Assembly: GCA_963664225.1 (NCBI GenBank)
Contig: OY760937.1
Span: 96,001 to 160,000 of the forward strand
Length of the DNA: 64,000 nt
DNA from: Verrucomicrobiia bacterium
GTDB taxonomy: Bacteria > Verrucomicrobiota > Verrucomicrobiia > Limisphaerales > UBA1319
Direction of reading: 5' to 3'
Part shown: in pieces, positions 1 through 64,000 of the stretch
Position numbering within the stretch: position 1 is the stretch's first letter
Layout: every line of letters begins with the position of its first letter
Notes under the pieces: model-generated
Databases searched by the model: none
Seen by the model: the letters and a program-made list of their open reading frames with translations, nothing else
Told to the model about the DNA's origin: nothing
Program-made: the position numbers and the translations under genes

Positions 1-21
1 ATGCAACGTATGATCCCCGGA

Positions 22-120
22 GAGCCGGATGCGGGAAAACCGCCTGTCCGGTTCGATGAGGGGCGAAATGCGACGGTCATTGGCCACGGCCATTCAATCC
101 GTCCATTTCGCCTACTCTAC
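22..120 (+). mobile_element. 3' end of a group II intron (domains V and VI)
   Basis: DV GAGCCGGATGCGGGAAAACCGCCTGTCCGGTTC with AGC triad (22-54), then GATGAGGGG, a DVI stem (GGCGAAATG...CATTTCGCC), bulged A, and an end in CTACTCTAC. The rest lies upstream of the window. Confidence 0.9.
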
Positions 121-129
121 TTAAACAGA

Positions 130-2862
130 TCAATCCGGCTGAAGCGTTTTTATTTCGCCCATGCCCAGATCCTTCAAGCTGGGTTCAATTTTTGAGCGGT
201 CACCGACAATGATCCAGACCATCTGATCAGGATGCACCACTTGGCCGACGGCGCGGCTCAGATCGTCGGTCTTCAGGTCGAGAACCGTTTGCGGATATTT
301 TATGAAGTAGTCTTCCGGCAGTCCAAAATGGACGATTTCGCCAATCGAACTTGCGACCGAGGAGCTGGTTTCCCATCGACCCGCGAGCGTGAGCGTTTCG
401 TCCTTCTGCGCCTTGGCGAGTTCTTCCGCAGACGGCAGTCGCGAGCCCACGATCTCTTTTAACTCCCGGCTTATTTCCAGGACGGCTTCCTTTGTCTTGT
501 CCGATTGAACGGGAGCGACCACAAGGAAGGGCCGTTGACCGATCGCATCCACAATCGAGGAACGCACGCCATAGGACCAATGCTTGTCCTCGCGCAGGTT
601 CATGTTCAGGCGCGAGGTGAAGCTCCCGCCGAGGATGTGATTCAAGGATTCGATGGCGGTTTCGTCCGGATTGGCGCGCGAAGGAGCGAGGTCGGCTGCG
701 ATAATGACGGATTGAGCGGCGCCGGGTCGGTCCATGATGTAAACAGCGGATTGGGCCGGGGGCGTCACAGCGGCAAGGTTCTTAATCGGGACATCGCCGG
801 GTTTCCACGAGGCGAAGATCTTTTCCAGTTTGGGTGTGATTTCCGCCAGGGTGGTGTCACCCACGACAATCAGAGTGGCGTGGTTGGGTTTGAACCATGT
901 GTCGTAGAACTTCCGGGTGTCGGCCGCGGTGAGTTTGGAAACGGACGCGGCATCGCCCGAGCCTGTGAACGGCGTGCTGTAGGCATGACCCGCGCCGTAA
1001 AGGAGCCGCGGCACCACGCGCATGGCCATGCTCCTGGGGTCGTTTTGCTCGCGCTGAATGCCATCGAGCTGTTGCTGTCTGACGCGCGCGAAATCGGCTT
1101 CGTGAAAGGCGGGATGCAACACGAGGTCGGCAAACAACTCCAGCGACGGATCCAGATTCGCCTTGAGCGCGTAGAGGGAAACGGACGAGGTATCGAGATC
1201 GGAGGACATGCCGAGCCTTGCGCCGAGCCGTTCCGCTTCGTCGCTGATTTGAAGGGCGGTCCGCTGTTCGGTGCCCTCGTCGAGGAGGTTCATGGCGAGT
1301 TTCGCCGTGCCGGGAACGGCGAACTGATCGGCGGCGTAACCGGCATCCACCTGGAGCGTGGCGTTCACCAGCGGCACCGCGTGGCGTTCCGCCAGCACCA
1401 CTTTCAAACCGTTGGAGAGTGTTGCAGTCTGCAATTTTGGAAACTCAACGGTCGGCTTGATGGTGGGCACGGGCAACTTTGACCGGTCCACAGTGGAAGT
1501 CGTGGCGCTGAACTGTGGGAACGGATGGACTTCGAGCACATAAGCGCCATCGGAAAGCCACGCCTTTGCGGTATTCTGCAAATCCTGCGCGGTCGCCTCG
1601 TTCACCCGACGGAGCGTGGTGCGATATGCGGCTGGGTCGCCCAAATAAACCTGGTTTTCCGCGAGCACGTCCGATTTCCCGCCAAAGCCGCCAATGCGTT
1701 CGACTCCCCGCACGAACCCGGCGAGCGATTGGGTCTTCACGCGCTGCAATTCATCGGCGCTCGGTCCCTCCGCAAGGAACTTTGCCAATTCCTCGTCCAC
1801 TGCTTTTTCCACCTTCTCCAGTGGCACTCCCGGCCGCGCGGTGGCAACGATATAAAAGCGGCCGCCGATTTCACTTAAATCCGCGAAGGCATTCACGCTG
1901 CTGGCAATTTGCTCGTCAAACACAAGCCTCCGGTAAAGACGGGACGATTTGCCGCCCGCGAGCACGTCCGCGCCAAGCGAGAGAAAATCACCTTCCGCGG
2001 TTCCGAATTGGGGGATGTTCCAAACTTTGTAGAGACGCGCCTGGGGCACGCGGTCCTGCGCGATTTGCCGGTGCGTGCCCGTGCGCTTCGCAATCCAGGC
2101 CTGCTGGCGCGTGACCGGCGGCCCGGACGGGATGTCGCCAAAATATTTCTCCACCTTCGCCAGCGCGTCCTGCGGATTCACATCACCCGCGACAACCAGC
2201 GTGGCGTTGGCCGCGCCATAATAGGATTTGAACCAGGTGCGCACGTCGTCCAGACTCGCGGCGCTCAAATCCTCCATCGAGCCAATGACCGTCCACGAAT
2301 ACGGGTGGCCGGGAGGATACGTGCCCTTGGTGATGAGTTCATGGGTCAGGCCGTAGGGCTGGTTTTCGCCCTGGCGCTTTTCGTTCTGCACCACACCGCG
2401 CTGCTCGTCGAGCCGTCCCTGGTCGATCACGCCCAGCAGGTGACCCATCCGGTCGGACTCCAGCCAGAGCAGATAATCGAGGGCATCCTTTGGGGCGTCC
2501 TCGAAATAGTTCGTCCGGTCTTCACTGGTGGTGCCGTTCATATCCGTGGCGCCGACTTTCTCCGTGGCCTTGAAGAAGTCGTCATTGAAGTGCTCGCTGC
2601 CGTTGAACATGAGATGCTCGAACAAATGCGCGAAGCCGGTCTTGCCGGTCCGCTCGTTCTTGGACCCAACATGATACCAGACATTGACGGCGACAATGGG
2701 CGCCTTGTGATCCTCATGCACAATGAGCGTCAGTCCATTGGTGAGGACGAACTTTTGGAATGGAATGTCAATGGCCGGAATGGCGGAACCGGCAGCCGGG
2801 GCGGCCAGGGCGGCGGCACACAGGCCGAACGTCAACACGGTGGACAAAAGGATCGATTTCAT
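130..2862 (-). CDS. M16 family zinc peptidase (pitrilysin-like), secreted
   Basis: Signal peptide, HLFEH inverted zincin motif, two M16 halves, LREDKHWSYG motif. Confidence 0.93.
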   Translation of the reverse strand: MKSILLSTVLTFGLCAAALAAPAAGSAIPAIDIPFQKFVLTNGLTLIVHEDHKAPIVAVNVWYHVGSKNERTGKTGFAHLFEHLMFNGSEHFNDDFFKATEKVGATDMNGTTSEDRTNYFEDAPKDALDYLLWLESDRMGHLLGVIDQGRLDEQRGVVQNEKRQGENQPYGLTHELITKGTYPPGHPYSWTVIGSMEDLSAASLDDVRTWFKSYYGAANATLVVAGDVNPQDALAKVEKYFGDIPSGPPVTRQQAWIAKRTGTHRQIAQDRVPQARLYKVWNIPQFGTAEGDFLSLGADVLAGGKSSRLYRRLVFDEQIASSVNAFADLSEIGGRFYIVATARPGVPLEKVEKAVDEELAKFLAEGPSADELQRVKTQSLAGFVRGVERIGGFGGKSDVLAENQVYLGDPAAYRTTLRRVNEATAQDLQNTAKAWLSDGAYVLEVHPFPQFSATTSTVDRSKLPVPTIKPTVEFPKLQTATLSNGLKVVLAERHAVPLVNATLQVDAGYAADQFAVPGTAKLAMNLLDEGTEQRTALQISDEAERLGARLGMSSDLDTSSVSLYALKANLDPSLELFADLVLHPAFHEADFARVRQQQLDGIQREQNDPRSMAMRVVPRLLYGAGHAYSTPFTGSGDAASVSKLTAADTRKFYDTWFKPNHATLIVVGDTTLAEITPKLEKIFASWKPGDVPIKNLAAVTPPAQSAVYIMDRPGAAQSVIIAADLAPSRANPDETAIESLNHILGGSFTSRLNMNLREDKHWSYGVRSSIVDAIGQRPFLVVAPVQSDKTKEAVLEISRELKEIVGSRLPSAEELAKAQKDETLTLAGRWETSSSVASSIGEIVHFGLPEDYFIKYPQTVLDLKTDDLSRAVGQVVHPDQMVWIIVGDRSKIEPSLKDLGMGEIKTLQPD

Positions 2863-2936
2863 AATGCATCACGAGTTGGATGTTTCGGCAACCTTAGACG
2901 GAACCGGCCGTGATGACAACATGTCGCTGGTGTCTT

Positions 2937-3054
2937 CGGAGCGCCGGTCTCCAGACCGGCTTAAGGTATTGTTGAATCGAACGGTATCAAGTGCGCCACG
3001 AACCCCGCACGCGGGTTCTGCCTCTGCCGCAAAGCCGATTTAAAATCAGCGCAC
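2937..3054. repeat. REP-like inverted doublet
   Basis: GGAGCGCCGGTCTCCAGACCGGC and a degenerate inverted copy GCCGATTTAAAATCAGCGCACC, with an internal hairpin near 3001-3017. Confidence 0.5.
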
Positions 3055-3080
3055 CGCCACAACTGTTTTCCACACTTCTT

Positions 3081-3097
3081 AATTTTGTCATGCACCC
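3081..3097. repeat. Solo copy of the MITE terminal inverted repeat
   Basis: AATTTTGTCATGCACCC is identical to 57136-57152. Confidence 0.7.
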
Positions 3098-3368
3098 CGC
3101 TGGAGCACGCCATGTCCAAATGCCCATTCTCTTTCACCCGAATTCCAAAAACTGAAAAGTCATTCCGCCCAGTGCGGAACGCTTGATGCTGCCGTTTTGC
3201 CATGAGAATGGAATGTCCTTCCTTACAAACTTGTAATGCTCAGGAAAGTGGCGGGCAAACCTTATCGCGCATATTGTAGCCAATAAGAGACCGGTGGGGT
3301 CGGGGACGACACGACGGCCAGCAACGAAAATATGATAACGCAAAACCAAACGCCCATCGGCTTCTCAC

Positions 3369-5552
3369 ATGAAAATTAACAGCAGAATCGCTTCGCTCTT
3401 TGGCCTGTCCGCGCTGGCGCTGGTCCTCTCCGCCGCAGGCCTTGCCACACACCAGCCGGAGCCCAGTTCGGAAGAGGCGAGCATCACCCGACTCACTTCG
3501 CGCATGCTGGAAAGCTCCCAGTTTTCCCATCACCGCCTGGACGACGACCTGGCCGCCAGGTTTCTCGATCGCTATGTGGACACGCTCGATGGCGGCCGCC
3601 TCATGTTCCTGCAAACTGACATCGACGAATTCGCGGCGTTCCGCCCGGATCTTGCGGCACTGACCCGCAACGTTGGCGACACCCAGCCCGCGCACGCCAT
3701 TTTCGCCCGCTATCTTGAGCGCCTCGGCCAGCGCGTGAGCTACATGACGAATCTGCTCCAGACCGGGACTTTCGATTTCACCGGTCACGACCAATACACG
3801 CTCGACCGCGAGCACGCTCCCCGCCCGCATGATCTGGCCGAAGCGCAACAACTTTGGAAACAAAACCTGCGCTTCGAATTTCTGCAGGAAAAGCTGGCCG
3901 ACAAAAAACCGGAGGAAATCGTCCGCACTCTCTCCCGCCGCTACACGCGCCTGCAGGAAACGATGGGGAAATTCAATCAGGACGCCGTTCTGGAATTATA
4001 TCTCACCGCGCTGGCGCATGTCTATGATCCGCACTCGGATTATCTCGGTCACGAACAGATGGAGAGCCTCTCCATCTCAATGAACCTGTCCCTGATCGGC
4101 ATCGGGGCGACTCTTCAGACGGAGGACGGTTATTGCAAAATCCGCGACATGGTGCCTGGAGGCCCGGCGGCGCGCAGCGGCCTTCTCAAGCCGGGGGATC
4201 GTATTGTGGCCGTGGCGCAGGATGGCAAGGAACCGGTGGATGTGGTGGACCTTCCGCTGCCGCAGGCGGTCGAGATGATTCGCGGCGCAAAGGGCACGAA
4301 GGTGAATCTGACGATTATTCCGTCGGGCGCGGAGGATTCGAACCGGAAAACGGTTTTGCTGGTGCGCGATGAAATCAAACTCGAAGACCAGAAAGCCAAG
4401 GCGCGCATTGTGGATCTGCCGCAAGCCCATGGCGCGACTCGCCGTCTGGGCGTCATCGATCTGCCGTCGTTTTACGCGAGCATGGACGGCCCAAAAGACG
4501 GCCGGCACGAATCCGCCACCGGGGATGTGGCGCTGCTGTTGCGCAAGCTCAAAGCCGAACATGTCGAGGGCGTCATTCTCGACTTGCGGCACAATGGCGG
4601 CGGTTCGCTCAATGAGGCCATCAGCCTCACCGGACTATTTATTCGTGAAGGTCCGGTGGTGCAAACCCGCGACCAATCGGGACATGTGGATGTGGACTCG
4701 GACGAAGATTCCTCGGTGGCTTACGACGGTCCGCTCGTGGTGCTCACCAGCCGATTCAGCGCCTCGGCTTCGGAGATTCTGGCGGGAGCGCTGCAGGATT
4801 ACGGTCGGGCGCTGACCGTCGGCGATTCATCGACCTTTGGAAAGGGCACCGTGCAAAACGTCATGTACCTTGCCCCGATTTTCGAACGCTACAGTCTTCC
4901 CCATCCCACGGACCCGGGCGCGCTCAAAGTCACCATTCGCAAATTCTACCGTCCCGACGGCGCGTCCACGCAACTGCGCGGTGTCGCGGCCGACCTCGTG
5001 CTTCCCTCGCTGACCGACGAACACGAAATTTCCGAGTCGGCCATGAAAGACCCGCTGCCGTGGGATTCCGTGCCAGCCGCGCCGCATGAGTTCCTTAATC
5101 GCGTCAAGCCGTATGTGGAAAGCCTGCGCACAAACTCTGCGGAACGCCTGCGCACCGGGGAGGATTTCGTGTGGTTGCGCGAGGACGTGGCGCAAATGCA
5201 GAAGAATCTCAATGCGAAAACAGTATCGCTCAACGAGGCCGACCGCCGGAGCGATAAAGAGAAGGACCGGCTGCGCGAAGAGACTCACAAGCGCGAACGA
5301 CTGGCCCGCCACGAAACGCAGCCTCCCACTTACGAGATCACCGTGCAAAACGCCACCGCTCCCGGTTTGACCAGGATCCAAACCGCCACCAATGCCGCGC
5401 CTGCGAATGCCGTTGCATCAGGCACCAACTCCACGGCTGGCACCGATGGATCTTCTCCCGCCAATGACATCGAGTTGCGGGAAACCGAGAACATTCTGGT
5501 CGATTACATCGGCTTGCTGGCACACCCGGCCACGATAGTCACCCAGCGCTGA
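3369..5552 (+). CDS. prc: Carboxy-terminal processing (tail-specific) protease, S41A, Prc/Tsp-like
   Basis: YDPHSDY, PDZ domain, DLRHNGGG, SASASEILAGALQDYGR, TFGKGTVQ. Confidence 0.92.
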   Translation: MKINSRIASLFGLSALALVLSAAGLATHQPEPSSEEASITRLTSRMLESSQFSHHRLDDDLAARFLDRYVDTLDGGRLMFLQTDIDEFAAFRPDLAALTRNVGDTQPAHAIFARYLERLGQRVSYMTNLLQTGTFDFTGHDQYTLDREHAPRPHDLAEAQQLWKQNLRFEFLQEKLADKKPEEIVRTLSRRYTRLQETMGKFNQDAVLELYLTALAHVYDPHSDYLGHEQMESLSISMNLSLIGIGATLQTEDGYCKIRDMVPGGPAARSGLLKPGDRIVAVAQDGKEPVDVVDLPLPQAVEMIRGAKGTKVNLTIIPSGAEDSNRKTVLLVRDEIKLEDQKAKARIVDLPQAHGATRRLGVIDLPSFYASMDGPKDGRHESATGDVALLLRKLKAEHVEGVILDLRHNGGGSLNEAISLTGLFIREGPVVQTRDQSGHVDVDSDEDSSVAYDGPLVVLTSRFSASASEILAGALQDYGRALTVGDSSTFGKGTVQNVMYLAPIFERYSLPHPTDPGALKVTIRKFYRPDGASTQLRGVAADLVLPSLTDEHEISESAMKDPLPWDSVPAAPHEFLNRVKPYVESLRTNSAERLRTGEDFVWLREDVAQMQKNLNAKTVSLNEADRRSDKEKDRLREETHKRERLARHETQPPTYEITVQNATAPGLTRIQTATNAAPANAVASGTNSTAGTDGSSPANDIELRETENILVDYIGLLAHPATIVTQR

Positions 5553-5737
5553 ACCGGGAGCTTTTACGAAAACGCGACATCACGAAAACGAAGATGGTTG
5601 GGTGGATCCACCTCCGGGCGTCTGTTGTCACAAATGCGTCCGTCGTAACGCGTTTTAGCGCCACCCCCCGGCACCATCGCATCTGCGCGCGCGTCCAGCG
5701 TAGGCAGGGTTCAGGCTGGCCGCCATGTCCGGGCGGA

Positions 5738-7957
5738 TCATTTCACGGTTCGAACTAGCACGCGGAGCCGTTTTGCCTGATAGACTCCGGCGTTTTCGGC
5801 AAACGTCCAATCCGGATTCCCTTTCGGCTGATTGCCAATGCCGATATCGGCTTTGGCGCCCATGCGCCAGTGATTCACGGCGAACAAGGTCTGGTTGGCG
5901 GCATGGTTATGCACCTGCATCGAGCCATAGCCATCCGCGGAGTCGTTGGCTTCGTCGCCCGTATCGTAGCTGGTGTCCGAAGCGCCCGGGACCTTGCTGG
6001 TGTTGGCCATTCCATAGTTGCCGGGCCAGAATTCGATGTTGCCACCATCCAGCCCGGTGCCGGTGACGAGGCTCTTGACGTTGGAATAGACGTTTAATTT
6101 GGCCACATCCTGCTGGAAGCGGGCGCCCGATTTGAAGGTCGGGATTCCAATTTTTGAAAGGTCTTTGGTGAACGCGTCCATGGATACATAGACATAATCG
6201 GTCGCGTAATCGGAACCCTGCAATTCGAGGAAGTACGCGATCCGGTCAAAGTCGGCCTTGATTTTTCCACTATTATCGACGGCATACGAAAAATCCTCGC
6301 CCACCTTGGCCAGGTCGATGTCATAGACCACCTGGTAATCCTTTGCTTCAGGCACTTTCATGCCGAGGAGATCGCGGTCTGGAACGGTGCCGGCCCGGAA
6401 TGCCCCTGCGGGCAGGCCTTCCGAGTTCATGAGGTTGGGTTCGGCCAGCATGCTCCAGGCAAACCGCATCGCCACCGGATGTTCCACGCCCGGCGCTGTC
6501 AGCACCAAAGCATCGTTCTCGATTTTCACATCCGCATGAACGAACCCGCCATCGTCGCGGTCGATCACCTCAAACCAGCTCAAGGGTTTTGAGTCGCGGG
6601 AAGCAAGTCCTCCCGCCGCATCCGAGAAAGTGATGCGCAGTTTGTTGCCCTCGATCTCCAGCGCCTTGAATTTCGGCCCGGAATAAACAACATTCTTCTG
6701 TCCATAGGTCTTCGCCAGTGCCCACAGGGCGAGGCGCCGGCCCACTTCCTGTTTATTGGCGGGATGAATGTCGCGCAAGTTGCCGATATCATTGATCACC
6801 ACCATGCCAACATTGGGGATGACGGTTTCGGCCGCGGCCTGGGCCTCCCAAAATCGCCCAATCCGTTCGGCGTCGCCTCCATAGTTGTAAGGGGCAATCT
6901 GCACAAATATGAACGGGAAATCGCCCAGGTTCCAGAGGCTGCGCCAGCCATTGACGAGGGCCTTCATGCGCTCGGTGTAAAGCATCCCTTCGTCACTGTT
7001 GGATTCGCCCTGGTACCAGATGGCGCCCCTGAAGGCAAACGGGCGCAGCGGATGGATCATCCCATTGTAAAGGGCCGTGGCTTGCTGCACGTCTCGCGGC
7101 GGCAGAAGTTCGGCGGGATACTGGGGCATGACAGGCACCGATTTGCGTTCAGTCATGGCTGATCGAGCCGCAGCCACCCAATTTTCGGTTTCCTGGATCA
7201 CCTGGCCCAGGCGTTCCTGATGCTCTGTGGTGCGCGGATCTCCCAGTTTAACCAGCATGAAGTCTCGCTGCAGGGCCGGCACGGAAGCAAAGCCTTCGGG
7301 CGGAGTCCAAGGTTCGATCCGGGTGCCGCCCCAGGAAGCGTCGATCAACCCAACCGCCACGCCCAATTTCTTGTGCAACTCGCGCCCGAAATAATACGCA
7401 GCCGCGGAAAAACCACCCCAGCCGCCTTCGGCCACCGTTTTCGGGGAACAGACCTTCCAGGTGCCCTCGATGTCGCTCTGTGGTTCCGGGGTCCAGCGCT
7501 TGGCCACCAGCATAATTCGGATGTTGGGGTAATCTGCTGCCGCCACCTCTTCCTTCGCGTCCTTGCAGGAGGCGATGCCCATTTCCATATTGGATTGTCC
7601 AGAGCAAAGCCACACTTCACCCACCATCACATTCTCAAACTCCACCGTGCTGGAGCCGGTGACCTTCACGACATACGGGCCGCCTGCCGTTATCGCGGGC
7701 AGTGTCGCCTTCCATTCCCCACGCGCGTTCGCCTGCGCCTCGGCTTTGTTGGTTCCCAGTTGCAAGTGGACCGTTTCGTTGGGCTCGGCCCAACCCCAGA
7801 AGATCAGAGGGGCCCCTTGTTGGAGAACCATGTGGCTGCCGAAAATTTTGGGTAAGCGCACCTCGGCCAACGCACTGTTTGCCAGGAACAGGAGGACGGC
7901 CGCGCAGCCAAGGCCAGTGGAAATGGGTCGCAGAATGGATCCAAATGATAATTTCAT
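5738..7957 (-). CDS. Sialate O-acetylesterase family (SGNH) protein with an extra C-terminal domain
   Basis: GEVWLCSGQSNM, WYQGESN, DIHPANK. Start moved to MKLSFG, which begins a signal peptide. Confidence 0.88.
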   Translation of the reverse strand: MKLSFGSILRPISTGLGCAAVLLFLANSALAEVRLPKIFGSHMVLQQGAPLIFWGWAEPNETVHLQLGTNKAEAQANARGEWKATLPAITAGGPYVVKVTGSSTVEFENVMVGEVWLCSGQSNMEMGIASCKDAKEEVAAADYPNIRIMLVAKRWTPEPQSDIEGTWKVCSPKTVAEGGWGGFSAAAYYFGRELHKKLGVAVGLIDASWGGTRIEPWTPPEGFASVPALQRDFMLVKLGDPRTTEHQERLGQVIQETENWVAAARSAMTERKSVPVMPQYPAELLPPRDVQQATALYNGMIHPLRPFAFRGAIWYQGESNSDEGMLYTERMKALVNGWRSLWNLGDFPFIFVQIAPYNYGGDAERIGRFWEAQAAAETVIPNVGMVVINDIGNLRDIHPANKQEVGRRLALWALAKTYGQKNVVYSGPKFKALEIEGNKLRITFSDAAGGLASRDSKPLSWFEVIDRDDGGFVHADVKIENDALVLTAPGVEHPVAMRFAWSMLAEPNLMNSEGLPAGAFRAGTVPDRDLLGMKVPEAKDYQVVYDIDLAKVGEDFSYAVDNSGKIKADFDRIAYFLELQGSDYATDYVYVSMDAFTKDLSKIGIPTFKSGARFQQDVAKLNVYSNVKSLVTGTGLDGGNIEFWPGNYGMANTSKVPGASDTSYDTGDEANDSADGYGSMQVHNHAANQTLFAVNHWRMGAKADIGIGNQPKGNPDWTFAENAGVYQAKRLRVLVRTVK

Positions 7958-8196
7958 AAATGCTAGGCCTCGAGAGTTGTGCCCCACGTCCCGGAAGTCA
8001 AGAGTTTGCATGCTCGATCCCACTTTGATGGATCTGAACCCTGAGTCCTGCGCCATGGGCTGGGAATGATGGTTCCATGGGGATGACCATAAAAACACAG
8101 GCGTTTCTCCCCTTCAATCTTAACAAGTTGGGGAATAAAGTCGGAAATAGCCTGAAACTTCAAGCTTTCGGAGCCCTTGCAAGTCGTTGTAGGAGA

Positions 8197-8273
8197 TGGT
8201 GCATCCGTCTGGAGTTGAACCAGAAACCTTCTGATCCGTAGTCAGATGCTCTATCCAATTGAGCTACGGATGC
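8197..8273 (-). tRNA. tRNA-Arg (ACG)
   Basis: Minus strand GCATCCGTAGCTCAATTGGATAGAGCATCTGACTACGGATCAGAAGGTTTCTGGTTCAACTCCAGACGGATGCACCA folds as a cloverleaf with anticodon ACG and a CCA end. Confidence 0.96.
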
Positions 8274-8463
8274 AACCGTCGAGGCGCAAATATGTCGCAC
8301 TTTTCCACCGTCGAGGCAAGCGAATTCAGAATTAAAAATGCATCTTTATCACCCGCGCGGCGGTTTGGAAGAGGTTGTCGATATGGACCGCACAGGTGCA
8401 TTTTATCGCATTTTTTTAACTCCCGGTTGACGTCTTCGCCGATCTGTCAGAGGCTGGGCGCGT

Positions 8464-9354
8464 ATGAGAACATTGCGTTTGCTTTGGTTGGTCTTCGTCT
8501 GCTCCCTCTCGTTGTATGGCCAGGGCAGTCCTGATTTCACGCGAACAGAGGATGTCATCTACGGCCGGAAATATGGAACGGCGCTTACGCTGGACGTTTT
8601 CCAACCGGCAAAGCCCAATGGGTTTGCAATCATTTTCATGGTCAGCGGCGGATGGTATTCCGACCATGATGCCATCGTTGGCGCTTATCGTCCGATGTAC
8701 CTCACGTATCTCGATCGGGGATACACTGTTTTTGCGGTGGTGCATGGTTCCCAGCCAAAGTTCACGATTAGTGAGATTGTCCCCGACATTCATCGGGCGA
8801 TCCGTTTTGTCCGGCACAACGCCGCGAAGTACGGCATAAACCCCAATAAGTTCGGCATCAGCGGGGCCAGCGCGGGTGGGCATCTATCGCTGACGATGGG
8901 AACGCAGGGCGGTCCGGGCGATCCCAATGCCAAAGACCCGGTCGATCGCGAAAGCAGTGCGGTTCAGGCGGTCGCCTGCTTCTTCCCGCCAACGGATTTT
9001 CTTAATTACGGCAAACCGGGTGAAGATGCGGTGGGAGTGGGGATACTGAAGGATTTCAAGGGCGCCTATGGCCCGCGCTCGGACAGCGCTGAAGGTCGGC
9101 AAAAGCTCGGGAAAGAGGTTTCCCCCATTTATTTTGTGAGTTCAAATCTTCCGCCCACTCTCATCATCCATGGGGATGCGGACAAATTGGTGCCCATCCA
9201 GCAGTCGGAATTATTCGTCAAACGCGCCGAGGAGTTCGGAGCCAGAGCAAGGCTCATCGTCAAACCTGGCAAGGAACACGGCTGGCCCAATATTGAAGCG
9301 GATGTTCCGCTTCTGGCCGACTGGTTCGATGAATATTTACGGGGGATCAAGTAG
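8464..9354 (+). CDS. Secreted alpha/beta hydrolase (esterase/lipase)
   Basis: Signal peptide, GASAGGHL nucleophile elbow, HGDADKLVP, C-terminal HGW. Confidence 0.9.
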   Translation: MRTLRLLWLVFVCSLSLYGQGSPDFTRTEDVIYGRKYGTALTLDVFQPAKPNGFAIIFMVSGGWYSDHDAIVGAYRPMYLTYLDRGYTVFAVVHGSQPKFTISEIVPDIHRAIRFVRHNAAKYGINPNKFGISGASAGGHLSLTMGTQGGPGDPNAKDPVDRESSAVQAVACFFPPTDFLNYGKPGEDAVGVGILKDFKGAYGPRSDSAEGRQKLGKEVSPIYFVSSNLPPTLIIHGDADKLVPIQQSELFVKRAEEFGARARLIVKPGKEHGWPNIEADVPLLADWFDEYLRGIK

Positions 9355-9567
9355 TCGGCCGGTCGAGCACGGCGAAGGTCTTGTGGTGCATCATCCTCGA
9401 AAGAGTGAAAACGCCAATATCCACCGATACCTCAAAGGCCGCATTGGTGGCATGGGATTCAACCGTGCCATTGGCCCGGAATTCCTCGGTTCAACAGTCT
9501 GGCAGAATTCGAATGGGCGCTTCTTCAAGTCTTTGAAGCAAGCAGCCTCTGAACGAACGACAAGGCC

Positions 9568-9957
9568 TTACTGCAAAGGCGTCCAAACCGAACCGTTTTC
9601 GCTGTAGAGCACGCCATCGTTGTCCTTCAACTGGCCATTCTTGCGGGTGTAGAAGCCGCCTCGATTATCGGTCCAGTGCAGTCCTTCCTTGTAAATCCGT
9701 ATCGTGGGAGCGATCTCGGCGGAAGCCATCTTTGCGCCGCTCTTTGTCCTGGGTTTTTGCAGGAGCATGATTTTGGCGTTATCGATACGATCGTAATTGG
9801 TCGTGGCCACTGGAGCATCGTAGGCGTAGGTGCCAGACGTATGGTAGGTGCGCGTTGCCGTGGAAAAGCGGTCGCCGCCCTTCAATTCGTCAAACCATTG
9901 TAAATTTGCGCAACCTGATAAAAGGACCAAACCTAAAAATATCGAACAATTCTTCAT
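9568..9957 (-). CDS. Hypothetical lipoprotein
   Basis: Lipobox LLSGC after a hydrophobic stretch; 129 aa. Confidence 0.65.
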   Translation of the reverse strand: MKNCSIFLGLVLLSGCANLQWFDELKGGDRFSTATRTYHTSGTYAYDAPVATTNYDRIDNAKIMLLQKPRTKSGAKMASAEIAPTIRIYKEGLHWTDNRGGFYTRKNGQLKDNDGVLYSENGSVWTPLQ

Positions 9958-10234
9958 AAAACCCGATTCTCACGCGACAACAAATCCCATAATTGGATTT
10001 TGATGGCGACAAAGCATTGGAACCAACCGCAGAGGCGCGCACAAGAAAATTGTCAGATTTTTTTTATGTAAGTTGCCTCAATTCATATGAAGTCAATGGG
10101 GCGTTCTGTAAATTATTCTGCCTCAATAACTCGCAATCCGAGCTTTTCCGCGAATTCAAGACGCATGGATAATTTTGCCGGAATCCCGGCAAACAATGTT
10201 ACTTTTGCGTGCTGGCGTAAACTTATTCAATGAG

Positions 10235-11404
10235 ATGATGACCGATGACATGACGTTGGTGCGGAAATACGCCGAAAGCGGCTCAGAGGAGGCCTTTGCC
10301 ACCCTGGTCTCACGGCACATCAATCTTGTTTTTTCCACCGCCCTGCGCCAGGTCCATGATGTCCATCTGGCAGAGGAGGTCGCCCAGGCGGTATTTATCA
10401 TTCTGGCGAGAAAGGCCGGATCGCTCGACTCGAAAACGATTCTGCCCGGATGGCTTTGTCGCACGGCACGAAACGCTGCGGCCAACGCCCTGACCATTCA
10501 ACATCGCCGGCAACGCCGCGAACAGGAAGCTTATATGCAATCCCAACTGAACGACATGGAGTCCAACGCCTGGATGCAAATCGAACCCCTGTTGGACCAG
10601 GCCATGGCGCAGCTTGGAGAAAAGGATCACGACGCGGTTGTGCTGCGCTTTTTCAAAGGCCGTAGCTTCAAGGATGTCAGCGCGGCCATGGGCACGAGCG
10701 AAGCCGGAGCCAAGATGCGAGTGAATCGAGCCCTGGAGAAACTCCGCAAATTCTTCGCCCGGCATGGCCTTACATTTTCATCAGCCATGATCGCCGCAGC
10801 CGTATCGGCCAATTCCGTTCAAGCGGCGCCGATCGGGCTGGCAGCCTCCGTCACGGTCGCCGCCATCAAGGGAACAGCCGTGACAACCTCAACACTCACC
10901 CTCATCGAAACAACACTTAAAATTATGGCATGGACAAAACTTAAAACCGCATTGGTCTTCGGGGCCATTGCAATCATGGCCGCAGGCACCGCCACAGTGG
11001 CCATACGCACGGTCAGTCAACCATCGAACGACATTAATGCGTCGGCCAGATCTTCGACGTTTAAATTCGCCGGTTACGCCACGCCCGAGGCATCCGTTCA
11101 ATCGATGCTTTGGGCGGCGAGCCAGGGAGATTTTAAAAAGTTTATGTTTGCCTGCACTGCGGAACAACAGGAACGGTTTAAAACCAAGATGGCTGGAAAA
11201 TCCCAGGACCAAATCAGCGGTGAAGCCATGGCATGGGCCAACGCCCTTGTTGGCTACAAAATCACCCAAAGCGAAGTCATCTCCACTGACGAGGTCCACC
11301 TGCATATCAGTGCCGCGCCATCGTCAGACGGCCTCCATGGCGGAAAAGTGGTCGTCGTCATGAAGAAAATTGGAAACGAATGGAAACAAGCCGGCGATTT
11401 GTAA
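10235..11404 (+). CDS. ECF sigma-70 factor with long C-terminal extension
   Basis: Region 2 (AFATLVSRH...AEEVAQAVF...LPGWL), region 4 (AVVLRFF...RALEKLR), then a hydrophobic segment and a ~130-aa domain. Confidence 0.9.
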
Positions 11405-11438
11405 AGGCCCGGATACTCGAGTCTGGAGTCTAAAGATT

Positions 11439-12092
11439 ATGAATCCGAAGCGCGCATTCACTTTGATCGAATTGCTGGTGGTCATTGCCATCATTGGCAT
11501 TCTCGCTGCGCTTCTGCTGCCAGCTTTGAGCCAGGCCAGGGAGAAAGGGAGAAGAACCTCCTGCATTGGCAATCTCAGACAGGTCAATCTGGCCATACAT
11601 CTCTACGCCGATGATAACGCGGGATCATTGCCGGTTTTGCCAAACCCCAATCCATTTCCAAATGGCATCGGCGCATACTACAAACAGCTTGTTAAAAGCT
11701 ACCTGGGTCTAAAAGGTCCGGCATCGCCGAACGAGACCGTTTTCACCTGCCCATCGGATCGAATCATGAAAACGCAAGTGGGACATGCGTTTACGAGCTT
11801 CACATTTAACGGCTACGAAGTGGGACCAGGCGCCATGCCACGCATCACGGGCAAAAAGTTGGATGCCATCAAGAATCCTGCGCGGGCGGTGCTGGTCGGC
11901 GAGTGGCCTGCGTTCTTTGGAGGTTCGTGGCATCCGGTTGTCAAACAAGTGTATCCGGACGCAAAAAATGTCCTGAGCTTTGTCGATGGACATGCGAGTT
12001 TTACCAAAATCTATTGGGACGGCGTTGCGGATTCAAATCCGGGCGGTTACGAACCCCCTGCGGGCTACGATTACAGTTGGGATGGAGAATGA
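11439..12092 (+). CDS. Prepilin-type N-terminal cleavage/methylation protein with H-X9-DG-like motif
   Basis: [26 protein letters not shown]-terminal [10 protein letters not shown]. Confidence 0.9.
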
Positions 12093-12290
12093 GATGGCCT
12101 GTCGCATCGCTATTGATGGCTTCAGAATTCCGAAAATGCGGTATTGTCAACGGACGGGGTTGAAGTCAGGATTGGAGCACAATGACCCCTGTCTGTGCTG
12201 CAAAGTTTGCAGGATTCCTTGTCGAAACCGACAAGGATGTCCGCAGAACAGTCGTCTTCTGAAACGGAATCAATCCTTTCCAAACCCAAA

Positions 12291-13667
12291 ATGAATGACT
12301 CAAAGTTTTCCGCGATCAACCGCCGCCGGTTTTTGCAAAACGCCGGTGCCGGTGTGGCCCTGTTGAACATCCTGCCCGGCAGCCTTGTAAAAGGGGCTGA
12401 CAAATTGACTCCAAATGAAAAGGTCAATGTGGCGGCCATTGGCATCGGGAGCCAGGGCGGCTCGGACTTGGACGCCGTGGCGAACGAGGGACATAACATT
12501 GTGGCCCTGTGCGATGTGGATGATAACTATGCCGCCAAGAAGTTTGCGCAGTATCCCAAGGCGACGAAATTCAAGGATTTCCGCGTCATGCTCGACAAGA
12601 TGGGCAAGGAGATCGACGCCGTGGTGATCGGCACACCGGATCATACACATGCCGTCATATCCATGGAGGCCATGAAGCGCGGGAAACACGTTTATTGCGA
12701 AAAACCGCTCACCCATACGGTTCACGAGGCCCGCGAGATCATGGCGGCTGCGAAAAAATACAAAGTCGTGACCCAGTTGGGCAATCAGGGGCATTCGAGC
12801 GGGGACATTCGCAAGCTCTGCGAATGGGTCTGGGCCGGGGCCATTGGCAACGTGCATACCGTTCATGCGGGATGCGACGCCTTCAAAGATGTCTATTCCC
12901 AGATCCGCAACCTTGAAAAGGCAAAACAAAGTTACGAGGTGCCCAAAGGTCTGGATTATGACCTGTGGATCGGGCCGGTACCGTTCCGTCCCTACACTCC
13001 ACTTTGGGTGCCGTGGAACTGGCGCGGTTGGATGCCGTTTGGCACAGGAAGCATTGGCGATTGGTTCTGTCACGTGATCGATCCCTCGTTCTGGGCGCTC
13101 GATCTGGATGCCCCCACCTCCGTGCATGCGGAAGTGACCGGTTACGATGCCGTCAAACAAGGTCTGACGTATCCTCCCGGCTCAAAAGTCACCATGGAAT
13201 TTCCCGCCAGCAACGGGCGCGGTCCCATCAAGCTGGTCTGGCATGACGGCGACACCAAGATTCCCAAACCGTCCGATTTCCCCGCCGAGGAAAATGCGCC
13301 GGGCATCGGTGGTATCCTGTTCGGGGATAAGGGAATGATTGTTCATGGATCGCACGGCGCGGGCGGCTGCCGATTGCTCCCCGACAAAGTGATGGACCAA
13401 TACACCGGGAAAAACGCACCCGCGCAGAAGATTCCGCGCGTGAAAAACCATCAGTGGGACTGGCTGGATGCCATTCGCAACGGACGCCAGGCAGGATCCA
13501 ATTTCGGCTATGGCGGCCGTTTGACTCAGGTGGCGTTGCTGGGCGCCATCGCCATTCATTTCCCGGGCGAAACGCTCAAGTGGGATAATCAGGCCGAACG
13601 TTTCACCAACAACGAGGCGGCGAACGCCTTGATCAATCCGGCCTATCGCCCGGGTTGGAGCCTGTAA
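12291..13667 (+). CDS. Gfo/Idh/MocA oxidoreductase, Tat-exported
   Basis: NRRRFLQ Tat motif, GIGSQG, TPDHTH, YCEKPL. Confidence 0.92.
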   Translation: MNDSKFSAINRRRFLQNAGAGVALLNILPGSLVKGADKLTPNEKVNVAAIGIGSQGGSDLDAVANEGHNIVALCDVDDNYAAKKFAQYPKATKFKDFRVMLDKMGKEIDAVVIGTPDHTHAVISMEAMKRGKHVYCEKPLTHTVHEAREIMAAAKKYKVVTQLGNQGHSSGDIRKLCEWVWAGAIGNVHTVHAGCDAFKDVYSQIRNLEKAKQSYEVPKGLDYDLWIGPVPFRPYTPLWVPWNWRGWMPFGTGSIGDWFCHVIDPSFWALDLDAPTSVHAEVTGYDAVKQGLTYPPGSKVTMEFPASNGRGPIKLVWHDGDTKIPKPSDFPAEENAPGIGGILFGDKGMIVHGSHGAGGCRLLPDKVMDQYTGKNAPAQKIPRVKNHQWDWLDAIRNGRQAGSNFGYGGRLTQVALLGAIAIHFPGETLKWDNQAERFTNNEAANALINPAYRPGWSL

Positions 13668-13713
13668 CATGCTCTGGCCAGGCATTGGGCGCTGGCGAAT
13701 TTAATGGAAGCAA

Positions 13714-13740
13714 CAGGTGCGGCGGAAACTGCCGCACCTG
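13714..13740. terminator. Hairpin between convergent genes
   Basis: CAGGTGCGGCGG-AAA-CTGCCGCACCTG. Confidence 0.65.
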
Positions 13741-13771
13741 ACGGTTTAATTGTGTGATGGCGTGGTGGATT

Positions 13772-14536
13772 TCACTGCGCCGGGCGCACGGCCCCGAAGA
13801 CTTTTTGGAGCAGATCGCTGGTGCGGGCCACGGGGTTTTCGCGGATGCGCTTTTCTTCGTCCCCGATTTTTACAAACAGCCCGTCCATGGTTTTGCGCGT
13901 GACGTAACCATCGATGTCAGGGGTGTTCTGGCCCAAGACGGACATTGCCGAGAAACCACCAAAACTGGCTTTCTGGGCCATGGCTTTATAGGCCCCGGTG
14001 ACGCCGGTCTGGGCGGTTGCCTTCTGGACGATGGGCAGGAATCGCTGGTAAAGATTCGTCTCACTGGTGCGTTTGAAATAGGCCGTGGCGGCGTTGTTGG
14101 TGCCGGTGAGGATGGTTTTGGCGTCGGCGAGTGTCATTTGTTTGACGGAGTCACCGAGGACCGTCGCGGCCTCGGGCACGGCCTGCTCGGCCGCCCGGTT
14201 CATCGTGGTCACGAAATCATCGACCAGTTTGTCCTGCCCCAAAGCGCGTAGAGTCTTCTCCACTTTTTGCAGCGGCTCCGGCGTGGGTATCATCACGGCG
14301 GCGTCCTTGAGGAAGCCGTCCTGTTTGCCAAGCGTTGCCACAGCGCGTTCGACGCCTTTGCCCAGGGCCTCCTTGAGGCCGCCTGCGATTTCATCGCTGG
14401 AGAGCGCGGTGGTCAGCGCGGAGGTGTCCGTGGTCGCGGTTTTTCCCAGCCCGAGCCAGTCGAACATGCCCGCCGACGGAGCGATGGAACTCAGAACGAG
14501 CGCAAGTGACAACAGGAGAAGGGGAATGCTCTTCAT
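13772..14536 (-). CDS. DUF4197 family protein
   Basis: GLKEAL, MNRAAEQAVP, EEKRIRENPVARTSDLLQKVFG. Confidence 0.88.
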   Translation of the reverse strand: MKSIPLLLLSLALVLSSIAPSAGMFDWLGLGKTATTDTSALTTALSSDEIAGGLKEALGKGVERAVATLGKQDGFLKDAAVMIPTPEPLQKVEKTLRALGQDKLVDDFVTTMNRAAEQAVPEAATVLGDSVKQMTLADAKTILTGTNNAATAYFKRTSETNLYQRFLPIVQKATAQTGVTGAYKAMAQKASFGGFSAMSVLGQNTPDIDGYVTRKTMDGLFVKIGDEEKRIRENPVARTSDLLQKVFGAVRPAQ

Positions 14537-14620
14537 ATCATGAATAATAACCTTGGAAACAACCTCGCGCCGGACGCGCAAAAATGCAAGATGGAGTTGG
14601 ACTTGAGACCCTCTTGTTCA

Positions 14621-15290
14621 GGGTGCATGACAAAATTCAGGAAGCTGGTAAAAGCCTAAACCGTACGAACCCAGCCAGAACTCCAGCCGGCGGTGTGGGG
14701 CATATAATCCGGCGCGGCGGCATCCTCCAAACCGTGCAATAAACCCGCGACTCGCAATACTCCTCCCTCGCCTGGGGGGGTGGGGATGAGAATTCCCCGA
14801 ACCGAAAAGATCGCGCATTGAACCCCTGTACCAGGTATTTATGCAAGTAACTTGTAATGAAATACATCCCACTTTGGGTTCATGGGCAGGGCGTGCATCA
14901 ATGCCTTTTTCCATTTCGCATGGTTCGCATATTTCGTGGTCAAAATCCTTTTCAATTCCATTGTCCATCATCTATTTTCGCTGAACCAATCCCGCGCGGC
15001 GGCAATCACCCAAACCGTGCAATAAACCCAGGACCCGCAACACTTCTCCTTCTCCTGGGGGAGAAGGTCGGGATGAGGGCGTGCGTCAATGCCTTTATTA
15101 TTCCATTATCCATTGTCCACTATCAATTGTCCCTTATCCATTCTTCCCTCACCCATCCCCATCCATTTCCAAAACCTCCCTGTCCTCAACCCGGAACGGG
15201 TTGCATCACTCAGCCCCGGGTCGCGAGGCACGAGCCACCCGGGGTCCCCGTCCCCCAACATTCGCCTACGCTGTAAGCGTTGAATCAAAT
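14621..15290. repeat. Modular repeat cluster 1 (MITE A-end, REP-like palindromes, short periodic repeats)
   Basis: Blocks shared with 19335-21149, 54677-55312, 56334-57152 and 61575-62658. Confidence 0.9.
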
Positions 15291-15297
15291 TCAAACA

Positions 15298-15471
15298 ATG
15301 CCCTCCAATCCCCAGGCCCTTGACGTGCTCCTGCGCCGGGCCCGCAACCTCTGCCTCTCCGCCCTCATCGAAGCCGTGCGCGACCAGACCCGCATCGTCG
15401 ATCCCAAACAAGTCAACCGAGTGCTCATTCAACCCCATTGGAGGAAAGACTGTGACAGCCCCATCGCCTAA
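15298..15471 (+). pseudogene. Probable C-terminal fragment of an ExeA-like AAA ATPase from a DDE transposon
   Basis: LRRARNLCLSALIEAVRDQTRIVD...VNRVL resembles the lid end of ExeA-type ATPases (recognition only). No Walker motifs are present. Confidence 0.4.
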
Positions 15472-15763
15472 ATCCAACTTCTTGCCACATCCTCGAACGA
15501 CCAATCGGTGGACCCGCGAACAAATCCGCGCCGCCCGGATGGCCCCGCTGCCACCGCTCCTGACAAAGTACGGTCTGCAAACAACCCCGCTGCCCGCTGG
15601 CAATTTGGCACTGTCCGCCTTCAAGGGCCTGATCGTCAAAGACTCCTACTGGCGCTGGCCTGAACAAAACAAAGCAGGCAATGCCATCGACTTCCTTGTC
15701 CAAGTCCTTGGCCTCTCCTTCAACGAGGCCATGCACCAGATCATTGGAACACCGCAATCTTGA
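15452..15763 (+). CDS. Small protein resembling the C-terminal part of a primase zinc-binding-like domain
   Basis: GNAIDFLVQVLGLSFNEAMHQI motif; GTG start overlaps the preceding ORF. Confidence 0.55.
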   Translation: MTAPSPKSNFLPHPRTTNRWTREQIRAARMAPLPPLLTKYGLQTTPLPAGNLALSAFKGLIVKDSYWRWPEQNKAGNAIDFLVQVLGLSFNEAMHQIIGTPQS

Positions 15764-15937
15764 GATACAGCCATAAAACGCCGCTGGTGTCGCAGTGATG
15801 CGACGCCAGTGCGGCAAATTACGATCCCACCTCGGCATGATTACGACAGGAATTTGGCCCGGCCATAAGCGTCACATGCGTACGACCCGAGCGGGGCAAT
15901 CCGGCTGAAAAAGACGATGGCAGTTCGGCAATATCAC

Positions 15938-16372
15938 TTAAAACGCTGCGAGCTTAATTTGGCCAAAAGTACGACGCCAATTAATTTCGTAACAGCTGGG
16001 ATAAACTGACCATTTTTGACGACTCATCCGCCCCCAGGCAATGGCCTGTTGACGATAAAAATAGGTGGTTCGTTGTCTCCCGGGATCGTCTGTGGCCGCT
16101 GGAATGACACTGCAAAAAAGCTCAAATTGACGGGTGATTTTCTCGCGTGTCATTGGCTCCACCGATGGTGCATCTGCGGTAACGGCTAAAAGGTTTTTGC
16201 TGAATGCGGCCACTCGTTCAAGGGCTTCCTCGCGGGTGTTGGCGTGAACAAAACCAATCAATGGATTCATTTCCTCTGGCAGGAAAAGGAACCATTTTTT
16301 GTTTCCGTTACAGATCGATTGTGCGTTCCGGCTCTGGAGCTCTGATTCGTTGTTTTCTTGGGAAGTTTTCAT
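15938..16372 (-). CDS. Hypothetical protein (144 aa)
   Basis: Open frame with ATG start, immediately downstream of a large structured region. Confidence 0.55.
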   Translation of the reverse strand: MKTSQENNESELQSRNAQSICNGNKKWFLFLPEEMNPLIGFVHANTREEALERVAAFSKNLLAVTADAPSVEPMTREKITRQFELFCSVIPAATDDPGRQRTTYFYRQQAIAWGRMSRQKWSVYPSCYEINWRRTFGQIKLAAF

Positions 16373-16387
16373 GGTCTTTTTTTAAGA

Positions 16388-16822
16388 TCTGATGTGCGCT
16401 CTCGGTCTATCGCCCTTCACACCCAAGGCCCGCGAATCAGGGCGGATCGTGGGAGTAGTCTTCAGAGGGCACCGCCATGTCTTACCCCCTGTCGAAGTCG
16501 GTCTAAGAGGGCGATGATTGAAAGCGTCAGAAGTGAAATAAAATCTGAAAACGAGGGAACTCCATTTCCTCTATGAATGGAGCAAAGCGACCTGACCGGG
16601 AGGGGATGGGGCTGGCTCGCTCGTGAATTTCTGGAAGCCTTTAGCGGAGTGAAGCGGTTGGACGGGCTGTCAGTTCAAGGGAGCCCTATGAAAATTAACA
16701 GTCAGGCCAACCAGCGAAACGGAGCGGTGGCGAAAGAAAGCTCATCGAGGGAGCACCATGGGGGAGCGCAAGTCTTCCGATGTTTCAAGGCGTAGCTCTT
16801 TCAAGGGGAATCGAAAGCTCGG
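16388..16822 (-). promoter_or_regulatory. Highly structured non-coding region, possibly a ssDNA-promoter/ssi-like element
   Basis: Nested inverted repeats: ATCGCCCT/AGGGCGAT, CTCCATT/AATGGAG, GGTTGG/CCAACC, GCAAG..TCCGA/TCGGA..CTTGC. Confidence 0.45.
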
Positions 16823-16891
16823 ATGTCTTGCGGGGGGGGAGGACTCGTTCTGCTGAAATTTTCTATGGGATGGCTGTGGATAGCATTCATT

Positions 16892-17101
16892 TCAATGGTT
16901 GGTCCGATTCGAATCGTTGATTTGCTCAGTCCGTTTTGCAAGAGTCGCGTTTCGCAACTGTTCCTGTTGTTGCAGGAATTTCGTCCAGTCGGCAGCGGGA
17001 ACATTTGTAATATTGCCGCCAATAAGTAGCACGGCACGACCGCCAAAGAAATTGCGTTTTCCATTATAGTACAAACCCGCATGAGTTTCCATCGCATTCA
17101 T
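16892..17101 (-). CDS. Small hypothetical protein or gene fragment (69 aa)
   Basis: AGGAGG upstream on the minus strand; lies downstream of the immunity candidate. Confidence 0.35.
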   Translation of the reverse strand: MNAMETHAGLYYNGKRNFFGGRAVLLIGGNITNVPAADWTKFLQQQEQLRNATLAKRTEQINDSNRTNH

Positions 17102-17176
17102 TTATAGTACTCAACCTCCTTGTATAATAACCTTAAAGTATGATTTTCACATTTTAGAAACACGCGCTCAGAACAA

Positions 17177-17599
17177 TTAGTTCGTATCGTACACATAATA
17201 CACTCCATTTGTCAATTGACGCCGAAATCCGTAGTTGTTTATTTTAGCATCTGTGGAGCCAATCATTATACCTTCTCGCTCAATCCCAAGTTTAAAACCG
17301 ACAAAGATAAACTTAAAACCTGTTTGGGTATCTATCTGGATTTGGACAACTATCGGGTGGAGTCTGGAAAGTTGTTGAGGATAGACTGCAGGGGAGAATA
17401 TAAACCCATTCTCATTCGTTGAATTCAATTGATCTTTTGCCCATGTGACAATTGATACAAGTTCACTTTTATTTAAGACATTAACATTAAATGTTTCCCA
17501 TCTGACCTCCGGGTTTGTATTGTTTGAACTACAGCCAGCTACCAGCAGACCTGCTAAGAAAAAACACATATTTGATTTATACCAATTACTAAGAGACAT
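17177..17599 (-). CDS. Putative Rhs immunity lipoprotein
   Basis: AT-rich, lipobox LVAGC, starts 6 bp after the Rhs stop codon. Confidence 0.7.
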   Translation of the reverse strand: MSLSNWYKSNMCFFLAGLLVAGCSSNNTNPEVRWETFNVNVLNKSELVSIVTWAKDQLNSTNENGFIFSPAVYPQQLSRLHPIVVQIQIDTQTGFKFIFVGFKLGIEREGIMIGSTDAKINNYGFRRQLTNGVYYVYDTN

Positions 17600-17605
17600 A
17601 AAACA

Positions 17606-19366
17606 TTACTCAAATGGGAGTTTTTTGTTAGGATACCATCGCCAAACGAACGTTTTCAAACCACACGGACTACTCCGATTGGAATCGCATTGCGTTTGTT
17701 CAACAGGTGGTCCCACAGCCGACATTGATCCATAGCTTCCACCAAATCCGACAGTGGTAAACAACTTAGCGCCTTGATTATACTGTTCCGGATCACCATG
17801 GCTAGTTTTCCAGTAATCTACCGCAGCGATAGCCATCTGCTCGCTCCATATTTGACCAGTCACAGCTTGCCCCCAAGTTGGCGACATTGAATTGCCAACT
17901 GCATCAAGAACTCCTTGAAATCGCTGATGACATAAATTATTGACCTTTCCCCACATTAAATAATGAACATCTCCAGCAAAGAAACATCGCCCGCCATACT
18001 TTACAGTACGATCACACTTTGGCGCATCTCCGCGAATAGCGGCAGCCGGGAATGACCAGCCACCATATCCGAGATTGGCAAGTTGCATCATCATCCACGA
18101 TCCACTAGCTGTTGATAAAGGCATGTAAAGACTCCTACATGCGTTTGCAGCCTTTCCAACATCCCAACTCTTGAAAGTCGCTTCAATTTCATTGAGAGTT
18201 GATTGAACTGCTGTTGTCACGTCAGGCCCACACCTGCAAGTAGTTAAACCCAATGAATCAAATCTATCCACTGAGCGATTCCAAACGAACCCATACAAAT
18301 TGAGCCCTCCTTTCTCCGCAATCGGGTCTCTGGATAGCCACCTTCCAGTGCTGGCATTATAATACCGATACCCGTAATACACCAAATCTGTCTCATCGTC
18401 CTGGTATTTTGTCGAGAACCGGAAGGGGTTGAGCTTGGCCATGGGTCCTGTGGAGCGGAGGAGTTCACCGAAGGGGCCGTATTCATACCGGGCGCAGACC
18501 AAGCCATCAGCGGCATTGACCAGCGCGGTGAGGTTGCCGTTGCCATCGTAGGTCGCAAAACAATTCGTTGTTGCTGTGCCATAATAGGTGACCGCAAGCA
18601 ACCCACCCACACCACCAGCTCCTTGTGCGGTGCCACTCAAGTCCAGTCCCCACAGATAGGAACGGACCAGTTGATTGGCGCTGTTAAACTCGGCAACCAG
18701 GTTCCATCCATCGTAAAGGTATTTGGTATCTGTGATGATGGAGTTATCAGATTTCTTCACGGTCTTGCGAATGCGTCTTCCCCGCCAGTCATACTCGAAA
18801 ACCAAATGCTGCGCATCAGGTCCGGCAACCAGGCAATCCATCCCGATCAGCCGATTCTCCGCATCCCAAGTGTAACTCCACACCATGTCATTGATCATGT
18901 TTCCATCAGAATCAGGTGTGAAAGTCTGTGTCGCCGCCGGAACCAGCACATGGCCCGGAGCGCTCGTAGGCTGCTGGACAGTGCGACCGCCTTTTGTTGC
19001 CGTGACGAGCACTGGGGTCCAGACAGAGGCACTGCTATTTCCCGCAGTTCCAACCGCCTGGAAGTACTCATTTTTTCGATAAACGGTCTGGGCGCCGCCA
19101 TTGATTGTGACACCAACCGTTGCTGCCTTATTAGCATTACCCATCACATCAATCGAGGTCGAAACCTGTCTGCTGGTGTATTGGTTAACGGTATTGGCGG
19201 TATAGCTGGCCGTTCTCATGGCAATCACATCGTTGACAACAAACGCAGCCTGCTCTCCAAAAACCGCCTTGGCAACAGGAACTTTGCCGCCCTCTGGTTT
19301 GCCTTCCGCGTACTCGCGTCCATTCCTTCGTCCGTCAACCCCACGCGGCGGCACATTCCAAGTCAT
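17606..19366 (-). CDS. N-terminally truncated Rhs-core protein with C-terminal toxin domain
   Basis: YTWDAENRL, YEYGPFGE, PFRFSTKYQDDET, YYGYRYY, GRWLSRDPI, DSLGL boundary (18245-18259). The 5' end merges into the repeat cluster; a start near 19219 is possible. Confidence 0.88.
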   Translation of the reverse strand: MTWNVPPRGVDGRRNGREYAEGKPEGGKVPVAKAVFGEQAAFVVNDVIAMRTASYTANTVNQYTSRQVSTSIDVMGNANKAATVGVTINGGAQTVYRKNEYFQAVGTAGNSSASVWTPVLVTATKGGRTVQQPTSAPGHVLVPAATQTFTPDSDGNMINDMVWSYTWDAENRLIGMDCLVAGPDAQHLVFEYDWRGRRIRKTVKKSDNSIITDTKYLYDGWNLVAEFNSANQLVRSYLWGLDLSGTAQGAGGVGGLLAVTYYGTATTNCFATYDGNGNLTALVNAADGLVCARYEYGPFGELLRSTGPMAKLNPFRFSTKYQDDETDLVYYGYRYYNASTGRWLSRDPIAEKGGLNLYGFVWNRSVDRFDSLGLTTCRCGPDVTTAVQSTLNEIEATFKSWDVGKAANACRSLYMPLSTASGSWMMMQLANLGYGGWSFPAAAIRGDAPKCDRTVKYGGRCFFAGDVHYLMWGKVNNLCHQRFQGVLDAVGNSMSPTWGQAVTGQIWSEQMAIAAVDYWKTSHGDPEQYNQGAKLFTTVGFGGSYGSMSAVGPPVEQTQCDSNRSSPCGLKTFVWRWYPNKKLPFE

Positions 19367-20820
19367 CCAATCGTCCAGAAAACGCGAAACAGTCCTCCCT
19401 CTCCGCTCTGGGGACCACGATGCGCGAAGCGCACGTCCCTTATTGGGCCACCAACTCGTGGCGGGCTTGGGAAGCCATTGGGCGGGGTGAGGTGGCTGGT
19501 CCCATCATTCCCGTCCAAATACACCAGCAACCCCCACTCCTCATTCTCCTGGGGGCCGGGATGAGAATTTCCCTAAACCAGGTATTTGTGCAAGTTACTT
19601 GTAATGAATTACATCCCACTTTTTGGTTCATGGGAAGGGCGTGCGTAAATGCCTTTTTCCATTTCGTATGGTTCGCATATTTCGTGGTCAAACTCGGTCC
19701 CTTTTCCCTATCCGTGCAATCCGTCATATCCGTGGTTAAAAATCTGCCCCCGCCAACCCCACGCGGCGGCACCTTCCAAACCGTGCAAAAAAACCAGGAC
19801 TCGCAATACTCCTCCCTCTCCGCTTTGGGGACCACGATGCGCGAAGCGCACGTCCCTTATTGGGCCACCAACTCGTGGCGGGCTTGGGAAGCCATTGGGA
19901 CGGGGTGAGGTGGCTTTTCGTATCCCATCATTCGCATCCAGGGTGTTCGTTTTTTCGATGCCTCAATTGTCCATTTTCTCCCTCATCCGTGCCATCCGTG
20001 CCATCAGTGCCATCAGTGGTTAAAAATCCTGCTCATCCTGCTTATCCATGTTGATATTTCTTCACCCACTTCTTTCCATGTAACTTGTAATGAAAGACAT
20101 CCCACTTTGGGTTCATGGGGAGGGATGAGAATTCCCCGAACCGAAAAGATCGCGCATTGAACCCCTGAACCAGGTATTTATGCATGTTGCTTGTAATGGA
20201 AGACATCGCACTTTTGGGTTCATGGGTAGGGCGTGCGTCAATACGTTTTCCATTTCGCATATTTCGTGGTTAATTTCCTTTTTTCTTTTCTTGTCAATCA
20301 TCCATTCTCCACTCGCCAACCCCACGCGGCGGCACCTCCAAACCACCCACTTGGTCATATGTCAATTGTCCCCTCGCCAACACGGTGCGGCCGTATCCTC
20401 CAAACCGTGCAAAAAAACCAGGACTCGCAATACTCCTCCCTCTCCGCTTTGGGGAGAGGGACGGGGTGAGGTGGCTTTTCGTATCCCATCATTCGCATCC
20501 AGGGTGTTCGTTTTTTCGATGCCTCAATTGTCCATTTCCTCCCTCATCCGTGCCATCCGTGCCATCAGTGGTTAAAAATCCTGCTCATCCTGCTTATCCA
20601 TGTTGATATTTCTTCACCCACTTCTTTCCATGTAACTTGTAATGAAAGACATCCCACTTTGGGTTCATGGGGAGGGCGGTCGTCCTTTCGTATCTGACTT
20701 TTGCCGGACCCTCAATCGGCGCCCGGCCATTCCCGAAACTCTTGCATTATTTGTTTCTTATATACTCACAAGCCCTTTTTAAGGACTTTTTTGCTCGCCG
20801 AAGAATTATGTCCTGCACCC
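19335..20820. repeat. Modular repeat cluster 2 ending in the MITE B-end
   Basis: Internal duplication (~19775-20125 vs ~20398-20676); ~20320-20680 is a near-identical inverted copy of ~54730-55075. Confidence 0.9.
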
Positions 20821-20829
20821 TCTTCTTCA

Positions 20830-21149
20830 GGGTGCAGGACATAATTCAGGAAGCTGGTAAAAGCCTAAACCATACGAACCCATCCAGGACTCCAGTCTGC
20901 GGTGTGGGGCATGGTATCCGACGCGGCGGCATCCTCCAAACCGTGCAATAAACCCAGGGCTCGCAATACTCCTCCTTCTCCTGGGGGAGAAGGCCGGGTT
21001 GAGGGCGGTCGTCCTTTCGTATCTGACTTTTGCCAGACCCTCAATCGGCGCCCGGCCATTCCCGAAACTCTTGCTATATTTGTTTCTTATGTACTCACAA
21101 GCCCTTTTTAAGGACTTTTTTGCTCGCCGAAGAATTATGTCCTGCACCC
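20830..21149. mobile_element. Minimal 320-bp MITE
   Basis: Perfect 18-bp TIRs GGGTGCAGGACATAATTC/GAATTATGTCCTGCACCC and perfect 9-bp flanking repeat TCTTCTTCA (20821-20829, 21150-21158). Confidence 0.92.
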
Positions 21150-21330
21150 TCTTCTTCATTCGCCCGATTTGCGGACTTGATTTGCCTTGGGTCATGGTTT
21201 ACAGAATTGGGTCGTAAAGCTGTAATTGGGTCTTGAGTGTGGGGATCATATTGTGCAACTTTTGCCAACCTTGGCGCCAATGGAGTTGGCTCCGGGAGGG
21301 CAAGTCCGGTGTGGGTTTGCGTATTAATAA

Positions 21331-22218
21331 ATGAGAGCTTTGATTATCGCCGCGTTGTTTTGGGTCCAGTTCCCGGTCGCCCAAGCCGCTGAGGCGTCCG
21401 CCGAGGCGGAAGGCCATGGCATTCCTTTGCACGCGGTTGAAATCTTCAAAATTGGGCCGTTTCCCATCACCAATTCCATTCTGGTCACCTGGTTTGTGGC
21501 TCTGGGCATCATCCTGTTCGCCCGCCTGGCCACCCGTCAAATGCGCGACGTTCCCTCGGGCGCGCAGAACTTGTTGGAATGGCTGGTGGAGGGGCTCTAT
21601 GATTTTCTTACGGGCATCATTGGATCGACCCTGGCCAAAAAGACCTTCTGGTTTTTCGCCACGGTTTTCATTTTCATCCTGAGCGCGAACTGGTTCGGAT
21701 TGATCCCCGGAGCCGGCACGATTGGCTGGGGGCATGCGGGCGAGAAAGGGTTCGTCGTCACCGAACCGTTCTTTCGCGGGGTCAACGCCGATCTGAACAT
21801 GACATTTGCGATGGCGATGATTTTCTTTGTTCTTTGGACGGTTTGGGCGCTGCAAATCAACGGCATCAAGGGATTCTTTATGCATATTTTCGGGGCTCCC
21901 AAAGGAGACATGCAGGGCATCATGAAGTTTGTGATGGCGGCAGTGTTTTTGATGGTCGGTTTGCTGGAGGTCGTTTCGATTATGTTTCGACCCGTTTCTT
22001 TGAGCTTTCGTCTATTTGGAAACGTCTATGCGGGTGAGAACATGCTCGAGGCGATGTCCAACATCGTCCCCCAACTCAACTGGCTCATCCCGGTGCCGTT
22101 TTATTTTCTGGAAGTATTGGTGGGCCTGATTCAGGCCATGGTGTTCATGTTATTAACGGCGGTGTTTACGCAGCTCATTTGCCAGCACGAGGAGGACCCC
22201 GGGGCCGCGCACCATTAA
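21331..22218 (+). CDS. atpB: F0F1 ATP synthase subunit a
   Basis: RPVSLSFRLFGNVYAGE, GLIQAMVF. Confidence 0.96.
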   Translation: MRALIIAALFWVQFPVAQAAEASAEAEGHGIPLHAVEIFKIGPFPITNSILVTWFVALGIILFARLATRQMRDVPSGAQNLLEWLVEGLYDFLTGIIGSTLAKKTFWFFATVFIFILSANWFGLIPGAGTIGWGHAGEKGFVVTEPFFRGVNADLNMTFAMAMIFFVLWTVWALQINGIKGFFMHIFGAPKGDMQGIMKFVMAAVFLMVGLLEVVSIMFRPVSLSFRLFGNVYAGENMLEAMSNIVPQLNWLIPVPFYFLEVLVGLIQAMVFMLLTAVFTQLICQHEEDPGAAHH

Positions 22219-22285
22219 AGAAACAATTTCGGCGGCTGGATCGTGGCAAACGCGAGGGCCGCTGACCAAAGCACAAAGGAAACGT

Positions 22286-22501
22286 ATGATGATCCCCCTG
22301 TTAGCGGAAATGAATGGCAATATCCACATCGCTGGCGCCTGTTTGGGCGCGGCACTGGGTGTGGGCTTGATTGGCGCAAAAGCCTCGGAAGCGGTCGGAC
22401 GCAATCCAGGCGCATCCACGAAGGTCCTTGTTCAGGCCATTCTGAGCACGGCCTTCGCCGAAGGTATCGTGTTTTTCGCGATTTTCCTGGCGGGTAAGTA
22501 A
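22286..22501 (+). CDS. atpE: F0F1 ATP synthase subunit c
   Basis: Gly-rich helix, GRNP loop, FAEG carboxylate. Confidence 0.95.
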   Translation: MMIPLLAEMNGNIHIAGACLGAALGVGLIGAKASEAVGRNPGASTKVLVQAILSTAFAEGIVFFAIFLAGK

Positions 22502-22505
22502 TTCG

Positions 22506-22545
22506 CGGATGCGGTGATTTGAAGTCACCGCGTCCGTTTACTTTG
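22506..22545 (+). terminator. Intra-operon hairpin after atpE
   Basis: CGGATGCGGTGA-TTTGAAG-TCACCGCGTCCG followed by TTTACTTTG. Confidence 0.55.
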
Positions 22546-22555
22546 TTTCGGTGTT

Positions 22556-23107
22556 ATGAATTCGTATATTTTATTGGGCAATATTGCCGGGGACTTGAGC
22601 CAGTCGGGGCGTGAAGTCGTCACCACGTTCGGTTTGAGCTGGCCGGCGTTCATCGCGCAGGTGATCAGTTTCACCATTGTGGCCCTGGCTCTGCGCCAAT
22701 GGGCTTACAAGCCCATCCTGCAGGTGCTTGAATTCCGCCGCCAGACCATTGCCGACGGTATTTCCAACGCGGAAAAGATCAAAGCCGAACTGGCAAAGGC
22801 CGAGACGGCCCGCAAGGAAATCATCGTCCAGGCCAACGCCCAGGCCAATGAATTGATCGCCGAAGCGCGTGCCGCTGCAAGCCGCGTCAACGAGGTCGAG
22901 ATTCAAAAAGCGGTGGCCGCCGCCGAACAGATCATTGCCAAGGCGCGCGAGGCGGCTCTGGCCGACCATGCCAGGATGCTTGCCGATCTCAAACGCGAAG
23001 TGGGCCGGCTGGTGGTCGAAACGACTGTCCGGGTCTCCGGCAAGGTGCTGACGATGGAGGATCAACAGCGGTTGATCCGGGAAACCAATGACCAACTGGC
23101 CGCCTGA
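22556..23107 (+). CDS. atpF: F0F1 ATP synthase subunit b
   Basis: One TM segment, WAYKPI...RR, Ala-rich coiled coil; operon position. Confidence 0.94.
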   Translation: MNSYILLGNIAGDLSQSGREVVTTFGLSWPAFIAQVISFTIVALALRQWAYKPILQVLEFRRQTIADGISNAEKIKAELAKAETARKEIIVQANAQANELIAEARAAASRVNEVEIQKAVAAAEQIIAKAREAALADHARMLADLKREVGRLVVETTVRVSGKVLTMEDQQRLIRETNDQLAA

Positions 23108-23139
23108 AGCGCTGCCGTGACGAAACAACGGATTCTCCC

Positions 23140-23535
23140 ATGAAAGCCTCCAAACTGGCCCGCCGCGAAGCAAAAACGCTCCTGAAACTGTGCAGGGTCG
23201 ATGGCCTGATCGATGCCTCCCGCGTTCAACTCGTGGTCAACCGGTTGATCGCTACAAAACCCAGGCAATATGTGGCGATTCTGACCGATTTCTATCGCCT
23301 TTTTCGGCTGGAAACCGAGATGAAAGCCGTTCAGGTTCAAACCGTTATCCCCTTGTCGGACACTTTGAAGTCCGACTTGCAGGCGAATCTGGATCGGCGT
23401 TATGGCAAAGGCCTCGAATATCAGTTTTCACAAAATCCCGCTTTGCTGGGCGGCATGCGTGTCCAGGTGGGCAGCGATGTTTTCGACGGCAGCATCCGCG
23501 CGCGATTGAATGCGCTGGAAGAAAAATTTAACTGA
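23140..23535 (+). CDS. atpH: F0F1 ATP synthase subunit delta (short form)
   Basis: [25 protein letters not shown]. Confidence 0.92.
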
Positions 23536-23537
23536 AC

Positions 23538-25079
23538 ATGAGCACGTTATTACAAGATATTGAAGCCCAGATTGCCGGTGTAAAAACCAATGTAAACCGG
23601 CAAAACGTGGGTGTGGTCCGGGAAATCGGCGATGGTGTGGCCAAGATTGAGGGCCTCAACGATGTCATGGCCAACGAAATGATCGACTTCGGTCATGGCG
23701 TGATGGGTCTGGCATTGAACCTGGAGGAAACCGAGGTGGGCGCCATTATTCTGGGCGATTACACCCACATCAAGGAGGGCCAGGAAGTCCGCACCACCGG
23801 CAAACTGCTGCAGATTCCCGTGGGCAAAGGCTTGCTCGGTCGCGTGGTGGACGTCCTCGGCAATCCGTTGGACGGCAAGGGTCCCATCGTCAGCGACACG
23901 GCGTATCCGGTGGAAAAAATCGCTCCCGGCATCATCAAGCGCCGCTCGGTCACTCAGCCGGTGCAAACGGGCATCCTGCCCATCGACGCCATGATTCCGA
24001 TCGGTCGCGGCCAGCGAGAACTGATCATTGGCGATCGTTCCACCGGCAAAACGACGATTTGCATCGATACGATCATCAATCAGGCGCGGATGAACAAGGC
24101 GGCGGAGGCGTCCAAGGAAAAGGATTTTCGCCCTCTATATTCCATCTACGTCGCTGTGGGGCAGAAACAGTCGAACATTGCCCGTGTGATCAGCGTGCTC
24201 GAAGAAAACGGAGCCATGCCCTACACGATCATCGTTGTGGCCAGCGCCTCGGATTCCGCCACCAACCAGTATCTGGCGCCGTTCTCGGGATGCGCCATCG
24301 GCGAGTGGTTCATGGATAACGGCATGGACGCGCTGATTATTTTTGATGATTTGTCCAAGCACGCCGCGGCTTACCGTCAGGTCTCCCTCATTTTGAAGCG
24401 TCCCTCCGGTCGTGAAGCCTATCCGGGCGATGTATTTTATCTCCATAGCCGGTTGCTGGAGCGTTCCGCGCGGTTGAACGAAAAGAGCGGCAACGGCTCG
24501 CTGACGGCGTTGCCGATCATCGAAACCCAGCTAGGCGACGTTTCGGCTTACATTCCCACGAACGTGATTTCCATCACGGACGGCCAGATTTTCCTTGAAA
24601 CCGATTTGTTCTATCAGGGCATTCGTCCTGCAATTTCCGTCGGCATTTCAGTCTCCCGCGTCGGTTCCGCCGCGCAGATCAAGGCTATGAAGCAGGTGGC
24701 TGGACGCGTCAAGCTCGAGCTGGCCCAGTTCCGTGAATTGGCCGCTTTCGCTCAATTCGGATCGGACCTGGATGCGGGTACGGCGGCGAAGATCGAGCGT
24801 GGCAAACGCATTGTGGAAATCTTCAAACAGGCCCAGTACAACCCCATTCCGGTCGAGATCCAGGTGGCGGTGATCTGGTGCTCGCAAAACGGTTATTTCG
24901 ACGATGTGCCGGTGGAAAAGGTCAAGGATTTCCAGGCGAAATTGACGGATTACCTGACGGGCCGCAAACCGGAGCTTCTGGCGAAGATTGCAAAGGAAAA
25001 AGCGCTCAACGACGCGCTTTCCGCCGACCTAAAGGCGGCCATTGTGGAATTCAAACAGGGATACAATCCCAAGGCTTAA
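23538..25079 (+). CDS. atpA: F0F1 ATP synthase subunit alpha
   Basis: [38 protein letters not shown]. Confidence 0.98.
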
Positions 25080-25142
25080 AGGTCTGTTTACCCTTTGGCC
25101 TGTCAACCATCTGGCCTGTTGGCCAATGCGGTGTTTTTCAGA

Positions 25143-25172
25143 AGGCAGGAGGTTCTCGCGGGCTTCCTGCCT
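25143..25172. terminator. Hairpin between atpA and the convergent rhomboid gene
   Basis: AGGCAGGAGGTTC-TCGC-GGGCTTCCTGCCT. Confidence 0.6.
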
Positions 25173-25191
25173 CTTCATGTACGCAGGCTGC

Positions 25192-25749
25192 TCAAGCGTG
25201 TTGAGCACGGGCTGTGAGCGTGCCTGCAATGGCGCCGCACAGATGGCCCTCCCAGGAGATGGGGCCGTTCTGGGGCAGCACGCCATAGAACATGCCACCG
25301 AATAATATCAGCACGGCTCCCGCCACAAAGGCAGCCCGCCAGCTTTTCATCCACAGGGCCGCGACGATCAGGTAGGCGGCCAGACCGAAGATTACGGAAC
25401 TGGCTCCAATGTGAATCGTGTGTCCGCGTCCCACCAGCCATGTGCCAAAGCCGCTGGCCACCCAAATGATGGCCAATGTGCGCCAGGGTTTATAATGCCG
25501 GTCCGCAAGCAGGAGGATGAGAAAAATGAACAGCGGCAGGGCATTGGCCAGGAGATGATTCCAGTTGGCATGGAGGAGGGGACTGAACACGATTCCCACC
25601 AGACCCGGACGGGTTCGCGGCACAATGCCAAAGGGTCCGGCGGAGATGGCCAGGGCCATGCGCAGCAAATGCGCCGCGAAAAGGACGCACACAGAGATGG
25701 CACTGATTTCCACAGCGTCCATGACACCCCGCTGGCTTGGTTTACCCAT
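25192..25749 (-). CDS. Rhomboid intramembrane serine protease
   Basis: SPLLHANWNHLLAN, HIGASS, SWEGHLCGAIAG. Confidence 0.9.
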   Translation of the reverse strand: MGKPSQRGVMDAVEISAISVCVLFAAHLLRMALAISAGPFGIVPRTRPGLVGIVFSPLLHANWNHLLANALPLFIFLILLLADRHYKPWRTLAIIWVASGFGTWLVGRGHTIHIGASSVIFGLAAYLIVAALWMKSWRAAFVAGAVLILFGGMFYGVLPQNGPISWEGHLCGAIAGTLTARAQHA

Positions 25750-25831
25750 TGGCGCGATGATGCCGGTCGCGCGCGTTGGGGTAAAAGAAAAAATGGACTG
25801 TGCGATGACCTGTTGGACCGGGGATGTGGTG

Positions 25832-25859
25832 TTGAAAAGGTGGGCCGACAAGGTATAAT
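25832..25859 (+). promoter_or_regulatory. Sigma-70-type promoter candidate for metF
   Basis: TTGAAA-16 nt-TATAAT. Confidence 0.55.
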
Positions 25860-25942
25860 CCACATTGCCTTGCGCGGATGAGACATGGTGTGATGCCGGG
25901 GAAGGAATTGTTATTTGGTTCTAACGGAAAATCAGGGTCCTT

Positions 25943-26809
25943 ATGAAATTATCGCAATTATATCGCCAGCCCGGGTTCGTGCTGTCCTTCGAGGTGTTTC
26001 CACCCAAGCCGGAGACTCCTCTCGAGACGGTCTTCGAGACCATCAGGCAACTTAGGGAGTTGAAGCCGAGCTTCATCAGCGTGACCTATGGGGCGGGCGG
26101 CTCCCAAAAGGGCCGGACGGTGGAGATTGCCTCACGGATCAGGAACGAGTTTGGATTGGAAGCAATGGCGCACCTGACCTGCGTGGGCCACACGAGGGCG
26201 GATATCGACCGGATTCTGGCCGATCTCGCTGAATACGGTGTGGATAATGTGCTGGCCCTGCGCGGCGATCCGCCGCATAACCAGCCGGATTTCGATTTCA
26301 GCAAGGGGGAGTTCAAGTACGCCACGGAGTTGGTGCGGCACATCCGCCAGAGGCCGGATTTTTGTGTGGTGGCAGCCGCCTACCCAGAGGGGCACCGCGC
26401 CTCGTCGCGGATTTCCGAGGATTGGCGACATTTGAAGGAAAAGGTCGATGCCGGCGCCGAGGTGTTGATCACGCAATTATTTTACGACAACCGGGTGTTT
26501 TTCCATTTCCTGGAAACGGTGCGTTCGATGGGGATTAATTGTCCGATCGTGCCGGGCATCATGCCCATTTTTAATGCCAAACAGATCAAGCGCATTCTGA
26601 CGATGTGCGGCGCGGCCATGCCGCCCGAGGTGCTGCTCATGCTCGACAAATATGAGAATTCGCCCGAGGACATGCTCAAGGCGGGGGTGGAGTTCGCGGT
26701 GCGCCAGATTCAGGAATTAATGGCCAATGGGGCCGATGGAATCCATTTGGAGCCAATGAACAAGCCCGATGTGGCACGGGAAATTTTGCGGGGAATTGGG
26801 AAAATATAA
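25943..26809 (+). CDS. metF: Methylenetetrahydrofolate reductase
   Basis: SFEVFPPK, SVTYGAGGS, AHLTC, LALRGDPP, ITQLFYDN. Confidence 0.96.
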   Translation: MKLSQLYRQPGFVLSFEVFPPKPETPLETVFETIRQLRELKPSFISVTYGAGGSQKGRTVEIASRIRNEFGLEAMAHLTCVGHTRADIDRILADLAEYGVDNVLALRGDPPHNQPDFDFSKGEFKYATELVRHIRQRPDFCVVAAAYPEGHRASSRISEDWRHLKEKVDAGAEVLITQLFYDNRVFFHFLETVRSMGINCPIVPGIMPIFNAKQIKRILTMCGAAMPPEVLLMLDKYENSPEDMLKAGVEFAVRQIQELMANGADGIHLEPMNKPDVAREILRGIGKI

Positions 26810-26990
26810 TTTGCAAAACCGTGATTTTATGCTTGCTCATCTTCCATAAACGATTAAACTGGACGCCGTTGGATTCATGTCACTACATGGCTTGGAAGTC
26901 TGCCAGTTGAACATGGTTTGATGGCGGCCTGTAACCCGGAGGTCGGGAACAAGGCGTGCAGGGACGCTCCATTGAAAAGTAGATATTATC

Positions 26991-27311
26991 ATGAGCACAC
27001 GGTTATTCGTAGGAAATCTCTCCTTCAAAACTACCCAGGATCAACTCCAGGCAATCTTCGCCGCCCATGGCGTCGTCAATAATGTGGACATGATCATGGA
27101 TAAATTCAGCGGACGCCCCCGTGGGTTCGCTTTTGTCACCATGGAGGAAGCAGTAGCTGCTGAACAGGCCATCGAAGCCTTGCATGGGAAAAGTGTGGAT
27201 GGCCGCGATCTGACCGTCAATATTGCCCGTCCTCGCGAAGATCGCCCAGATCGTGATAATCGCGATAATCGAAGCGACCGAGCTCCCCGGTCCTATGATA
27301 ACCGGGCTTGA
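26991..27311 (+). CDS. RRM RNA-binding protein
   Basis: RNP2 LFVGNL, RNP1 RGFAFVTM. Confidence 0.93.
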   Translation: MSTRLFVGNLSFKTTQDQLQAIFAAHGVVNNVDMIMDKFSGRPRGFAFVTMEEAVAAEQAIEALHGKSVDGRDLTVNIARPREDRPDRDNRDNRSDRAPRSYDNRA

Positions 27312-27335
27312 GTCAAAATAAAACTTGCATTACGC

Positions 27336-27364
27336 AGGGACGCCTCACAAAGGCGTCCCTTTTT
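27336..27364 (+). terminator. Rho-independent terminator
   Basis: AGGGACGCCT-CACAA-AGGCGTCCCT followed by TTTT. Confidence 0.8.
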
Positions 27365-27390
27365 GCGTACGCGTTCCAATTCGGGCGCAG

Positions 27391-27951
27391 TTAAACGGTC
27401 ATCAGCTCTTTTTCCTTGGCTGCGAGCTGCTGATCGATTTTTCCGATGTAATCATCGGTCAATTTCTGGATTTCCTTTTCCGTGGTCTTCTGCTCGTCCT
27501 CGGTGATCGAGGAGGCCTTGGCCTCTTTTTTCAGATTCTCAATGGCATCGCGACGAATATGACGAATGGAGACCCTGCCGTCTTCGGAGAGTTTATGGAC
27601 AAGCTTGGTCAATTCCTGGCGGCGTTCCTGGCTGAGATCGGGGAGAACCAGCCGTATGATCTTCTTGTCGATGGCCGGATTGATGCCCAGGTTGCTCTTT
27701 TGAATGGCCTTTTCGATGGGATGAAGCATGGAGGCATCCCAGGGCGTGACAACGATGACGCGGGACTCGGGGGTGGTGATGCCGGCCAGCTCGCGCAAAC
27801 GCATCTGGCCTCCATAGGCTTCAACGGGAAGGTTTTCCACAAGCGCGGGTGAGGCCTTGCCCGTGCGGACTCCGCTGAACTCGTGGATTACGACATCCAG
27901 CGACTTGATCATGCGCTCCTCGGTCCCCAGTAAAATATCGTCAATTGTCAT
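27391..27951 (-). CDS. frr: Ribosome recycling factor
   Basis: VRTGKASP, ERRQEL, RHIRRDA; synteny with pyrH. Confidence 0.97.
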   Translation of the reverse strand: MTIDDILLGTEERMIKSLDVVIHEFSGVRTGKASPALVENLPVEAYGGQMRLRELAGITTPESRVIVVTPWDASMLHPIEKAIQKSNLGINPAIDKKIIRLVLPDLSQERRQELTKLVHKLSEDGRVSIRHIRRDAIENLKKEAKASSITEDEQKTTEKEIQKLTDDYIGKIDQQLAAKEKELMTV

Positions 27952-28020
27952 AGCTGGTTTAGTTTAGCAAAAAACAGGTGCAATGTAAAGAAGCATTCGA
28001 GTGTTTCTGGCCGGCCCGCA

Positions 28021-28863
<843 letters not shown>

Positions 28864-28902
28864 CTATCAGCGAAACACCGGTTCGTCAATGGGACCGAAG
28901 AC

Positions 28903-28933
28903 AAAAAAAGCGGCAGTCACAGGACTGCCGCTT
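28903..28933 (-). terminator. Terminator after tsf
   Basis: AAGCGGCAGTC-ACAG-GACTGCCGCTT with an A-tract that reads as a U-tract on the minus strand. Confidence 0.8.
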
Positions 28934-28978
28934 GAAAGGCTGCCGGAACGCAAAAGATTGCGTCCGCAAGAAACGGGA

Positions 28979-29821
28979 TCAACCGTTGAATTCTTCGCCC
29001 ACCTGGAAGCGCACGAAACGGCGCACCGCAAGCTCGTCGCCCAATGTTTTGCTGACGGCCGCAAGGTGCTCCTTGACCGTGATCTCTCCGTTTTGTTTGA
29101 CGAATCCCTGTTCGAGCAGACAGACGGTTTGATAGAACTTATCCAATTTGCCGGAGACAATTTTCTCAACGACACCCGCCGGTTTGTTTTTGACCTGCTC
29201 GGCGGCGATTTCTTTTTCCTTGGCAATCGTGGCGGGATCGACATTTTCGCGGCTCACGGAAATCGGGCTGGCCGCCGCGATCTGCAGGGTGACGTCCTTG
29301 ACGACTTGCTTGAAGGCTTCAGTCTGGATGGAGGCCTCTTTTCCAGCGGCCACTTCGACCAGAACTCCGACTTTGGCGCCGGTATGAATGTAAGCGGCAA
29401 CGGCTCCGTTCCCGGTTACTTCAAAACGCTGCATGCGGGCGATTTTGATGTTCTCGCCGATTTTGGCGACCTGCGCCATGCGGACGGCCTCGAGATCCGC
29501 CTTTGGATTTGCGGCGAGCGCCTTGGCGGCCTCATCGCAGAAGGCGCGGAAGGTGTCGTTTTTGGCGACAAAATCCGTTTCGCAATTCACTTCGACCAGA
29601 ATGCCCACTTTGGCTCCCGGTTGGATGTGCTGGGCAATCACCCCGTCCTTGGCGGATCGGGAGGCCTTTTTGGCTGCGGTGGCCATGCCTTTTTTGCGGA
29701 GGAAATCGACAGCGGTGTCGAGATCACCCTTGCATTCGGTCAAGGCCTTTTTGCAATCCATCATTCCGACATTGGTGATTTCGCGTAATTTCGCGACCAT
29801 TGCGGCTGTAATTTCTGCCAT
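28979..29821 (-). CDS. tsf: Elongation factor Ts
   Basis: GMMDCKKAL, EVNCETDFVA. Confidence 0.98.
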   Translation of the reverse strand: MAEITAAMVAKLREITNVGMMDCKKALTECKGDLDTAVDFLRKKGMATAAKKASRSAKDGVIAQHIQPGAKVGILVEVNCETDFVAKNDTFRAFCDEAAKALAANPKADLEAVRMAQVAKIGENIKIARMQRFEVTGNGAVAAYIHTGAKVGVLVEVAAGKEASIQTEAFKQVVKDVTLQIAAASPISVSRENVDPATIAKEKEIAAEQVKNKPAGVVEKIVSGKLDKFYQTVCLLEQGFVKQNGEITVKEHLAAVSKTLGDELAVRRFVRFQVGEEFNG

Positions 29822-29862
29822 AATTCGTTCCTTAATGAATGTTGATCGTTGGTGTAAATGGA

Positions 29863-30690
29863 TTACACAGCGGCCGAGGCCGAGGGGGCCTGGGGCGGAG
29901 GCGTTGCGAGGGCGGCCAGGGCTTCAATGCCGGGGGCGGCCGCAACGGGAACCTCGGGCGCGACGGGAGCAGGCTCCACGTTTTTGCGGCGGGTGTTCTT
30001 GGCGTCGAATTCGGCTTTGGCCAGGGTGATCGTTTGAACGACCGTGGCCAGAATAAGACGGACGGAACGGATCGCGTCGTCATTTCCGGCGATGGGATAA
30101 TCGGCCAGATCGGGATCGCAGTTGGTATCGACGATGGCGGCGATGGGGATGCTCAGGCGGCGGCCTTCAGCCACGGCGTTGTGCTCGCGCTTGAGGTCAA
30201 TGATGAACATCATGGCGGGCATCTGATCCATGTCGCGGATACCGTCCAGGTTCTTGTGCAGGCGGGCGGCTTCTCGGCGGATGGCGGATTGCTCCTGTTT
30301 GACGTAGGCGTTGATGTTGCCGGTCGATTCCAGGCGCTCAATTTCCTTGAGGCGGTTGATGGATTTCCGAATGGTCTTTAAATTGGTCATGGTGCCGCCC
30401 AGCCACCGTTCGGTCACATAGTATTGACCACACGCAATGGCGGCTTCTTTGACGGCTTCCTGGGCCTGCTTCTTGGTGCCGACGAACAGGACTTTGCCAC
30501 CTTTGGCGACCGCTTTGGAAAGCTGGTTGCAGGCGGTTTCCAGTTGGGTCAATGATTTGCCCAAGTCGATGATGTGGATGCCGTTGCGAGCTTCGAAGAT
30601 GAATTGCTTCATCTTGGGATTCCAACGTTTGGTTTGATGACCAAAATGCACTCCCGCGTCGAGCAATTCCTTAATACCTACACTAATCAT
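29863..30690 (-). CDS. rpsB: 30S ribosomal protein S2
   Basis: GVHFGHQTKRWNPKM, RWLGGTMTN, GNDDAIRS. Confidence 0.98.
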   Translation of the reverse strand: MISVGIKELLDAGVHFGHQTKRWNPKMKQFIFEARNGIHIIDLGKSLTQLETACNQLSKAVAKGGKVLFVGTKKQAQEAVKEAAIACGQYYVTERWLGGTMTNLKTIRKSINRLKEIERLESTGNINAYVKQEQSAIRREAARLHKNLDGIRDMDQMPAMMFIIDLKREHNAVAEGRRLSIPIAAIVDTNCDPDLADYPIAGNDDAIRSVRLILATVVQTITLAKAEFDAKNTRRKNVEPAPVAPEVPVAAAPGIEALAALATPPPQAPSASAAV

Positions 30691-31022
30691 TATCTTTTAT
30701 TCCATTGGTTAAGAACCCGCAATATTACGAGTCATCCCGCGGAATTCGGGATTAATTCAGATGTTGTTATGGCCGCCAACCTTCACACGAAGACTGAACT
30801 TTTTAGGCCGTTTTCCCTTTCCGAATGGAACCACCGATATAGCTCCACTAGAAAGGAGGAGCCACATTAGGACTTAACGGGGCCTGATGCAAACTTATTT
30901 TTCCGGCAGGTTTAACCCGTTTTTTTGGGAGTTGCCGGGCCAATCCAAGTCCCTGATTCGAGCGTTGTCGTTCGGTGGGACAAATTGTCGCGGGTGGCAT
31001 GCGATGAATCGATGGTTTCCTG

Positions 31023-33317
31023 TTAATTGCCGGCCAACTTGCGAATGACTTCCTGCTGCATCTCCGGGGAGAAATGGTTGTAGTCCGGCATTTCGACGTA
31101 GGAGAGTTTATCGTCGGCATCCAGGAATCCGTATCCCTTGTGGGCTTCGTCGAGGCATTGCAGGATGTCCGCCCGGGTTGCCTGGTAATCGACCTGGGGC
31201 AGGACGATGAGGACGGGCCGGGGAGCGATGAGGCCCAGGACTTCGTGGTAATCGTAGGGGATGTGGTCTTCGTGGCCGACAAAAGCGCCGAGGCGGGGAA
31301 TCCAGGGAAGCCATTGGGCCCAACGGCCGACGCCGCCGGTGCCTTTGTCCGGGGTGTCCAGACGCATGGGTGTAAAACCGGCCACGGAAACGACGCCTGC
31401 AATCCGGTCGTCGAGGGCGGCTGCATGAAGGGCGGCCATGCCTCCGGTGGCGTAGCCCAGTGCCCAGATTCGGCGGCCATCCACGAAGGGCACATGTTTG
31501 AGCAAGGTTACCGCCGCCTGAGTGTCGGCAACGGTCCGGCCCAGAATGGACCAGTGGGGGTGGCGCACGTAAAACCGCTGCATTTCCTCGATCCGGCCGC
31601 CGCAGCCTATTTGGTCGAAGGCGAATACCACGAACCCGGCTTTCGCGAAGGTGATGGGAACGGATTCTCCCCGGCGATAGGTGGGGGAGTAACCGCCTGC
31701 ATTGTGGAAGGGATGCAGCCAGATGATTGCGGGCAGGGGAGCGGTGTTGGTAATGCCTGCGGGGTAATAAAGGTCGCCATTGAGGTTGTTGCCAAAATTG
31801 ATCGATTCTTTGACCACGTCGTTTCCCGGGGTTGGCCGGTTCAGGAGCATGGCTGCGGCGCGGGTTTCGGCACCGTAAGCGCCACCGGGGTTTTCGGCCA
31901 TGGCCGGAGCATCGCCCAGGGTCCACAGGATGCGCTGGCGAATGTCGGCGCATTTGGCCTTCCATTGATCCTTGCTGATGATGGGTTTGCCGCTGGCCGT
32001 GGTGCGAAGGTCGTTCAATCCCGCGCTGGGAAAACGCATGGGATCGACGCGTTCGGTGCCGACCTTGAGCCAATCGTTGTAGGTGGGCCATAGGGGCGCC
32101 TGTCCCACGGCGAAACCGCGACGGCCGAACCGGGCATCGAGCCAGTCCATGAAGGCCTCGCTGTCCTCCGTGCCCAGGGTGTGTTCCCCATGGCGGTAAC
32201 GCAGGTTCAGTGAACCCGCAGCGCCCAGGAAGGCATAGACGCGCTGGGCGCCATAGAAGGTTTGCTCGACGGCCCAGACACTTTCCACCGGGTCGTTCAT
32301 GGCGGTGGAAATCAGGCAGGGACGCGGAGCGATGCAGGCTATGAGTTCATGCTGGTCTATGGGGAGCTTGTTTTCGCGACCGGCAAAAAACCTCAGTCGG
32401 GGATGAAACCAATCGGGAAAGACGCGGGTGAGCATTTCGATGCCTTCGCCGAACTGGGTTTCCGAAAATATGCGGAACGTGCACGCGCCTCCCGCGCCGG
32501 AGCTGCTGGAAATGACGGCGGTGATGCGATCGTCCAACGCGGCGGCGATGAGGGAGGTTTTGCCGTTGCGGGAATGTCCCGCCAGGGCGATGCGCGCGCG
32601 GTCCACGAAGGGGAGGGTCTGGAGGTAATCGACGCACCGGCTGGCGGCCCATGCCCTGCGGGTGAGTTTGGACCAGTCGGACTTGGGCCAGACATCGGCG
32701 AATGCACCCGTATCGTCCAGGGAATCCGCGCCCGCATAGATGCAACCGATGTAGCCGCGGCTGACGGCCACCAAGGCCCAGGGCCGATGGTTATCTTGTG
32801 TGATGAACACGGGGAAGGGACCTGGTCCGGGCGGCACGATGAGCTGGATGTTCAGTTTGGCGCGGTGTTCGGGGCCGAACTCAAGGGTGATGCCCTGAAT
32901 GCGGATGTCGCCTTCCACGCGGGAATTGAGGTTGGCGGCGCGCACGTTGTCGGGCGCGGGAGGAACATGGCCCAGGGTGTAGAATTGAAAGAGATCAAGC
33001 AATTGAGCGCGGCGCCGGGTCCAGTCGCTGCGGCTTTTAGCCAGGGTTCCGTCGGAAAAGAGGAAGGGATCGGGGAGTTCAGGCACTCCCGGAAAATTGC
33101 CGAAGTCGGGAGGCTGCGCGCCGGTGTCCTTGAGCCATTTTTCCCAGGGTCCGCTGGGGGGAAGCATGTGCAGGAGGTCGTCCAGGGCCGGGCTGGCGTT
33201 GGTGATGCCGGCGGCGGCCGAGAGGGAAAGCGGCGGCTGCGCGGGCTGGGCCGGCGAGGTTGGCGCGGTAGCCATGATCGTCAGGATTGCTGACAAAAGG
33301 ATGTGGAAAATGTTCAT
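31023..33317 (-). CDS. Two-domain esterase: CE15-like domain plus a second alpha/beta-hydrolase domain
   Basis: GHSRNGK motif, ELIACIAPRP; second domain has FDQIGCG, GYATGG, LIAPRP. Confidence 0.85.
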   Translation of the reverse strand: MNIFHILLSAILTIMATAPTSPAQPAQPPLSLSAAAGITNASPALDDLLHMLPPSGPWEKWLKDTGAQPPDFGNFPGVPELPDPFLFSDGTLAKSRSDWTRRRAQLLDLFQFYTLGHVPPAPDNVRAANLNSRVEGDIRIQGITLEFGPEHRAKLNIQLIVPPGPGPFPVFITQDNHRPWALVAVSRGYIGCIYAGADSLDDTGAFADVWPKSDWSKLTRRAWAASRCVDYLQTLPFVDRARIALAGHSRNGKTSLIAAALDDRITAVISSSSGAGGACTFRIFSETQFGEGIEMLTRVFPDWFHPRLRFFAGRENKLPIDQHELIACIAPRPCLISTAMNDPVESVWAVEQTFYGAQRVYAFLGAAGSLNLRYRHGEHTLGTEDSEAFMDWLDARFGRRGFAVGQAPLWPTYNDWLKVGTERVDPMRFPSAGLNDLRTTASGKPIISKDQWKAKCADIRQRILWTLGDAPAMAENPGGAYGAETRAAAMLLNRPTPGNDVVKESINFGNNLNGDLYYPAGITNTAPLPAIIWLHPFHNAGGYSPTYRRGESVPITFAKAGFVVFAFDQIGCGGRIEEMQRFYVRHPHWSILGRTVADTQAAVTLLKHVPFVDGRRIWALGYATGGMAALHAAALDDRIAGVVSVAGFTPMRLDTPDKGTGGVGRWAQWLPWIPRLGAFVGHEDHIPYDYHEVLGLIAPRPVLIVLPQVDYQATRADILQCLDEAHKGYGFLDADDKLSYVEMPDYNHFSPEMQQEVIRKLAGN

Positions 33318-33675
33318 GCGCAATTGCGGGCCTTTATTAAACCGCATCATCCCACGCCGCAACCTCAATTCTTTCAGGCTGACTCACGAAAAAACAATTG
33401 AGTGACCGCCTAAAAAAGCGCTAGAATCAGGTGTGTGATCGATCGGATCGGCACGCAATGGCGCGCTGGGAGTGGATCGGAATCATAAAGGCCGAAGACA
33501 CAGGATTGAGCCAGGACCTGCAAATGCGTTATCGAGCCACCACAGTGAATGTGTTAAGAATGGCTGTAATCCAGACGCGCAGAAGGAGGCGGACAAGGAC
33601 TTTAAGCGCTTAAATCATTAATTTATGTCAATGCAGGATTAGAAAGACATTTGGGTCAAAGCCGGACGACCAACT

Positions 33676-33945
33676 GTGTGGGAGTATTTAATGGTCTCGG
33701 CATCAGCCTTCGTGGTTATCATTTCAGTTATTGAGCTGCTAGATTCCTATCAGAATGTCACTAATTTTGTAAATATTCCAGCAGATGTTGTTGGACAGAA
33801 GATACACAGTTGTGCCAAGGACTTACGAATAGATTGGATATTCTCCGTGGTTGCTGCATCCGTTCTCGTTCCCAGTATCTCGAAAATATGGGCTGTGTTC
33901 AAACAACCGACGCAAACTGATAAAGGCTGCGGAGGCGGCGGCTAA
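33676..33945 (+). CDS. Small two-TM hypothetical protein, possibly a 5'-disrupted pseudogene
   Basis: AT-rich with two hydrophobic segments. In-frame ATGs at 33625/33631 are cut off by TAG at 33640. Confidence 0.45.
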   Translation: MWEYLMVSASAFVVIISVIELLDSYQNVTNFVNIPADVVGQKIHSCAKDLRIDWIFSVVAASVLVPSISKIWAVFKQPTQTDKGCGGGG

Positions 33946-34111
33946 GGCGCAAGACTCGACCGTATCATCCAGTTGCACTCCCAGCAAATGACCTCATCAA
34001 CGGGGGCGACCATGGATCGGTTTGTTTATGATGATTATAGACGGCAAGAACCCCGAAAACGAAAAGCCAAATCGAGGCCAAAGTAGCGACACGAAACCAT
34101 TAGGGCGTGAT

Positions 34112-34498
34112 ATGCAATATTCGGAGATCGAAAATAAAAACTTAATTTTTGATTATTTTGGTGACTGGCCGTCTTTTCATGATTTTGAAATCCAACGACT
34201 GGTATTAGACAGAGGGGAAGTTGTCAACGGGGACGATCCGTCCCTATATATTCAGGTTGTCGGCTCTCGAGGCAAAAAATCCACAGCTTATCCCAATCCT
34301 GATGGCTGCATCATAGAATTGCGATTTGAAAGCATCGAGAATGTTCGACTTGCTGGATTTAATCACCAGAACGCCATTAATGATATAAATATCCAGCGTG
34401 TTCAGGATGTCCTGAAAGTAAAAATTCTAGGCGCGTATGGAGTTGATGGAGAATTTGAATGCAAGTCCGTAAGGGTTGAATCTCTCAAATCACGATGA
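34112..34498 (+). CDS. Imm50-like immunity protein (orphan)
   Basis: FGDWPSFHDFEI and FNHQNAI motifs; AT-rich. Confidence 0.75.
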   Translation: MQYSEIENKNLIFDYFGDWPSFHDFEIQRLVLDRGEVVNGDDPSLYIQVVGSRGKKSTAYPNPDGCIIELRFESIENVRLAGFNHQNAINDINIQRVQDVLKVKILGAYGVDGEFECKSVRVESLKSR

Positions 34499-34646
34499 AA
34501 AGGCGCAAGAGCGCATACAAAGGGCCAGGCATGCCAGTGAGATGACATGAAGTTTCTTCATGGGCGATTGCGCTCCTTTTTTAAACCGCGGCATCCCTGG
34601 TCGCAATCTCAATCCAAGATCCGAATGGGATAGGCGTGTTTTTGTA

Positions 34647-34751
34647 TGGAGTCCCGGTTTTAGCCGGTGGGACTGCCGCAGCGGGCGGGGGCTCGAAGAG
34701 TTTTACGCGTCTTTCGTTTCCCGCATCATTCCGCCTGAAGGCGGGACTCCA
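34647..34751. repeat. REP-like inverted doublet
   Basis: TGGAGTCCCGGTTTTAGCCGG ... CCGCCTGAAGGCGGGACTCCA. Confidence 0.7.
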
Positions 34752-34858
34752 AACCCAGAGCGCGCATTGGAGGCTACGGTAATTCGCCCTTTCGGGCTGT
34801 GTTTTAATCTTTGGACAAAACGAGTGCGTGGGTGTTTGATATGCGGCTGCATTGTACT

Positions 34859-36313
34859 ATGGAAGACAGCAATTCGTTATTTGAACAAAGAAAAGCCAAG
34901 CTGGCCGCCATGCGCGCCCGCGGGGTCAATCCGTTTGCCAATAAATTCACGCCGACTGAGTCGTGCGCCCAGGCCCGCGCCAATTACGCGGAGGGCCGCG
35001 AGGTGTCGGTGGCCGGACGCATTACGGCGCATCGGGACATGGGCAAAACCCATTTCATCGATGTCCGCGACCAGAGCGGTCGGCTCCAGGTGTATGCGCA
35101 GAAGCAACTCCTGGGCGATGAGCCGTTCGAGGTGTTCAAGCTGCTGGACCTGGGAGATTTCATCGGGGCGCGCGGGACGCTTTTCACGACTAAAACGGGG
35201 GAAATCTCGGTTAAGTTGCATTCGTTTGTCGTGCTGTCCAAGTCGCTGCTGCCGCCGCCTGAGAAATGGCATGGGCTGGCCGATACGGAAACGCGCTACC
35301 GCCAGCGCTATCTGGACCTGATGTCGAACGAGGATGTTCGCGCGGTATTCGTCAAGCGGAGCCGGATTCTGCACGAGATACGCGATTTCTTCCATCAGCG
35401 GGATTACATGGAGGTGGAGACGCCGATGATGCAGCCGATACCGGGGGGAGCCGCGGCGCAGCCGTTCGTCACGCATCACAACAGCCTGGGCTGCAATTTT
35501 TATCTGCGCATCGCGCTGGAGCTTTATTTGAAGCGACTGCTGGTGGGCGGATTTGACCGGGTGTTCGAGATCGGACGCAATTTTCGCAATGAGGGCCTTT
35601 CCCGGCGTCACAATCCTGAGTTCACCATGCTGGAGGCGTATCAGGCGTATGGGGATTATGAGTCGATGATGGAATTGACGCAGTCCCTGATCTGCCATGT
35701 GGCGGAAAAGGTTCTGGGAACGCTGAAGATCGAGCACAAGGACGCCGAGGGCAAATTGATTCACACGATTGACCTGACAGCACCCTGGAAGCGGGTGCGT
35801 TACAAGGATCTCGTTTGCGGCAAGGCGGGCGCGGATTGGTTTGAATTAACGCCCGAACAGCGCAAGACCAAGGCGACGGCCCTGGGCGCTGAAATCGGTC
35901 CCGGTTACGAGGACTTTGAGGTGACCAACGCGGTGTATGAGAAATTGATCGAGCCAACGCTCATTCAACCGACGTTTGTCACGCACCTGCCCAAGCAACT
36001 CGTGCCGCTGGCGAAGCTCGCTCCTGAGGATCCGTCGCTGGTCGAGGTGTTCGAATGCTGCATCAACGGGCAGGAGATCGCTCCCGGTTATTCGGAGCAG
36101 AACGACGCCGTGGAGCAGCGTGAACGGCTGGAACATCAGGCGGGTGGCGAACAGCAGAAGCTGGATGAGGATTTCCTGGTGGCCCTGGAACACGGGATGC
36201 CGCCTGCGGGAGGCATTGGAATCGGAATCGACCGTCTGTGCATGATGCTCCTGGGGCAGGAAACCATCCGGGACGTCATCCTTTTCCCGCAATTAAAGCC
36301 AAAGCAGGATTAG
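34859..36313 (+). CDS. lysS: Lysine--tRNA ligase (class II)
   Basis: YRQRYLDL, FRNEG...HNPEFTMLEAY, GMPPAGGIGIGIDRL. Confidence 0.97.
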   Translation: MEDSNSLFEQRKAKLAAMRARGVNPFANKFTPTESCAQARANYAEGREVSVAGRITAHRDMGKTHFIDVRDQSGRLQVYAQKQLLGDEPFEVFKLLDLGDFIGARGTLFTTKTGEISVKLHSFVVLSKSLLPPPEKWHGLADTETRYRQRYLDLMSNEDVRAVFVKRSRILHEIRDFFHQRDYMEVETPMMQPIPGGAAAQPFVTHHNSLGCNFYLRIALELYLKRLLVGGFDRVFEIGRNFRNEGLSRRHNPEFTMLEAYQAYGDYESMMELTQSLICHVAEKVLGTLKIEHKDAEGKLIHTIDLTAPWKRVRYKDLVCGKAGADWFELTPEQRKTKATALGAEIGPGYEDFEVTNAVYEKLIEPTLIQPTFVTHLPKQLVPLAKLAPEDPSLVEVFECCINGQEIAPGYSEQNDAVEQRERLEHQAGGEQQKLDEDFLVALEHGMPPAGGIGIGIDRLCMMLLGQETIRDVILFPQLKPKQD

Positions 36314-36404
36314 GGATTCGGAGGAGATTTTAACGGGTCGATTTGGAGCCTGATTAAAAGCAGAACTCCAAATCGACCTTATTCTCGAACAGGCCCCGGG
36401 ACAC

Positions 36405-37199
36405 TTACTGGGGCCTGTATTGTAATTTGGCTTCGGGCAGCCAGGTCTGGAGTTGGGCGATGCGCGCATCGTCCAGGGGGTGGGTTCGCAGGAACCAAGG
36501 GGTTGTGCTGCCGCTCTGTTTGTTGAACGCGGCAAAGCGTTGCCAAAATGCGACCGCCGCTTCAGGCGGATAGCCTGCCTGGGCCATATAGACGAGCCCA
36601 ATATGATCGGCCTCGGATTCCTGGCTGCGGCTGTGGGGCAGGGCGATCCCCACCTGTGTGCCTGTTCCATAGACCTGGGTGGCCATGGCGAGAACCTTGG
36701 GATCCGCCTTGAAGATGCCGGAGCCGATGAGCTCGCTTCCGCCGTTGATGATGAGCTGCTCGCTCATGCGCTCCGCACCGTGGCGCGCGATGGCGTGGGC
36801 AACCTCGTGGCCAATGACCGTGGCCAGACCCGCCTCGTCCTTCGTGATGGGCAGGATGCCGGTATAAACGCCGACTTTTCCACCCGGCAGACAAAAGGCG
36901 TTGGCTTCCGGGCTTTCAAAAACGACAAATTCCCACTGGGCGCCCGGGAGGTTGGCAACGGCTGCAATCCGACCCCCGACTTTTTGGACCAGTGCATTGA
37001 TGGCCGGGTCGTGGTTGATGGGGGTGTTCGTTTTCATCTCGTTGAAACTGGTCATGCCCAGTTCCATTTCCTGCCCGGCGGGGATGAAGTTCATCTGCCG
37101 CCGACCGGTCACAGGCACGGTATTGCAGGCGGTGAGAATCACTCCAAAAACGACCATGATCGCCAGGGCGCGACGCGCCTCCAAAATGAATTTCGTCAT
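36405..37199 (-). CDS. M48 family metallopeptidase, lipoprotein
   Basis: LTAC lipobox, NAFCLPGGK, GHEVAH, ESEAD, THP. Confidence 0.93.
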   Translation of the reverse strand: MTKFILEARRALAIMVVFGVILTACNTVPVTGRRQMNFIPAGQEMELGMTSFNEMKTNTPINHDPAINALVQKVGGRIAAVANLPGAQWEFVVFESPEANAFCLPGGKVGVYTGILPITKDEAGLATVIGHEVAHAIARHGAERMSEQLIINGGSELIGSGIFKADPKVLAMATQVYGTGTQVGIALPHSRSQESEADHIGLVYMAQAGYPPEAAVAFWQRFAAFNKQSGSTTPWFLRTHPLDDARIAQLQTWLPEAKLQYRPQ

Positions 37200-37648
37200 A
37201 CGCTATGAATACATAAACCGGGGAAAAAATCAAGGTTCGTAAGTGAGTTTTGGGGTTTTCCTGGCCGAATAAAATCAGGGCACTGGCGATCGTGTTATTT
37301 TTTGGCGTCGCGGCAAATTGGTGGTTGCCGGTGAATTGGAGATCGGAACCCAGGCGGTCGATTGTCCTGTCGGCTTGTTAGTTCCAGCAGTTCACGGGAT
37401 TCGAATCTTGGCGGCTTTCCCCGGCAACCCGCTGCGGGTTTGTGGCGAAGACCATGCAATCCATTCGTCAAACGATGGAATGGACTTTCAGTTTTTGAAA
37501 TGGTTGCGGCGATTGGCCGGTGTCGGAAGTCCAGGCTGGCAGGACGCCACGTTGTTGGCGCTGCAAACGGGAATAAACACATCCGACCTTTCCAAATCAT
37601 GGAATTACGGCTTGCATTCAATAATTAACCCGACATAAATACCACATC

Positions 37649-40600
37649 ATGAACAGAATATCGATGATTATTCTGCGGTGCTTTCCAATAGTGAGCTTCT
37701 TTCGCATAACTCGACATCCTTCTGTTGCGCGATGGGTCGCCATCTCAATGGTCCTCGTTTTGTCAGCTCTGTTGAATTCAGTGACCGCAGCAACCTTCGG
37801 TGATTACACTTACACGACAAAAGACATATATGCGACCATCACCAAGTACAACGGTCCTGGTGGTGACGTGACCATACCAGCCACTATCGAAGGCAAACCA
37901 GTCATCAACATCTGGTCTAGTGCGTTTGCTTCAAAACCCAATTTGACAAGCGTAACCATACCCTTCGGTGTTATGGCAATCTGGACTGGCGCGTTCTCTG
38001 ATTGCAGCGGGCTGACGAATGTGCTGATGCCTGACAGCATAACGAATATAAATACGAAGGCGTTTTTCAATTGCAGGAAACTGACAAGCGTCAGAATACC
38101 CAACGGCGTTACCAGCATCGGGACTGAAGTGTTCTCTGGCTGCAGCAGCCTGACAAACGTCATTATACCCGCAAGCCTTGGCAGCCTCAACGATAAGACG
38201 TTCTATGGCTGCAGATCTCTCCCGGAGATCATAATTCCAAACTCCGTCACCAACCTTGGGTCTTCTGCGTTCAATGGTTGCACAAACCTGACGAGTGTCA
38301 CCGTCTCCAAAGGACTCAGGAGTATGGGGATTTACACATTTTCCGGTTGCACAAGCCTTACAAACATTATCATTCCAAATAATGTCGTGGACATGGGGAG
38401 TTATACTTTCTATAACTGCGTGAGTCTCGCTGACGTTGCGATTCCCATGAATATCACCAGCTTCGGATGGTCTGTGTTCGGCAACTGCAGTGCTTTGACC
38501 AATTTAACGATCCCCAATGGTGTTACCAACATCGGGCCAAATGCATTCTCTGGCTGTACCGGACTTGCGAACATCACGATCCCCAGTGGCATCGCCAACA
38601 TTGGAAACAATATTTTCTCCGGATGCGCCGGTCTGACGAATGTCACGATTTCCTATGGCGTCACCAACCTCGGAGATTCTTCGTTCTCTGATTGTTCTGG
38701 TCTGACGAGCGTCACCATCCCCAGAAGCGTGACCAGTCTCGGGCCGAATGCGTTCTCTGGATGCACCAATCTTGAGAGTGTGTATTTTGCAGGGAATGCG
38801 CCTTCATTGGCTTCTGAGAATACATTCGAAAATGCAAACCAGGCAACAGTTTATTACCGTGCGGAAACCACGGGCTGGGGGTCCTCGTATGCTGGTCGAC
38901 CAACCATGCGATGGATAATCCATTATGAAAGCCAGTTTGCATGGCAAACAAACGAATCGACAATCACCATTACGGGTTACATTGGTGCGGACGGAGACGT
39001 AATCATCCCAAATGAGATCAATGGACTTGCCGTATCCAACATCGGAAACCAGGCGTTTGTGGGGCGGACCAATCTAACGAGCATCCTCATTCCCACCGGC
39101 ATCACCAATTTGGGAGCGTATGCGTTCCAAAGCTGCACCGCGCTCGCGAATGTCACAATTCCCGAGAGTGTCACAACGATTGGACAAAGTCCTTTTAGTG
39201 GTTGCACAGGGCTGAAGACCATCCTGGTGGAGGCGGGAAATAGCAATTATTCCAGCTTGGATGGCGTCTTGTTCAACAAGGACCAGAGGACTCTCATTCA
39301 ATGCCCGGGAGGCAAAACTGCAAGCTATACAATCCCCACCAATGTCATCAGCATCGAAGCAAACGCGTTTTCGTATTGCGCAAACCTGGTCAACATTACG
39401 ATCCCCAACACGGTAACGAACATTGGAAATTCTGCATTCAATAGCTGCACCAATCTGGCGAGTATATATTTTGAGGGCAACGCCCCAACATTCGCACCTG
39501 ATGATCTGTTTTCCAATGCCAGCCACGCTACGGTTTATTACCACCCCGGAATGACAGGCTGGCTGTCAACTTTCGCAGGCCGACCTGCCATGCAATTGAT
39601 TGGCCCTAATGATGGCGATTTTCCATGGCAGCAAATTGGCACAACAATTCACATTGTCGGTTACAATGGTCCTCGAGGGACTGTTACCATCCCTAATGAA
39701 ATCAATGGGTTACCAGTTACCAGCATTGAAGCTTCCGCTTTCTATGGAAATACGAATTTGATGGTGGTCACAATCCCCAACGGCGTCACCAACATCGGAC
39801 CAAGGGCTTTCTTTGGCTGTTACAACCTTATGAGTGTTGCAATCCCGCGCAGCGTCGTCACTATCGGATATTCTCAATTTGGTCGGTGCATAGGATTGAC
39901 GAATATCATGGTGGACTTGCTCAATCCGACATACAGCAGCATTGACGGCGTTTTGTTCAACAAGAACGCAACGACCCTCCTTCAAGTGCCAGAAGGCAAG
40001 ATGGGAAGTTATACGATCCCCGATGGCGTCCGAATCATCAGCGATAGCGCGTTCTTTGATTGCACCGGTCTGACGAACATAACCATACCCACCAGCACGA
40101 CCACTTTCAGATATTATGCGTTTTATGGATGCACAGGCCTGACAGAAATCATGCTCCCCAAAAGCGTCATAAGCATTCTGTCTGATGCATTCACTGATTG
40201 CAAACACTTAACAGCCATCACTGTGGACAACGACAATCCAGCATTCAGTAGCCTGGATGGCGTCCTGTTCAACAAGAACCAGACATCGGTTGTTCAATAT
40301 CCACCCGGCAAGATTGGAAGCTACATAATTCCCAACGGTGTCACCAGCCTCGCAGATAGTTCGTTTGCTTTTCGATACAACCTCACGAGTGTTATAATGC
40401 CCAACAGTCTCACCAACATCGGGTGGGGCGCGTTCGAAGGATGCAGCAGCTTTACGAATATCACCATTCCCAATAGCGTCACAATGATTCAGCATCGCGC
40501 GTTTCAAAGCTGCGCCAAACTGACGGAAATCCGCATTCCCGGCAGCGTTAAAGTCATTCAATCTGACGCGTTCTCCTATTGTAGAACCATGACGAATATC

Positions 40601-41455
40601 ACAGTGGACCCACTCAATGAAGTTTATAGCAGCAAAGATGGTGTTTTGCTCAGTAAAGACCAGACGATCCAGATTGAAATTCCGGAAGGCACAACTGGAA
40701 GTTTCACAATCCCCAATGGAATCACATTCATCGCGGGTTCAGCGTTCGACAGATGCATGGGCATCACTGGCGTGACAATTCCTGACAGCGTCATAGAAAT
40801 CGGAACTTCAGCGTTTTCTTATTGCGCAGGGCTGACGAACATAACGATTCCCAAGAGCGTCAGGTTCATTGGTGCTTCTGTGTTTAATTGCTGCAGCAAC
40901 CTGCAGAGCGTGTTTTTTGAAGGGGTTGGGCCAAAACCCGAGCCGGATAATCTGTTTACAGCGGCTCCCAATGTGACCGTGTATTATCGGCCTGAAACGA
41001 CTGGCTGGGGCACCACCTATGCAGGGCGTCCGACCGCGCTTTGGGTCGAACAAACCCCTTTTCAGCAATGGGCACAAACGTGCGGGTTGCTGGATAAGTT
41101 TCCTAATGCCAGTGGAGAAACGGATGACGCCGACCACGATGGCATGAGCAACCTGGCCGAGATGCAGGCAGGCACGGACCCCACCACAGCAGCCTCGGCT
41201 TTGAAATTTGAACGCGCATCCCGACTTGCTGATCTGACAGACGATGACAAAACCGCCATTGGGTCGGATCAACACGCCCTCTATTTCCAGGCTGTGCCGG
41301 GTAAGAAATACGGAATCCAGAGATTAACCGCAATTGGTGGTATTGTTGGTGTTTGGCAGACCGAAACAAACGTTACCGCGACCACCACTCAAAAGCGCGT
41401 TTTGGTCAATAGGCCAACCGATCAAGGATTCTACCGTGCGGTTCTGGTGCCATAA
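37649..41455 (+). CDS. BspA-like leucine-rich-repeat surface protein
   Basis: Many C..LT.VTIP..VT.IG..AF repeats in three blocks, SLDGVLFNK modules, DADHDGMSN motif, C-terminal GFYR tail. Confidence 0.92.
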   Translation: MNRISMIILRCFPIVSFFRITRHPSVARWVAISMVLVLSALLNSVTAATFGDYTYTTKDIYATITKYNGPGGDVTIPATIEGKPVINIWSSAFASKPNLTSVTIPFGVMAIWTGAFSDCSGLTNVLMPDSITNINTKAFFNCRKLTSVRIPNGVTSIGTEVFSGCSSLTNVIIPASLGSLNDKTFYGCRSLPEIIIPNSVTNLGSSAFNGCTNLTSVTVSKGLRSMGIYTFSGCTSLTNIIIPNNVVDMGSYTFYNCVSLADVAIPMNITSFGWSVFGNCSALTNLTIPNGVTNIGPNAFSGCTGLANITIPSGIANIGNNIFSGCAGLTNVTISYGVTNLGDSSFSDCSGLTSVTIPRSVTSLGPNAFSGCTNLESVYFAGNAPSLASENTFENANQATVYYRAETTGWGSSYAGRPTMRWIIHYESQFAWQTNESTITITGYIGADGDVIIPNEINGLAVSNIGNQAFVGRTNLTSILIPTGITNLGAYAFQSCTALANVTIPESVTTIGQSPFSGCTGLKTILVEAGNSNYSSLDGVLFNKDQRTLIQCPGGKTASYTIPTNVISIEANAFSYCANLVNITIPNTVTNIGNSAFNSCTNLASIYFEGNAPTFAPDDLFSNASHATVYYHPGMTGWLSTFAGRPAMQLIGPNDGDFPWQQIGTTIHIVGYNGPRGTVTIPNEINGLPVTSIEASAFYGNTNLMVVTIPNGVTNIGPRAFFGCYNLMSVAIPRSVVTIGYSQFGRCIGLTNIMVDLLNPTYSSIDGVLFNKNATTLLQVPEGKMGSYTIPDGVRIISDSAFFDCTGLTNITIPTSTTTFRYYAFYGCTGLTEIMLPKSVISILSDAFTDCKHLTAITVDNDNPAFSSLDGVLFNKNQTSVVQYPPGKIGSYIIPNGVTSLADSSFAFRYNLTSVIMPNSLTNIGWGAFEGCSSFTNITIPNSVTMIQHRAFQSCAKLTEIRIPGSVKVIQSDAFSYCRTMTNITVDPLNEVYSSKDGVLLSKDQTIQIEIPEGTTGSFTIPNGITFIAGSAFDRCMGITGVTIPDSVIEIGTSAFSYCAGLTNITIPKSVRFIGASVFNCCSNLQSVFFEGVGPKPEPDNLFTAAPNVTVYYRPETTGWGTTYAGRPTALWVEQTPFQQWAQTCGLLDKFPNASGETDDADHDGMSNLAEMQAGTDPTTAASALKFERASRLADLTDDDKTAIGSDQHALYFQAVPGKKYGIQRLTAIGGIVGVWQTETNVTATTTQKRVLVNRPTDQGFYRAVLVP

Positions 41456-41559
41456 GGCATTTCGTTTTAAAGTAATTCTTCGATTCGAGAAGATACTTAA
41501 CCTGCAACCGGTGGATTTCAATGGGTGACAAAGTGACGATATTTTGACAGGGTCTTCTT

Positions 41560-44500
41560 ATGTCAACCAAAGAAATTCTCCCGAACGATGGGGCCACTGA
41601 GGGGCGCGCCCAGGACGGCAAATCTTCGGCATCGGATCGTGCCTTATGGGGTCGCAGGGAGTTTTTGCGGACAGTGGGTTTGGGGGCGGCGGCAGCTCCA
41701 TTTCTAATGGCCGGGGCGCGGGCTGTGGCCGGCCCATTCGAGGCGGGGGATTTCGAGAAACTGGTGCCTTCCGACAAGAAGCTGAGCGCGGCCTGGCTGC
41801 GTTCGCTGGTGGAGCGGGGCGAGCCTACGACGTATCGCGGTGCGGCAACTGCGAAAATCGGCATGCCCGTTGGCGGACTATGCGCGGGGCAGCTTTACTT
41901 GGGCGGAGACGGTCAATTATGGCACTGGGATGTGTTTAATCTGCCGCAGACGCCGGATTTTGGCGCGGGAGACGGGCCGCATTATGCCAGGCCGTTGAAA
42001 CCAACGTCGCCGTTGGAGCAGGGATTTGCTATCCAGGTGCGGCACGGTCAAGAGGAGATCACGCGCGCGTTGAATCGGGAAGGTTTTCCCGGCGTGTCGT
42101 TTCAGGGGCAGTATCCGATCGGGCGCGTGGGGTATGCGGATGAGGCCGTGCCGGTGCGGGTGGCTCTCGAAGCCTTTTCGCCGTTCATCCCGTTGAACAC
42201 GGAGGATTCGAGTCTGCCGGCCACGATCATGGAATTCACGCTGACGAACACCGGCAAGGAAACGGTGGATGTGGCGTTGGCAGGGTGGCTGGAGAATGCC
42301 GTGTGCCTGGGGAGCGGAAAGCCGGGACGCGGTCGGCGCCGGAACCGGATCACGCATGACACGGATTTGACCCTGCTGCAATGTTCCGCCGAAGCCGCGA
42401 CGGAGAAGTCGGGCGCCAATGCGCGGCCGGACATTCTTTTCGAGGATTTTGAGAAGGAGACCTACGCGGGCTGGAAGGTTGAGGGCACGGCGTTTGGCGA
42501 GGGACCGATCGAGGTGGCGAAGATGCCGGGGTACCAGGGGGAGGTAGGCGCGCAGGGGAAGCGGTTGGTGAATTCGCATAACGTCCGCCACGGGGAGGAT
42601 GTGGGGCAGGGGGACGCGCATACGGGAACGCTGACGAGCCGTGAATTTGTGATCGAACGCGATTACATCAATTTTCTGATTGGCGGCGGGGCGCACAAGG
42701 ACCGGACCTGCATGAACCTGTGGGTGGACGGCAGGGTCGTGTCATCGGCCACGGGGGCGGATTCCAACCGCATGCACCCGGCTTCGATGGACGTGCGGGG
42801 TTTTGCGGGTAAAACCGCGCATCTGGAGATTGTGGATCGGGAGAAGGGAGCGTGGGGCAATATTGGGATCGACGATATCGTTTTCAGCGATTCTCCAAGA
42901 AAGCCAGCCACCCCGCTGGCGCAGGAGCCTGATTATGGAACGATGGCCCTGGGGTTGCTGGACGGCGGGTCGAAGACCTATTCGACACCGGATGTTCAAA
43001 GCGGACCCGAAGCGGTTTTTGCCGGATTGCACGGTAGGAATGCAGCGGATGCGAACCGGGAATTCGGCGCGAAATTAATGGGCGCGTTAGGGCGCGAATG
43101 GCGGTTAAAACCCGGTCGCACGGTCAAGGCGACCTTTGTAGTGACGTGGTACTTCCCGACCTTGCGGCGCGGAGGGTTGGAGCACATCACGGATATTGCG
43201 AAATTGCAGCGTTCCTACGGCAAACGCTTTGAATCCGCAGGGGCGGTGGCGCGTTCGGTGGCGCAGCGTTATAACACGCTCGCGGGTCAGACACGGCTAT
43301 GGCATCGCACCTGGCACGATTCGTCGCTGCCATGGTGGTTTCTGGAACGGACACTTCTGAATATTTCCATCCTGGCCACGGCCACCTGTTACGAGTTCGA
43401 CAATGGTCGGTTTTACGGCTGGGAGGGGACCTATTGCTGCGCGGGCACCTGCACGCATGTCTGGCAATACGCCCAGGCCGTGGGACGTTTGTTCCCGGCC
43501 TATGAAAGGTCCGTGCGCGAAATGGTGGATTACGGACTCGCATTTCATCCGGATACGGGCGCGATGGATTACCGGGCCGAGGCCAGCCGGATGGTGGCGG
43601 TGGACGGTCAGGCGGGAACGATTTTGCGGGCGTATCGCGAGCACCAAATGAGCGCCGACGATACGTTCCTGCGTCGGAATTGGGCGAAGATCAAGAAATC
43701 CATCGAATACCTGATCCGGCAGGATGCCAACGAGGACGGGATTTTGGATGGCGACCAATACAATACACTCGATGCGTCGTGGTATGGGCGCATTCCCTGG
43801 ATCAGCTCGTTGTATCTGGCGGCGGTGCGGGCCGGGGTGGCCATGGCGGAGGAAATGGGGGATGCGGGTTTTGCCGAACGCTGCGAACGGATTGCGGACA
43901 AGGGGCGCGAGCAATTGGTGACCGAACTTTTCAATGGGCAATATTTCATTCACAAGCTGGATCCCAAACATCCCGAATCCACGAACACGAATGAGGGATG
44001 CCATATCGACCAGGTGTATGGCCAGAGCTGGGCCTTCCAGGCGGGGCTGCCGAGGGTGCTGCCGGAGACCTCCACACGCGCGGCGCTGGAGTCGCTTTGG
44101 AAATATAACTTCACACCGGACACAGGGGTTTACCGGGAGAATTTCAAGGATATCTCCGGCGGGCGCTGGTATGCCATGCCGGGTGAAGGCGGGCTGTTAA
44201 TGTGCACATGGCCCAAGGGCGGGGGTGCGAATGCCGCGGGGAAAGGTAATCCCGGATTCGTGGCCTATTTCAACGAATGCATGACGGGCTTCGAATACCA
44301 GGTGGCGGCGCACATGATCTGGGAGGGGATGACGGAAAAGGGATTGGCCATTACGCGCATGATCCATGACCGCTACCATGCGGCCCGGCGCAATCCATGG
44401 AACGAGGTGGAGTGCAGCGATCATTATTCACGGGCCATGGCCAGCTACGGCGTGTTCCTGGCGGCTTGCGGCTATGAATACCACGGGCCCAAGGGATTTC

Positions 44501-44814
44501 TGGCGTTCGATCCGCGATTGACACCGGAAAACTTCAAGGCCCCGTTCACGGCGGCAGAGGGGTGGGGGAGCTTTACGCAAAAACGGGAATTGGCAGCGCA
44601 AACCAACGAGATTCAGATTCATCGTGGCACGCTGCGACTGAAGCGGTTAAAACTCACATTGGCCGACGGTTTCGCAAACGACCGGGTGGAAATAAAGCTT
44701 AACGGCACAAAAGTGGGCGTTCATCCGATGCGCACTGGGAATCAAGTGATTTTGCAGTTCGAGAAGGAATTGACCCTCAAAACAGGCCAGAAACTGGTGA
44801 TTCGCTTTGGATGA
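41560..44814 (+). CDS. GH116-like glycoside hydrolase, Tat-exported, with an inserted module
   Basis: GRREFL Tat motif, GMPVGGL, QYNTLD, NPWNEVECSDHYSRAMAS. Confidence 0.85.
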   Translation: MSTKEILPNDGATEGRAQDGKSSASDRALWGRREFLRTVGLGAAAAPFLMAGARAVAGPFEAGDFEKLVPSDKKLSAAWLRSLVERGEPTTYRGAATAKIGMPVGGLCAGQLYLGGDGQLWHWDVFNLPQTPDFGAGDGPHYARPLKPTSPLEQGFAIQVRHGQEEITRALNREGFPGVSFQGQYPIGRVGYADEAVPVRVALEAFSPFIPLNTEDSSLPATIMEFTLTNTGKETVDVALAGWLENAVCLGSGKPGRGRRRNRITHDTDLTLLQCSAEAATEKSGANARPDILFEDFEKETYAGWKVEGTAFGEGPIEVAKMPGYQGEVGAQGKRLVNSHNVRHGEDVGQGDAHTGTLTSREFVIERDYINFLIGGGAHKDRTCMNLWVDGRVVSSATGADSNRMHPASMDVRGFAGKTAHLEIVDREKGAWGNIGIDDIVFSDSPRKPATPLAQEPDYGTMALGLLDGGSKTYSTPDVQSGPEAVFAGLHGRNAADANREFGAKLMGALGREWRLKPGRTVKATFVVTWYFPTLRRGGLEHITDIAKLQRSYGKRFESAGAVARSVAQRYNTLAGQTRLWHRTWHDSSLPWWFLERTLLNISILATATCYEFDNGRFYGWEGTYCCAGTCTHVWQYAQAVGRLFPAYERSVREMVDYGLAFHPDTGAMDYRAEASRMVAVDGQAGTILRAYREHQMSADDTFLRRNWAKIKKSIEYLIRQDANEDGILDGDQYNTLDASWYGRIPWISSLYLAAVRAGVAMAEEMGDAGFAERCERIADKGREQLVTELFNGQYFIHKLDPKHPESTNTNEGCHIDQVYGQSWAFQAGLPRVLPETSTRAALESLWKYNFTPDTGVYRENFKDISGGRWYAMPGEGGLLMCTWPKGGGANAAGKGNPGFVAYFNECMTGFEYQVAAHMIWEGMTEKGLAITRMIHDRYHAARRNPWNEVECSDHYSRAMASYGVFLAACGYEYHGPKGFLAFDPRLTPENFKAPFTAAEGWGSFTQKRELAAQTNEIQIHRGTLRLKRLKLTLADGFANDRVEIKLNGTKVGVHPMRTGNQVILQFEKELTLKTGQKLVIRFG

Positions 44815-45001
44815 AAGAGAGCCGTATTTGGTCGAAATTGAGCAAATCGGCCCATTATAACGATATTGAGGGTCGGGTTGCGCCGCAAAAGACGGAATTT
44901 CGATCTGGAAAAAATAGAGGCTTGAATTCCGATTGGGGTTGCGTACCATCCGGCGTTCGATTTAAATTGCAAGATTAGAGAATCAGCGAGCAGAAAGTAC
45001 T

Positions 45002-45559
45002 ATGGCAACAGCAAACGATATTCGTAAAGGCATGGCGGTCGTCTATAATGGTGACATCGGCGTTGTCCTTGACTCACAGCACCGCACCCCAGGCAATCTG
45101 CGGGCATTTGTGCAGGCGACCATTCGCAGCATCAAGACGGGCAAAACCACCGACGTGCGCTTCAGTTCGACGGAGAAAATTGACGTGGTGCCCATGGCAT
45201 CGCGCAAAATGGAGTACAGCTACAAAGATGGAACGGATTTTGTCTTTTCTGACCCGGAAACGTATGAAACGGTGACCTTGAGCGCTGAATTGATCGGTGA
45301 CATCAAGAATTATCTCACTGAGAACGCGCTGGTGACAGTGACTTTCGTGGACGATAAGGCGGTGACGGTTGAGTTGCCGTCGTCGGTGACCTTGAAAGTG
45401 ACCGATGCTCCCGAGGGGATTCGCGGAGATTCCGCCAACAACGTCCAGAAACCGGTGGTCATGGAAACGGGCATCACCGTTCAAGTGCCATTGTTCATCA
45501 AGACGGGCGAGAAGCTCAAGATCGACACACGCACCGGCAAATACATGGAACGGGCCTGA
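45002..45559 (+). CDS. efp: Elongation factor P
   Basis: ANDIRKG, TPGNLRAFV, IRGDSA, VPLFI...DTRTGKYMERA. Confidence 0.96.
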   Translation: MATANDIRKGMAVVYNGDIGVVLDSQHRTPGNLRAFVQATIRSIKTGKTTDVRFSSTEKIDVVPMASRKMEYSYKDGTDFVFSDPETYETVTLSAELIGDIKNYLTENALVTVTFVDDKAVTVELPSSVTLKVTDAPEGIRGDSANNVQKPVVMETGITVQVPLFIKTGEKLKIDTRTGKYMERA

Positions 45560-45612
45560 TCAAGGCGCATCCAGGGGCGGGAATTGCAGTTCCAGCGCCC
45601 GCAAGAAATTTC

Positions 45613-45644
45613 AAAGACGATCCGTAATGGGGTCGTCTTTTTTT
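45613..45644 (+). terminator. Terminator after efp
   Basis: AAAGACGATCC-GTAAT-GGGGTCGTCTTT followed by a T-tract. Confidence 0.75.
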
Positions 45645-45779
45645 ATGGATGGAAATGGCCCGTGGAGAACTGCTTGTCGGAGTGCGACGCTGCAAATAAA
45701 TCAAACGCGTAAATCCTGTAAAAGGCGCTTTACAAGTTATCCGGTGGCGGTAATCTTCAGACAAGAAATACGTCTTTTT

Positions 45780-46220
45780 ATGCGAACTGCGACTTGGCTT
45801 TTAACAACTGTGTCCGGTCTGGCCTTATTGGTGGCCGGATGTTCCGGGCCTGAACAAAAACTCGGGCGCGGCATTGGCAATGCCACCGAATTGGCGCGCA
45901 TGGGTGATGTGCGTCGCTCGATGGAGCAATCCGCCCTGTACGAGGGACCGGACGCGGCCTTAACCACCGGTGTGGTCAAGGGATTCAGCAAGACCATGGC
46001 CCGCACGGCGGTGGGTGCTTATGAGATCGTGACGTTCCCCATCCCTTCGTATGATCCGGTCTGCACTAATTATTTGTCTGTGAATCCCAGCTATCCGGAC
46101 AGCTATAAACCGAATTTTCTGGCGGATCCGATGTTCACACCCGATGCGAATCTCGGTTTCGGCGGCGGCGATGTGATCCCGTTCTTCCCCGGCAGCCGTT
46201 TCCGTATTTTCGACTACTAA
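45780..46220 (+). CDS. TIGR04073-like (exosortase-system-associated) lipoprotein
   Basis: LVAGC lipobox, KLGRGIGN, GAYEIVTFPIP. Confidence 0.75.
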   Translation: MRTATWLLTTVSGLALLVAGCSGPEQKLGRGIGNATELARMGDVRRSMEQSALYEGPDAALTTGVVKGFSKTMARTAVGAYEIVTFPIPSYDPVCTNYLSVNPSYPDSYKPNFLADPMFTPDANLGFGGGDVIPFFPGSRFRIFDY

Positions 46221-46237
46221 GGCACTGCAATTTATTG

Positions 46238-46267
46238 GCGCCAACACAGGCTGTTGGCGCTTTTTTT
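46238..46267 (+). terminator. Terminator-like hairpin just upstream of ispE
   Basis: GCGCCAACA-CAGGC-TGTTGGCGC followed by T7. Confidence 0.7.
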
Positions 46268-46274
46268 ATTTCCC

Positions 46275-47147
46275 ATGGAGCGATTTTCTCCCTGCAAAGT
46301 CAATCTGCTGCTGAACATTCTGGGTCGGCGGGCGGACGGTTTTCATGAATTGGAGACCGTGTTCCAGCCCGTCGCTTTGTGTGATCGACTGATGTTCGCG
46401 AAACAGGCGTGCGGCCTTGAATTGAGCTGCAACATTCCTGAGCTGCCGGTAAACAACGGAAATCTGGTCTATCGCGCGGCGGAGGCTTTTTACAAGGCGG
46501 CGGGTATTGCGCCCGGAATTTCCATTCACCTCGAGAAAAACATTCCCCTGGCAGCGGGCCTGGGAGGCGGCAGCGCCAATGCGGCCACGACCTTGATGGC
46601 GTTGAACGACCTGCACGACGGGGTGCTGGCGGCGACCACATTGGAACAGATTGCCGCGGCGCTTGGATCGGATGTTCCCTTCTTTTTGCAGAGCAAACCC
46701 GCATTGGGTCTGGGACGGGGGGAGCAGATCACGGTTCTGGAGGATTTCCCAGCGTTGCGCGGCGTCCATGCGCTTCTGGTGCATCCCGGGTTTGGCGTCT
46801 CCACGGCGTGGGCTTACCAGCACTTGTCGATTTATCCCGAGGCTTTGAATGGCCGCAAGGGCAGGGCGCAGGAATTAGTGGCGCTGTTGCAAGGGACATT
46901 GGCGGAAGCGGGCCCCGCTTTTTATAATTCGCTGGAAGCGCCGGTGCTGGTCAAATACCCGTTGCTCGCGGAGTTTCAGGAGTTCTTGAAAAACCATGGG
47001 GCCAGCGCCGCCGTGATGTCCGGGAGCGGATCCACCACGTTTGCCCTGGTGAATGGGCGCGCGCATGCCGAAACGTTGCGGGAGAAATTCCGGTCCCATT
47101 TTGGTCCGTCTTATTGGACCGCTGTGGTTCCCTTGCAAGGAAAGTAA
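46275..47147 (+). CDS. ispE: 4-diphosphocytidyl-2-C-methyl-D-erythritol kinase
   Basis: KVNLLL, GFHELET, IPLAAGLGGGSANAA, GSDVPFF, MSGSGST. Confidence 0.96.
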   Translation: MERFSPCKVNLLLNILGRRADGFHELETVFQPVALCDRLMFAKQACGLELSCNIPELPVNNGNLVYRAAEAFYKAAGIAPGISIHLEKNIPLAAGLGGGSANAATTLMALNDLHDGVLAATTLEQIAAALGSDVPFFLQSKPALGLGRGEQITVLEDFPALRGVHALLVHPGFGVSTAWAYQHLSIYPEALNGRKGRAQELVALLQGTLAEAGPAFYNSLEAPVLVKYPLLAEFQEFLKNHGASAAVMSGSGSTTFALVNGRAHAETLREKFRSHFGPSYWTAVVPLQGK

Positions 47148-47239
47148 CGGCTCGTCCGCAGGCGCAATTTTACGCCCCAGTCGCGTCCTGCCTGTCTACC
47201 TGCTTTTCCGGACACTTTCTTGAACGCTCCTCGAGACGC

Positions 47240-48418
47240 TTATGCCGTTTTTTCTGGCGCGGCTGCAAGAAAATCCAGGTCCACGGGCACCTTGACACGT
47301 TTGCCGCTTGTGGAGAGCAAAGTGACCCCGTGCTGGTCCGGCGCGGCAACGATGTCCGCCACACTATCGAATCCGGGAGGCACGGGCGTCATGATCATGA
47401 TGTAGGGCACGCGCAACGGTTTGTTCGGATCGAGCGTCAAATACGTGGGGTGGCCGTTCTTGGAGATGGGATTCTTCGCAACGGACTCCGCCAGGCCATA
47501 ATGAAAATAGGAGGTGACTTCTTCAAGCCCCATGACATTGACATGTCGGCCATTCCAGGGTTCGTAATGCCGTCCGCCATTTGAAAGCCAGAAAACAGTC
47601 TCGCGAAGAATTCGCGGGTTCTTGAGCGAAAACCAGACGGCGCGCACTTTTGGAAAGGTCACAGCGGTCCATGCAAAAGGCAGGGCGGGATCGCTGACCA
47701 TCATGACCAGATCTTCGAAACCACGCCGCGCGGGGTAGTGGGAAAGGTCGGCATTCTCCCCGGTCAGTGCGGGCACGGCGGACAGGTTGGTGAACAGAGC
47801 TCCCGGTTTCAGATAGGAATAGCCGCGCTGGGCGGGAATCTCGAAGGGGGTGGGCAGTACCTCGCCATGCAGGAACGGGCTTGTGGAAATCACGCCGCTG
47901 GCCGGTGCGTTGGGGAATCTGAGGATGGCGTGATGCCCGGGGCTCATCGGCCCTTTCATCCCTGAAATGATGTGTTCGCTGTAGATGGCATTCTGGCCAT
48001 CCTTGAGGCGGATGCGCTTATCGACGCGACCGGGGCGCACAGTGGTTTCAAGGCTCAGGTGGAGTGTGGACTCTCCTTCCACAGTCTCCAGGGATTCAAA
48101 ATGCCAGAGCGCGTTGGCTGTTTCGCCGTGGGGGGGGAACTGCTCCCCTTGCAGCGGTGTTTCGTTGCCGCCGAAAGGCATGCAAAAAAAATCCCCGCGC
48201 AACGCCTTGAGAATAGGCGGCATGGTCGCCGGAGTTTTTTCCTCCGCCCAAGGGGCCACTGCGTAAGGACTCAAACGCCGACCGCCCCGGTCGAAAATAA
48301 CCGGGGCCAGATGCCCGCCCAACCGGGTGACGTGTGCCTCCACCTGGGAGGCGGCCACACGCCAGGAAGGTTGTCCGAGGACTTTGACGAGTTTGGCGGG
48401 TCGAGCGTTCATACCCAT
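47240..48418 (-). CDS. Hypothetical protein (392 aa), possibly galactose-mutarotase-like fold
   Basis: Long frame with LRGDFFCMPFG and PHGE motifs; the fold is inferred. Confidence 0.7.
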   Translation of the reverse strand: MGMNARPAKLVKVLGQPSWRVAASQVEAHVTRLGGHLAPVIFDRGGRRLSPYAVAPWAEEKTPATMPPILKALRGDFFCMPFGGNETPLQGEQFPPHGETANALWHFESLETVEGESTLHLSLETTVRPGRVDKRIRLKDGQNAIYSEHIISGMKGPMSPGHHAILRFPNAPASGVISTSPFLHGEVLPTPFEIPAQRGYSYLKPGALFTNLSAVPALTGENADLSHYPARRGFEDLVMMVSDPALPFAWTAVTFPKVRAVWFSLKNPRILRETVFWLSNGGRHYEPWNGRHVNVMGLEEVTSYFHYGLAESVAKNPISKNGHPTYLTLDPNKPLRVPYIMIMTPVPPGFDSVADIVAAPDQHGVTLLSTSGKRVKVPVDLDFLAAAPEKTA

Positions 48419-48456
48419 TTTTATATGCTGTCTGAACGCTTCGATCGAGACAAAAA

Positions 48457-48891
48457 TTACTTTTTAATCTTGCTCAACTCTTCGATGAAAGGCTTGGGTC
48501 CGCCGGCCTGGTAGCCAAGTCGCTTCACTTCCTTGCCTTCGCCATCGAGCACCACCACAGTGGGGTAGCCTTCGATATTGTATTTATTGGCCAGGGCCTG
48601 GTTGGCTTTTTTGACTTCAATGGACTGCTCGGTCTTCCTGGGAAAATCGATCTCGACGAGAACGAGGTTCTTCTTCGCGTAATCGGTAAAATCCGTTTTC
48701 TCGAATACCTCTTTATGCAGCTTGATGCACCAAGGGCACCAATCTGAACCCGTGAAATCCACCAAAACGAGTTTTTTCTCGGTTTTTGCCGTTTTTAGGG
48801 CGGCGGAGAGGTCCGTTTCCCACAGTTTTTCCGCATGCACACTGATCGCAAGCGCGGCTAATGCAAACAACGACAGCAACTTTTTTAACAT
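48457..48891 (-). CDS. Thioredoxin family protein, secreted
   Basis: DFTGSDWCPWC, GYPT cis-Pro loop. Confidence 0.92.
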   Translation of the reverse strand: MLKKLLSLFALAALAISVHAEKLWETDLSAALKTAKTEKKLVLVDFTGSDWCPWCIKLHKEVFEKTDFTDYAKKNLVLVEIDFPRKTEQSIEVKKANQALANKYNIEGYPTVVVLDGEGKEVKRLGYQAGGPKPFIEELSKIKK

Positions 48892-48996
48892 AATCATCCA
48901 AACAGTTTTATGAACCGTCGGCCCCTTCACACCAGTTCATAACCGGTGTCTCCAATCCTGATGGCATCACCTTAATGCCTCCAGGTTCGCAGGATT

Positions 48997-50364
48997 TTAA
49001 GCGTTTTCGCGCCAGACGATTACACCAGAGACTATCGTTGCGACGGGCTTTCCGCGCAAGGGCCAATCGTAGAAGGGGTTGTTCAGGGATTTGCTGGCGG
49101 TGTTCTCCTTCTTAAAGGTCCAGGAACGATCCGGATCCAGCACCGAGATATCCGCGCACGCGCCCACGCTGAGCGTCCCTTTGTCCAGACCCAAAAGCCG
49201 GGCGGGCCCAACCGTGAATTTCGCCAGGAGGTCCGACAGGGAAAGCCGCTTCGAATGATAAAGCTGCATCAGGGCCAGGCTTAGCTCCGTTTCCAGCCCA
49301 GTGATGCCAAAGGGGGCGTAATCGAACTCGACCTCCTTTTCAAAATTGCAATGCGGCGCATGGTCGCTGGCGATCAATTCAAGCGTGCCGTCCACCAGGC
49401 CTTCGAGCACCGCCTCGCGATCGGCAGCCGTGCGCAAGGGCGGGTTCATTTTGAAATTGGTGTCGTAGCTCGACCATGCGGGCCAAGGGCGGGCAGCCCC
49501 GGGCAGAAGGTTCGCGCCGTCGGCTTTCCAAAAGGCCTCGCTTCCCGCCAGAGCGGCATCCGTGAGCGTGAAATGGTGGGGACAGGCCTCCGCCGTGATG
49601 CGCACGCCCCGCTTTTTGGCTTCGCGCACCAACCGCACACTGGTCGCGCTGCTGATGTGCTGGCAGTGAACGCGCGCGCCCGTCAACTCCGCCAGCATGA
49701 TGTTCCGGGCCACGATGGAATCCTCCCCCGACGCGGGCCAGCCCCGCAGCCCCAGCACCGTGCTGTAATAGCCTTCATGGGCCACCCCCTCGGTCACCAG
49801 CGAATAATCCTGGCAATGGTCCATCACCGGAATTTCGAGCATCGTGGCGTATTCCAGGGCGCGCCGCATCATTTCATTATTCTGAACACAGTGGCCGTCA
49901 TCGGTGAAGGCGACGACCCCGGCCTTTTTCAGCGACCCCATCGGCGCCAATTCCTCGCCGGCCAGATTTTTTGTAATCGCCCCGGCCACCAGCACGTTCA
50001 CCACTCCTTCGCGCCTGGCCCGTTCACGGATTAAAACCACCGTTCCGGCGCTATCGATGGCCGGTGAGGTGTTGGGCATGCACACCACGGACGTAAACCC
50101 ACCCCGGGCCGCTGCGGCGGTGCCCGTGGCGATCGTTTCCTTGCCCGTCTGGCCCGGCTCGCGCAAATGCACATGCACGTCGATTAATCCCGGGCAGACC
50201 ACCTGACCGGAAACATCCACGCGCGTCGCATCCGGCGCGGCCATTTTGGCGGCCTCGGGACCCACGGCGGCGATCTTGCCATCACTCACCAGGACATCCG
50301 CCGGAGCATCGAAACGATTGGCGGGATCGATCACGCGTCCGCCGGTTAGAAGCAACGAATTCAT
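48997..50364 (-). CDS. pyrC: Dihydroorotase
   Basis: DVHVHLREPG, CMPNT, KMNPPLR, SDHAPH, PFGITGLET. Confidence 0.94.
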   Translation of the reverse strand: MNSLLLTGGRVIDPANRFDAPADVLVSDGKIAAVGPEAAKMAAPDATRVDVSGQVVCPGLIDVHVHLREPGQTGKETIATGTAAAARGGFTSVVCMPNTSPAIDSAGTVVLIRERARREGVVNVLVAGAITKNLAGEELAPMGSLKKAGVVAFTDDGHCVQNNEMMRRALEYATMLEIPVMDHCQDYSLVTEGVAHEGYYSTVLGLRGWPASGEDSIVARNIMLAELTGARVHCQHISSATSVRLVREAKKRGVRITAEACPHHFTLTDAALAGSEAFWKADGANLLPGAARPWPAWSSYDTNFKMNPPLRTAADREAVLEGLVDGTLELIASDHAPHCNFEKEVEFDYAPFGITGLETELSLALMQLYHSKRLSLSDLLAKFTVGPARLLGLDKGTLSVGACADISVLDPDRSWTFKKENTASKSLNNPFYDWPLRGKPVATIVSGVIVWRENA

Positions 50365-50389
50365 CGGCCCAAACAGTGCCAAACCCGCA

Positions 50390-50417
50390 TTGACAAGGCA
50401 AGCGCTTCAGTTAATAT
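50390..50417 (+). promoter_or_regulatory. Promoter candidate for tRNA-Gly
   Basis: TTGACA-16 nt-TAATAT. Confidence 0.5.
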
Positions 50418-50437
50418 CAGGACGCATTTTTGATAGT

Positions 50438-50511
50438 GCGGGTGTAGCTTAGTGGTAAAGTTCCAGCCTTCCAAGCTGGCCATGTGGGTTCGATTCCCAT
50501 CACCCGCTCCA
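50438..50511 (+). tRNA. tRNA-Gly (TCC)
   Basis: GCGGGTGTAGCTTAGTGGTAAAGTTCCAGCCTTCCAAGCTGGCCATGTGGGTTCGATTCCCATCACCCGCTCCA. Confidence 0.97.
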
Positions 50512-51111
50512 ATCTTTTCCCCAACAGGCCTCGTCAAGAGGTTCGGTGTAAACCCTTTGGCCTGCAATGGATCTTGTAAACAATTTTGAGACGTCACTTG
50601 GCCGTTTTTGTTTACGTTTTGGTTCCGACCAGCCTGTTAGGTGGTGTTGGTTTTCCCAACAGACAGGCCAGGTAACGGGCAAAAGAGGGTGCCTTCCCTG
50701 CCGTCAATTCCACGTCAAAAACCGGTTGCTGCGATCCCGTTGGACTGGGGGGCGCGATATTGCACTGCGGTTGAGCCCGATGGTTTTCTGGTGCATTTGC
50801 TGTGGATACATGCAGCCGGCGCTGATTCAGTCCACGAGCCACTTTCGCGATGGAAATCCTTCTCCCCTTATATCGCGGGCGTCATTTGACTTGGGACACT
50901 CCATCCACTACGGTCCAGCTGTGTCTAAACAGCTTGACCACAACCTTGCGGTGTTTGCCTTGCTGATGGCGATCCGGACGCATTTGGATGCGGCCAGACA
51001 CAGGAGTTTATTTGGAAAAACCTTTCGGCGGCGCTTCGCTCATTCCACTGTTTGTCAGGGTATCAACGTGAATGAAGATTTTCTGATGTATTCCTCACGA
51101 GCTTGGGGTTT

Positions 51112-52029
51112 ATGAAGAACTTTGTGTATGCGGTGTTCGTTTGCGCGTTTGCCCAACCGGCGATGGCTTGTGATTTGTGTTCCGTTTACGCGGCAACGGA
51201 AGCGCAGGGGGGAGGCGGCAGGGGTTTGTTTGGCGGAGTTGCCGAGCAATATACGTATTTCAATACTTTTCAGATTGATGGGCACGATGTGCGGGACGTC
51301 GATAATCAATATCTTAAGAGTTCTGTTTCACAGGCATTCGTTGGTTACAATTTCAACAATCGAATAGGCGTCCAGTTCAACCTTCCAGTCATTTACCGCG
51401 AATATGGCACCGCGGTCAAACGAGGCAGTGATTTGGGCATTGGCGATGCCTCGCTGATTGGCAATGTCCGGCTTTATGAAAAACTCACCGAACACTTCAC
51501 ATTCAACTGGACGGCGCTCGGCGGCCTGAAGTTCCCCACTGGTGATTCCAGTCACCTCAACCCGGACGAAGAAGATTTTGCGCCAGGGATCGGTGGCCAT
51601 GATTTGGCACTGGGGTCAGGGTCCTGCGATGGCCTGGTTGGAACGAGCTTTTTTGCAAGATGGAAGCGCGCATTCCTCACCGGGGCCATGCAATACGCAA
51701 TTCGCACCGAGGGGGATTTCAGCTATCAAGCTGCCAACGACTGGACTTGGTCCGGCGGGCCTGGTGTTTACCTTCTGCTGGGGGATACGCACACAGTCTC
51801 ACTGCAAGCCGTGGTATCCGGGGAAAGCAAAGGGCAGGACACCATTGCTGGCGTGGCCACTGATGACACGGCGATTACGGCGGTGTATCTCGGTCCTCAA
51901 GTCAATTTCACATGGTCGAGCAAGCTCAGTGCGCAGATTGGGGCCGACTTACCGGTGAGCATTGTAACGACCGGCCAGCAGATCGTGCCTGATTTCAGGG
52001 TGAGAGCAGGATTGACGTGGCGCTTCTAA
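51112..52029 (+). CDS. Putative outer-membrane beta-barrel transporter with N-terminal CxxC
   Basis: Signal peptide, ACDLC, GIGD, GLKFPTG, LGSGS.DG, terminal GLTWRF. Confidence 0.75.
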   Translation: MKNFVYAVFVCAFAQPAMACDLCSVYAATEAQGGGGRGLFGGVAEQYTYFNTFQIDGHDVRDVDNQYLKSSVSQAFVGYNFNNRIGVQFNLPVIYREYGTAVKRGSDLGIGDASLIGNVRLYEKLTEHFTFNWTALGGLKFPTGDSSHLNPDEEDFAPGIGGHDLALGSGSCDGLVGTSFFARWKRAFLTGAMQYAIRTEGDFSYQAANDWTWSGGPGVYLLLGDTHTVSLQAVVSGESKGQDTIAGVATDDTAITAVYLGPQVNFTWSSKLSAQIGADLPVSIVTTGQQIVPDFRVRAGLTWRF

Positions 52030-52240
52030 ACTCCGTTCCGCGGCGCAAGTTGTGAGGTGAGTTCCTTAAAGGGCGCAACCAGAGAGGGTTATCCGACAGC
52101 AGGTAGCGTTCAACCGGTTGACCACGGGTTGAACGCTGGTCAACCGAAGTGGTGCAAACCAGTTTTTGAGGCAGGTGACCTGGCTTTAAGAACCAGGCCA
52201 CCTTCGTTGTGGAAACAACTGTTGTATTCCGCCGGGAGCT

Positions 52241-54361
52241 CTATTTGCGCAGTCGGAAGAACGCGCTATTGGCTCCAGCGGGGATGGTGACGGTGTTCAG
52301 ATCACCGTTTACGACCACCGCAGGCTGGGGATCGAGATCGACGAAGCCTGTCGAAAGATTGGAGCTGGACTGAACCATCATGTTGGTGAACGACACAGGC
52401 CACGAGAGGAGAACATTCGATCCGGATCGTGAGATCGAGGCCGTAATCAAAGCACGTTCCTCCAGTTCGTAAACCTTGCCATCCAAACCACCCAGCAGCA
52501 TTTTCCTCCCATCGGTCGTCACGTCCAGGCCGAAATATTGCGTGGAGCCACCCGTGAGCGCGTCCAACTGCGCTTTGGTATAAGTGGCATACAACGCTCC
52601 CAGCGTGGTCGCGTCAGTCATTTTATAAACCTGAACGCCGTTGTCGGTCGTCTGCACGTAGAGATACCCATCCCGTTCCAGCACACTCCAAATGCCAAAG
52701 CTGCCGGTGCCGCTCAAAGTGCCCGCATTGCCCAGTAATGTCTCCGCGCCCGTGGCCAGATTGACGGCGTAGAAGTTGGGGTTGGCGTTCAGTCCGGCGT
52801 CTCCGTAGTAGGCGTAGCCGCTGAAAACATCGCCCGTGCGCACATTGCGAATCCGGGTGCTGACGCTGGTCGGGACAAAGCCATCCGCGTTCCATGCGAT
52901 GTTCTTGGTCACGGCAAAGGGTTGGGCGGTCACATCGGCCAGGCACAGGCGCTTTCGGTTCCCGGACGTATAGACGGTGTAGATGATGGTGTCATCGTCC
53001 ACCCAATCGAAAGCATCCACGGTCATGGCATCGGGCGCATCAGCGTTGGCGACCAGATTCCCGGCGAAGTCGTACTGCGTGAACGTCGTCGTGGGCGTCG
53101 CAGCACTGCTCGAGCCGATCAGGTAGGTTGATTTGAATGCCCCGCGGAAGGGTGCCACCATGCGGTGTTCCATGGCCGTATTGGCGCTGTTATCCACGAG
53201 CATCTCCGCCGTTGCGGAGTCTGTGGAATAGCGGCCGAAACAAGGCACATTGACTTGATTGGCGTAGATTTTCCCGTCAAAGAAACGGGGGTTGAACATG
53301 CTGCTGTGGGCGATGCCAAGGTCCGCGCTGGGCTGCACAGTCACATGAACCTGCAATTGTTCCGCCCGGAGCGGCACGCCGCGAACGCCCAGTTGATAGA
53401 CCTTGCCGGCAAGGCCGCTCAGCAGCAGTTTTTTGCCATCGGACGTCACGTCCAGGCCGAAATACTGCGCGGAACCACCCGTCAGCGCGTCCATCTGTTC
53501 CTTGGTGTAGGTGGCATACAACGCACCCAGCGTGGTCGCGTCGGTCATGTTATAGACTTGAATGCCGTTGTCGGTCGTCTGCACGTAGAGATAGCCACCC
53601 CGTTCCAACACGGTCCATACACCAAAGCTTCCCGTGCCGGTCAGCGTGCCCGCATTGCCCAATAATGTCTCCGCGCCCGTGGCCAGATTGAGGGCGTAGA
53701 AGTTGGGATTGGCGTTCAGCCCGGCGTCGCCATAATAGACGTAGCCGCTGAATACATCCCCCTTGCGCACATTGCGAATCCGGGTGCTGACACTGGTGGT
53801 GGCGTAACCATTGGCGTTCCAGGCGGTGTTCTTGGTCACGGAAAAAGGTTCGGCAACCACATCGGCCAGATACAGGCGTTTTCGATTTCCAGAAGTATAG
53901 ACCGCATAGACGACGGTGTCATTGTCCACCCAGTCGAAAGCGTCCACGGAAAGGCTGTCAGGCGCTTCAGCCGTCACAGGATTATTCCCGTCAAAATCGT
54001 ATCGCGTAAAGGTCGTGGTGGGTGTGGCGGCGCTGCTCGAACCGAGTATGTAATTCGTGCTGAGAGTGCCGCGGAATGGGGCCACCATGCGGTGTTCGAA
54101 AGCATTGTCGCCGCTATTATTCACGACCATCTCCGGCGTGCTCGAGTCCGAGGAATAACGTCCGAAACAGGAAACATTGATCTGGTTGGCGAAGATTTTC
54201 CCGTCAAAATAACGGGCGTTAAACATGCTGTTGCCGGCGATATTCAAGTCGGCGCTGGGTTGCACGGTCAATCGAAGCCGCACTTGATCCGGCAGGCTCG
54301 GAGCCCCCTTGGCCAATGAAGCGGCCAGAAAAGCGGCCGCCAGGATTATTTGTGTTTTCAT
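52241..54361 (-). CDS. Secreted protein with two tandem 309-aa beta-rich repeats and an FFRL tail
   Basis: Signal peptide; 927-bp internal period (e.g. 52521 vs 53448). Confidence 0.85.
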   Translation of the reverse strand: MKTQIILAAAFLAASLAKGAPSLPDQVRLRLTVQPSADLNIAGNSMFNARYFDGKIFANQINVSCFGRYSSDSSTPEMVVNNSGDNAFEHRMVAPFRGTLSTNYILGSSSAATPTTTFTRYDFDGNNPVTAEAPDSLSVDAFDWVDNDTVVYAVYTSGNRKRLYLADVVAEPFSVTKNTAWNANGYATTSVSTRIRNVRKGDVFSGYVYYGDAGLNANPNFYALNLATGAETLLGNAGTLTGTGSFGVWTVLERGGYLYVQTTDNGIQVYNMTDATTLGALYATYTKEQMDALTGGSAQYFGLDVTSDGKKLLLSGLAGKVYQLGVRGVPLRAEQLQVHVTVQPSADLGIAHSSMFNPRFFDGKIYANQVNVPCFGRYSTDSATAEMLVDNSANTAMEHRMVAPFRGAFKSTYLIGSSSAATPTTTFTQYDFAGNLVANADAPDAMTVDAFDWVDDDTIIYTVYTSGNRKRLCLADVTAQPFAVTKNIAWNADGFVPTSVSTRIRNVRTGDVFSGYAYYGDAGLNANPNFYAVNLATGAETLLGNAGTLSGTGSFGIWSVLERDGYLYVQTTDNGVQVYKMTDATTLGALYATYTKAQLDALTGGSTQYFGLDVTTDGRKMLLGGLDGKVYELEERALITASISRSGSNVLLSWPVSFTNMMVQSSSNLSTGFVDLDPQPAVVVNGDLNTVTIPAGANSAFFRLRK

Positions 54362-54676
54362 TATTTATTTTTGGTTTGTTTGTTCTGCGAAGATTATTTG
54401 ACGATCGATTGGCGATACACGGGGGCGGGGCAGATTGCCTGGGCATCTGCAAAAGCACGACGAAGTCGCGGCGGATCATTTTTGGACGCGTGCAACATGG
54501 ATTCAATTAACTTCAGGAGCAGAGTCCTTCTCATTTGAGGACGCCCATATATTGAAATAATGGAAATTCCATTTTTTACCCAAACGCGTGCCCGGGTGAT
54601 TAGGTTTTTGACTTCGGCTATGCTGCGAACTCTATATCGTTCATGGCAGTCGTCAAGAACTTTGACAATGGTTAAA

Positions 54677-55312
54677 GGGCGTAAGACAAAATTCTTTGGC
54701 AAGCGAAAAAGTCAGATCTGAAAGGACGACCGCCCTCCCCATGAACCCAAAGTGGGATGTCTTTCATTACAAGTTACATTAAGTGGGTGAAGAAATATCA
54801 ACATGGATAAGCAGGATAGGCAGGATTTTTAACCACGGATGGCACGGATGAGGGAGGAAATGGATAATTGAGTCATCGAAAAAAACGAACACCCTGGATG
54901 CGAATGATGGGATACGAAAAGCCACCTCACCCCGTCCCTCTCCCCAAAGCGGAGAGGGAGGAGTATTGCGAGTCCTGGTTTTTTTGCACGGTTTGGAGGA
55001 TACGGCCGCACCGTGTTGGCGAGGGGACAATTGACATATGACCAAGTGGGTGGTTTGGAGGTGCCGCCGCGTGGGGTATGGAGGGGAGAATGGATAAGTG
55101 ACAATTGATAATGAATAATAATAGAAAAAAAGAAATTGACGCACGCCCTCATCCCGGCCTTCTCCCCCAGGAGAAGGAGGAGTATTGGGGGATATCGGTG
55201 TAATTGGATGGTTTGGGAGCGGCCGCCGCGTGGGGTATGGAGGGGAGAATGGATAAGTGACAATTGATAATGGACAATGATAGAAACAAAGAAATTGACG
55301 CACGCCCTCATC
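54677..55312. repeat. Modular repeat cluster 3 starting with a degenerate MITE B-end
   Basis: GGGCGTAAGACAAAATTCTTTGGCAAGCG resembles 56334 onward, with an internal deletion; the same downstream modules follow. Confidence 0.85.
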
Positions 55313-55396
55313 CTGCAGACCAAGTTGGCCCCCAAACTTGCCGCTTGATATCCTCGTCCCGTCTGCCAACCTGCCGGTTTTAAAGCGCACGTTAAA

Positions 55397-56377
55397 ATGG
55401 CAAAACCACCGACATCGTTCCAAAGACGCCTGCTCAAGGGCCTGTTGATCCTGATGGCCGTTTTTGCCCTTGGCATGGGGACGCTCATCGCGGTGTTCTC
55501 TTATCAGGTTCACCGCGCAAACGGCGAGGTCCTCACGAGTGGAACGAAACGCGCCTACCTGCTGTATGTACCCAAAAGCTACCAGAGCAACCAGCCGACG
55601 CCGCTCGTGATCTGCATCCACGGTTTTGGCGAATGGCCGGCGCACGTCATGGACATCAGCCGCTGGAACCGCCTCGCCGATGAATTTGGTTTCCTGGTGG
55701 TCTATCCCAGGGGCAGCAGATTCCCGCTCCATTGGGCCAGCAATGACCGCCCGAACGAAGGGGTCCGGTCCCGGCGGGATGTGCAGTTCATTTCCGACCT
55801 GATCGACCAGTTGGGCCGTGAATACAACATCGATGCGAAGCGGGTTTACGCCAACGGCCTCTCCAATGGTGGCGGCATGTCGTTTCTGCTCGCCTGCAGG
55901 CTGTCGGAACGCATCGCGGCGATTGGCGGCGTTTCCGGGGCTTACCTCATGCCCTGGAGCGCCTACACCCCGCAGCGTCCAGTGCCGACCATCCTCTTTC
56001 ACGGCACGGCGGACAAAATCGTGCCCTACCACGGCGGCCCCTCGCGCATGTTCAAAGTCCCCTTTCCCGATGTTCCGGAGTGGGTGCAATCGTTGGCGGC
56101 CCGTAATGGCTGCGACCCCACTCCCGTCCCATTGATTCCCGTTGGCGAAGTCACCGGAGTGCGCTATTCGGGCGGCGCGTCAAACGCCGAAGTCGTGTTC
56201 TACACCGTGGCCGGTGGCGGTCATACATGGCCCGGGGGCAAGGATATGCCGGCCTTTATTACCGGGCTCACCACCCACGATGTGGACGCCACCCGACTCA
56301 TGTGGGAGTTCTTCCAGCAACATCCGATGAACAGGGTGCATGACAAAATTCTTCGGCGAGCGAAAAAAGACCTTTAA
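55397..56377 (+). CDS. PHB-depolymerase/LpqC-family esterase
   Basis: PLVICIHG, DVQFI, GLSNGG, HGTADKIVPY, GGGHTWPG, WEFFQQH. Confidence 0.9.
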   Translation: MAKPPTSFQRRLLKGLLILMAVFALGMGTLIAVFSYQVHRANGEVLTSGTKRAYLLYVPKSYQSNQPTPLVICIHGFGEWPAHVMDISRWNRLADEFGFLVVYPRGSRFPLHWASNDRPNEGVRSRRDVQFISDLIDQLGREYNIDAKRVYANGLSNGGGMSFLLACRLSERIAAIGGVSGAYLMPWSAYTPQRPVPTILFHGTADKIVPYHGGPSRMFKVPFPDVPEWVQSLAARNGCDPTPVPLIPVGEVTGVRYSGGASNAEVVFYTVAGGGHTWPGGKDMPAFITGLTTHDVDATRLMWEFFQQHPMNRVHDKILRRAKKDL

Positions 56378-57152
56378 AAGGCCTTGTGAGTATATACGAA
56401 ACAAATATAGCAAGAGTTTCGGGAATGGCCGGGCGCCGATTGAGGGTCCGGCAAAAGTCAGATCTGAAAGGACGACCGCCCTCCCCATGAACCCAAAGTG
56501 GGATGTCTTTCATTACAAGTTACATGGAAAGAAGTGGGTGAAGAAATATCAACATGGATAAGCAGGATGAGCAGGATTTTTAACCACTGATATCACGGAT
56601 GAGGAAATGGATAATTGAGAAATCGACCGGCAGCGAATTACAGAAAAGGGTTGACGCACGCCCTCATCCCGGCCTTCTCCCCCAGGAGAAGGAGGAGTAT
56701 TGCGAGCCCTGGATTTGATGCACGGTTTGGAAGGTGCCGCCGCGTGGGGTTGGTTCATGAAGGAAACTTCAGTTGGAGGGGGAATTAAGGCACGCCCTCC
56801 CCATGAACCCAAAGTGGGATGTCTTTCATTACAAGTTACATGGAAAGAAGTGGGTGAAGAAATATCAACATGGATAAGCAGGATGAGCAGGATTTTTAAC
56901 CACGGATGGCACGGATGAGGAAATGGATAATTGAGAAATCGACCGGCAGCGAATTACAGAAAAGGGTTGACGCACGCCCTCATCCCTTCCTTCTCCCCCA
57001 GGAGAAGGAGGAGTATTGGGAGCCCTGTGTTTATTGCACGGTTTGGAGGATGCCACCGTGCCGGACTACATGCTCCACACCGCCGACTGACGTTCGGGCT
57101 GGGTTCGTACGGTTTAGGCTTTTACCAGCTTCGTGAATTTTGTCATGCACCC
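56334..57152. mobile_element. 819-bp expanded MITE
   Basis: Perfect 18-bp TIRs GGGTGCATGACAAAATTC/GAATTTTGTCATGCACCC; flanks CGATGAACA/CCATGGACA (7/9); internal tandem duplication of roughly 315 bp. Confidence 0.88.
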
Positions 57153-57207
57153 CCATGGACATTCACTGAATTGTTTTCCTCCATCAAACGTCATAAAATC
57201 CATGTTC

Positions 57208-58998
57208 ATGAAAACGAGCCTGTTAAATACTCCGCGCTTTGAAACGCCTGTGCGGTCGGCCATGGGATTGCTCTCGCTCTCCATCCTGCTGCTCTGCGCG
57301 TTGGCCCCGCGCGCCGCCGCCGTGTCGGTGATGATTCAGGACTTTGAGAAAGCCTCGATCCAACCCTCCGTCTGGGTCGTGAACATCCCCAACGAAAACG
57401 CCTCCGTCCAATCTTCCACCGATTCGGCGCATGATGGGAAACAAGGCTTGAAGCTGCATTACCATTTTGTCGGCGCGGGCCAGTTCCAGTACCTCGGCAT
57501 TCCCAACAAGGTCCGCATCCTGGCCCCGGTTCACAAACTCCATCTCTGGATCAAAGGTGACCATTCGCTCTGTTCCCATGGCGTGCAGGTGAACGATGCC
57601 AGCGGCGAGACACACCAATACAAGGGTTCGAGCCTGGGCAAAAACATCGACTTCACCGGATGGAAAGAGGCCGTCATCGATCTGGACGCGAACCACGAAA
57701 CCTGGGGCGGCGATAAGAACGGCAAAATCGATTACCCCATCACCACCATCACCTTCACCGTGGGCCAGCCTCAGGAAAACGAAAAACCGCTCGCCGCCGA
57801 AGGCGACCTCTCCTTCGATTCCCTCAGCGTGGACTCCGAGAAAAGCGCCGACGAAACCCTGGGATGCCAGGTCTCCGTGATCTCGCCCGCCTATTGCGCG
57901 GAGGTGAAGGGCGACACCGCCGTCACTCTTGCCGCCCCCGGTTTCAAGAGCCTGACCGTGAAATGCTGGAAACAGGGCGACGGCTTTGGAGCCGATTCCA
58001 CCCTCGCCACCGTCGATCTCGATGCCAAAGGCGGCGGCTCCTTCGTTTTCCCCGCCGACCAGTATCCGCACGGACCGGTCACCGTGAGAATCGTCGGTCA
58101 GAACGGCGCGGTCAAAGACAACTGCTATCTCCAGCTCTACAACAAGGGCGGCGTTTCCTGGAACGAAGGCATCCCTTCCGACCCACCCCCGGCGGCGAAA
58201 GGAATGTCCCTCGTCTTTGCGGACGACTTCAAGGGGTCTCTCTCCATCTCCAGCACGGACACCAACGCCACCTATTACGATCACAAGCCGCCGGGCGGCT
58301 GGCAGGATTTCAGCGTCCATAATTTCTCCAGCCACGATTCCCCGAAAAACCCCTTTGCCCAGGTCGATTCCTACCTCCGCATCCGGGCCAGCGACCAGAC
58401 CCACAGCGCGGGCCTGATCTCCTCGATGAAAAACAACGCCACCGGCATCACCGCCAGGGCACCCTGTTATTTCGAATGCCGGTTCATTGGCCCCAACGCC
58501 ATCGGCACATGGCCCGCCTTCTGGCTCATGACCGATTACATGACCGCCCAGGTCAAAGGCAAAAAAGTGCCGTGCGATGAACTGGACATTGTGGAAGCCT
58601 ACGGCGGCGAAGGCCCCCGCGAACCCAACGCGTTCGACACCTACATGATCACCCCCCACTGCTGGGATCAGGGCGAGACGGGCAAGGCCATCGAGAAAAA
58701 AGCCTTCGAGGGCCTGCACAACCCGGTTCGCATGGGCCAATCCGGCATTCCCTCCACCTGGTTCGACACCTTCCACACCTACGGCTGCAAAGTCACCGAG
58801 GCGGACACCATTTACTATTGCGACAACATCGAAGTGGGACGCCACGCCACACTCCCGCTCTCCAGGAACCAGCCGCTGTTTTTCCTCATCAACCTCGCCA
58901 CCGGCGGCGGATGGCCCGTCGATCTGTCCCGCTACAATGGCCTGGCGGACATGTATGTGGACTACGTCCGGGTTTACAGCACCGCCCCGGCAAAATAG
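57208..58998 (+). CDS. GH16 glycoside hydrolase with N-terminal CBM-like domain
   Basis: WPAFWL, ELDIVE catalytic motif, FHTYG, INLATGGGWP, VDYVRVY. Confidence 0.88.
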   Translation: MKTSLLNTPRFETPVRSAMGLLSLSILLLCALAPRAAAVSVMIQDFEKASIQPSVWVVNIPNENASVQSSTDSAHDGKQGLKLHYHFVGAGQFQYLGIPNKVRILAPVHKLHLWIKGDHSLCSHGVQVNDASGETHQYKGSSLGKNIDFTGWKEAVIDLDANHETWGGDKNGKIDYPITTITFTVGQPQENEKPLAAEGDLSFDSLSVDSEKSADETLGCQVSVISPAYCAEVKGDTAVTLAAPGFKSLTVKCWKQGDGFGADSTLATVDLDAKGGGSFVFPADQYPHGPVTVRIVGQNGAVKDNCYLQLYNKGGVSWNEGIPSDPPPAAKGMSLVFADDFKGSLSISSTDTNATYYDHKPPGGWQDFSVHNFSSHDSPKNPFAQVDSYLRIRASDQTHSAGLISSMKNNATGITARAPCYFECRFIGPNAIGTWPAFWLMTDYMTAQVKGKKVPCDELDIVEAYGGEGPREPNAFDTYMITPHCWDQGETGKAIEKKAFEGLHNPVRMGQSGIPSTWFDTFHTYGCKVTEADTIYYCDNIEVGRHATLPLSRNQPLFFLINLATGGGWPVDLSRYNGLADMYVDYVRVYSTAPAK

Positions 58999-59304
58999 AA
59001 TCACCCAAACATGTAAAGACCGAACGCCAGCGCAGCGTCTTCGCGCCGGCGTTCCCCTATATATTTAGTGTCCATTAGTTCTAAACAGCGGAATATTCCA
59101 TATGTTTCATTGCTCTTTGCGGTTAACTCCTTTTATATTCATCCCCTCTATTATTAGTGTTTATTAGTGTTAATTAGCGGTTTAATCCATTTGTTTATTT
59201 GCGGTCTATGCGCTCTTTGTGGTTAAATATCCCTAGCCCATTTTTCCCGTAATTCGCGGCTTTATCCCCCTGAGCTCATTCGTTCAGGCCTCATTTGAAC
59301 CGAC

Positions 59305-59340
59305 AAAAAAAACCGCCTCAATTGGAATATTGGGCGGTTT
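59305..59340 (-). terminator. Terminator for the minus-strand pilin/lipoprotein pair
   Basis: A-tract plus AACCGCCTCA...TGGGCGGTT stem. Confidence 0.65.
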
Positions 59341-59384
59341 GCGGAACTGTATCCTTGAGCTTGAGTGTTTTCCCTTATGTTGCC

Positions 59385-59747
59385 TTAGCGCAAGGTTGTC
59401 TTCTTAAGTTCGTCGAGCGCTTTGTTGGCAGCTTCATCCCCATTGCGTGCTGCTTCGTACATCTTATCCGAAAGCGCCTGTGATGTATCCGATACCGCTT
59501 TTCTTTGTTCCGTTGTGAGCGCTGGATTATCGAATACGTTCTTCAGGGCCATGCTGGCGGCAAAGTAATCGTTGCTTTTGAGCAGGCTTTTTGCCTGGTC
59601 CCACTGGCCCTTGACCTCCGCACTTGCAGATTGGAACACCTTGTCGCGGGCCGGATCTACAGTCGTGGTTTTTTTCTCCCCGCCACAGCCCGCCACAAAC
59701 AGCGAGACCGCAGCCGCACCTGCCAATATAACGCTATTAAATCTCAT
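59385..59747 (-). CDS. Hypothetical lipoprotein
   Basis: FVAGC lipobox and helical body; starts 21 bp after the stop of the pilin-like gene. Confidence 0.8.
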   Translation of the reverse strand: MRFNSVILAGAAAVSLFVAGCGGEKKTTTVDPARDKVFQSASAEVKGQWDQAKSLLKSNDYFAASMALKNVFDNPALTTEQRKAVSDTSQALSDKMYEAARNGDEAANKALDELKKTTLR

Positions 59748-59768
59748 ATAATATACCGTTACAGGAAC

Positions 59769-60575
59769 TTATCGCCCATTATCCGTTGCTGGATTGCACC
59801 AAAGCAAACCCTTCGTGGTCTTTAAGGATTCCTTGTCGAAGGTATCAAATTTGATAAACTCGACATGCCCGCCAAATCCGGCAATGACCGCTCCCTTGAC
59901 ATGTTTTTTGCCCACGCCTTCGCCTCTGTCTGGATAGCTGCTGGCGTCATTATACGCGAACTCTCCAATGGGCTGGTTGCCATTGTTCGGATTGAGTTTG
60001 TCTTCGTCAGGCTCCCACATCATATAAGCCGTCGGTTTGAACATGGTTTGCTTAAAGGTGTTGGGTTTTACCTTGGTTACTGCAGTGCTTTTGGTCCCAT
60101 ATCCGCAAACCGCCCCGTTCATGATGTATGTGGACATTTTATTTAGTCGTCTGAAAAAATATTTCCCATTGGTCTTGTCGAGTGGGCAGGTATAGACTTG
60201 GGTCTTCTTGATGAGATTCCACAAAGCACCACCGCTGTATGCCACTTGAGGATTCAAGCGGTTGGCTGCCGACCACATGTCCGGCGGGTTGCCGTTCCCT
60301 GTATAGAGCCAGCCGGCACCTTCAATCGGATCACTGCCCCAGTTGGGATAAGGCAACTGGTCGTTGTTGTCGTTGCAATACATCTGCATGGCCAGTGTGA
60401 ACTGTTTGTTGTTGTTCACGCAGTAGGTGCGGATGCTTTTTTCCTTGGCCTTGGACAGGGCGGGAAGGAGCATGCCGGCAAGAATCGCGATGATGGCGAT
60501 GACGACGAGCAGCTCGATGAGTGTGAACCCCTTGCGGAATCCTCCCTCTTGGATTGGGTATCCAGGTGCTTTCAT
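59769..60575 (-). CDS. Prepilin-type N-terminal cleavage/methylation protein
   Basis: [26 protein letters not shown]-terminal [16 protein letters not shown]. Confidence 0.9.
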
Positions 60576-61011
60576 AATTTTGAACATTGGTTGAACAGGT
60601 TTGCCGATTCTTGATCTTTTTCCACGGCGTGTCAACGACACGTTTTTAGAAAGCTCACGCACCGGCTGTAACCAACCATTACTGACACTCAAGCCCCATG
60701 CCAACTGTGCGTTTTAAGGCACATCTCGGGGACTTTTTGCCCGCTTCACCCCATGAAATCACAAAACAGCCCCCCAGAAGCCTTCTTCCCCGCTCCTTTT
60801 CTGCGTTCCACCCGTTTTTTACGGTTAAAAATCCTGTCCATCCTGAATATCCATGTTGAATTCTCTTCGCCAGCCGTCCGCCTAATTCGCTGTTCGCTGT
60901 TTTTTTTCATTTCATTGTCCATTTTCCATTGTCAATTATCCATTTCCCCCCGCCCTCCGCCTTCCGCCCCCCGTCATTTGACAATCCGGGCCCTCCGGCG
61001 ATGTTAAGCCC

Positions 61012-61563
61012 ATGAATAGAGTATTTGTGTTCTTAACTTTGCTAATCATGAGTATCGCCCCTGTCCATGCGGTCACCAACGACCTTTACCAGATTCCGCT
61101 CAAGGATCTCGACGGCAAACCCGCCACCCTGGCTCCTTATCGCGGAAAGGTTCTGCTGCTGGTCAATGTCGCCTCCAAATGCGGGCTCACCCCCCAATAT
61201 TCCGCCCTCGAATCCGTTTACGAGAAATACAAGGACAAGGGATTCGTGGTGCTCGGATTTCCGTGCAACGATTTTGCCGGCCAGGAACCCGGATCCAACG
61301 AAGAGATCCGCCAGTTTTGCAGCGCCAATTACAAGGTCACTTTCCCCCTTTTCGACAAGCTCCATGTCAAAGGCCCGGAACAGCATCCCTTGTATGAGGT
61401 TTTGACGGGCAAGGAGGCGGCTTTCCCGGGCGATGTGGCCTGGAATTTCGGCAAATTTCTCGTGTCGGCCGATGGGAAGATCATTCAACGTTTCGAACCG
61501 AAGACCACCCCTGACGATCCGAAGGTCACCAAAGCCATCGAAACCGCGCTGGCCGCAAAATAA
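61012..61563 (+). CDS. Glutathione peroxidase family protein (Cys type)
   Basis: VNVASKCGLT, LGFPCNDF, WNFGKFL. Confidence 0.95.
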   Translation: MNRVFVFLTLLIMSIAPVHAVTNDLYQIPLKDLDGKPATLAPYRGKVLLLVNVASKCGLTPQYSALESVYEKYKDKGFVVLGFPCNDFAGQEPGSNEEIRQFCSANYKVTFPLFDKLHVKGPEQHPLYEVLTGKEAAFPGDVAWNFGKFLVSADGKIIQRFEPKTTPDDPKVTKAIETALAAK

Positions 61564-61574
61564 TCCCTCAGAGG

Positions 61575-62658
61575 CGCCCCGGGTTTATTGCACGGTTTGG
61601 AGGATGCGACGGCGCCGGGTTGGTTGAGGGAGGAAACTTTAGTTGGAGGGGGAATCAGGGCACGCCCTCATCCCGCCCTTCTCCCCCAGGAGAAGGAGAA
61701 GTATTGCGAGTCGCGGGTTGTTTGGACGGTTTGGGAGGTGGCTGCCGCGTGGGGTATGGAGGGGAGGATGGACAATTGACAATGGACAATAATAGAAAAA
61801 AAGAAATTGACGCACGCCCTCATCCCGGCCTTCTCCCCCAGGAGAAGGAGGAGTATTGCAAGTCGCGGGTGTTTGGACGGCTTGGGAGGTGGCTGCCGCG
61901 TGGGGTTGGTTTGCAAAGGAAACAGCGGTTGGAGGGGGGAAATAGGGCACGCCCTCATCCCGGCCTTCTCCCCCAGGAGAAGGAGAAGTATTGCGAGTCT
62001 TGCGTATATTGCACGGTTTGGAGGATGCGACGGCGCCGGGTTGGTTTAGGGAGGAAACTTTAGTTGGAGGGGGAATCAGGGCACGCCCTCATCCCGCCCT
62101 TCTCCCCCAGGAGAAGGAGAAGTATTGCGAGTCGCGGGTTGTTTGGACGGCTTGGGAGGGGCTGCCGCGAGGGGTTGGTTTGCAAAGGAAACAGCGGTTG
62201 GAGGGGGAAATAGGGCACGCCCTCATCCCGCCCTTCTCCCCCAGGAGAAGGAGAAGTATTGCGAGTCGCGGGTTGTTTGGACGGCTTGGGAGGGGCTGCC
62301 GCGAGGGGTTGGTTTGCAAAGGAAACAGCGGTTGGAGGGGGAAATAGGGCACGCCCTCATCCCGCCCTTCTCCCCCAGGAGAAGGAGGAGTATTGCGAGT
62401 CGCGGGTTGTTTGGACGGCTTGGGAGGTGGCTGCCGCGTGGGGTTGGTTTGCAAAGGAAACACCGGTTGGAGGGGGAAATAGGGCACGCCCTCCCCATGA
62501 ACCCAGAGTGGGATGTCTTTCATTACAAGTTACATGGAAAGAAGTGGGTGAAGAAATATCAACATGGATAAGCAGGATGAGCAGGATTTTTAACCACGGA
62601 TGGCACGGATAGGGTCCAGTTTGGCGTTTACCAGCTTAGTGAATTCTGACCTGAGCTC
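61575..62658. repeat. Tandem array of ~134-bp REP-containing units ending in a degenerate MITE A-end
   Basis: CACGCCCTC anchors at 61661, 61813, 61948, 62082, 62216, 62350, 62485; GGCGTTTACCAGCTTAGTGAATTCTGACCTGAGCTC at 62623-62658. Confidence 0.92.
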
Positions 62659-62696
62659 TGCCCATTCGCACGCGTATTTTTTTACGCGACGTTTTT

Positions 62697-63647
62697 TTAT
62701 GCGCTGATTTGGGGCCTGAGCATCTTTCTCAAATCCAATCGGGAGAGCACCACCGCGCTGATGATGAGCCCCATGGCCATGAAGTAGGTTCGGGTGACCT
62801 GTTCGCCCAGGCACCAATGCGCCCAGGACATGGTGCTCAATGGGATGAGATTGTTGAAAAGGAAGACCTGGCTCGTGGGCCAGCGACGCAAGGCGTTGTT
62901 CCACAGGGCAAAAGCCGCCACACCGCCAAAGAGGATGCAATAGCTTTGCACCAGCACAAGTTTCGTGTTCCAGACCGGGGGTTGGAAGGCGGTTTCGAGC
63001 AGGGCCAATGGCATGAGCAATACCCCCGCCCGCCACATGGTGTGGGCGGTCAGGGAAACGCCTGAAAGAGTGGATCCCAGCGTGCGGCATTGGTTTCCGT
63101 GGTAGGCCCAAAGGAGGCTGGCGGATAGGCCGAGCAATTCTCCGGTCCAAAGCGTATTGTGGGCATTGGCATTGGATTGGGCCTGACCGGAGGGATGTTG
63201 CAGGGCCGGCCAGAAAAGGAGCAATACACCGGAGAAGGCCAGGGCCGCGCAAAAATATCGTTGAAGCGAGCGCCAGTTTCTTTCGGGACGTCCCTCGGCC
63301 AGGAGGGCCCAGACCGGTGATGCCCCCAGGTAAAGGGCCACATGCGAGGCGGAGGTGAACCTCAAGGCCCAGTTGAACACCACAATATAGACCGCCAGAC
63401 TCAGGCCGGTGCGCCACCACAGTCCGGCCCGCTCGGCAGGCGTCGGCGCCGCAGCCCGTCCCAGCCAATGGGTCCAGCGCAGGACGCCGAGCATGAGCAG
63501 CCCCGCGCACAAAAAACGTGTGCAACCGACCCAGATGGGCGGCCATGTGCCAACGAGCAGTTTTATGCCTGCATTATTGCCTCCCCACAGGAACACCGCG
63601 AGCAACAGGCTGGCAATAATCGTGTTTTTCGAACCCAACGCAAACAT
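62697..63647 (-). CDS. DMT/EamA family transporter
   Basis: FLWGGN, RFLCAG, about ten TM segments, LWNNAL. Confidence 0.9.
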   Translation of the reverse strand: MFALGSKNTIIASLLLAVFLWGGNNAGIKLLVGTWPPIWVGCTRFLCAGLLMLGVLRWTHWLGRAAAPTPAERAGLWWRTGLSLAVYIVVFNWALRFTSASHVALYLGASPVWALLAEGRPERNWRSLQRYFCAALAFSGVLLLFWPALQHPSGQAQSNANAHNTLWTGELLGLSASLLWAYHGNQCRTLGSTLSGVSLTAHTMWRAGVLLMPLALLETAFQPPVWNTKLVLVQSYCILFGGVAAFALWNNALRRWPTSQVFLFNNLIPLSTMSWAHWCLGEQVTRTYFMAMGLIISAVVLSRLDLRKMLRPQISA

Positions 63648-63887
63648 CGGGCCATGAGTTAGGGGAGGGATGGCCTTTAACGCAATGAGAATATGCGATG
63701 GAAGAGTGTCGGCAGGTTTTGAGGGCGATTCAGTTCTTCTTGAATTGCCAAAAATAATTTTATTGATGCTGACAGCACCTGTGGTTTTTGTCTAAATTTA
63801 TACTGACCTCGGTGCGTGCAAACAATTTGACAGCGCAAGAATTGTAATCCGTTGTCGCGGGTGAATGGATTGTCCGAGTTTGATTTC

Positions 63888-64000
63888 ATGAATACATTGG
63901 AAAACCGGAGCGCCGACATTGCGGGCGGTTGGAAGGGAATGTCGGTCCGGCGTCGTCTTACGCTGGCCATGGCCCTGTTGATGGGCGTCTCCATAACCGT
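63888..64000 (+). CDS. Partial CDS running off the window, with a signal-peptide-like start
   Basis: MNTLENRSADIAGGWKGMSVRRRLTLAMALLMGVSIT stays open to the window end. Confidence 0.5.
   Translation, partial: MNTLENRSADIAGGWKGMSVRRRLTLAMALLMGVSIT

Follow-up and report, generated by a model that had tools for sequence, protein, structure and literature searches.

A 320-bp MITE family with ISKra4-type ends carries an internal hairpin hot spot and probably swells in place in a Verrucomicrobiia genome

In enterobacteria, REP units and fixed linker motifs are combined into mosaic clusters called BIMEs; in mobile insertion cassettes (MICs), passenger genes lie between IS ends and a transposase is lacking. 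Promoters are targeted by some members of the ISKra4 family. The p-MULT elements have inverted repeats (IRs) of 18-39 bp with a terminal C and direct repeats of 8 or 9 bp (Guerillot et al. 2014, PMC3942029). Their circle junctions, as described in the same paper, hold the IRs 6-10 bp apart; its main text makes no mention of MITEs. REP sequences are preferred IS targets (Tobes and Pareja 2006, PMC1525189; ISPpu9, PMC12288879), and IS110 is guided by a bridge/seek RNA (PMC11208160, PMC11187229).

Here, we analyzed a 64,000-nucleotide stretch of a Verrucomicrobiia genome (the window) and found in it a 320-bp MITE family, represented by three copies and a remnant. The family is a non-autonomous MITE with ISKra4-type ends and 9-bp target duplications. 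These elements and a free-standing array of their R unit lie as follows.

14612..14620, no strand: left flank of M1, 9-mer TCTTGTTCA, 8/9 to two copies further right
14621..20820, plus strand: enlarged MITE copy M1, 6.2 kb, A end left and B end right
20821..20829, no strand: 9-mer TCTTCTTCA between M1 and M2, read in the sequence
20830..21149, plus strand: canonical 320-bp MITE copy M2, with A end, embedded R hairpin unit (~20923-21007) and B end
21150..21158, no strand: right duplication of M2, 9-mer TCTTCTTCA, read in the sequence
54677..55236, minus strand: remnant with a degenerate B-end TIR (4 mismatches), a B-half without MITE positions 203-285, X and R modules and no A end
56334..57152, minus strand: 819-bp enlarged copy, B end leftmost, in opposite orientation to the 320-bp copy; from A to B, A-half 57152-56975, X 56974-56800, R unit 56792-56659, X 56658-56484, B-half 56476-56334
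61573..62610, minus strand: free-standing R-unit array, period 134 bp, copy number 5.1 in TRF and ~7 in BLAST, with an X module at its end and no TIR

As the initial annotation had stated, one 18-bp TIR (consensus GGGTGCAGGACAAAATTC) together with A and B subterminal ends bounds the 320-bp, 819-bp and 6.2-kb forms, which can be read directly in the sequence. M2 ends in GGGTGCAGGACATAATTC and GAATTATGTCCTGCACCC and is flanked on both sides by TCTTCTTCA (9/9). The flanks of the 819-bp copy, CGATGAACA and CCATGGACA, are 7/9 alike, and those of M1 are TCTTGTTCA on the left and TCTTCTTCA on the right (8/9).

A genome-wide search for the TIR and its flanking 9-mers, which the initial annotation had proposed, returned many TIR pairs. 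Allowing up to 3 mismatches, the consensus has 77 forward and 83 reverse matches in the 5.78-Mb genome, whereas the reversed pattern, used as control, has only 1 and 2. Among 42 neighbouring left-right TIR pairs, the flanks agree at 9/9 in 12, 8/9 in 5 and 7/9 in 7, so that 17/42 match at 8 or 9 positions; when all pairs among 165 ends were compared, 22 matched with at most one mismatch against 1.4 expected by chance. Therefore, TIR pairs with duplications are not a chance product. An alignment of ten full copies (318-329 bp) spans 320 bp and shows the hairpin in 10/10, and the genome holds 28 A ends and 24 B-halves, solo halves included. The family is small and multicopy, with target duplications of 8-9 bp as expected for the ISKra4 family. 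The expected non-autonomy was borne out as well, since no transposase ORF lies inside the element, and the ORFs across the 320-bp copy are repeat read-through only.

The same TIRs enclose one 1755-bp ISKra4-family IS at 5.219 Mb (5219103-5220857; ends GGGTGCAGGACAAAAATC and GGGTGCAGGACAAAATTC), so that the Mutator-like parent that had been predicted, with ISKra4 among the families named, and the transposase ORF bounded by the MITE's own TIR were both found. The transposase ORF scores 246 bits on NF033572 (cut-off 205), is the sole such locus in the genome and is preceded by a DUF6788 ORF. The transposase has 437 aa, and 118 of its 120 best homologues have 425-458 aa. Two overlapping frames, which meet at an A9 run, encode it; its activity is therefore assumed. 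No target duplication surrounds this single IS copy (flanks 2/9). Like the ISKra4 group, p-MULT 4 (Mutator-like; PMC3942029), the system combines an NF033572 transposase, ~18-bp IRs ending in C, 9-bp direct repeats, and left and right IRs that are nearly perfectly complementary. Unlike ISKra4-group ISs, the window elements have no transposase and have only ~18-24 bp of each end in common with the IS. The shared ends suggest that the ISKra4 IS is the likely driver of the MITE in trans.

The REP-like palindrome, the CCCATGAACC module and the periodic blocks (9- and 14-nt) of the initial annotation were all recovered. The palindrome lies at positions ~140-180 in 10/10 aligned copies; it belongs to the canonical 320-bp element itself, and we rejected the idea that it is a later addition. 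The R hairpin has an 8-bp stem and a 4-nt loop, its core has 86 genomic matches (16 for the control), and stem variants retain pairing (CCTTCTCC/GGAGAAGG and CCCTCTCC/GGAGAGGG). R is thus a short, extragenic, multicopy hairpin repeat, as REP sequences are. As in BIMEs, a short fixed motif, GAGGGCG(T/G), links R, X, Z and the periodic blocks, which share one orientation but vary in their combination. Unlike BIMEs, the R units are longer (134 bp), form head-to-tail arrays and flank no RAYT gene: the R core lies within 2 kb of 0/9 Y1_Tnp (RAYT-like) genes in the genome, these genes being flanked by another repeat. R was therefore rejected as a RAYT-flanking REP/REPIN.

The claim that the copies accept other elements proved correct, and they do so at one internal hot spot. 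All six enlarged copies of A/B type that were examined break at MITE positions ~150-188, beside the embedded REP-like hairpin unit. Their inserts comprise small mosaic modules and multicopy elements of the IS110, IS481 and IS1634 types, which have boundaries of their own. The same IS110, recognised by PF01548 and PF02371 matches (DEDD transposase), lies at the same point in two MITE copies, as in site-specific insertion into independent targets, and a second IS110 type has 2/5 copies inside the R hairpin arm. Thus, as with REP-targeting ISs, IS110-family and other ISs land repeatedly at one point of a short hairpin repeat; unlike in those cases, the hairpin repeat here sits inside a MITE.

The inserts in the two MITE copies that share IS110 are 99.4% alike, as against 67-79% for their MITE parts. 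Across four other copies, identity amounts to 95-98.5% in module X but to 88-92% in the B-halves. Insert identity well above that of the surrounding MITE argues for repeated in-place insertion or gene conversion, and in both datable cases the inserted parts, judged by these identities, are apparently younger than their host copies. On a poorly resolved tree of B-halves (142 columns, 10 of 20 inner branches open), X-bearing copies are scattered, with 7 changes, at least 3 of them forced by well-supported branches. The higher identity of X could reflect conversion or fresh insertion.

The 819-bp copy is the 320-bp element with X, R and X added, and every joint inside it bears GAGGGCG. M1 is composed of the following parts.

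14621..14790, plus strand: A-half (MITE positions 1-174), TIR 14621-14638, 85.9% identical to the M2 A-half
14791..15315, plus strand: left repeat zone, with Z, R, a 14-nt block and a second REP type
about 14791-14905: mini-element Z, ~110 bp, within the left repeat zone
14982-15089: R unit, within the left repeat zone
15102-15142: 14-nt periodic block, within the left repeat zone
about 15205-15283: second, RAYT-associated REP type with ~54 genomic copies, within the left repeat zone
15316..19192, no strand: single-copy core, 3.9 kb, GC 0.50 (0.37 at 17177-17605), of which only short stretches recur in the genome
19193..20671, plus strand: right repeat zone, with co-oriented modules P, Z-right, R and X and the 9-nt block CATCAGTGC
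20672..20820, plus strand: B-half (MITE positions 172-320), TIR 20803-20820, 97.3% identical to the M2 B-half

M1 and M2 form a tandem with only the shared 9-mer between them (9-mer, M1, 9-mer, M2, 9-mer). This joint (IR, 9 bp, IR) has the geometry of the circle junction reported for p-MULT elements (PMC3942029), and the 9-mer at 20821-20829 with its two adjoining TIRs gives a perfect 18-bp-stem hairpin (-20.5 kcal/mol, z -12). We infer the origin of the pair and the entry route of the core: the pair may stem from a dimer resembling the IR-spacer-IR circle junction of Mutator-like ISs, or from re-insertion into an identical 9-mer. Since the A-halves are 85.9% and the B-halves 97.3% identical, a simple tandem-dimer origin would need later conversion on the A side.

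With both TIRs around a 3.9-kb single-copy core, 14621-20820 holds passenger DNA between IS ends, and its layout is exactly that of a MIC. Unlike in MICs, what it carries is a truncated gene fragment, set in an interior full of repeats. We consider it quite unlikely that the ISKra4 transposase moves the enlarged forms, M1 with its rhs fragment among them, as whole functional cargo cassettes. Four ISKra4-group elements with passenger genes have been reported (PMC3942029). The TIRs of the 6.2-kb and 819-bp forms are recognisable at both ends (2 mismatches to the consensus), with flanks 8/9 and 7/9, and the duplications around four enlarged copies (504, 1873, 2400 and 1849 bp) are perfect at 9/9. 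However, a perfect duplication is silent on whether the insert preceded or followed the landing of the MITE, and the insert is the younger part in both datable cases. Moreover, the right 9-mer of M1 is merely the left duplication of M2 and the M1 core is single-copy, and each enlarged form is unique in the genome except the 1849-bp one, whose twin is the copy with MITE parts only 67-79% alike. No enlarged form recurs in the genome with different duplications, and the inserts are younger than the surrounding MITE, so that the initial reading of growing shells mobilised in enlarged form found no support. A search for an empty site found none among relatives, which are ~70% identical in the flanking gene and in five of which the DUF4197/atpB neighbourhood is not kept; two metagenome scans likewise found none.

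Exchange between copies is evident elsewhere in the family. The segment 20125-20671 is 98.9% identical to genome positions 1659672-1660218 (the 1.66-Mb locus), whereas the last 76 bp of the M1 B-half are 83% identical to that locus and 96% to M2; the comparison reveals a gene-conversion tract common to M1 and the 1.66-Mb locus. Two distant copies, 1.66 Mb apart, have flanks that are reverse complements of each other (9/9 and 7/9), the pattern that recombination between MITE copies would leave. M1 might then not be one element at all, its A- and B-halves having come from different copies through homologous recombination between dispersed MITE/R copies, with the rhs core as ordinary chromosomal DNA caught between them. 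The conversion tract, the reverse-complement flanks, the solo halves and the unconserved DUF4197/atpB neighbourhood would fit this, as would the M1 A-half, which is no nearer to that of M2 than to unrelated copies (up to 91-92%). We nevertheless regard it as unlikely: the left flank of M1 matches the 9-mer of its neighbour at 8/9, a single-pair chance of ~1 in 9400, which places the A end of M1 at this insertion site, and the modules of both repeat zones are all oriented from A to B.

Public short-read contigs break at every repeat of this repeat-dense region (up to ~66 genomic copies), and 0 span from flank into core, as would be seen if the enlarged forms were assembly artefacts made of collapsed or chimeric repeats. 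Nonetheless, such an origin is extremely improbable, given that the genome assembled into one 5.78-Mb contig free of N, that both the core (15228-16816, 16803-19236) and the two outer junctions (14300-14658, 21057-21500) recur without a difference in contigs from two runs, and that the same break region occurs in five other enlarged copies elsewhere.

The core and its right edge hold two ORFs of note for the question of captured genes.

17606..19366, minus strand: 586-aa ORF, 5'-truncated rhs fragment with an RHS_repeat match
17177..17599, minus strand: 140-aa ORF immediately downstream of the rhs fragment, its N-terminus resembling that of a lipoprotein

The 586-aa ORF matches two open frames of ~2025 codons in their C-terminal third (42-44% identity), and its first ~52 codons lie inside a repeat module; a search for a family match of its C-terminal ~200 aa found none. 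The 140-aa ORF has a putative immunity role, judged by position only. Of the earlier proposal that the 6.2-kb form had accepted genes, the genes themselves stood, as a truncated rhs fragment and small ORFs in the single-copy core; as the route of their arrival, capture followed by transposition is no likelier than recombination between repeat modules. A portable landing pad can also be imagined, in which the hairpin lets dispersed modules load foreign segments by recombination (here a low-GC rhs toxin tip and a putative immunity gene) while the loaded cassette retains its two transposase-binding ends and stays mobile through the genome's one transposase. We think this very doubtful; if true, it would be a route for shuffling polymorphic-toxin tips independent of the main rhs locus.

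Taken together, we consider it probable that this is a 320-bp MITE family with ISKra4-type ends, the IS as its likely driver in trans, and copies that swell in place at a hot spot on the R edge. The ISKra4 IS, whose transposase gene is of normal length, would move MITE copies in trans. Because the R hairpin rides inside the MITE, the MITE inherits an insertion hot spot, which would be the 3' edge of the R unit (MITE positions ~170-188). Site-specific elements, namely the RNA-guided IS110 type, the IS481 type, the IS1634 type and the small modules X, Z and R, would enter there, and dispersed R/X/Z copies would also recombine or convert; hence, MITE copies would swell in place. The interior of M1 would have been filled with co-oriented repeat modules and the 3.9-kb single-copy segment holding a truncated rhs toxin fragment.

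The family is a well-documented yet fairly ordinary nesting of mobile elements in one another, and the present findings leave the understanding of these systems unchanged. For annotators, this means that a MITE size variant is not necessarily mobile, and that a large form flanked by perfect duplications is not thereby proved to have moved. With this analysis, the little-studied ISKra4 group has a documented MITE family in Verrucomicrobia; the case is also a clean, datable example of how a mobile element becomes a nest for others by carrying their target.

The window (G000:C1:96001-160000) belongs to a genome that consists of one contig of 5.78 Mb with a GC content of 56%, and genome positions below refer to that whole contig. 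Direct reading of the sequence located the three elements described in the initial annotation, all of one MITE family that is bounded by an 18-bp terminal inverted repeat (TIR) and has two distinct subterminal ends, A and B:

14621-20820: M1, 6.2-kb unit, A end first and B end last; flanks TCTTGTTCA and TCTTCTTCA, 8/9 match
20830-21149: M2, canonical 320-bp unit, 18-bp ends perfectly complementary; TCTTCTTCA at both flanks
56334-57152: 819-bp unit, opposite orientation; flanks CGATGAACA and CCATGGACA, 7/9 match

M1 and M2 stand in tandem in the order 9-mer, M1, 9-mer, M2, 9-mer, with the middle 9-mer common to both, and their joint (B-TIR, 9 bp, A-TIR) is a palindrome with a perfect 18-bp stem. 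The genome-wide TIR search and the table of flanking 9-mers proposed in the initial annotation bore the family out. With up to 3 mismatches allowed, the consensus TIR GGGTGCAGGACAAAATTC gave 77 forward and 83 reverse matches in the whole genome, compared with 1 and 2 for the reversed pattern used as a control. The outer 9-mers of neighbouring left-right TIR pairs were identical in 12 of 42 cases, matched at 8/9 in 5 and at 7/9 in 7; over all pairs of the 165 ends, 22 flank 9-mer matches with at most one mismatch were observed, against 1.4 expected by chance.

Several subfamilies share this TIR, the A/B type among them. Full A/B copies (n=10, 318-329 bp) align end to end, and BLAST revealed 24 B-halves and 28 A ends in the genome. 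Other TIR-sharing subfamilies measure ~200 bp, and TIR ends followed by AGGAGTGTGGAA, which were considered as intron starts and rejected, represent an additional MITE end type of ~167 bp. A 171-bp end of a further subfamily lies on the reverse strand at window 2927-3097, between the M16 peptidase and S41 protease genes; its TIR has 3 mismatches and is followed by AGAAGTGTGGAA, and about a dozen similar ends occur genome-wide. At genome 1678575-1679428, three B-type TIR ends in one orientation, spaced by ~390-445 bp, resemble a tandem array of MITE ends. A tail-to-head junction with an 8-bp spacer at genome 4479648/4479657 was considered as a second tandem pair and rejected, as inspection showed no clean pair.

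TIR-bounded elements of 1.7-2.4 kb contain five different transposase families. Four of these, IS110 (two types), IS481, IS1634 and IS701, belong to multicopy ISs that are nested in these elements and have separate boundaries. The fifth is an ISKra4 transposase (246 bits on NF033572, cut-off 205; UPF0236 also matched), encoded by a 1755-bp element at genome 5219103-5220857 that bears the family TIR at both tips. The NF033572 score and the common TIR confirm the Mutator-like affiliation proposed in the initial annotation and narrow it to ISKra4. Moreover, the predicted transposase ORF bounded by a MITE-type TIR was found once, in this element, and the ISKra4-family transposase gene has a single locus in the genome. 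The reading frame is split between a 139-aa DUF6788 ORF and a following 437-aa ORF, which overlap at an A9 run; because 118 of the best 120 homologues listed are 425-458 aa long (the other 2 are 546-552 aa), this two-frame layout is the clade norm and no local defect. The element has no target duplication (2/9) and lies ~1 kb upstream of a 1662-codon open frame (5221908-5226893) similar to the rhs fragment carried by M1.

Guerillot et al. (2014; PMC3942029) place the ISKra4 group in p-MULT 4, a Mutator-like family. They report that the IRs are 18-39 bp long with C as the terminal base, that the direct repeats span 8 or 9 bp, and that circles formed as intermediates have 6-10 bp of flanking DNA between their IRs; all of these features are consistent with the elements described here. 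Because the MITEs and the ISKra4 IS have only ~18-24 bp in common at each end, that the MITEs may be mobilised in trans by the ISKra4 transposase is something we infer from their sequences. Judged by titles and the starts of abstracts, we found no paper on ISKra4-linked MITEs.

Mapping of a canonical copy against the genome, with the junctions read, placed the interruption of each of the six enlarged A/B-type copies between MITE positions ~150 and 188:

6.2-kb copy (M1), in the window
819-bp copy, in the window
504-bp copy
1873-bp copy with IS110
1716-bp copy with IS481
2400-bp copy with IS1634

This region is the 3' edge of R, a REP-like hairpin unit (8-bp stem, 4-nt loop) that is built into the MITE as a constant component. 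Outside the MITEs, R units of 134 bp are arrayed head to tail, as at window 61812-62493; the R core has 86 genome matches compared with 16 for a control, and the hairpin arms of R vary with pairing kept. A RAYT was considered as the mover of R and dropped, the R core lying near none of the 9 Y1 genes of the genome. An unrelated second repeat (GGGTCGCGAGG..CCACCCGGGG type, ~54-77 copies) flanks several of these 9 RAYT-like genes, as classic REPs do; one copy lies within M1 at window 15205-15283, and another location is genome 3201989-3203100.

The 819-bp copy is composed of A-half, X, R, X and B-half in that order, where X is a small repeat module, and GAGGGCG is present at each joint. X, the ~110-bp mini-element Z and periodic blocks recur behind R units in many combinations, in agreement with the shuffled modules of the initial annotation. 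Rfam contains no family for any of the modules, and over the window it returned 2 tRNAs and one intron domain only. The latter is a group II intron domain (RF00029, window 20-120, forward strand, 49 bits, gathering score 40), whose intron body would be upstream of the window.

Two datable cases say that large forms grew in place. In the first, two copies of a ~200-bp MITE, which have separate 9-bp duplications (9/9 and 8/9), carry one IS110 type at the identical point (position 39/40 of the MITE). The IS110 parts of these copies are 99.4% identical and their MITE parts only 67% and 79%; therefore, the two insertions were recent, independent and site-specific. The second case is module X, which is attached to 7 of the 24 B-halves, each time through an identical junction; among four X-bearing copies, X is 95-98.5% alike and the attached B-halves are 88-92% alike. 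X-bearers do not group in the B-half tree, which is weakly resolved and requires 7 changes, equal to the number for shuffled labels; well-supported branches force at least 3 of these changes. Of the 5 copies of the second IS110 type, 2 are inserted within the R hairpin arm. No enlarged form was found twice with matching divergence inside and outside. One MITE copy (c5534821, genome 5534958-5535000) carries an extra TTGTATTT in the hairpin arm, at the insertion point of one IS110 type; this IS110 starts with CTTGTATC, and the extra bases might be an excision footprint.

The ends of M1 correspond to MITE positions 1-174 and 172-320, and its interior comprises 0.7-kb and 1.6-kb zones of co-oriented repeat modules flanking a 3.9-kb single-copy core. 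The core contains a 586-aa ORF with an RHS repeat match, which is 42-44% identical to the C-terminal third of two ~2025-codon open frames elsewhere in the genome and whose first ~52 codons fall in a repeat module; this ORF is an rhs gene fragment. GC is low in the rhs tip (0.46) and in the downstream 140-aa ORF (0.37), and neither the rhs tip nor the small core ORFs matched a Pfam family at E up to 1. The fragment thus resembles an orphaned rhs tip, followed by a possible immunity gene whose role is suggested by position only.

Window 20125-20671 is 98.9% identical to genome 1659672-1660218; no ISKra4-type A end was found in the 1.657-1.660-Mb stretch examined. Over the first 73 bp of the B-half, M1, M2 and this locus share 98.6-100% identity, whereas over the last 76 bp M1 and M2 are 96% alike and their identity to the locus is 83-84%, a shift that bears the signature of a conversion tract with its end within the B-half. 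The A-halves of M1 and M2 are just 85.9% alike. Because the left flank of M1 matches the neighbour's duplication at 8/9 (a chance of ~1 in 9400 for one pair), the A end belongs to the present site. The most economical history has three steps, each of which we infer: a MITE would have landed at TCTTCTTCA; a tandem pair would have arisen, via a dimer with the family's circle-junction geometry or via a second strike on the same 9-mer; and M1, the first member, would then have been filled through insertion and conversion, with dispersed modules as the source. Elsewhere, the MITE copies at genome 2001564-2001872 and 3658237-3659952, 1.66 Mb apart, have outer 9-mers that match as reverse complements (9/9 and 7/9). 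Recombination between MITE copies is suggested, as an inversion between inverted copies would leave such flanks.

Public short-read contigs break at every repeat; none spans 14621-20829 or 20830-21158, none links a flank to the core, and run X16 has zero cover at window 17192-18155. No empty site was readable, because the best match to the left flank and its gene among 30 relatives is 73% identical and because atpB and DUF4197 are not neighbours in any of 5 relatives checked. Two metagenome scans, one with a 22-nt stretch of the left flank and one with a 24-nt stretch of the A end, returned no match. Among the 31 genomes searched, the full 320-bp element occurs only in the window's own genome, and no match came from the single genome of the same genus (93% complete, 230 contigs). 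The hairpin part alone (positions ~136-185) occurs in ten relatives, including G012, G013 and G014, many times over in some, with the rest of the MITE absent; identity of the 41-nt hairpin part of R (window 20961-21010) is 85-98% in 10 relatives, which represent several families of the order, and as many as 14 matches lie in one genome. In two relatives of the same family, the match is confined to the TIR, the last 25 nt.

The exact 18-nt consensus TIR occurs in 71 stretches of a species-representative collection, 52 of them in records titled Verrucomicrobia, where it often lies ~100 nt from a contig end, consistent with a multicopy IS; thus, the IS lineage is widespread in the phylum. An R-type hairpin comes immediately after the TIR in two Verrucomicrobia-titled records, and thus the TIR-hairpin link recurs; a 63-bp mini-element in one record is scarcely more than two TIRs.

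Taken together, the initial picture of a shell that grows and is mobilised holds for growth: copies grow because the MITE carries a target used by other elements and by recombination. On mobility, the evidence points to growth in place and away from enlarged forms that move. IS insertion into hairpin repeats has already been described (PMC1525189), and MITEs, mosaic repeat clusters and IS-end cassettes are likewise known; the present family adds a member to these kinds.
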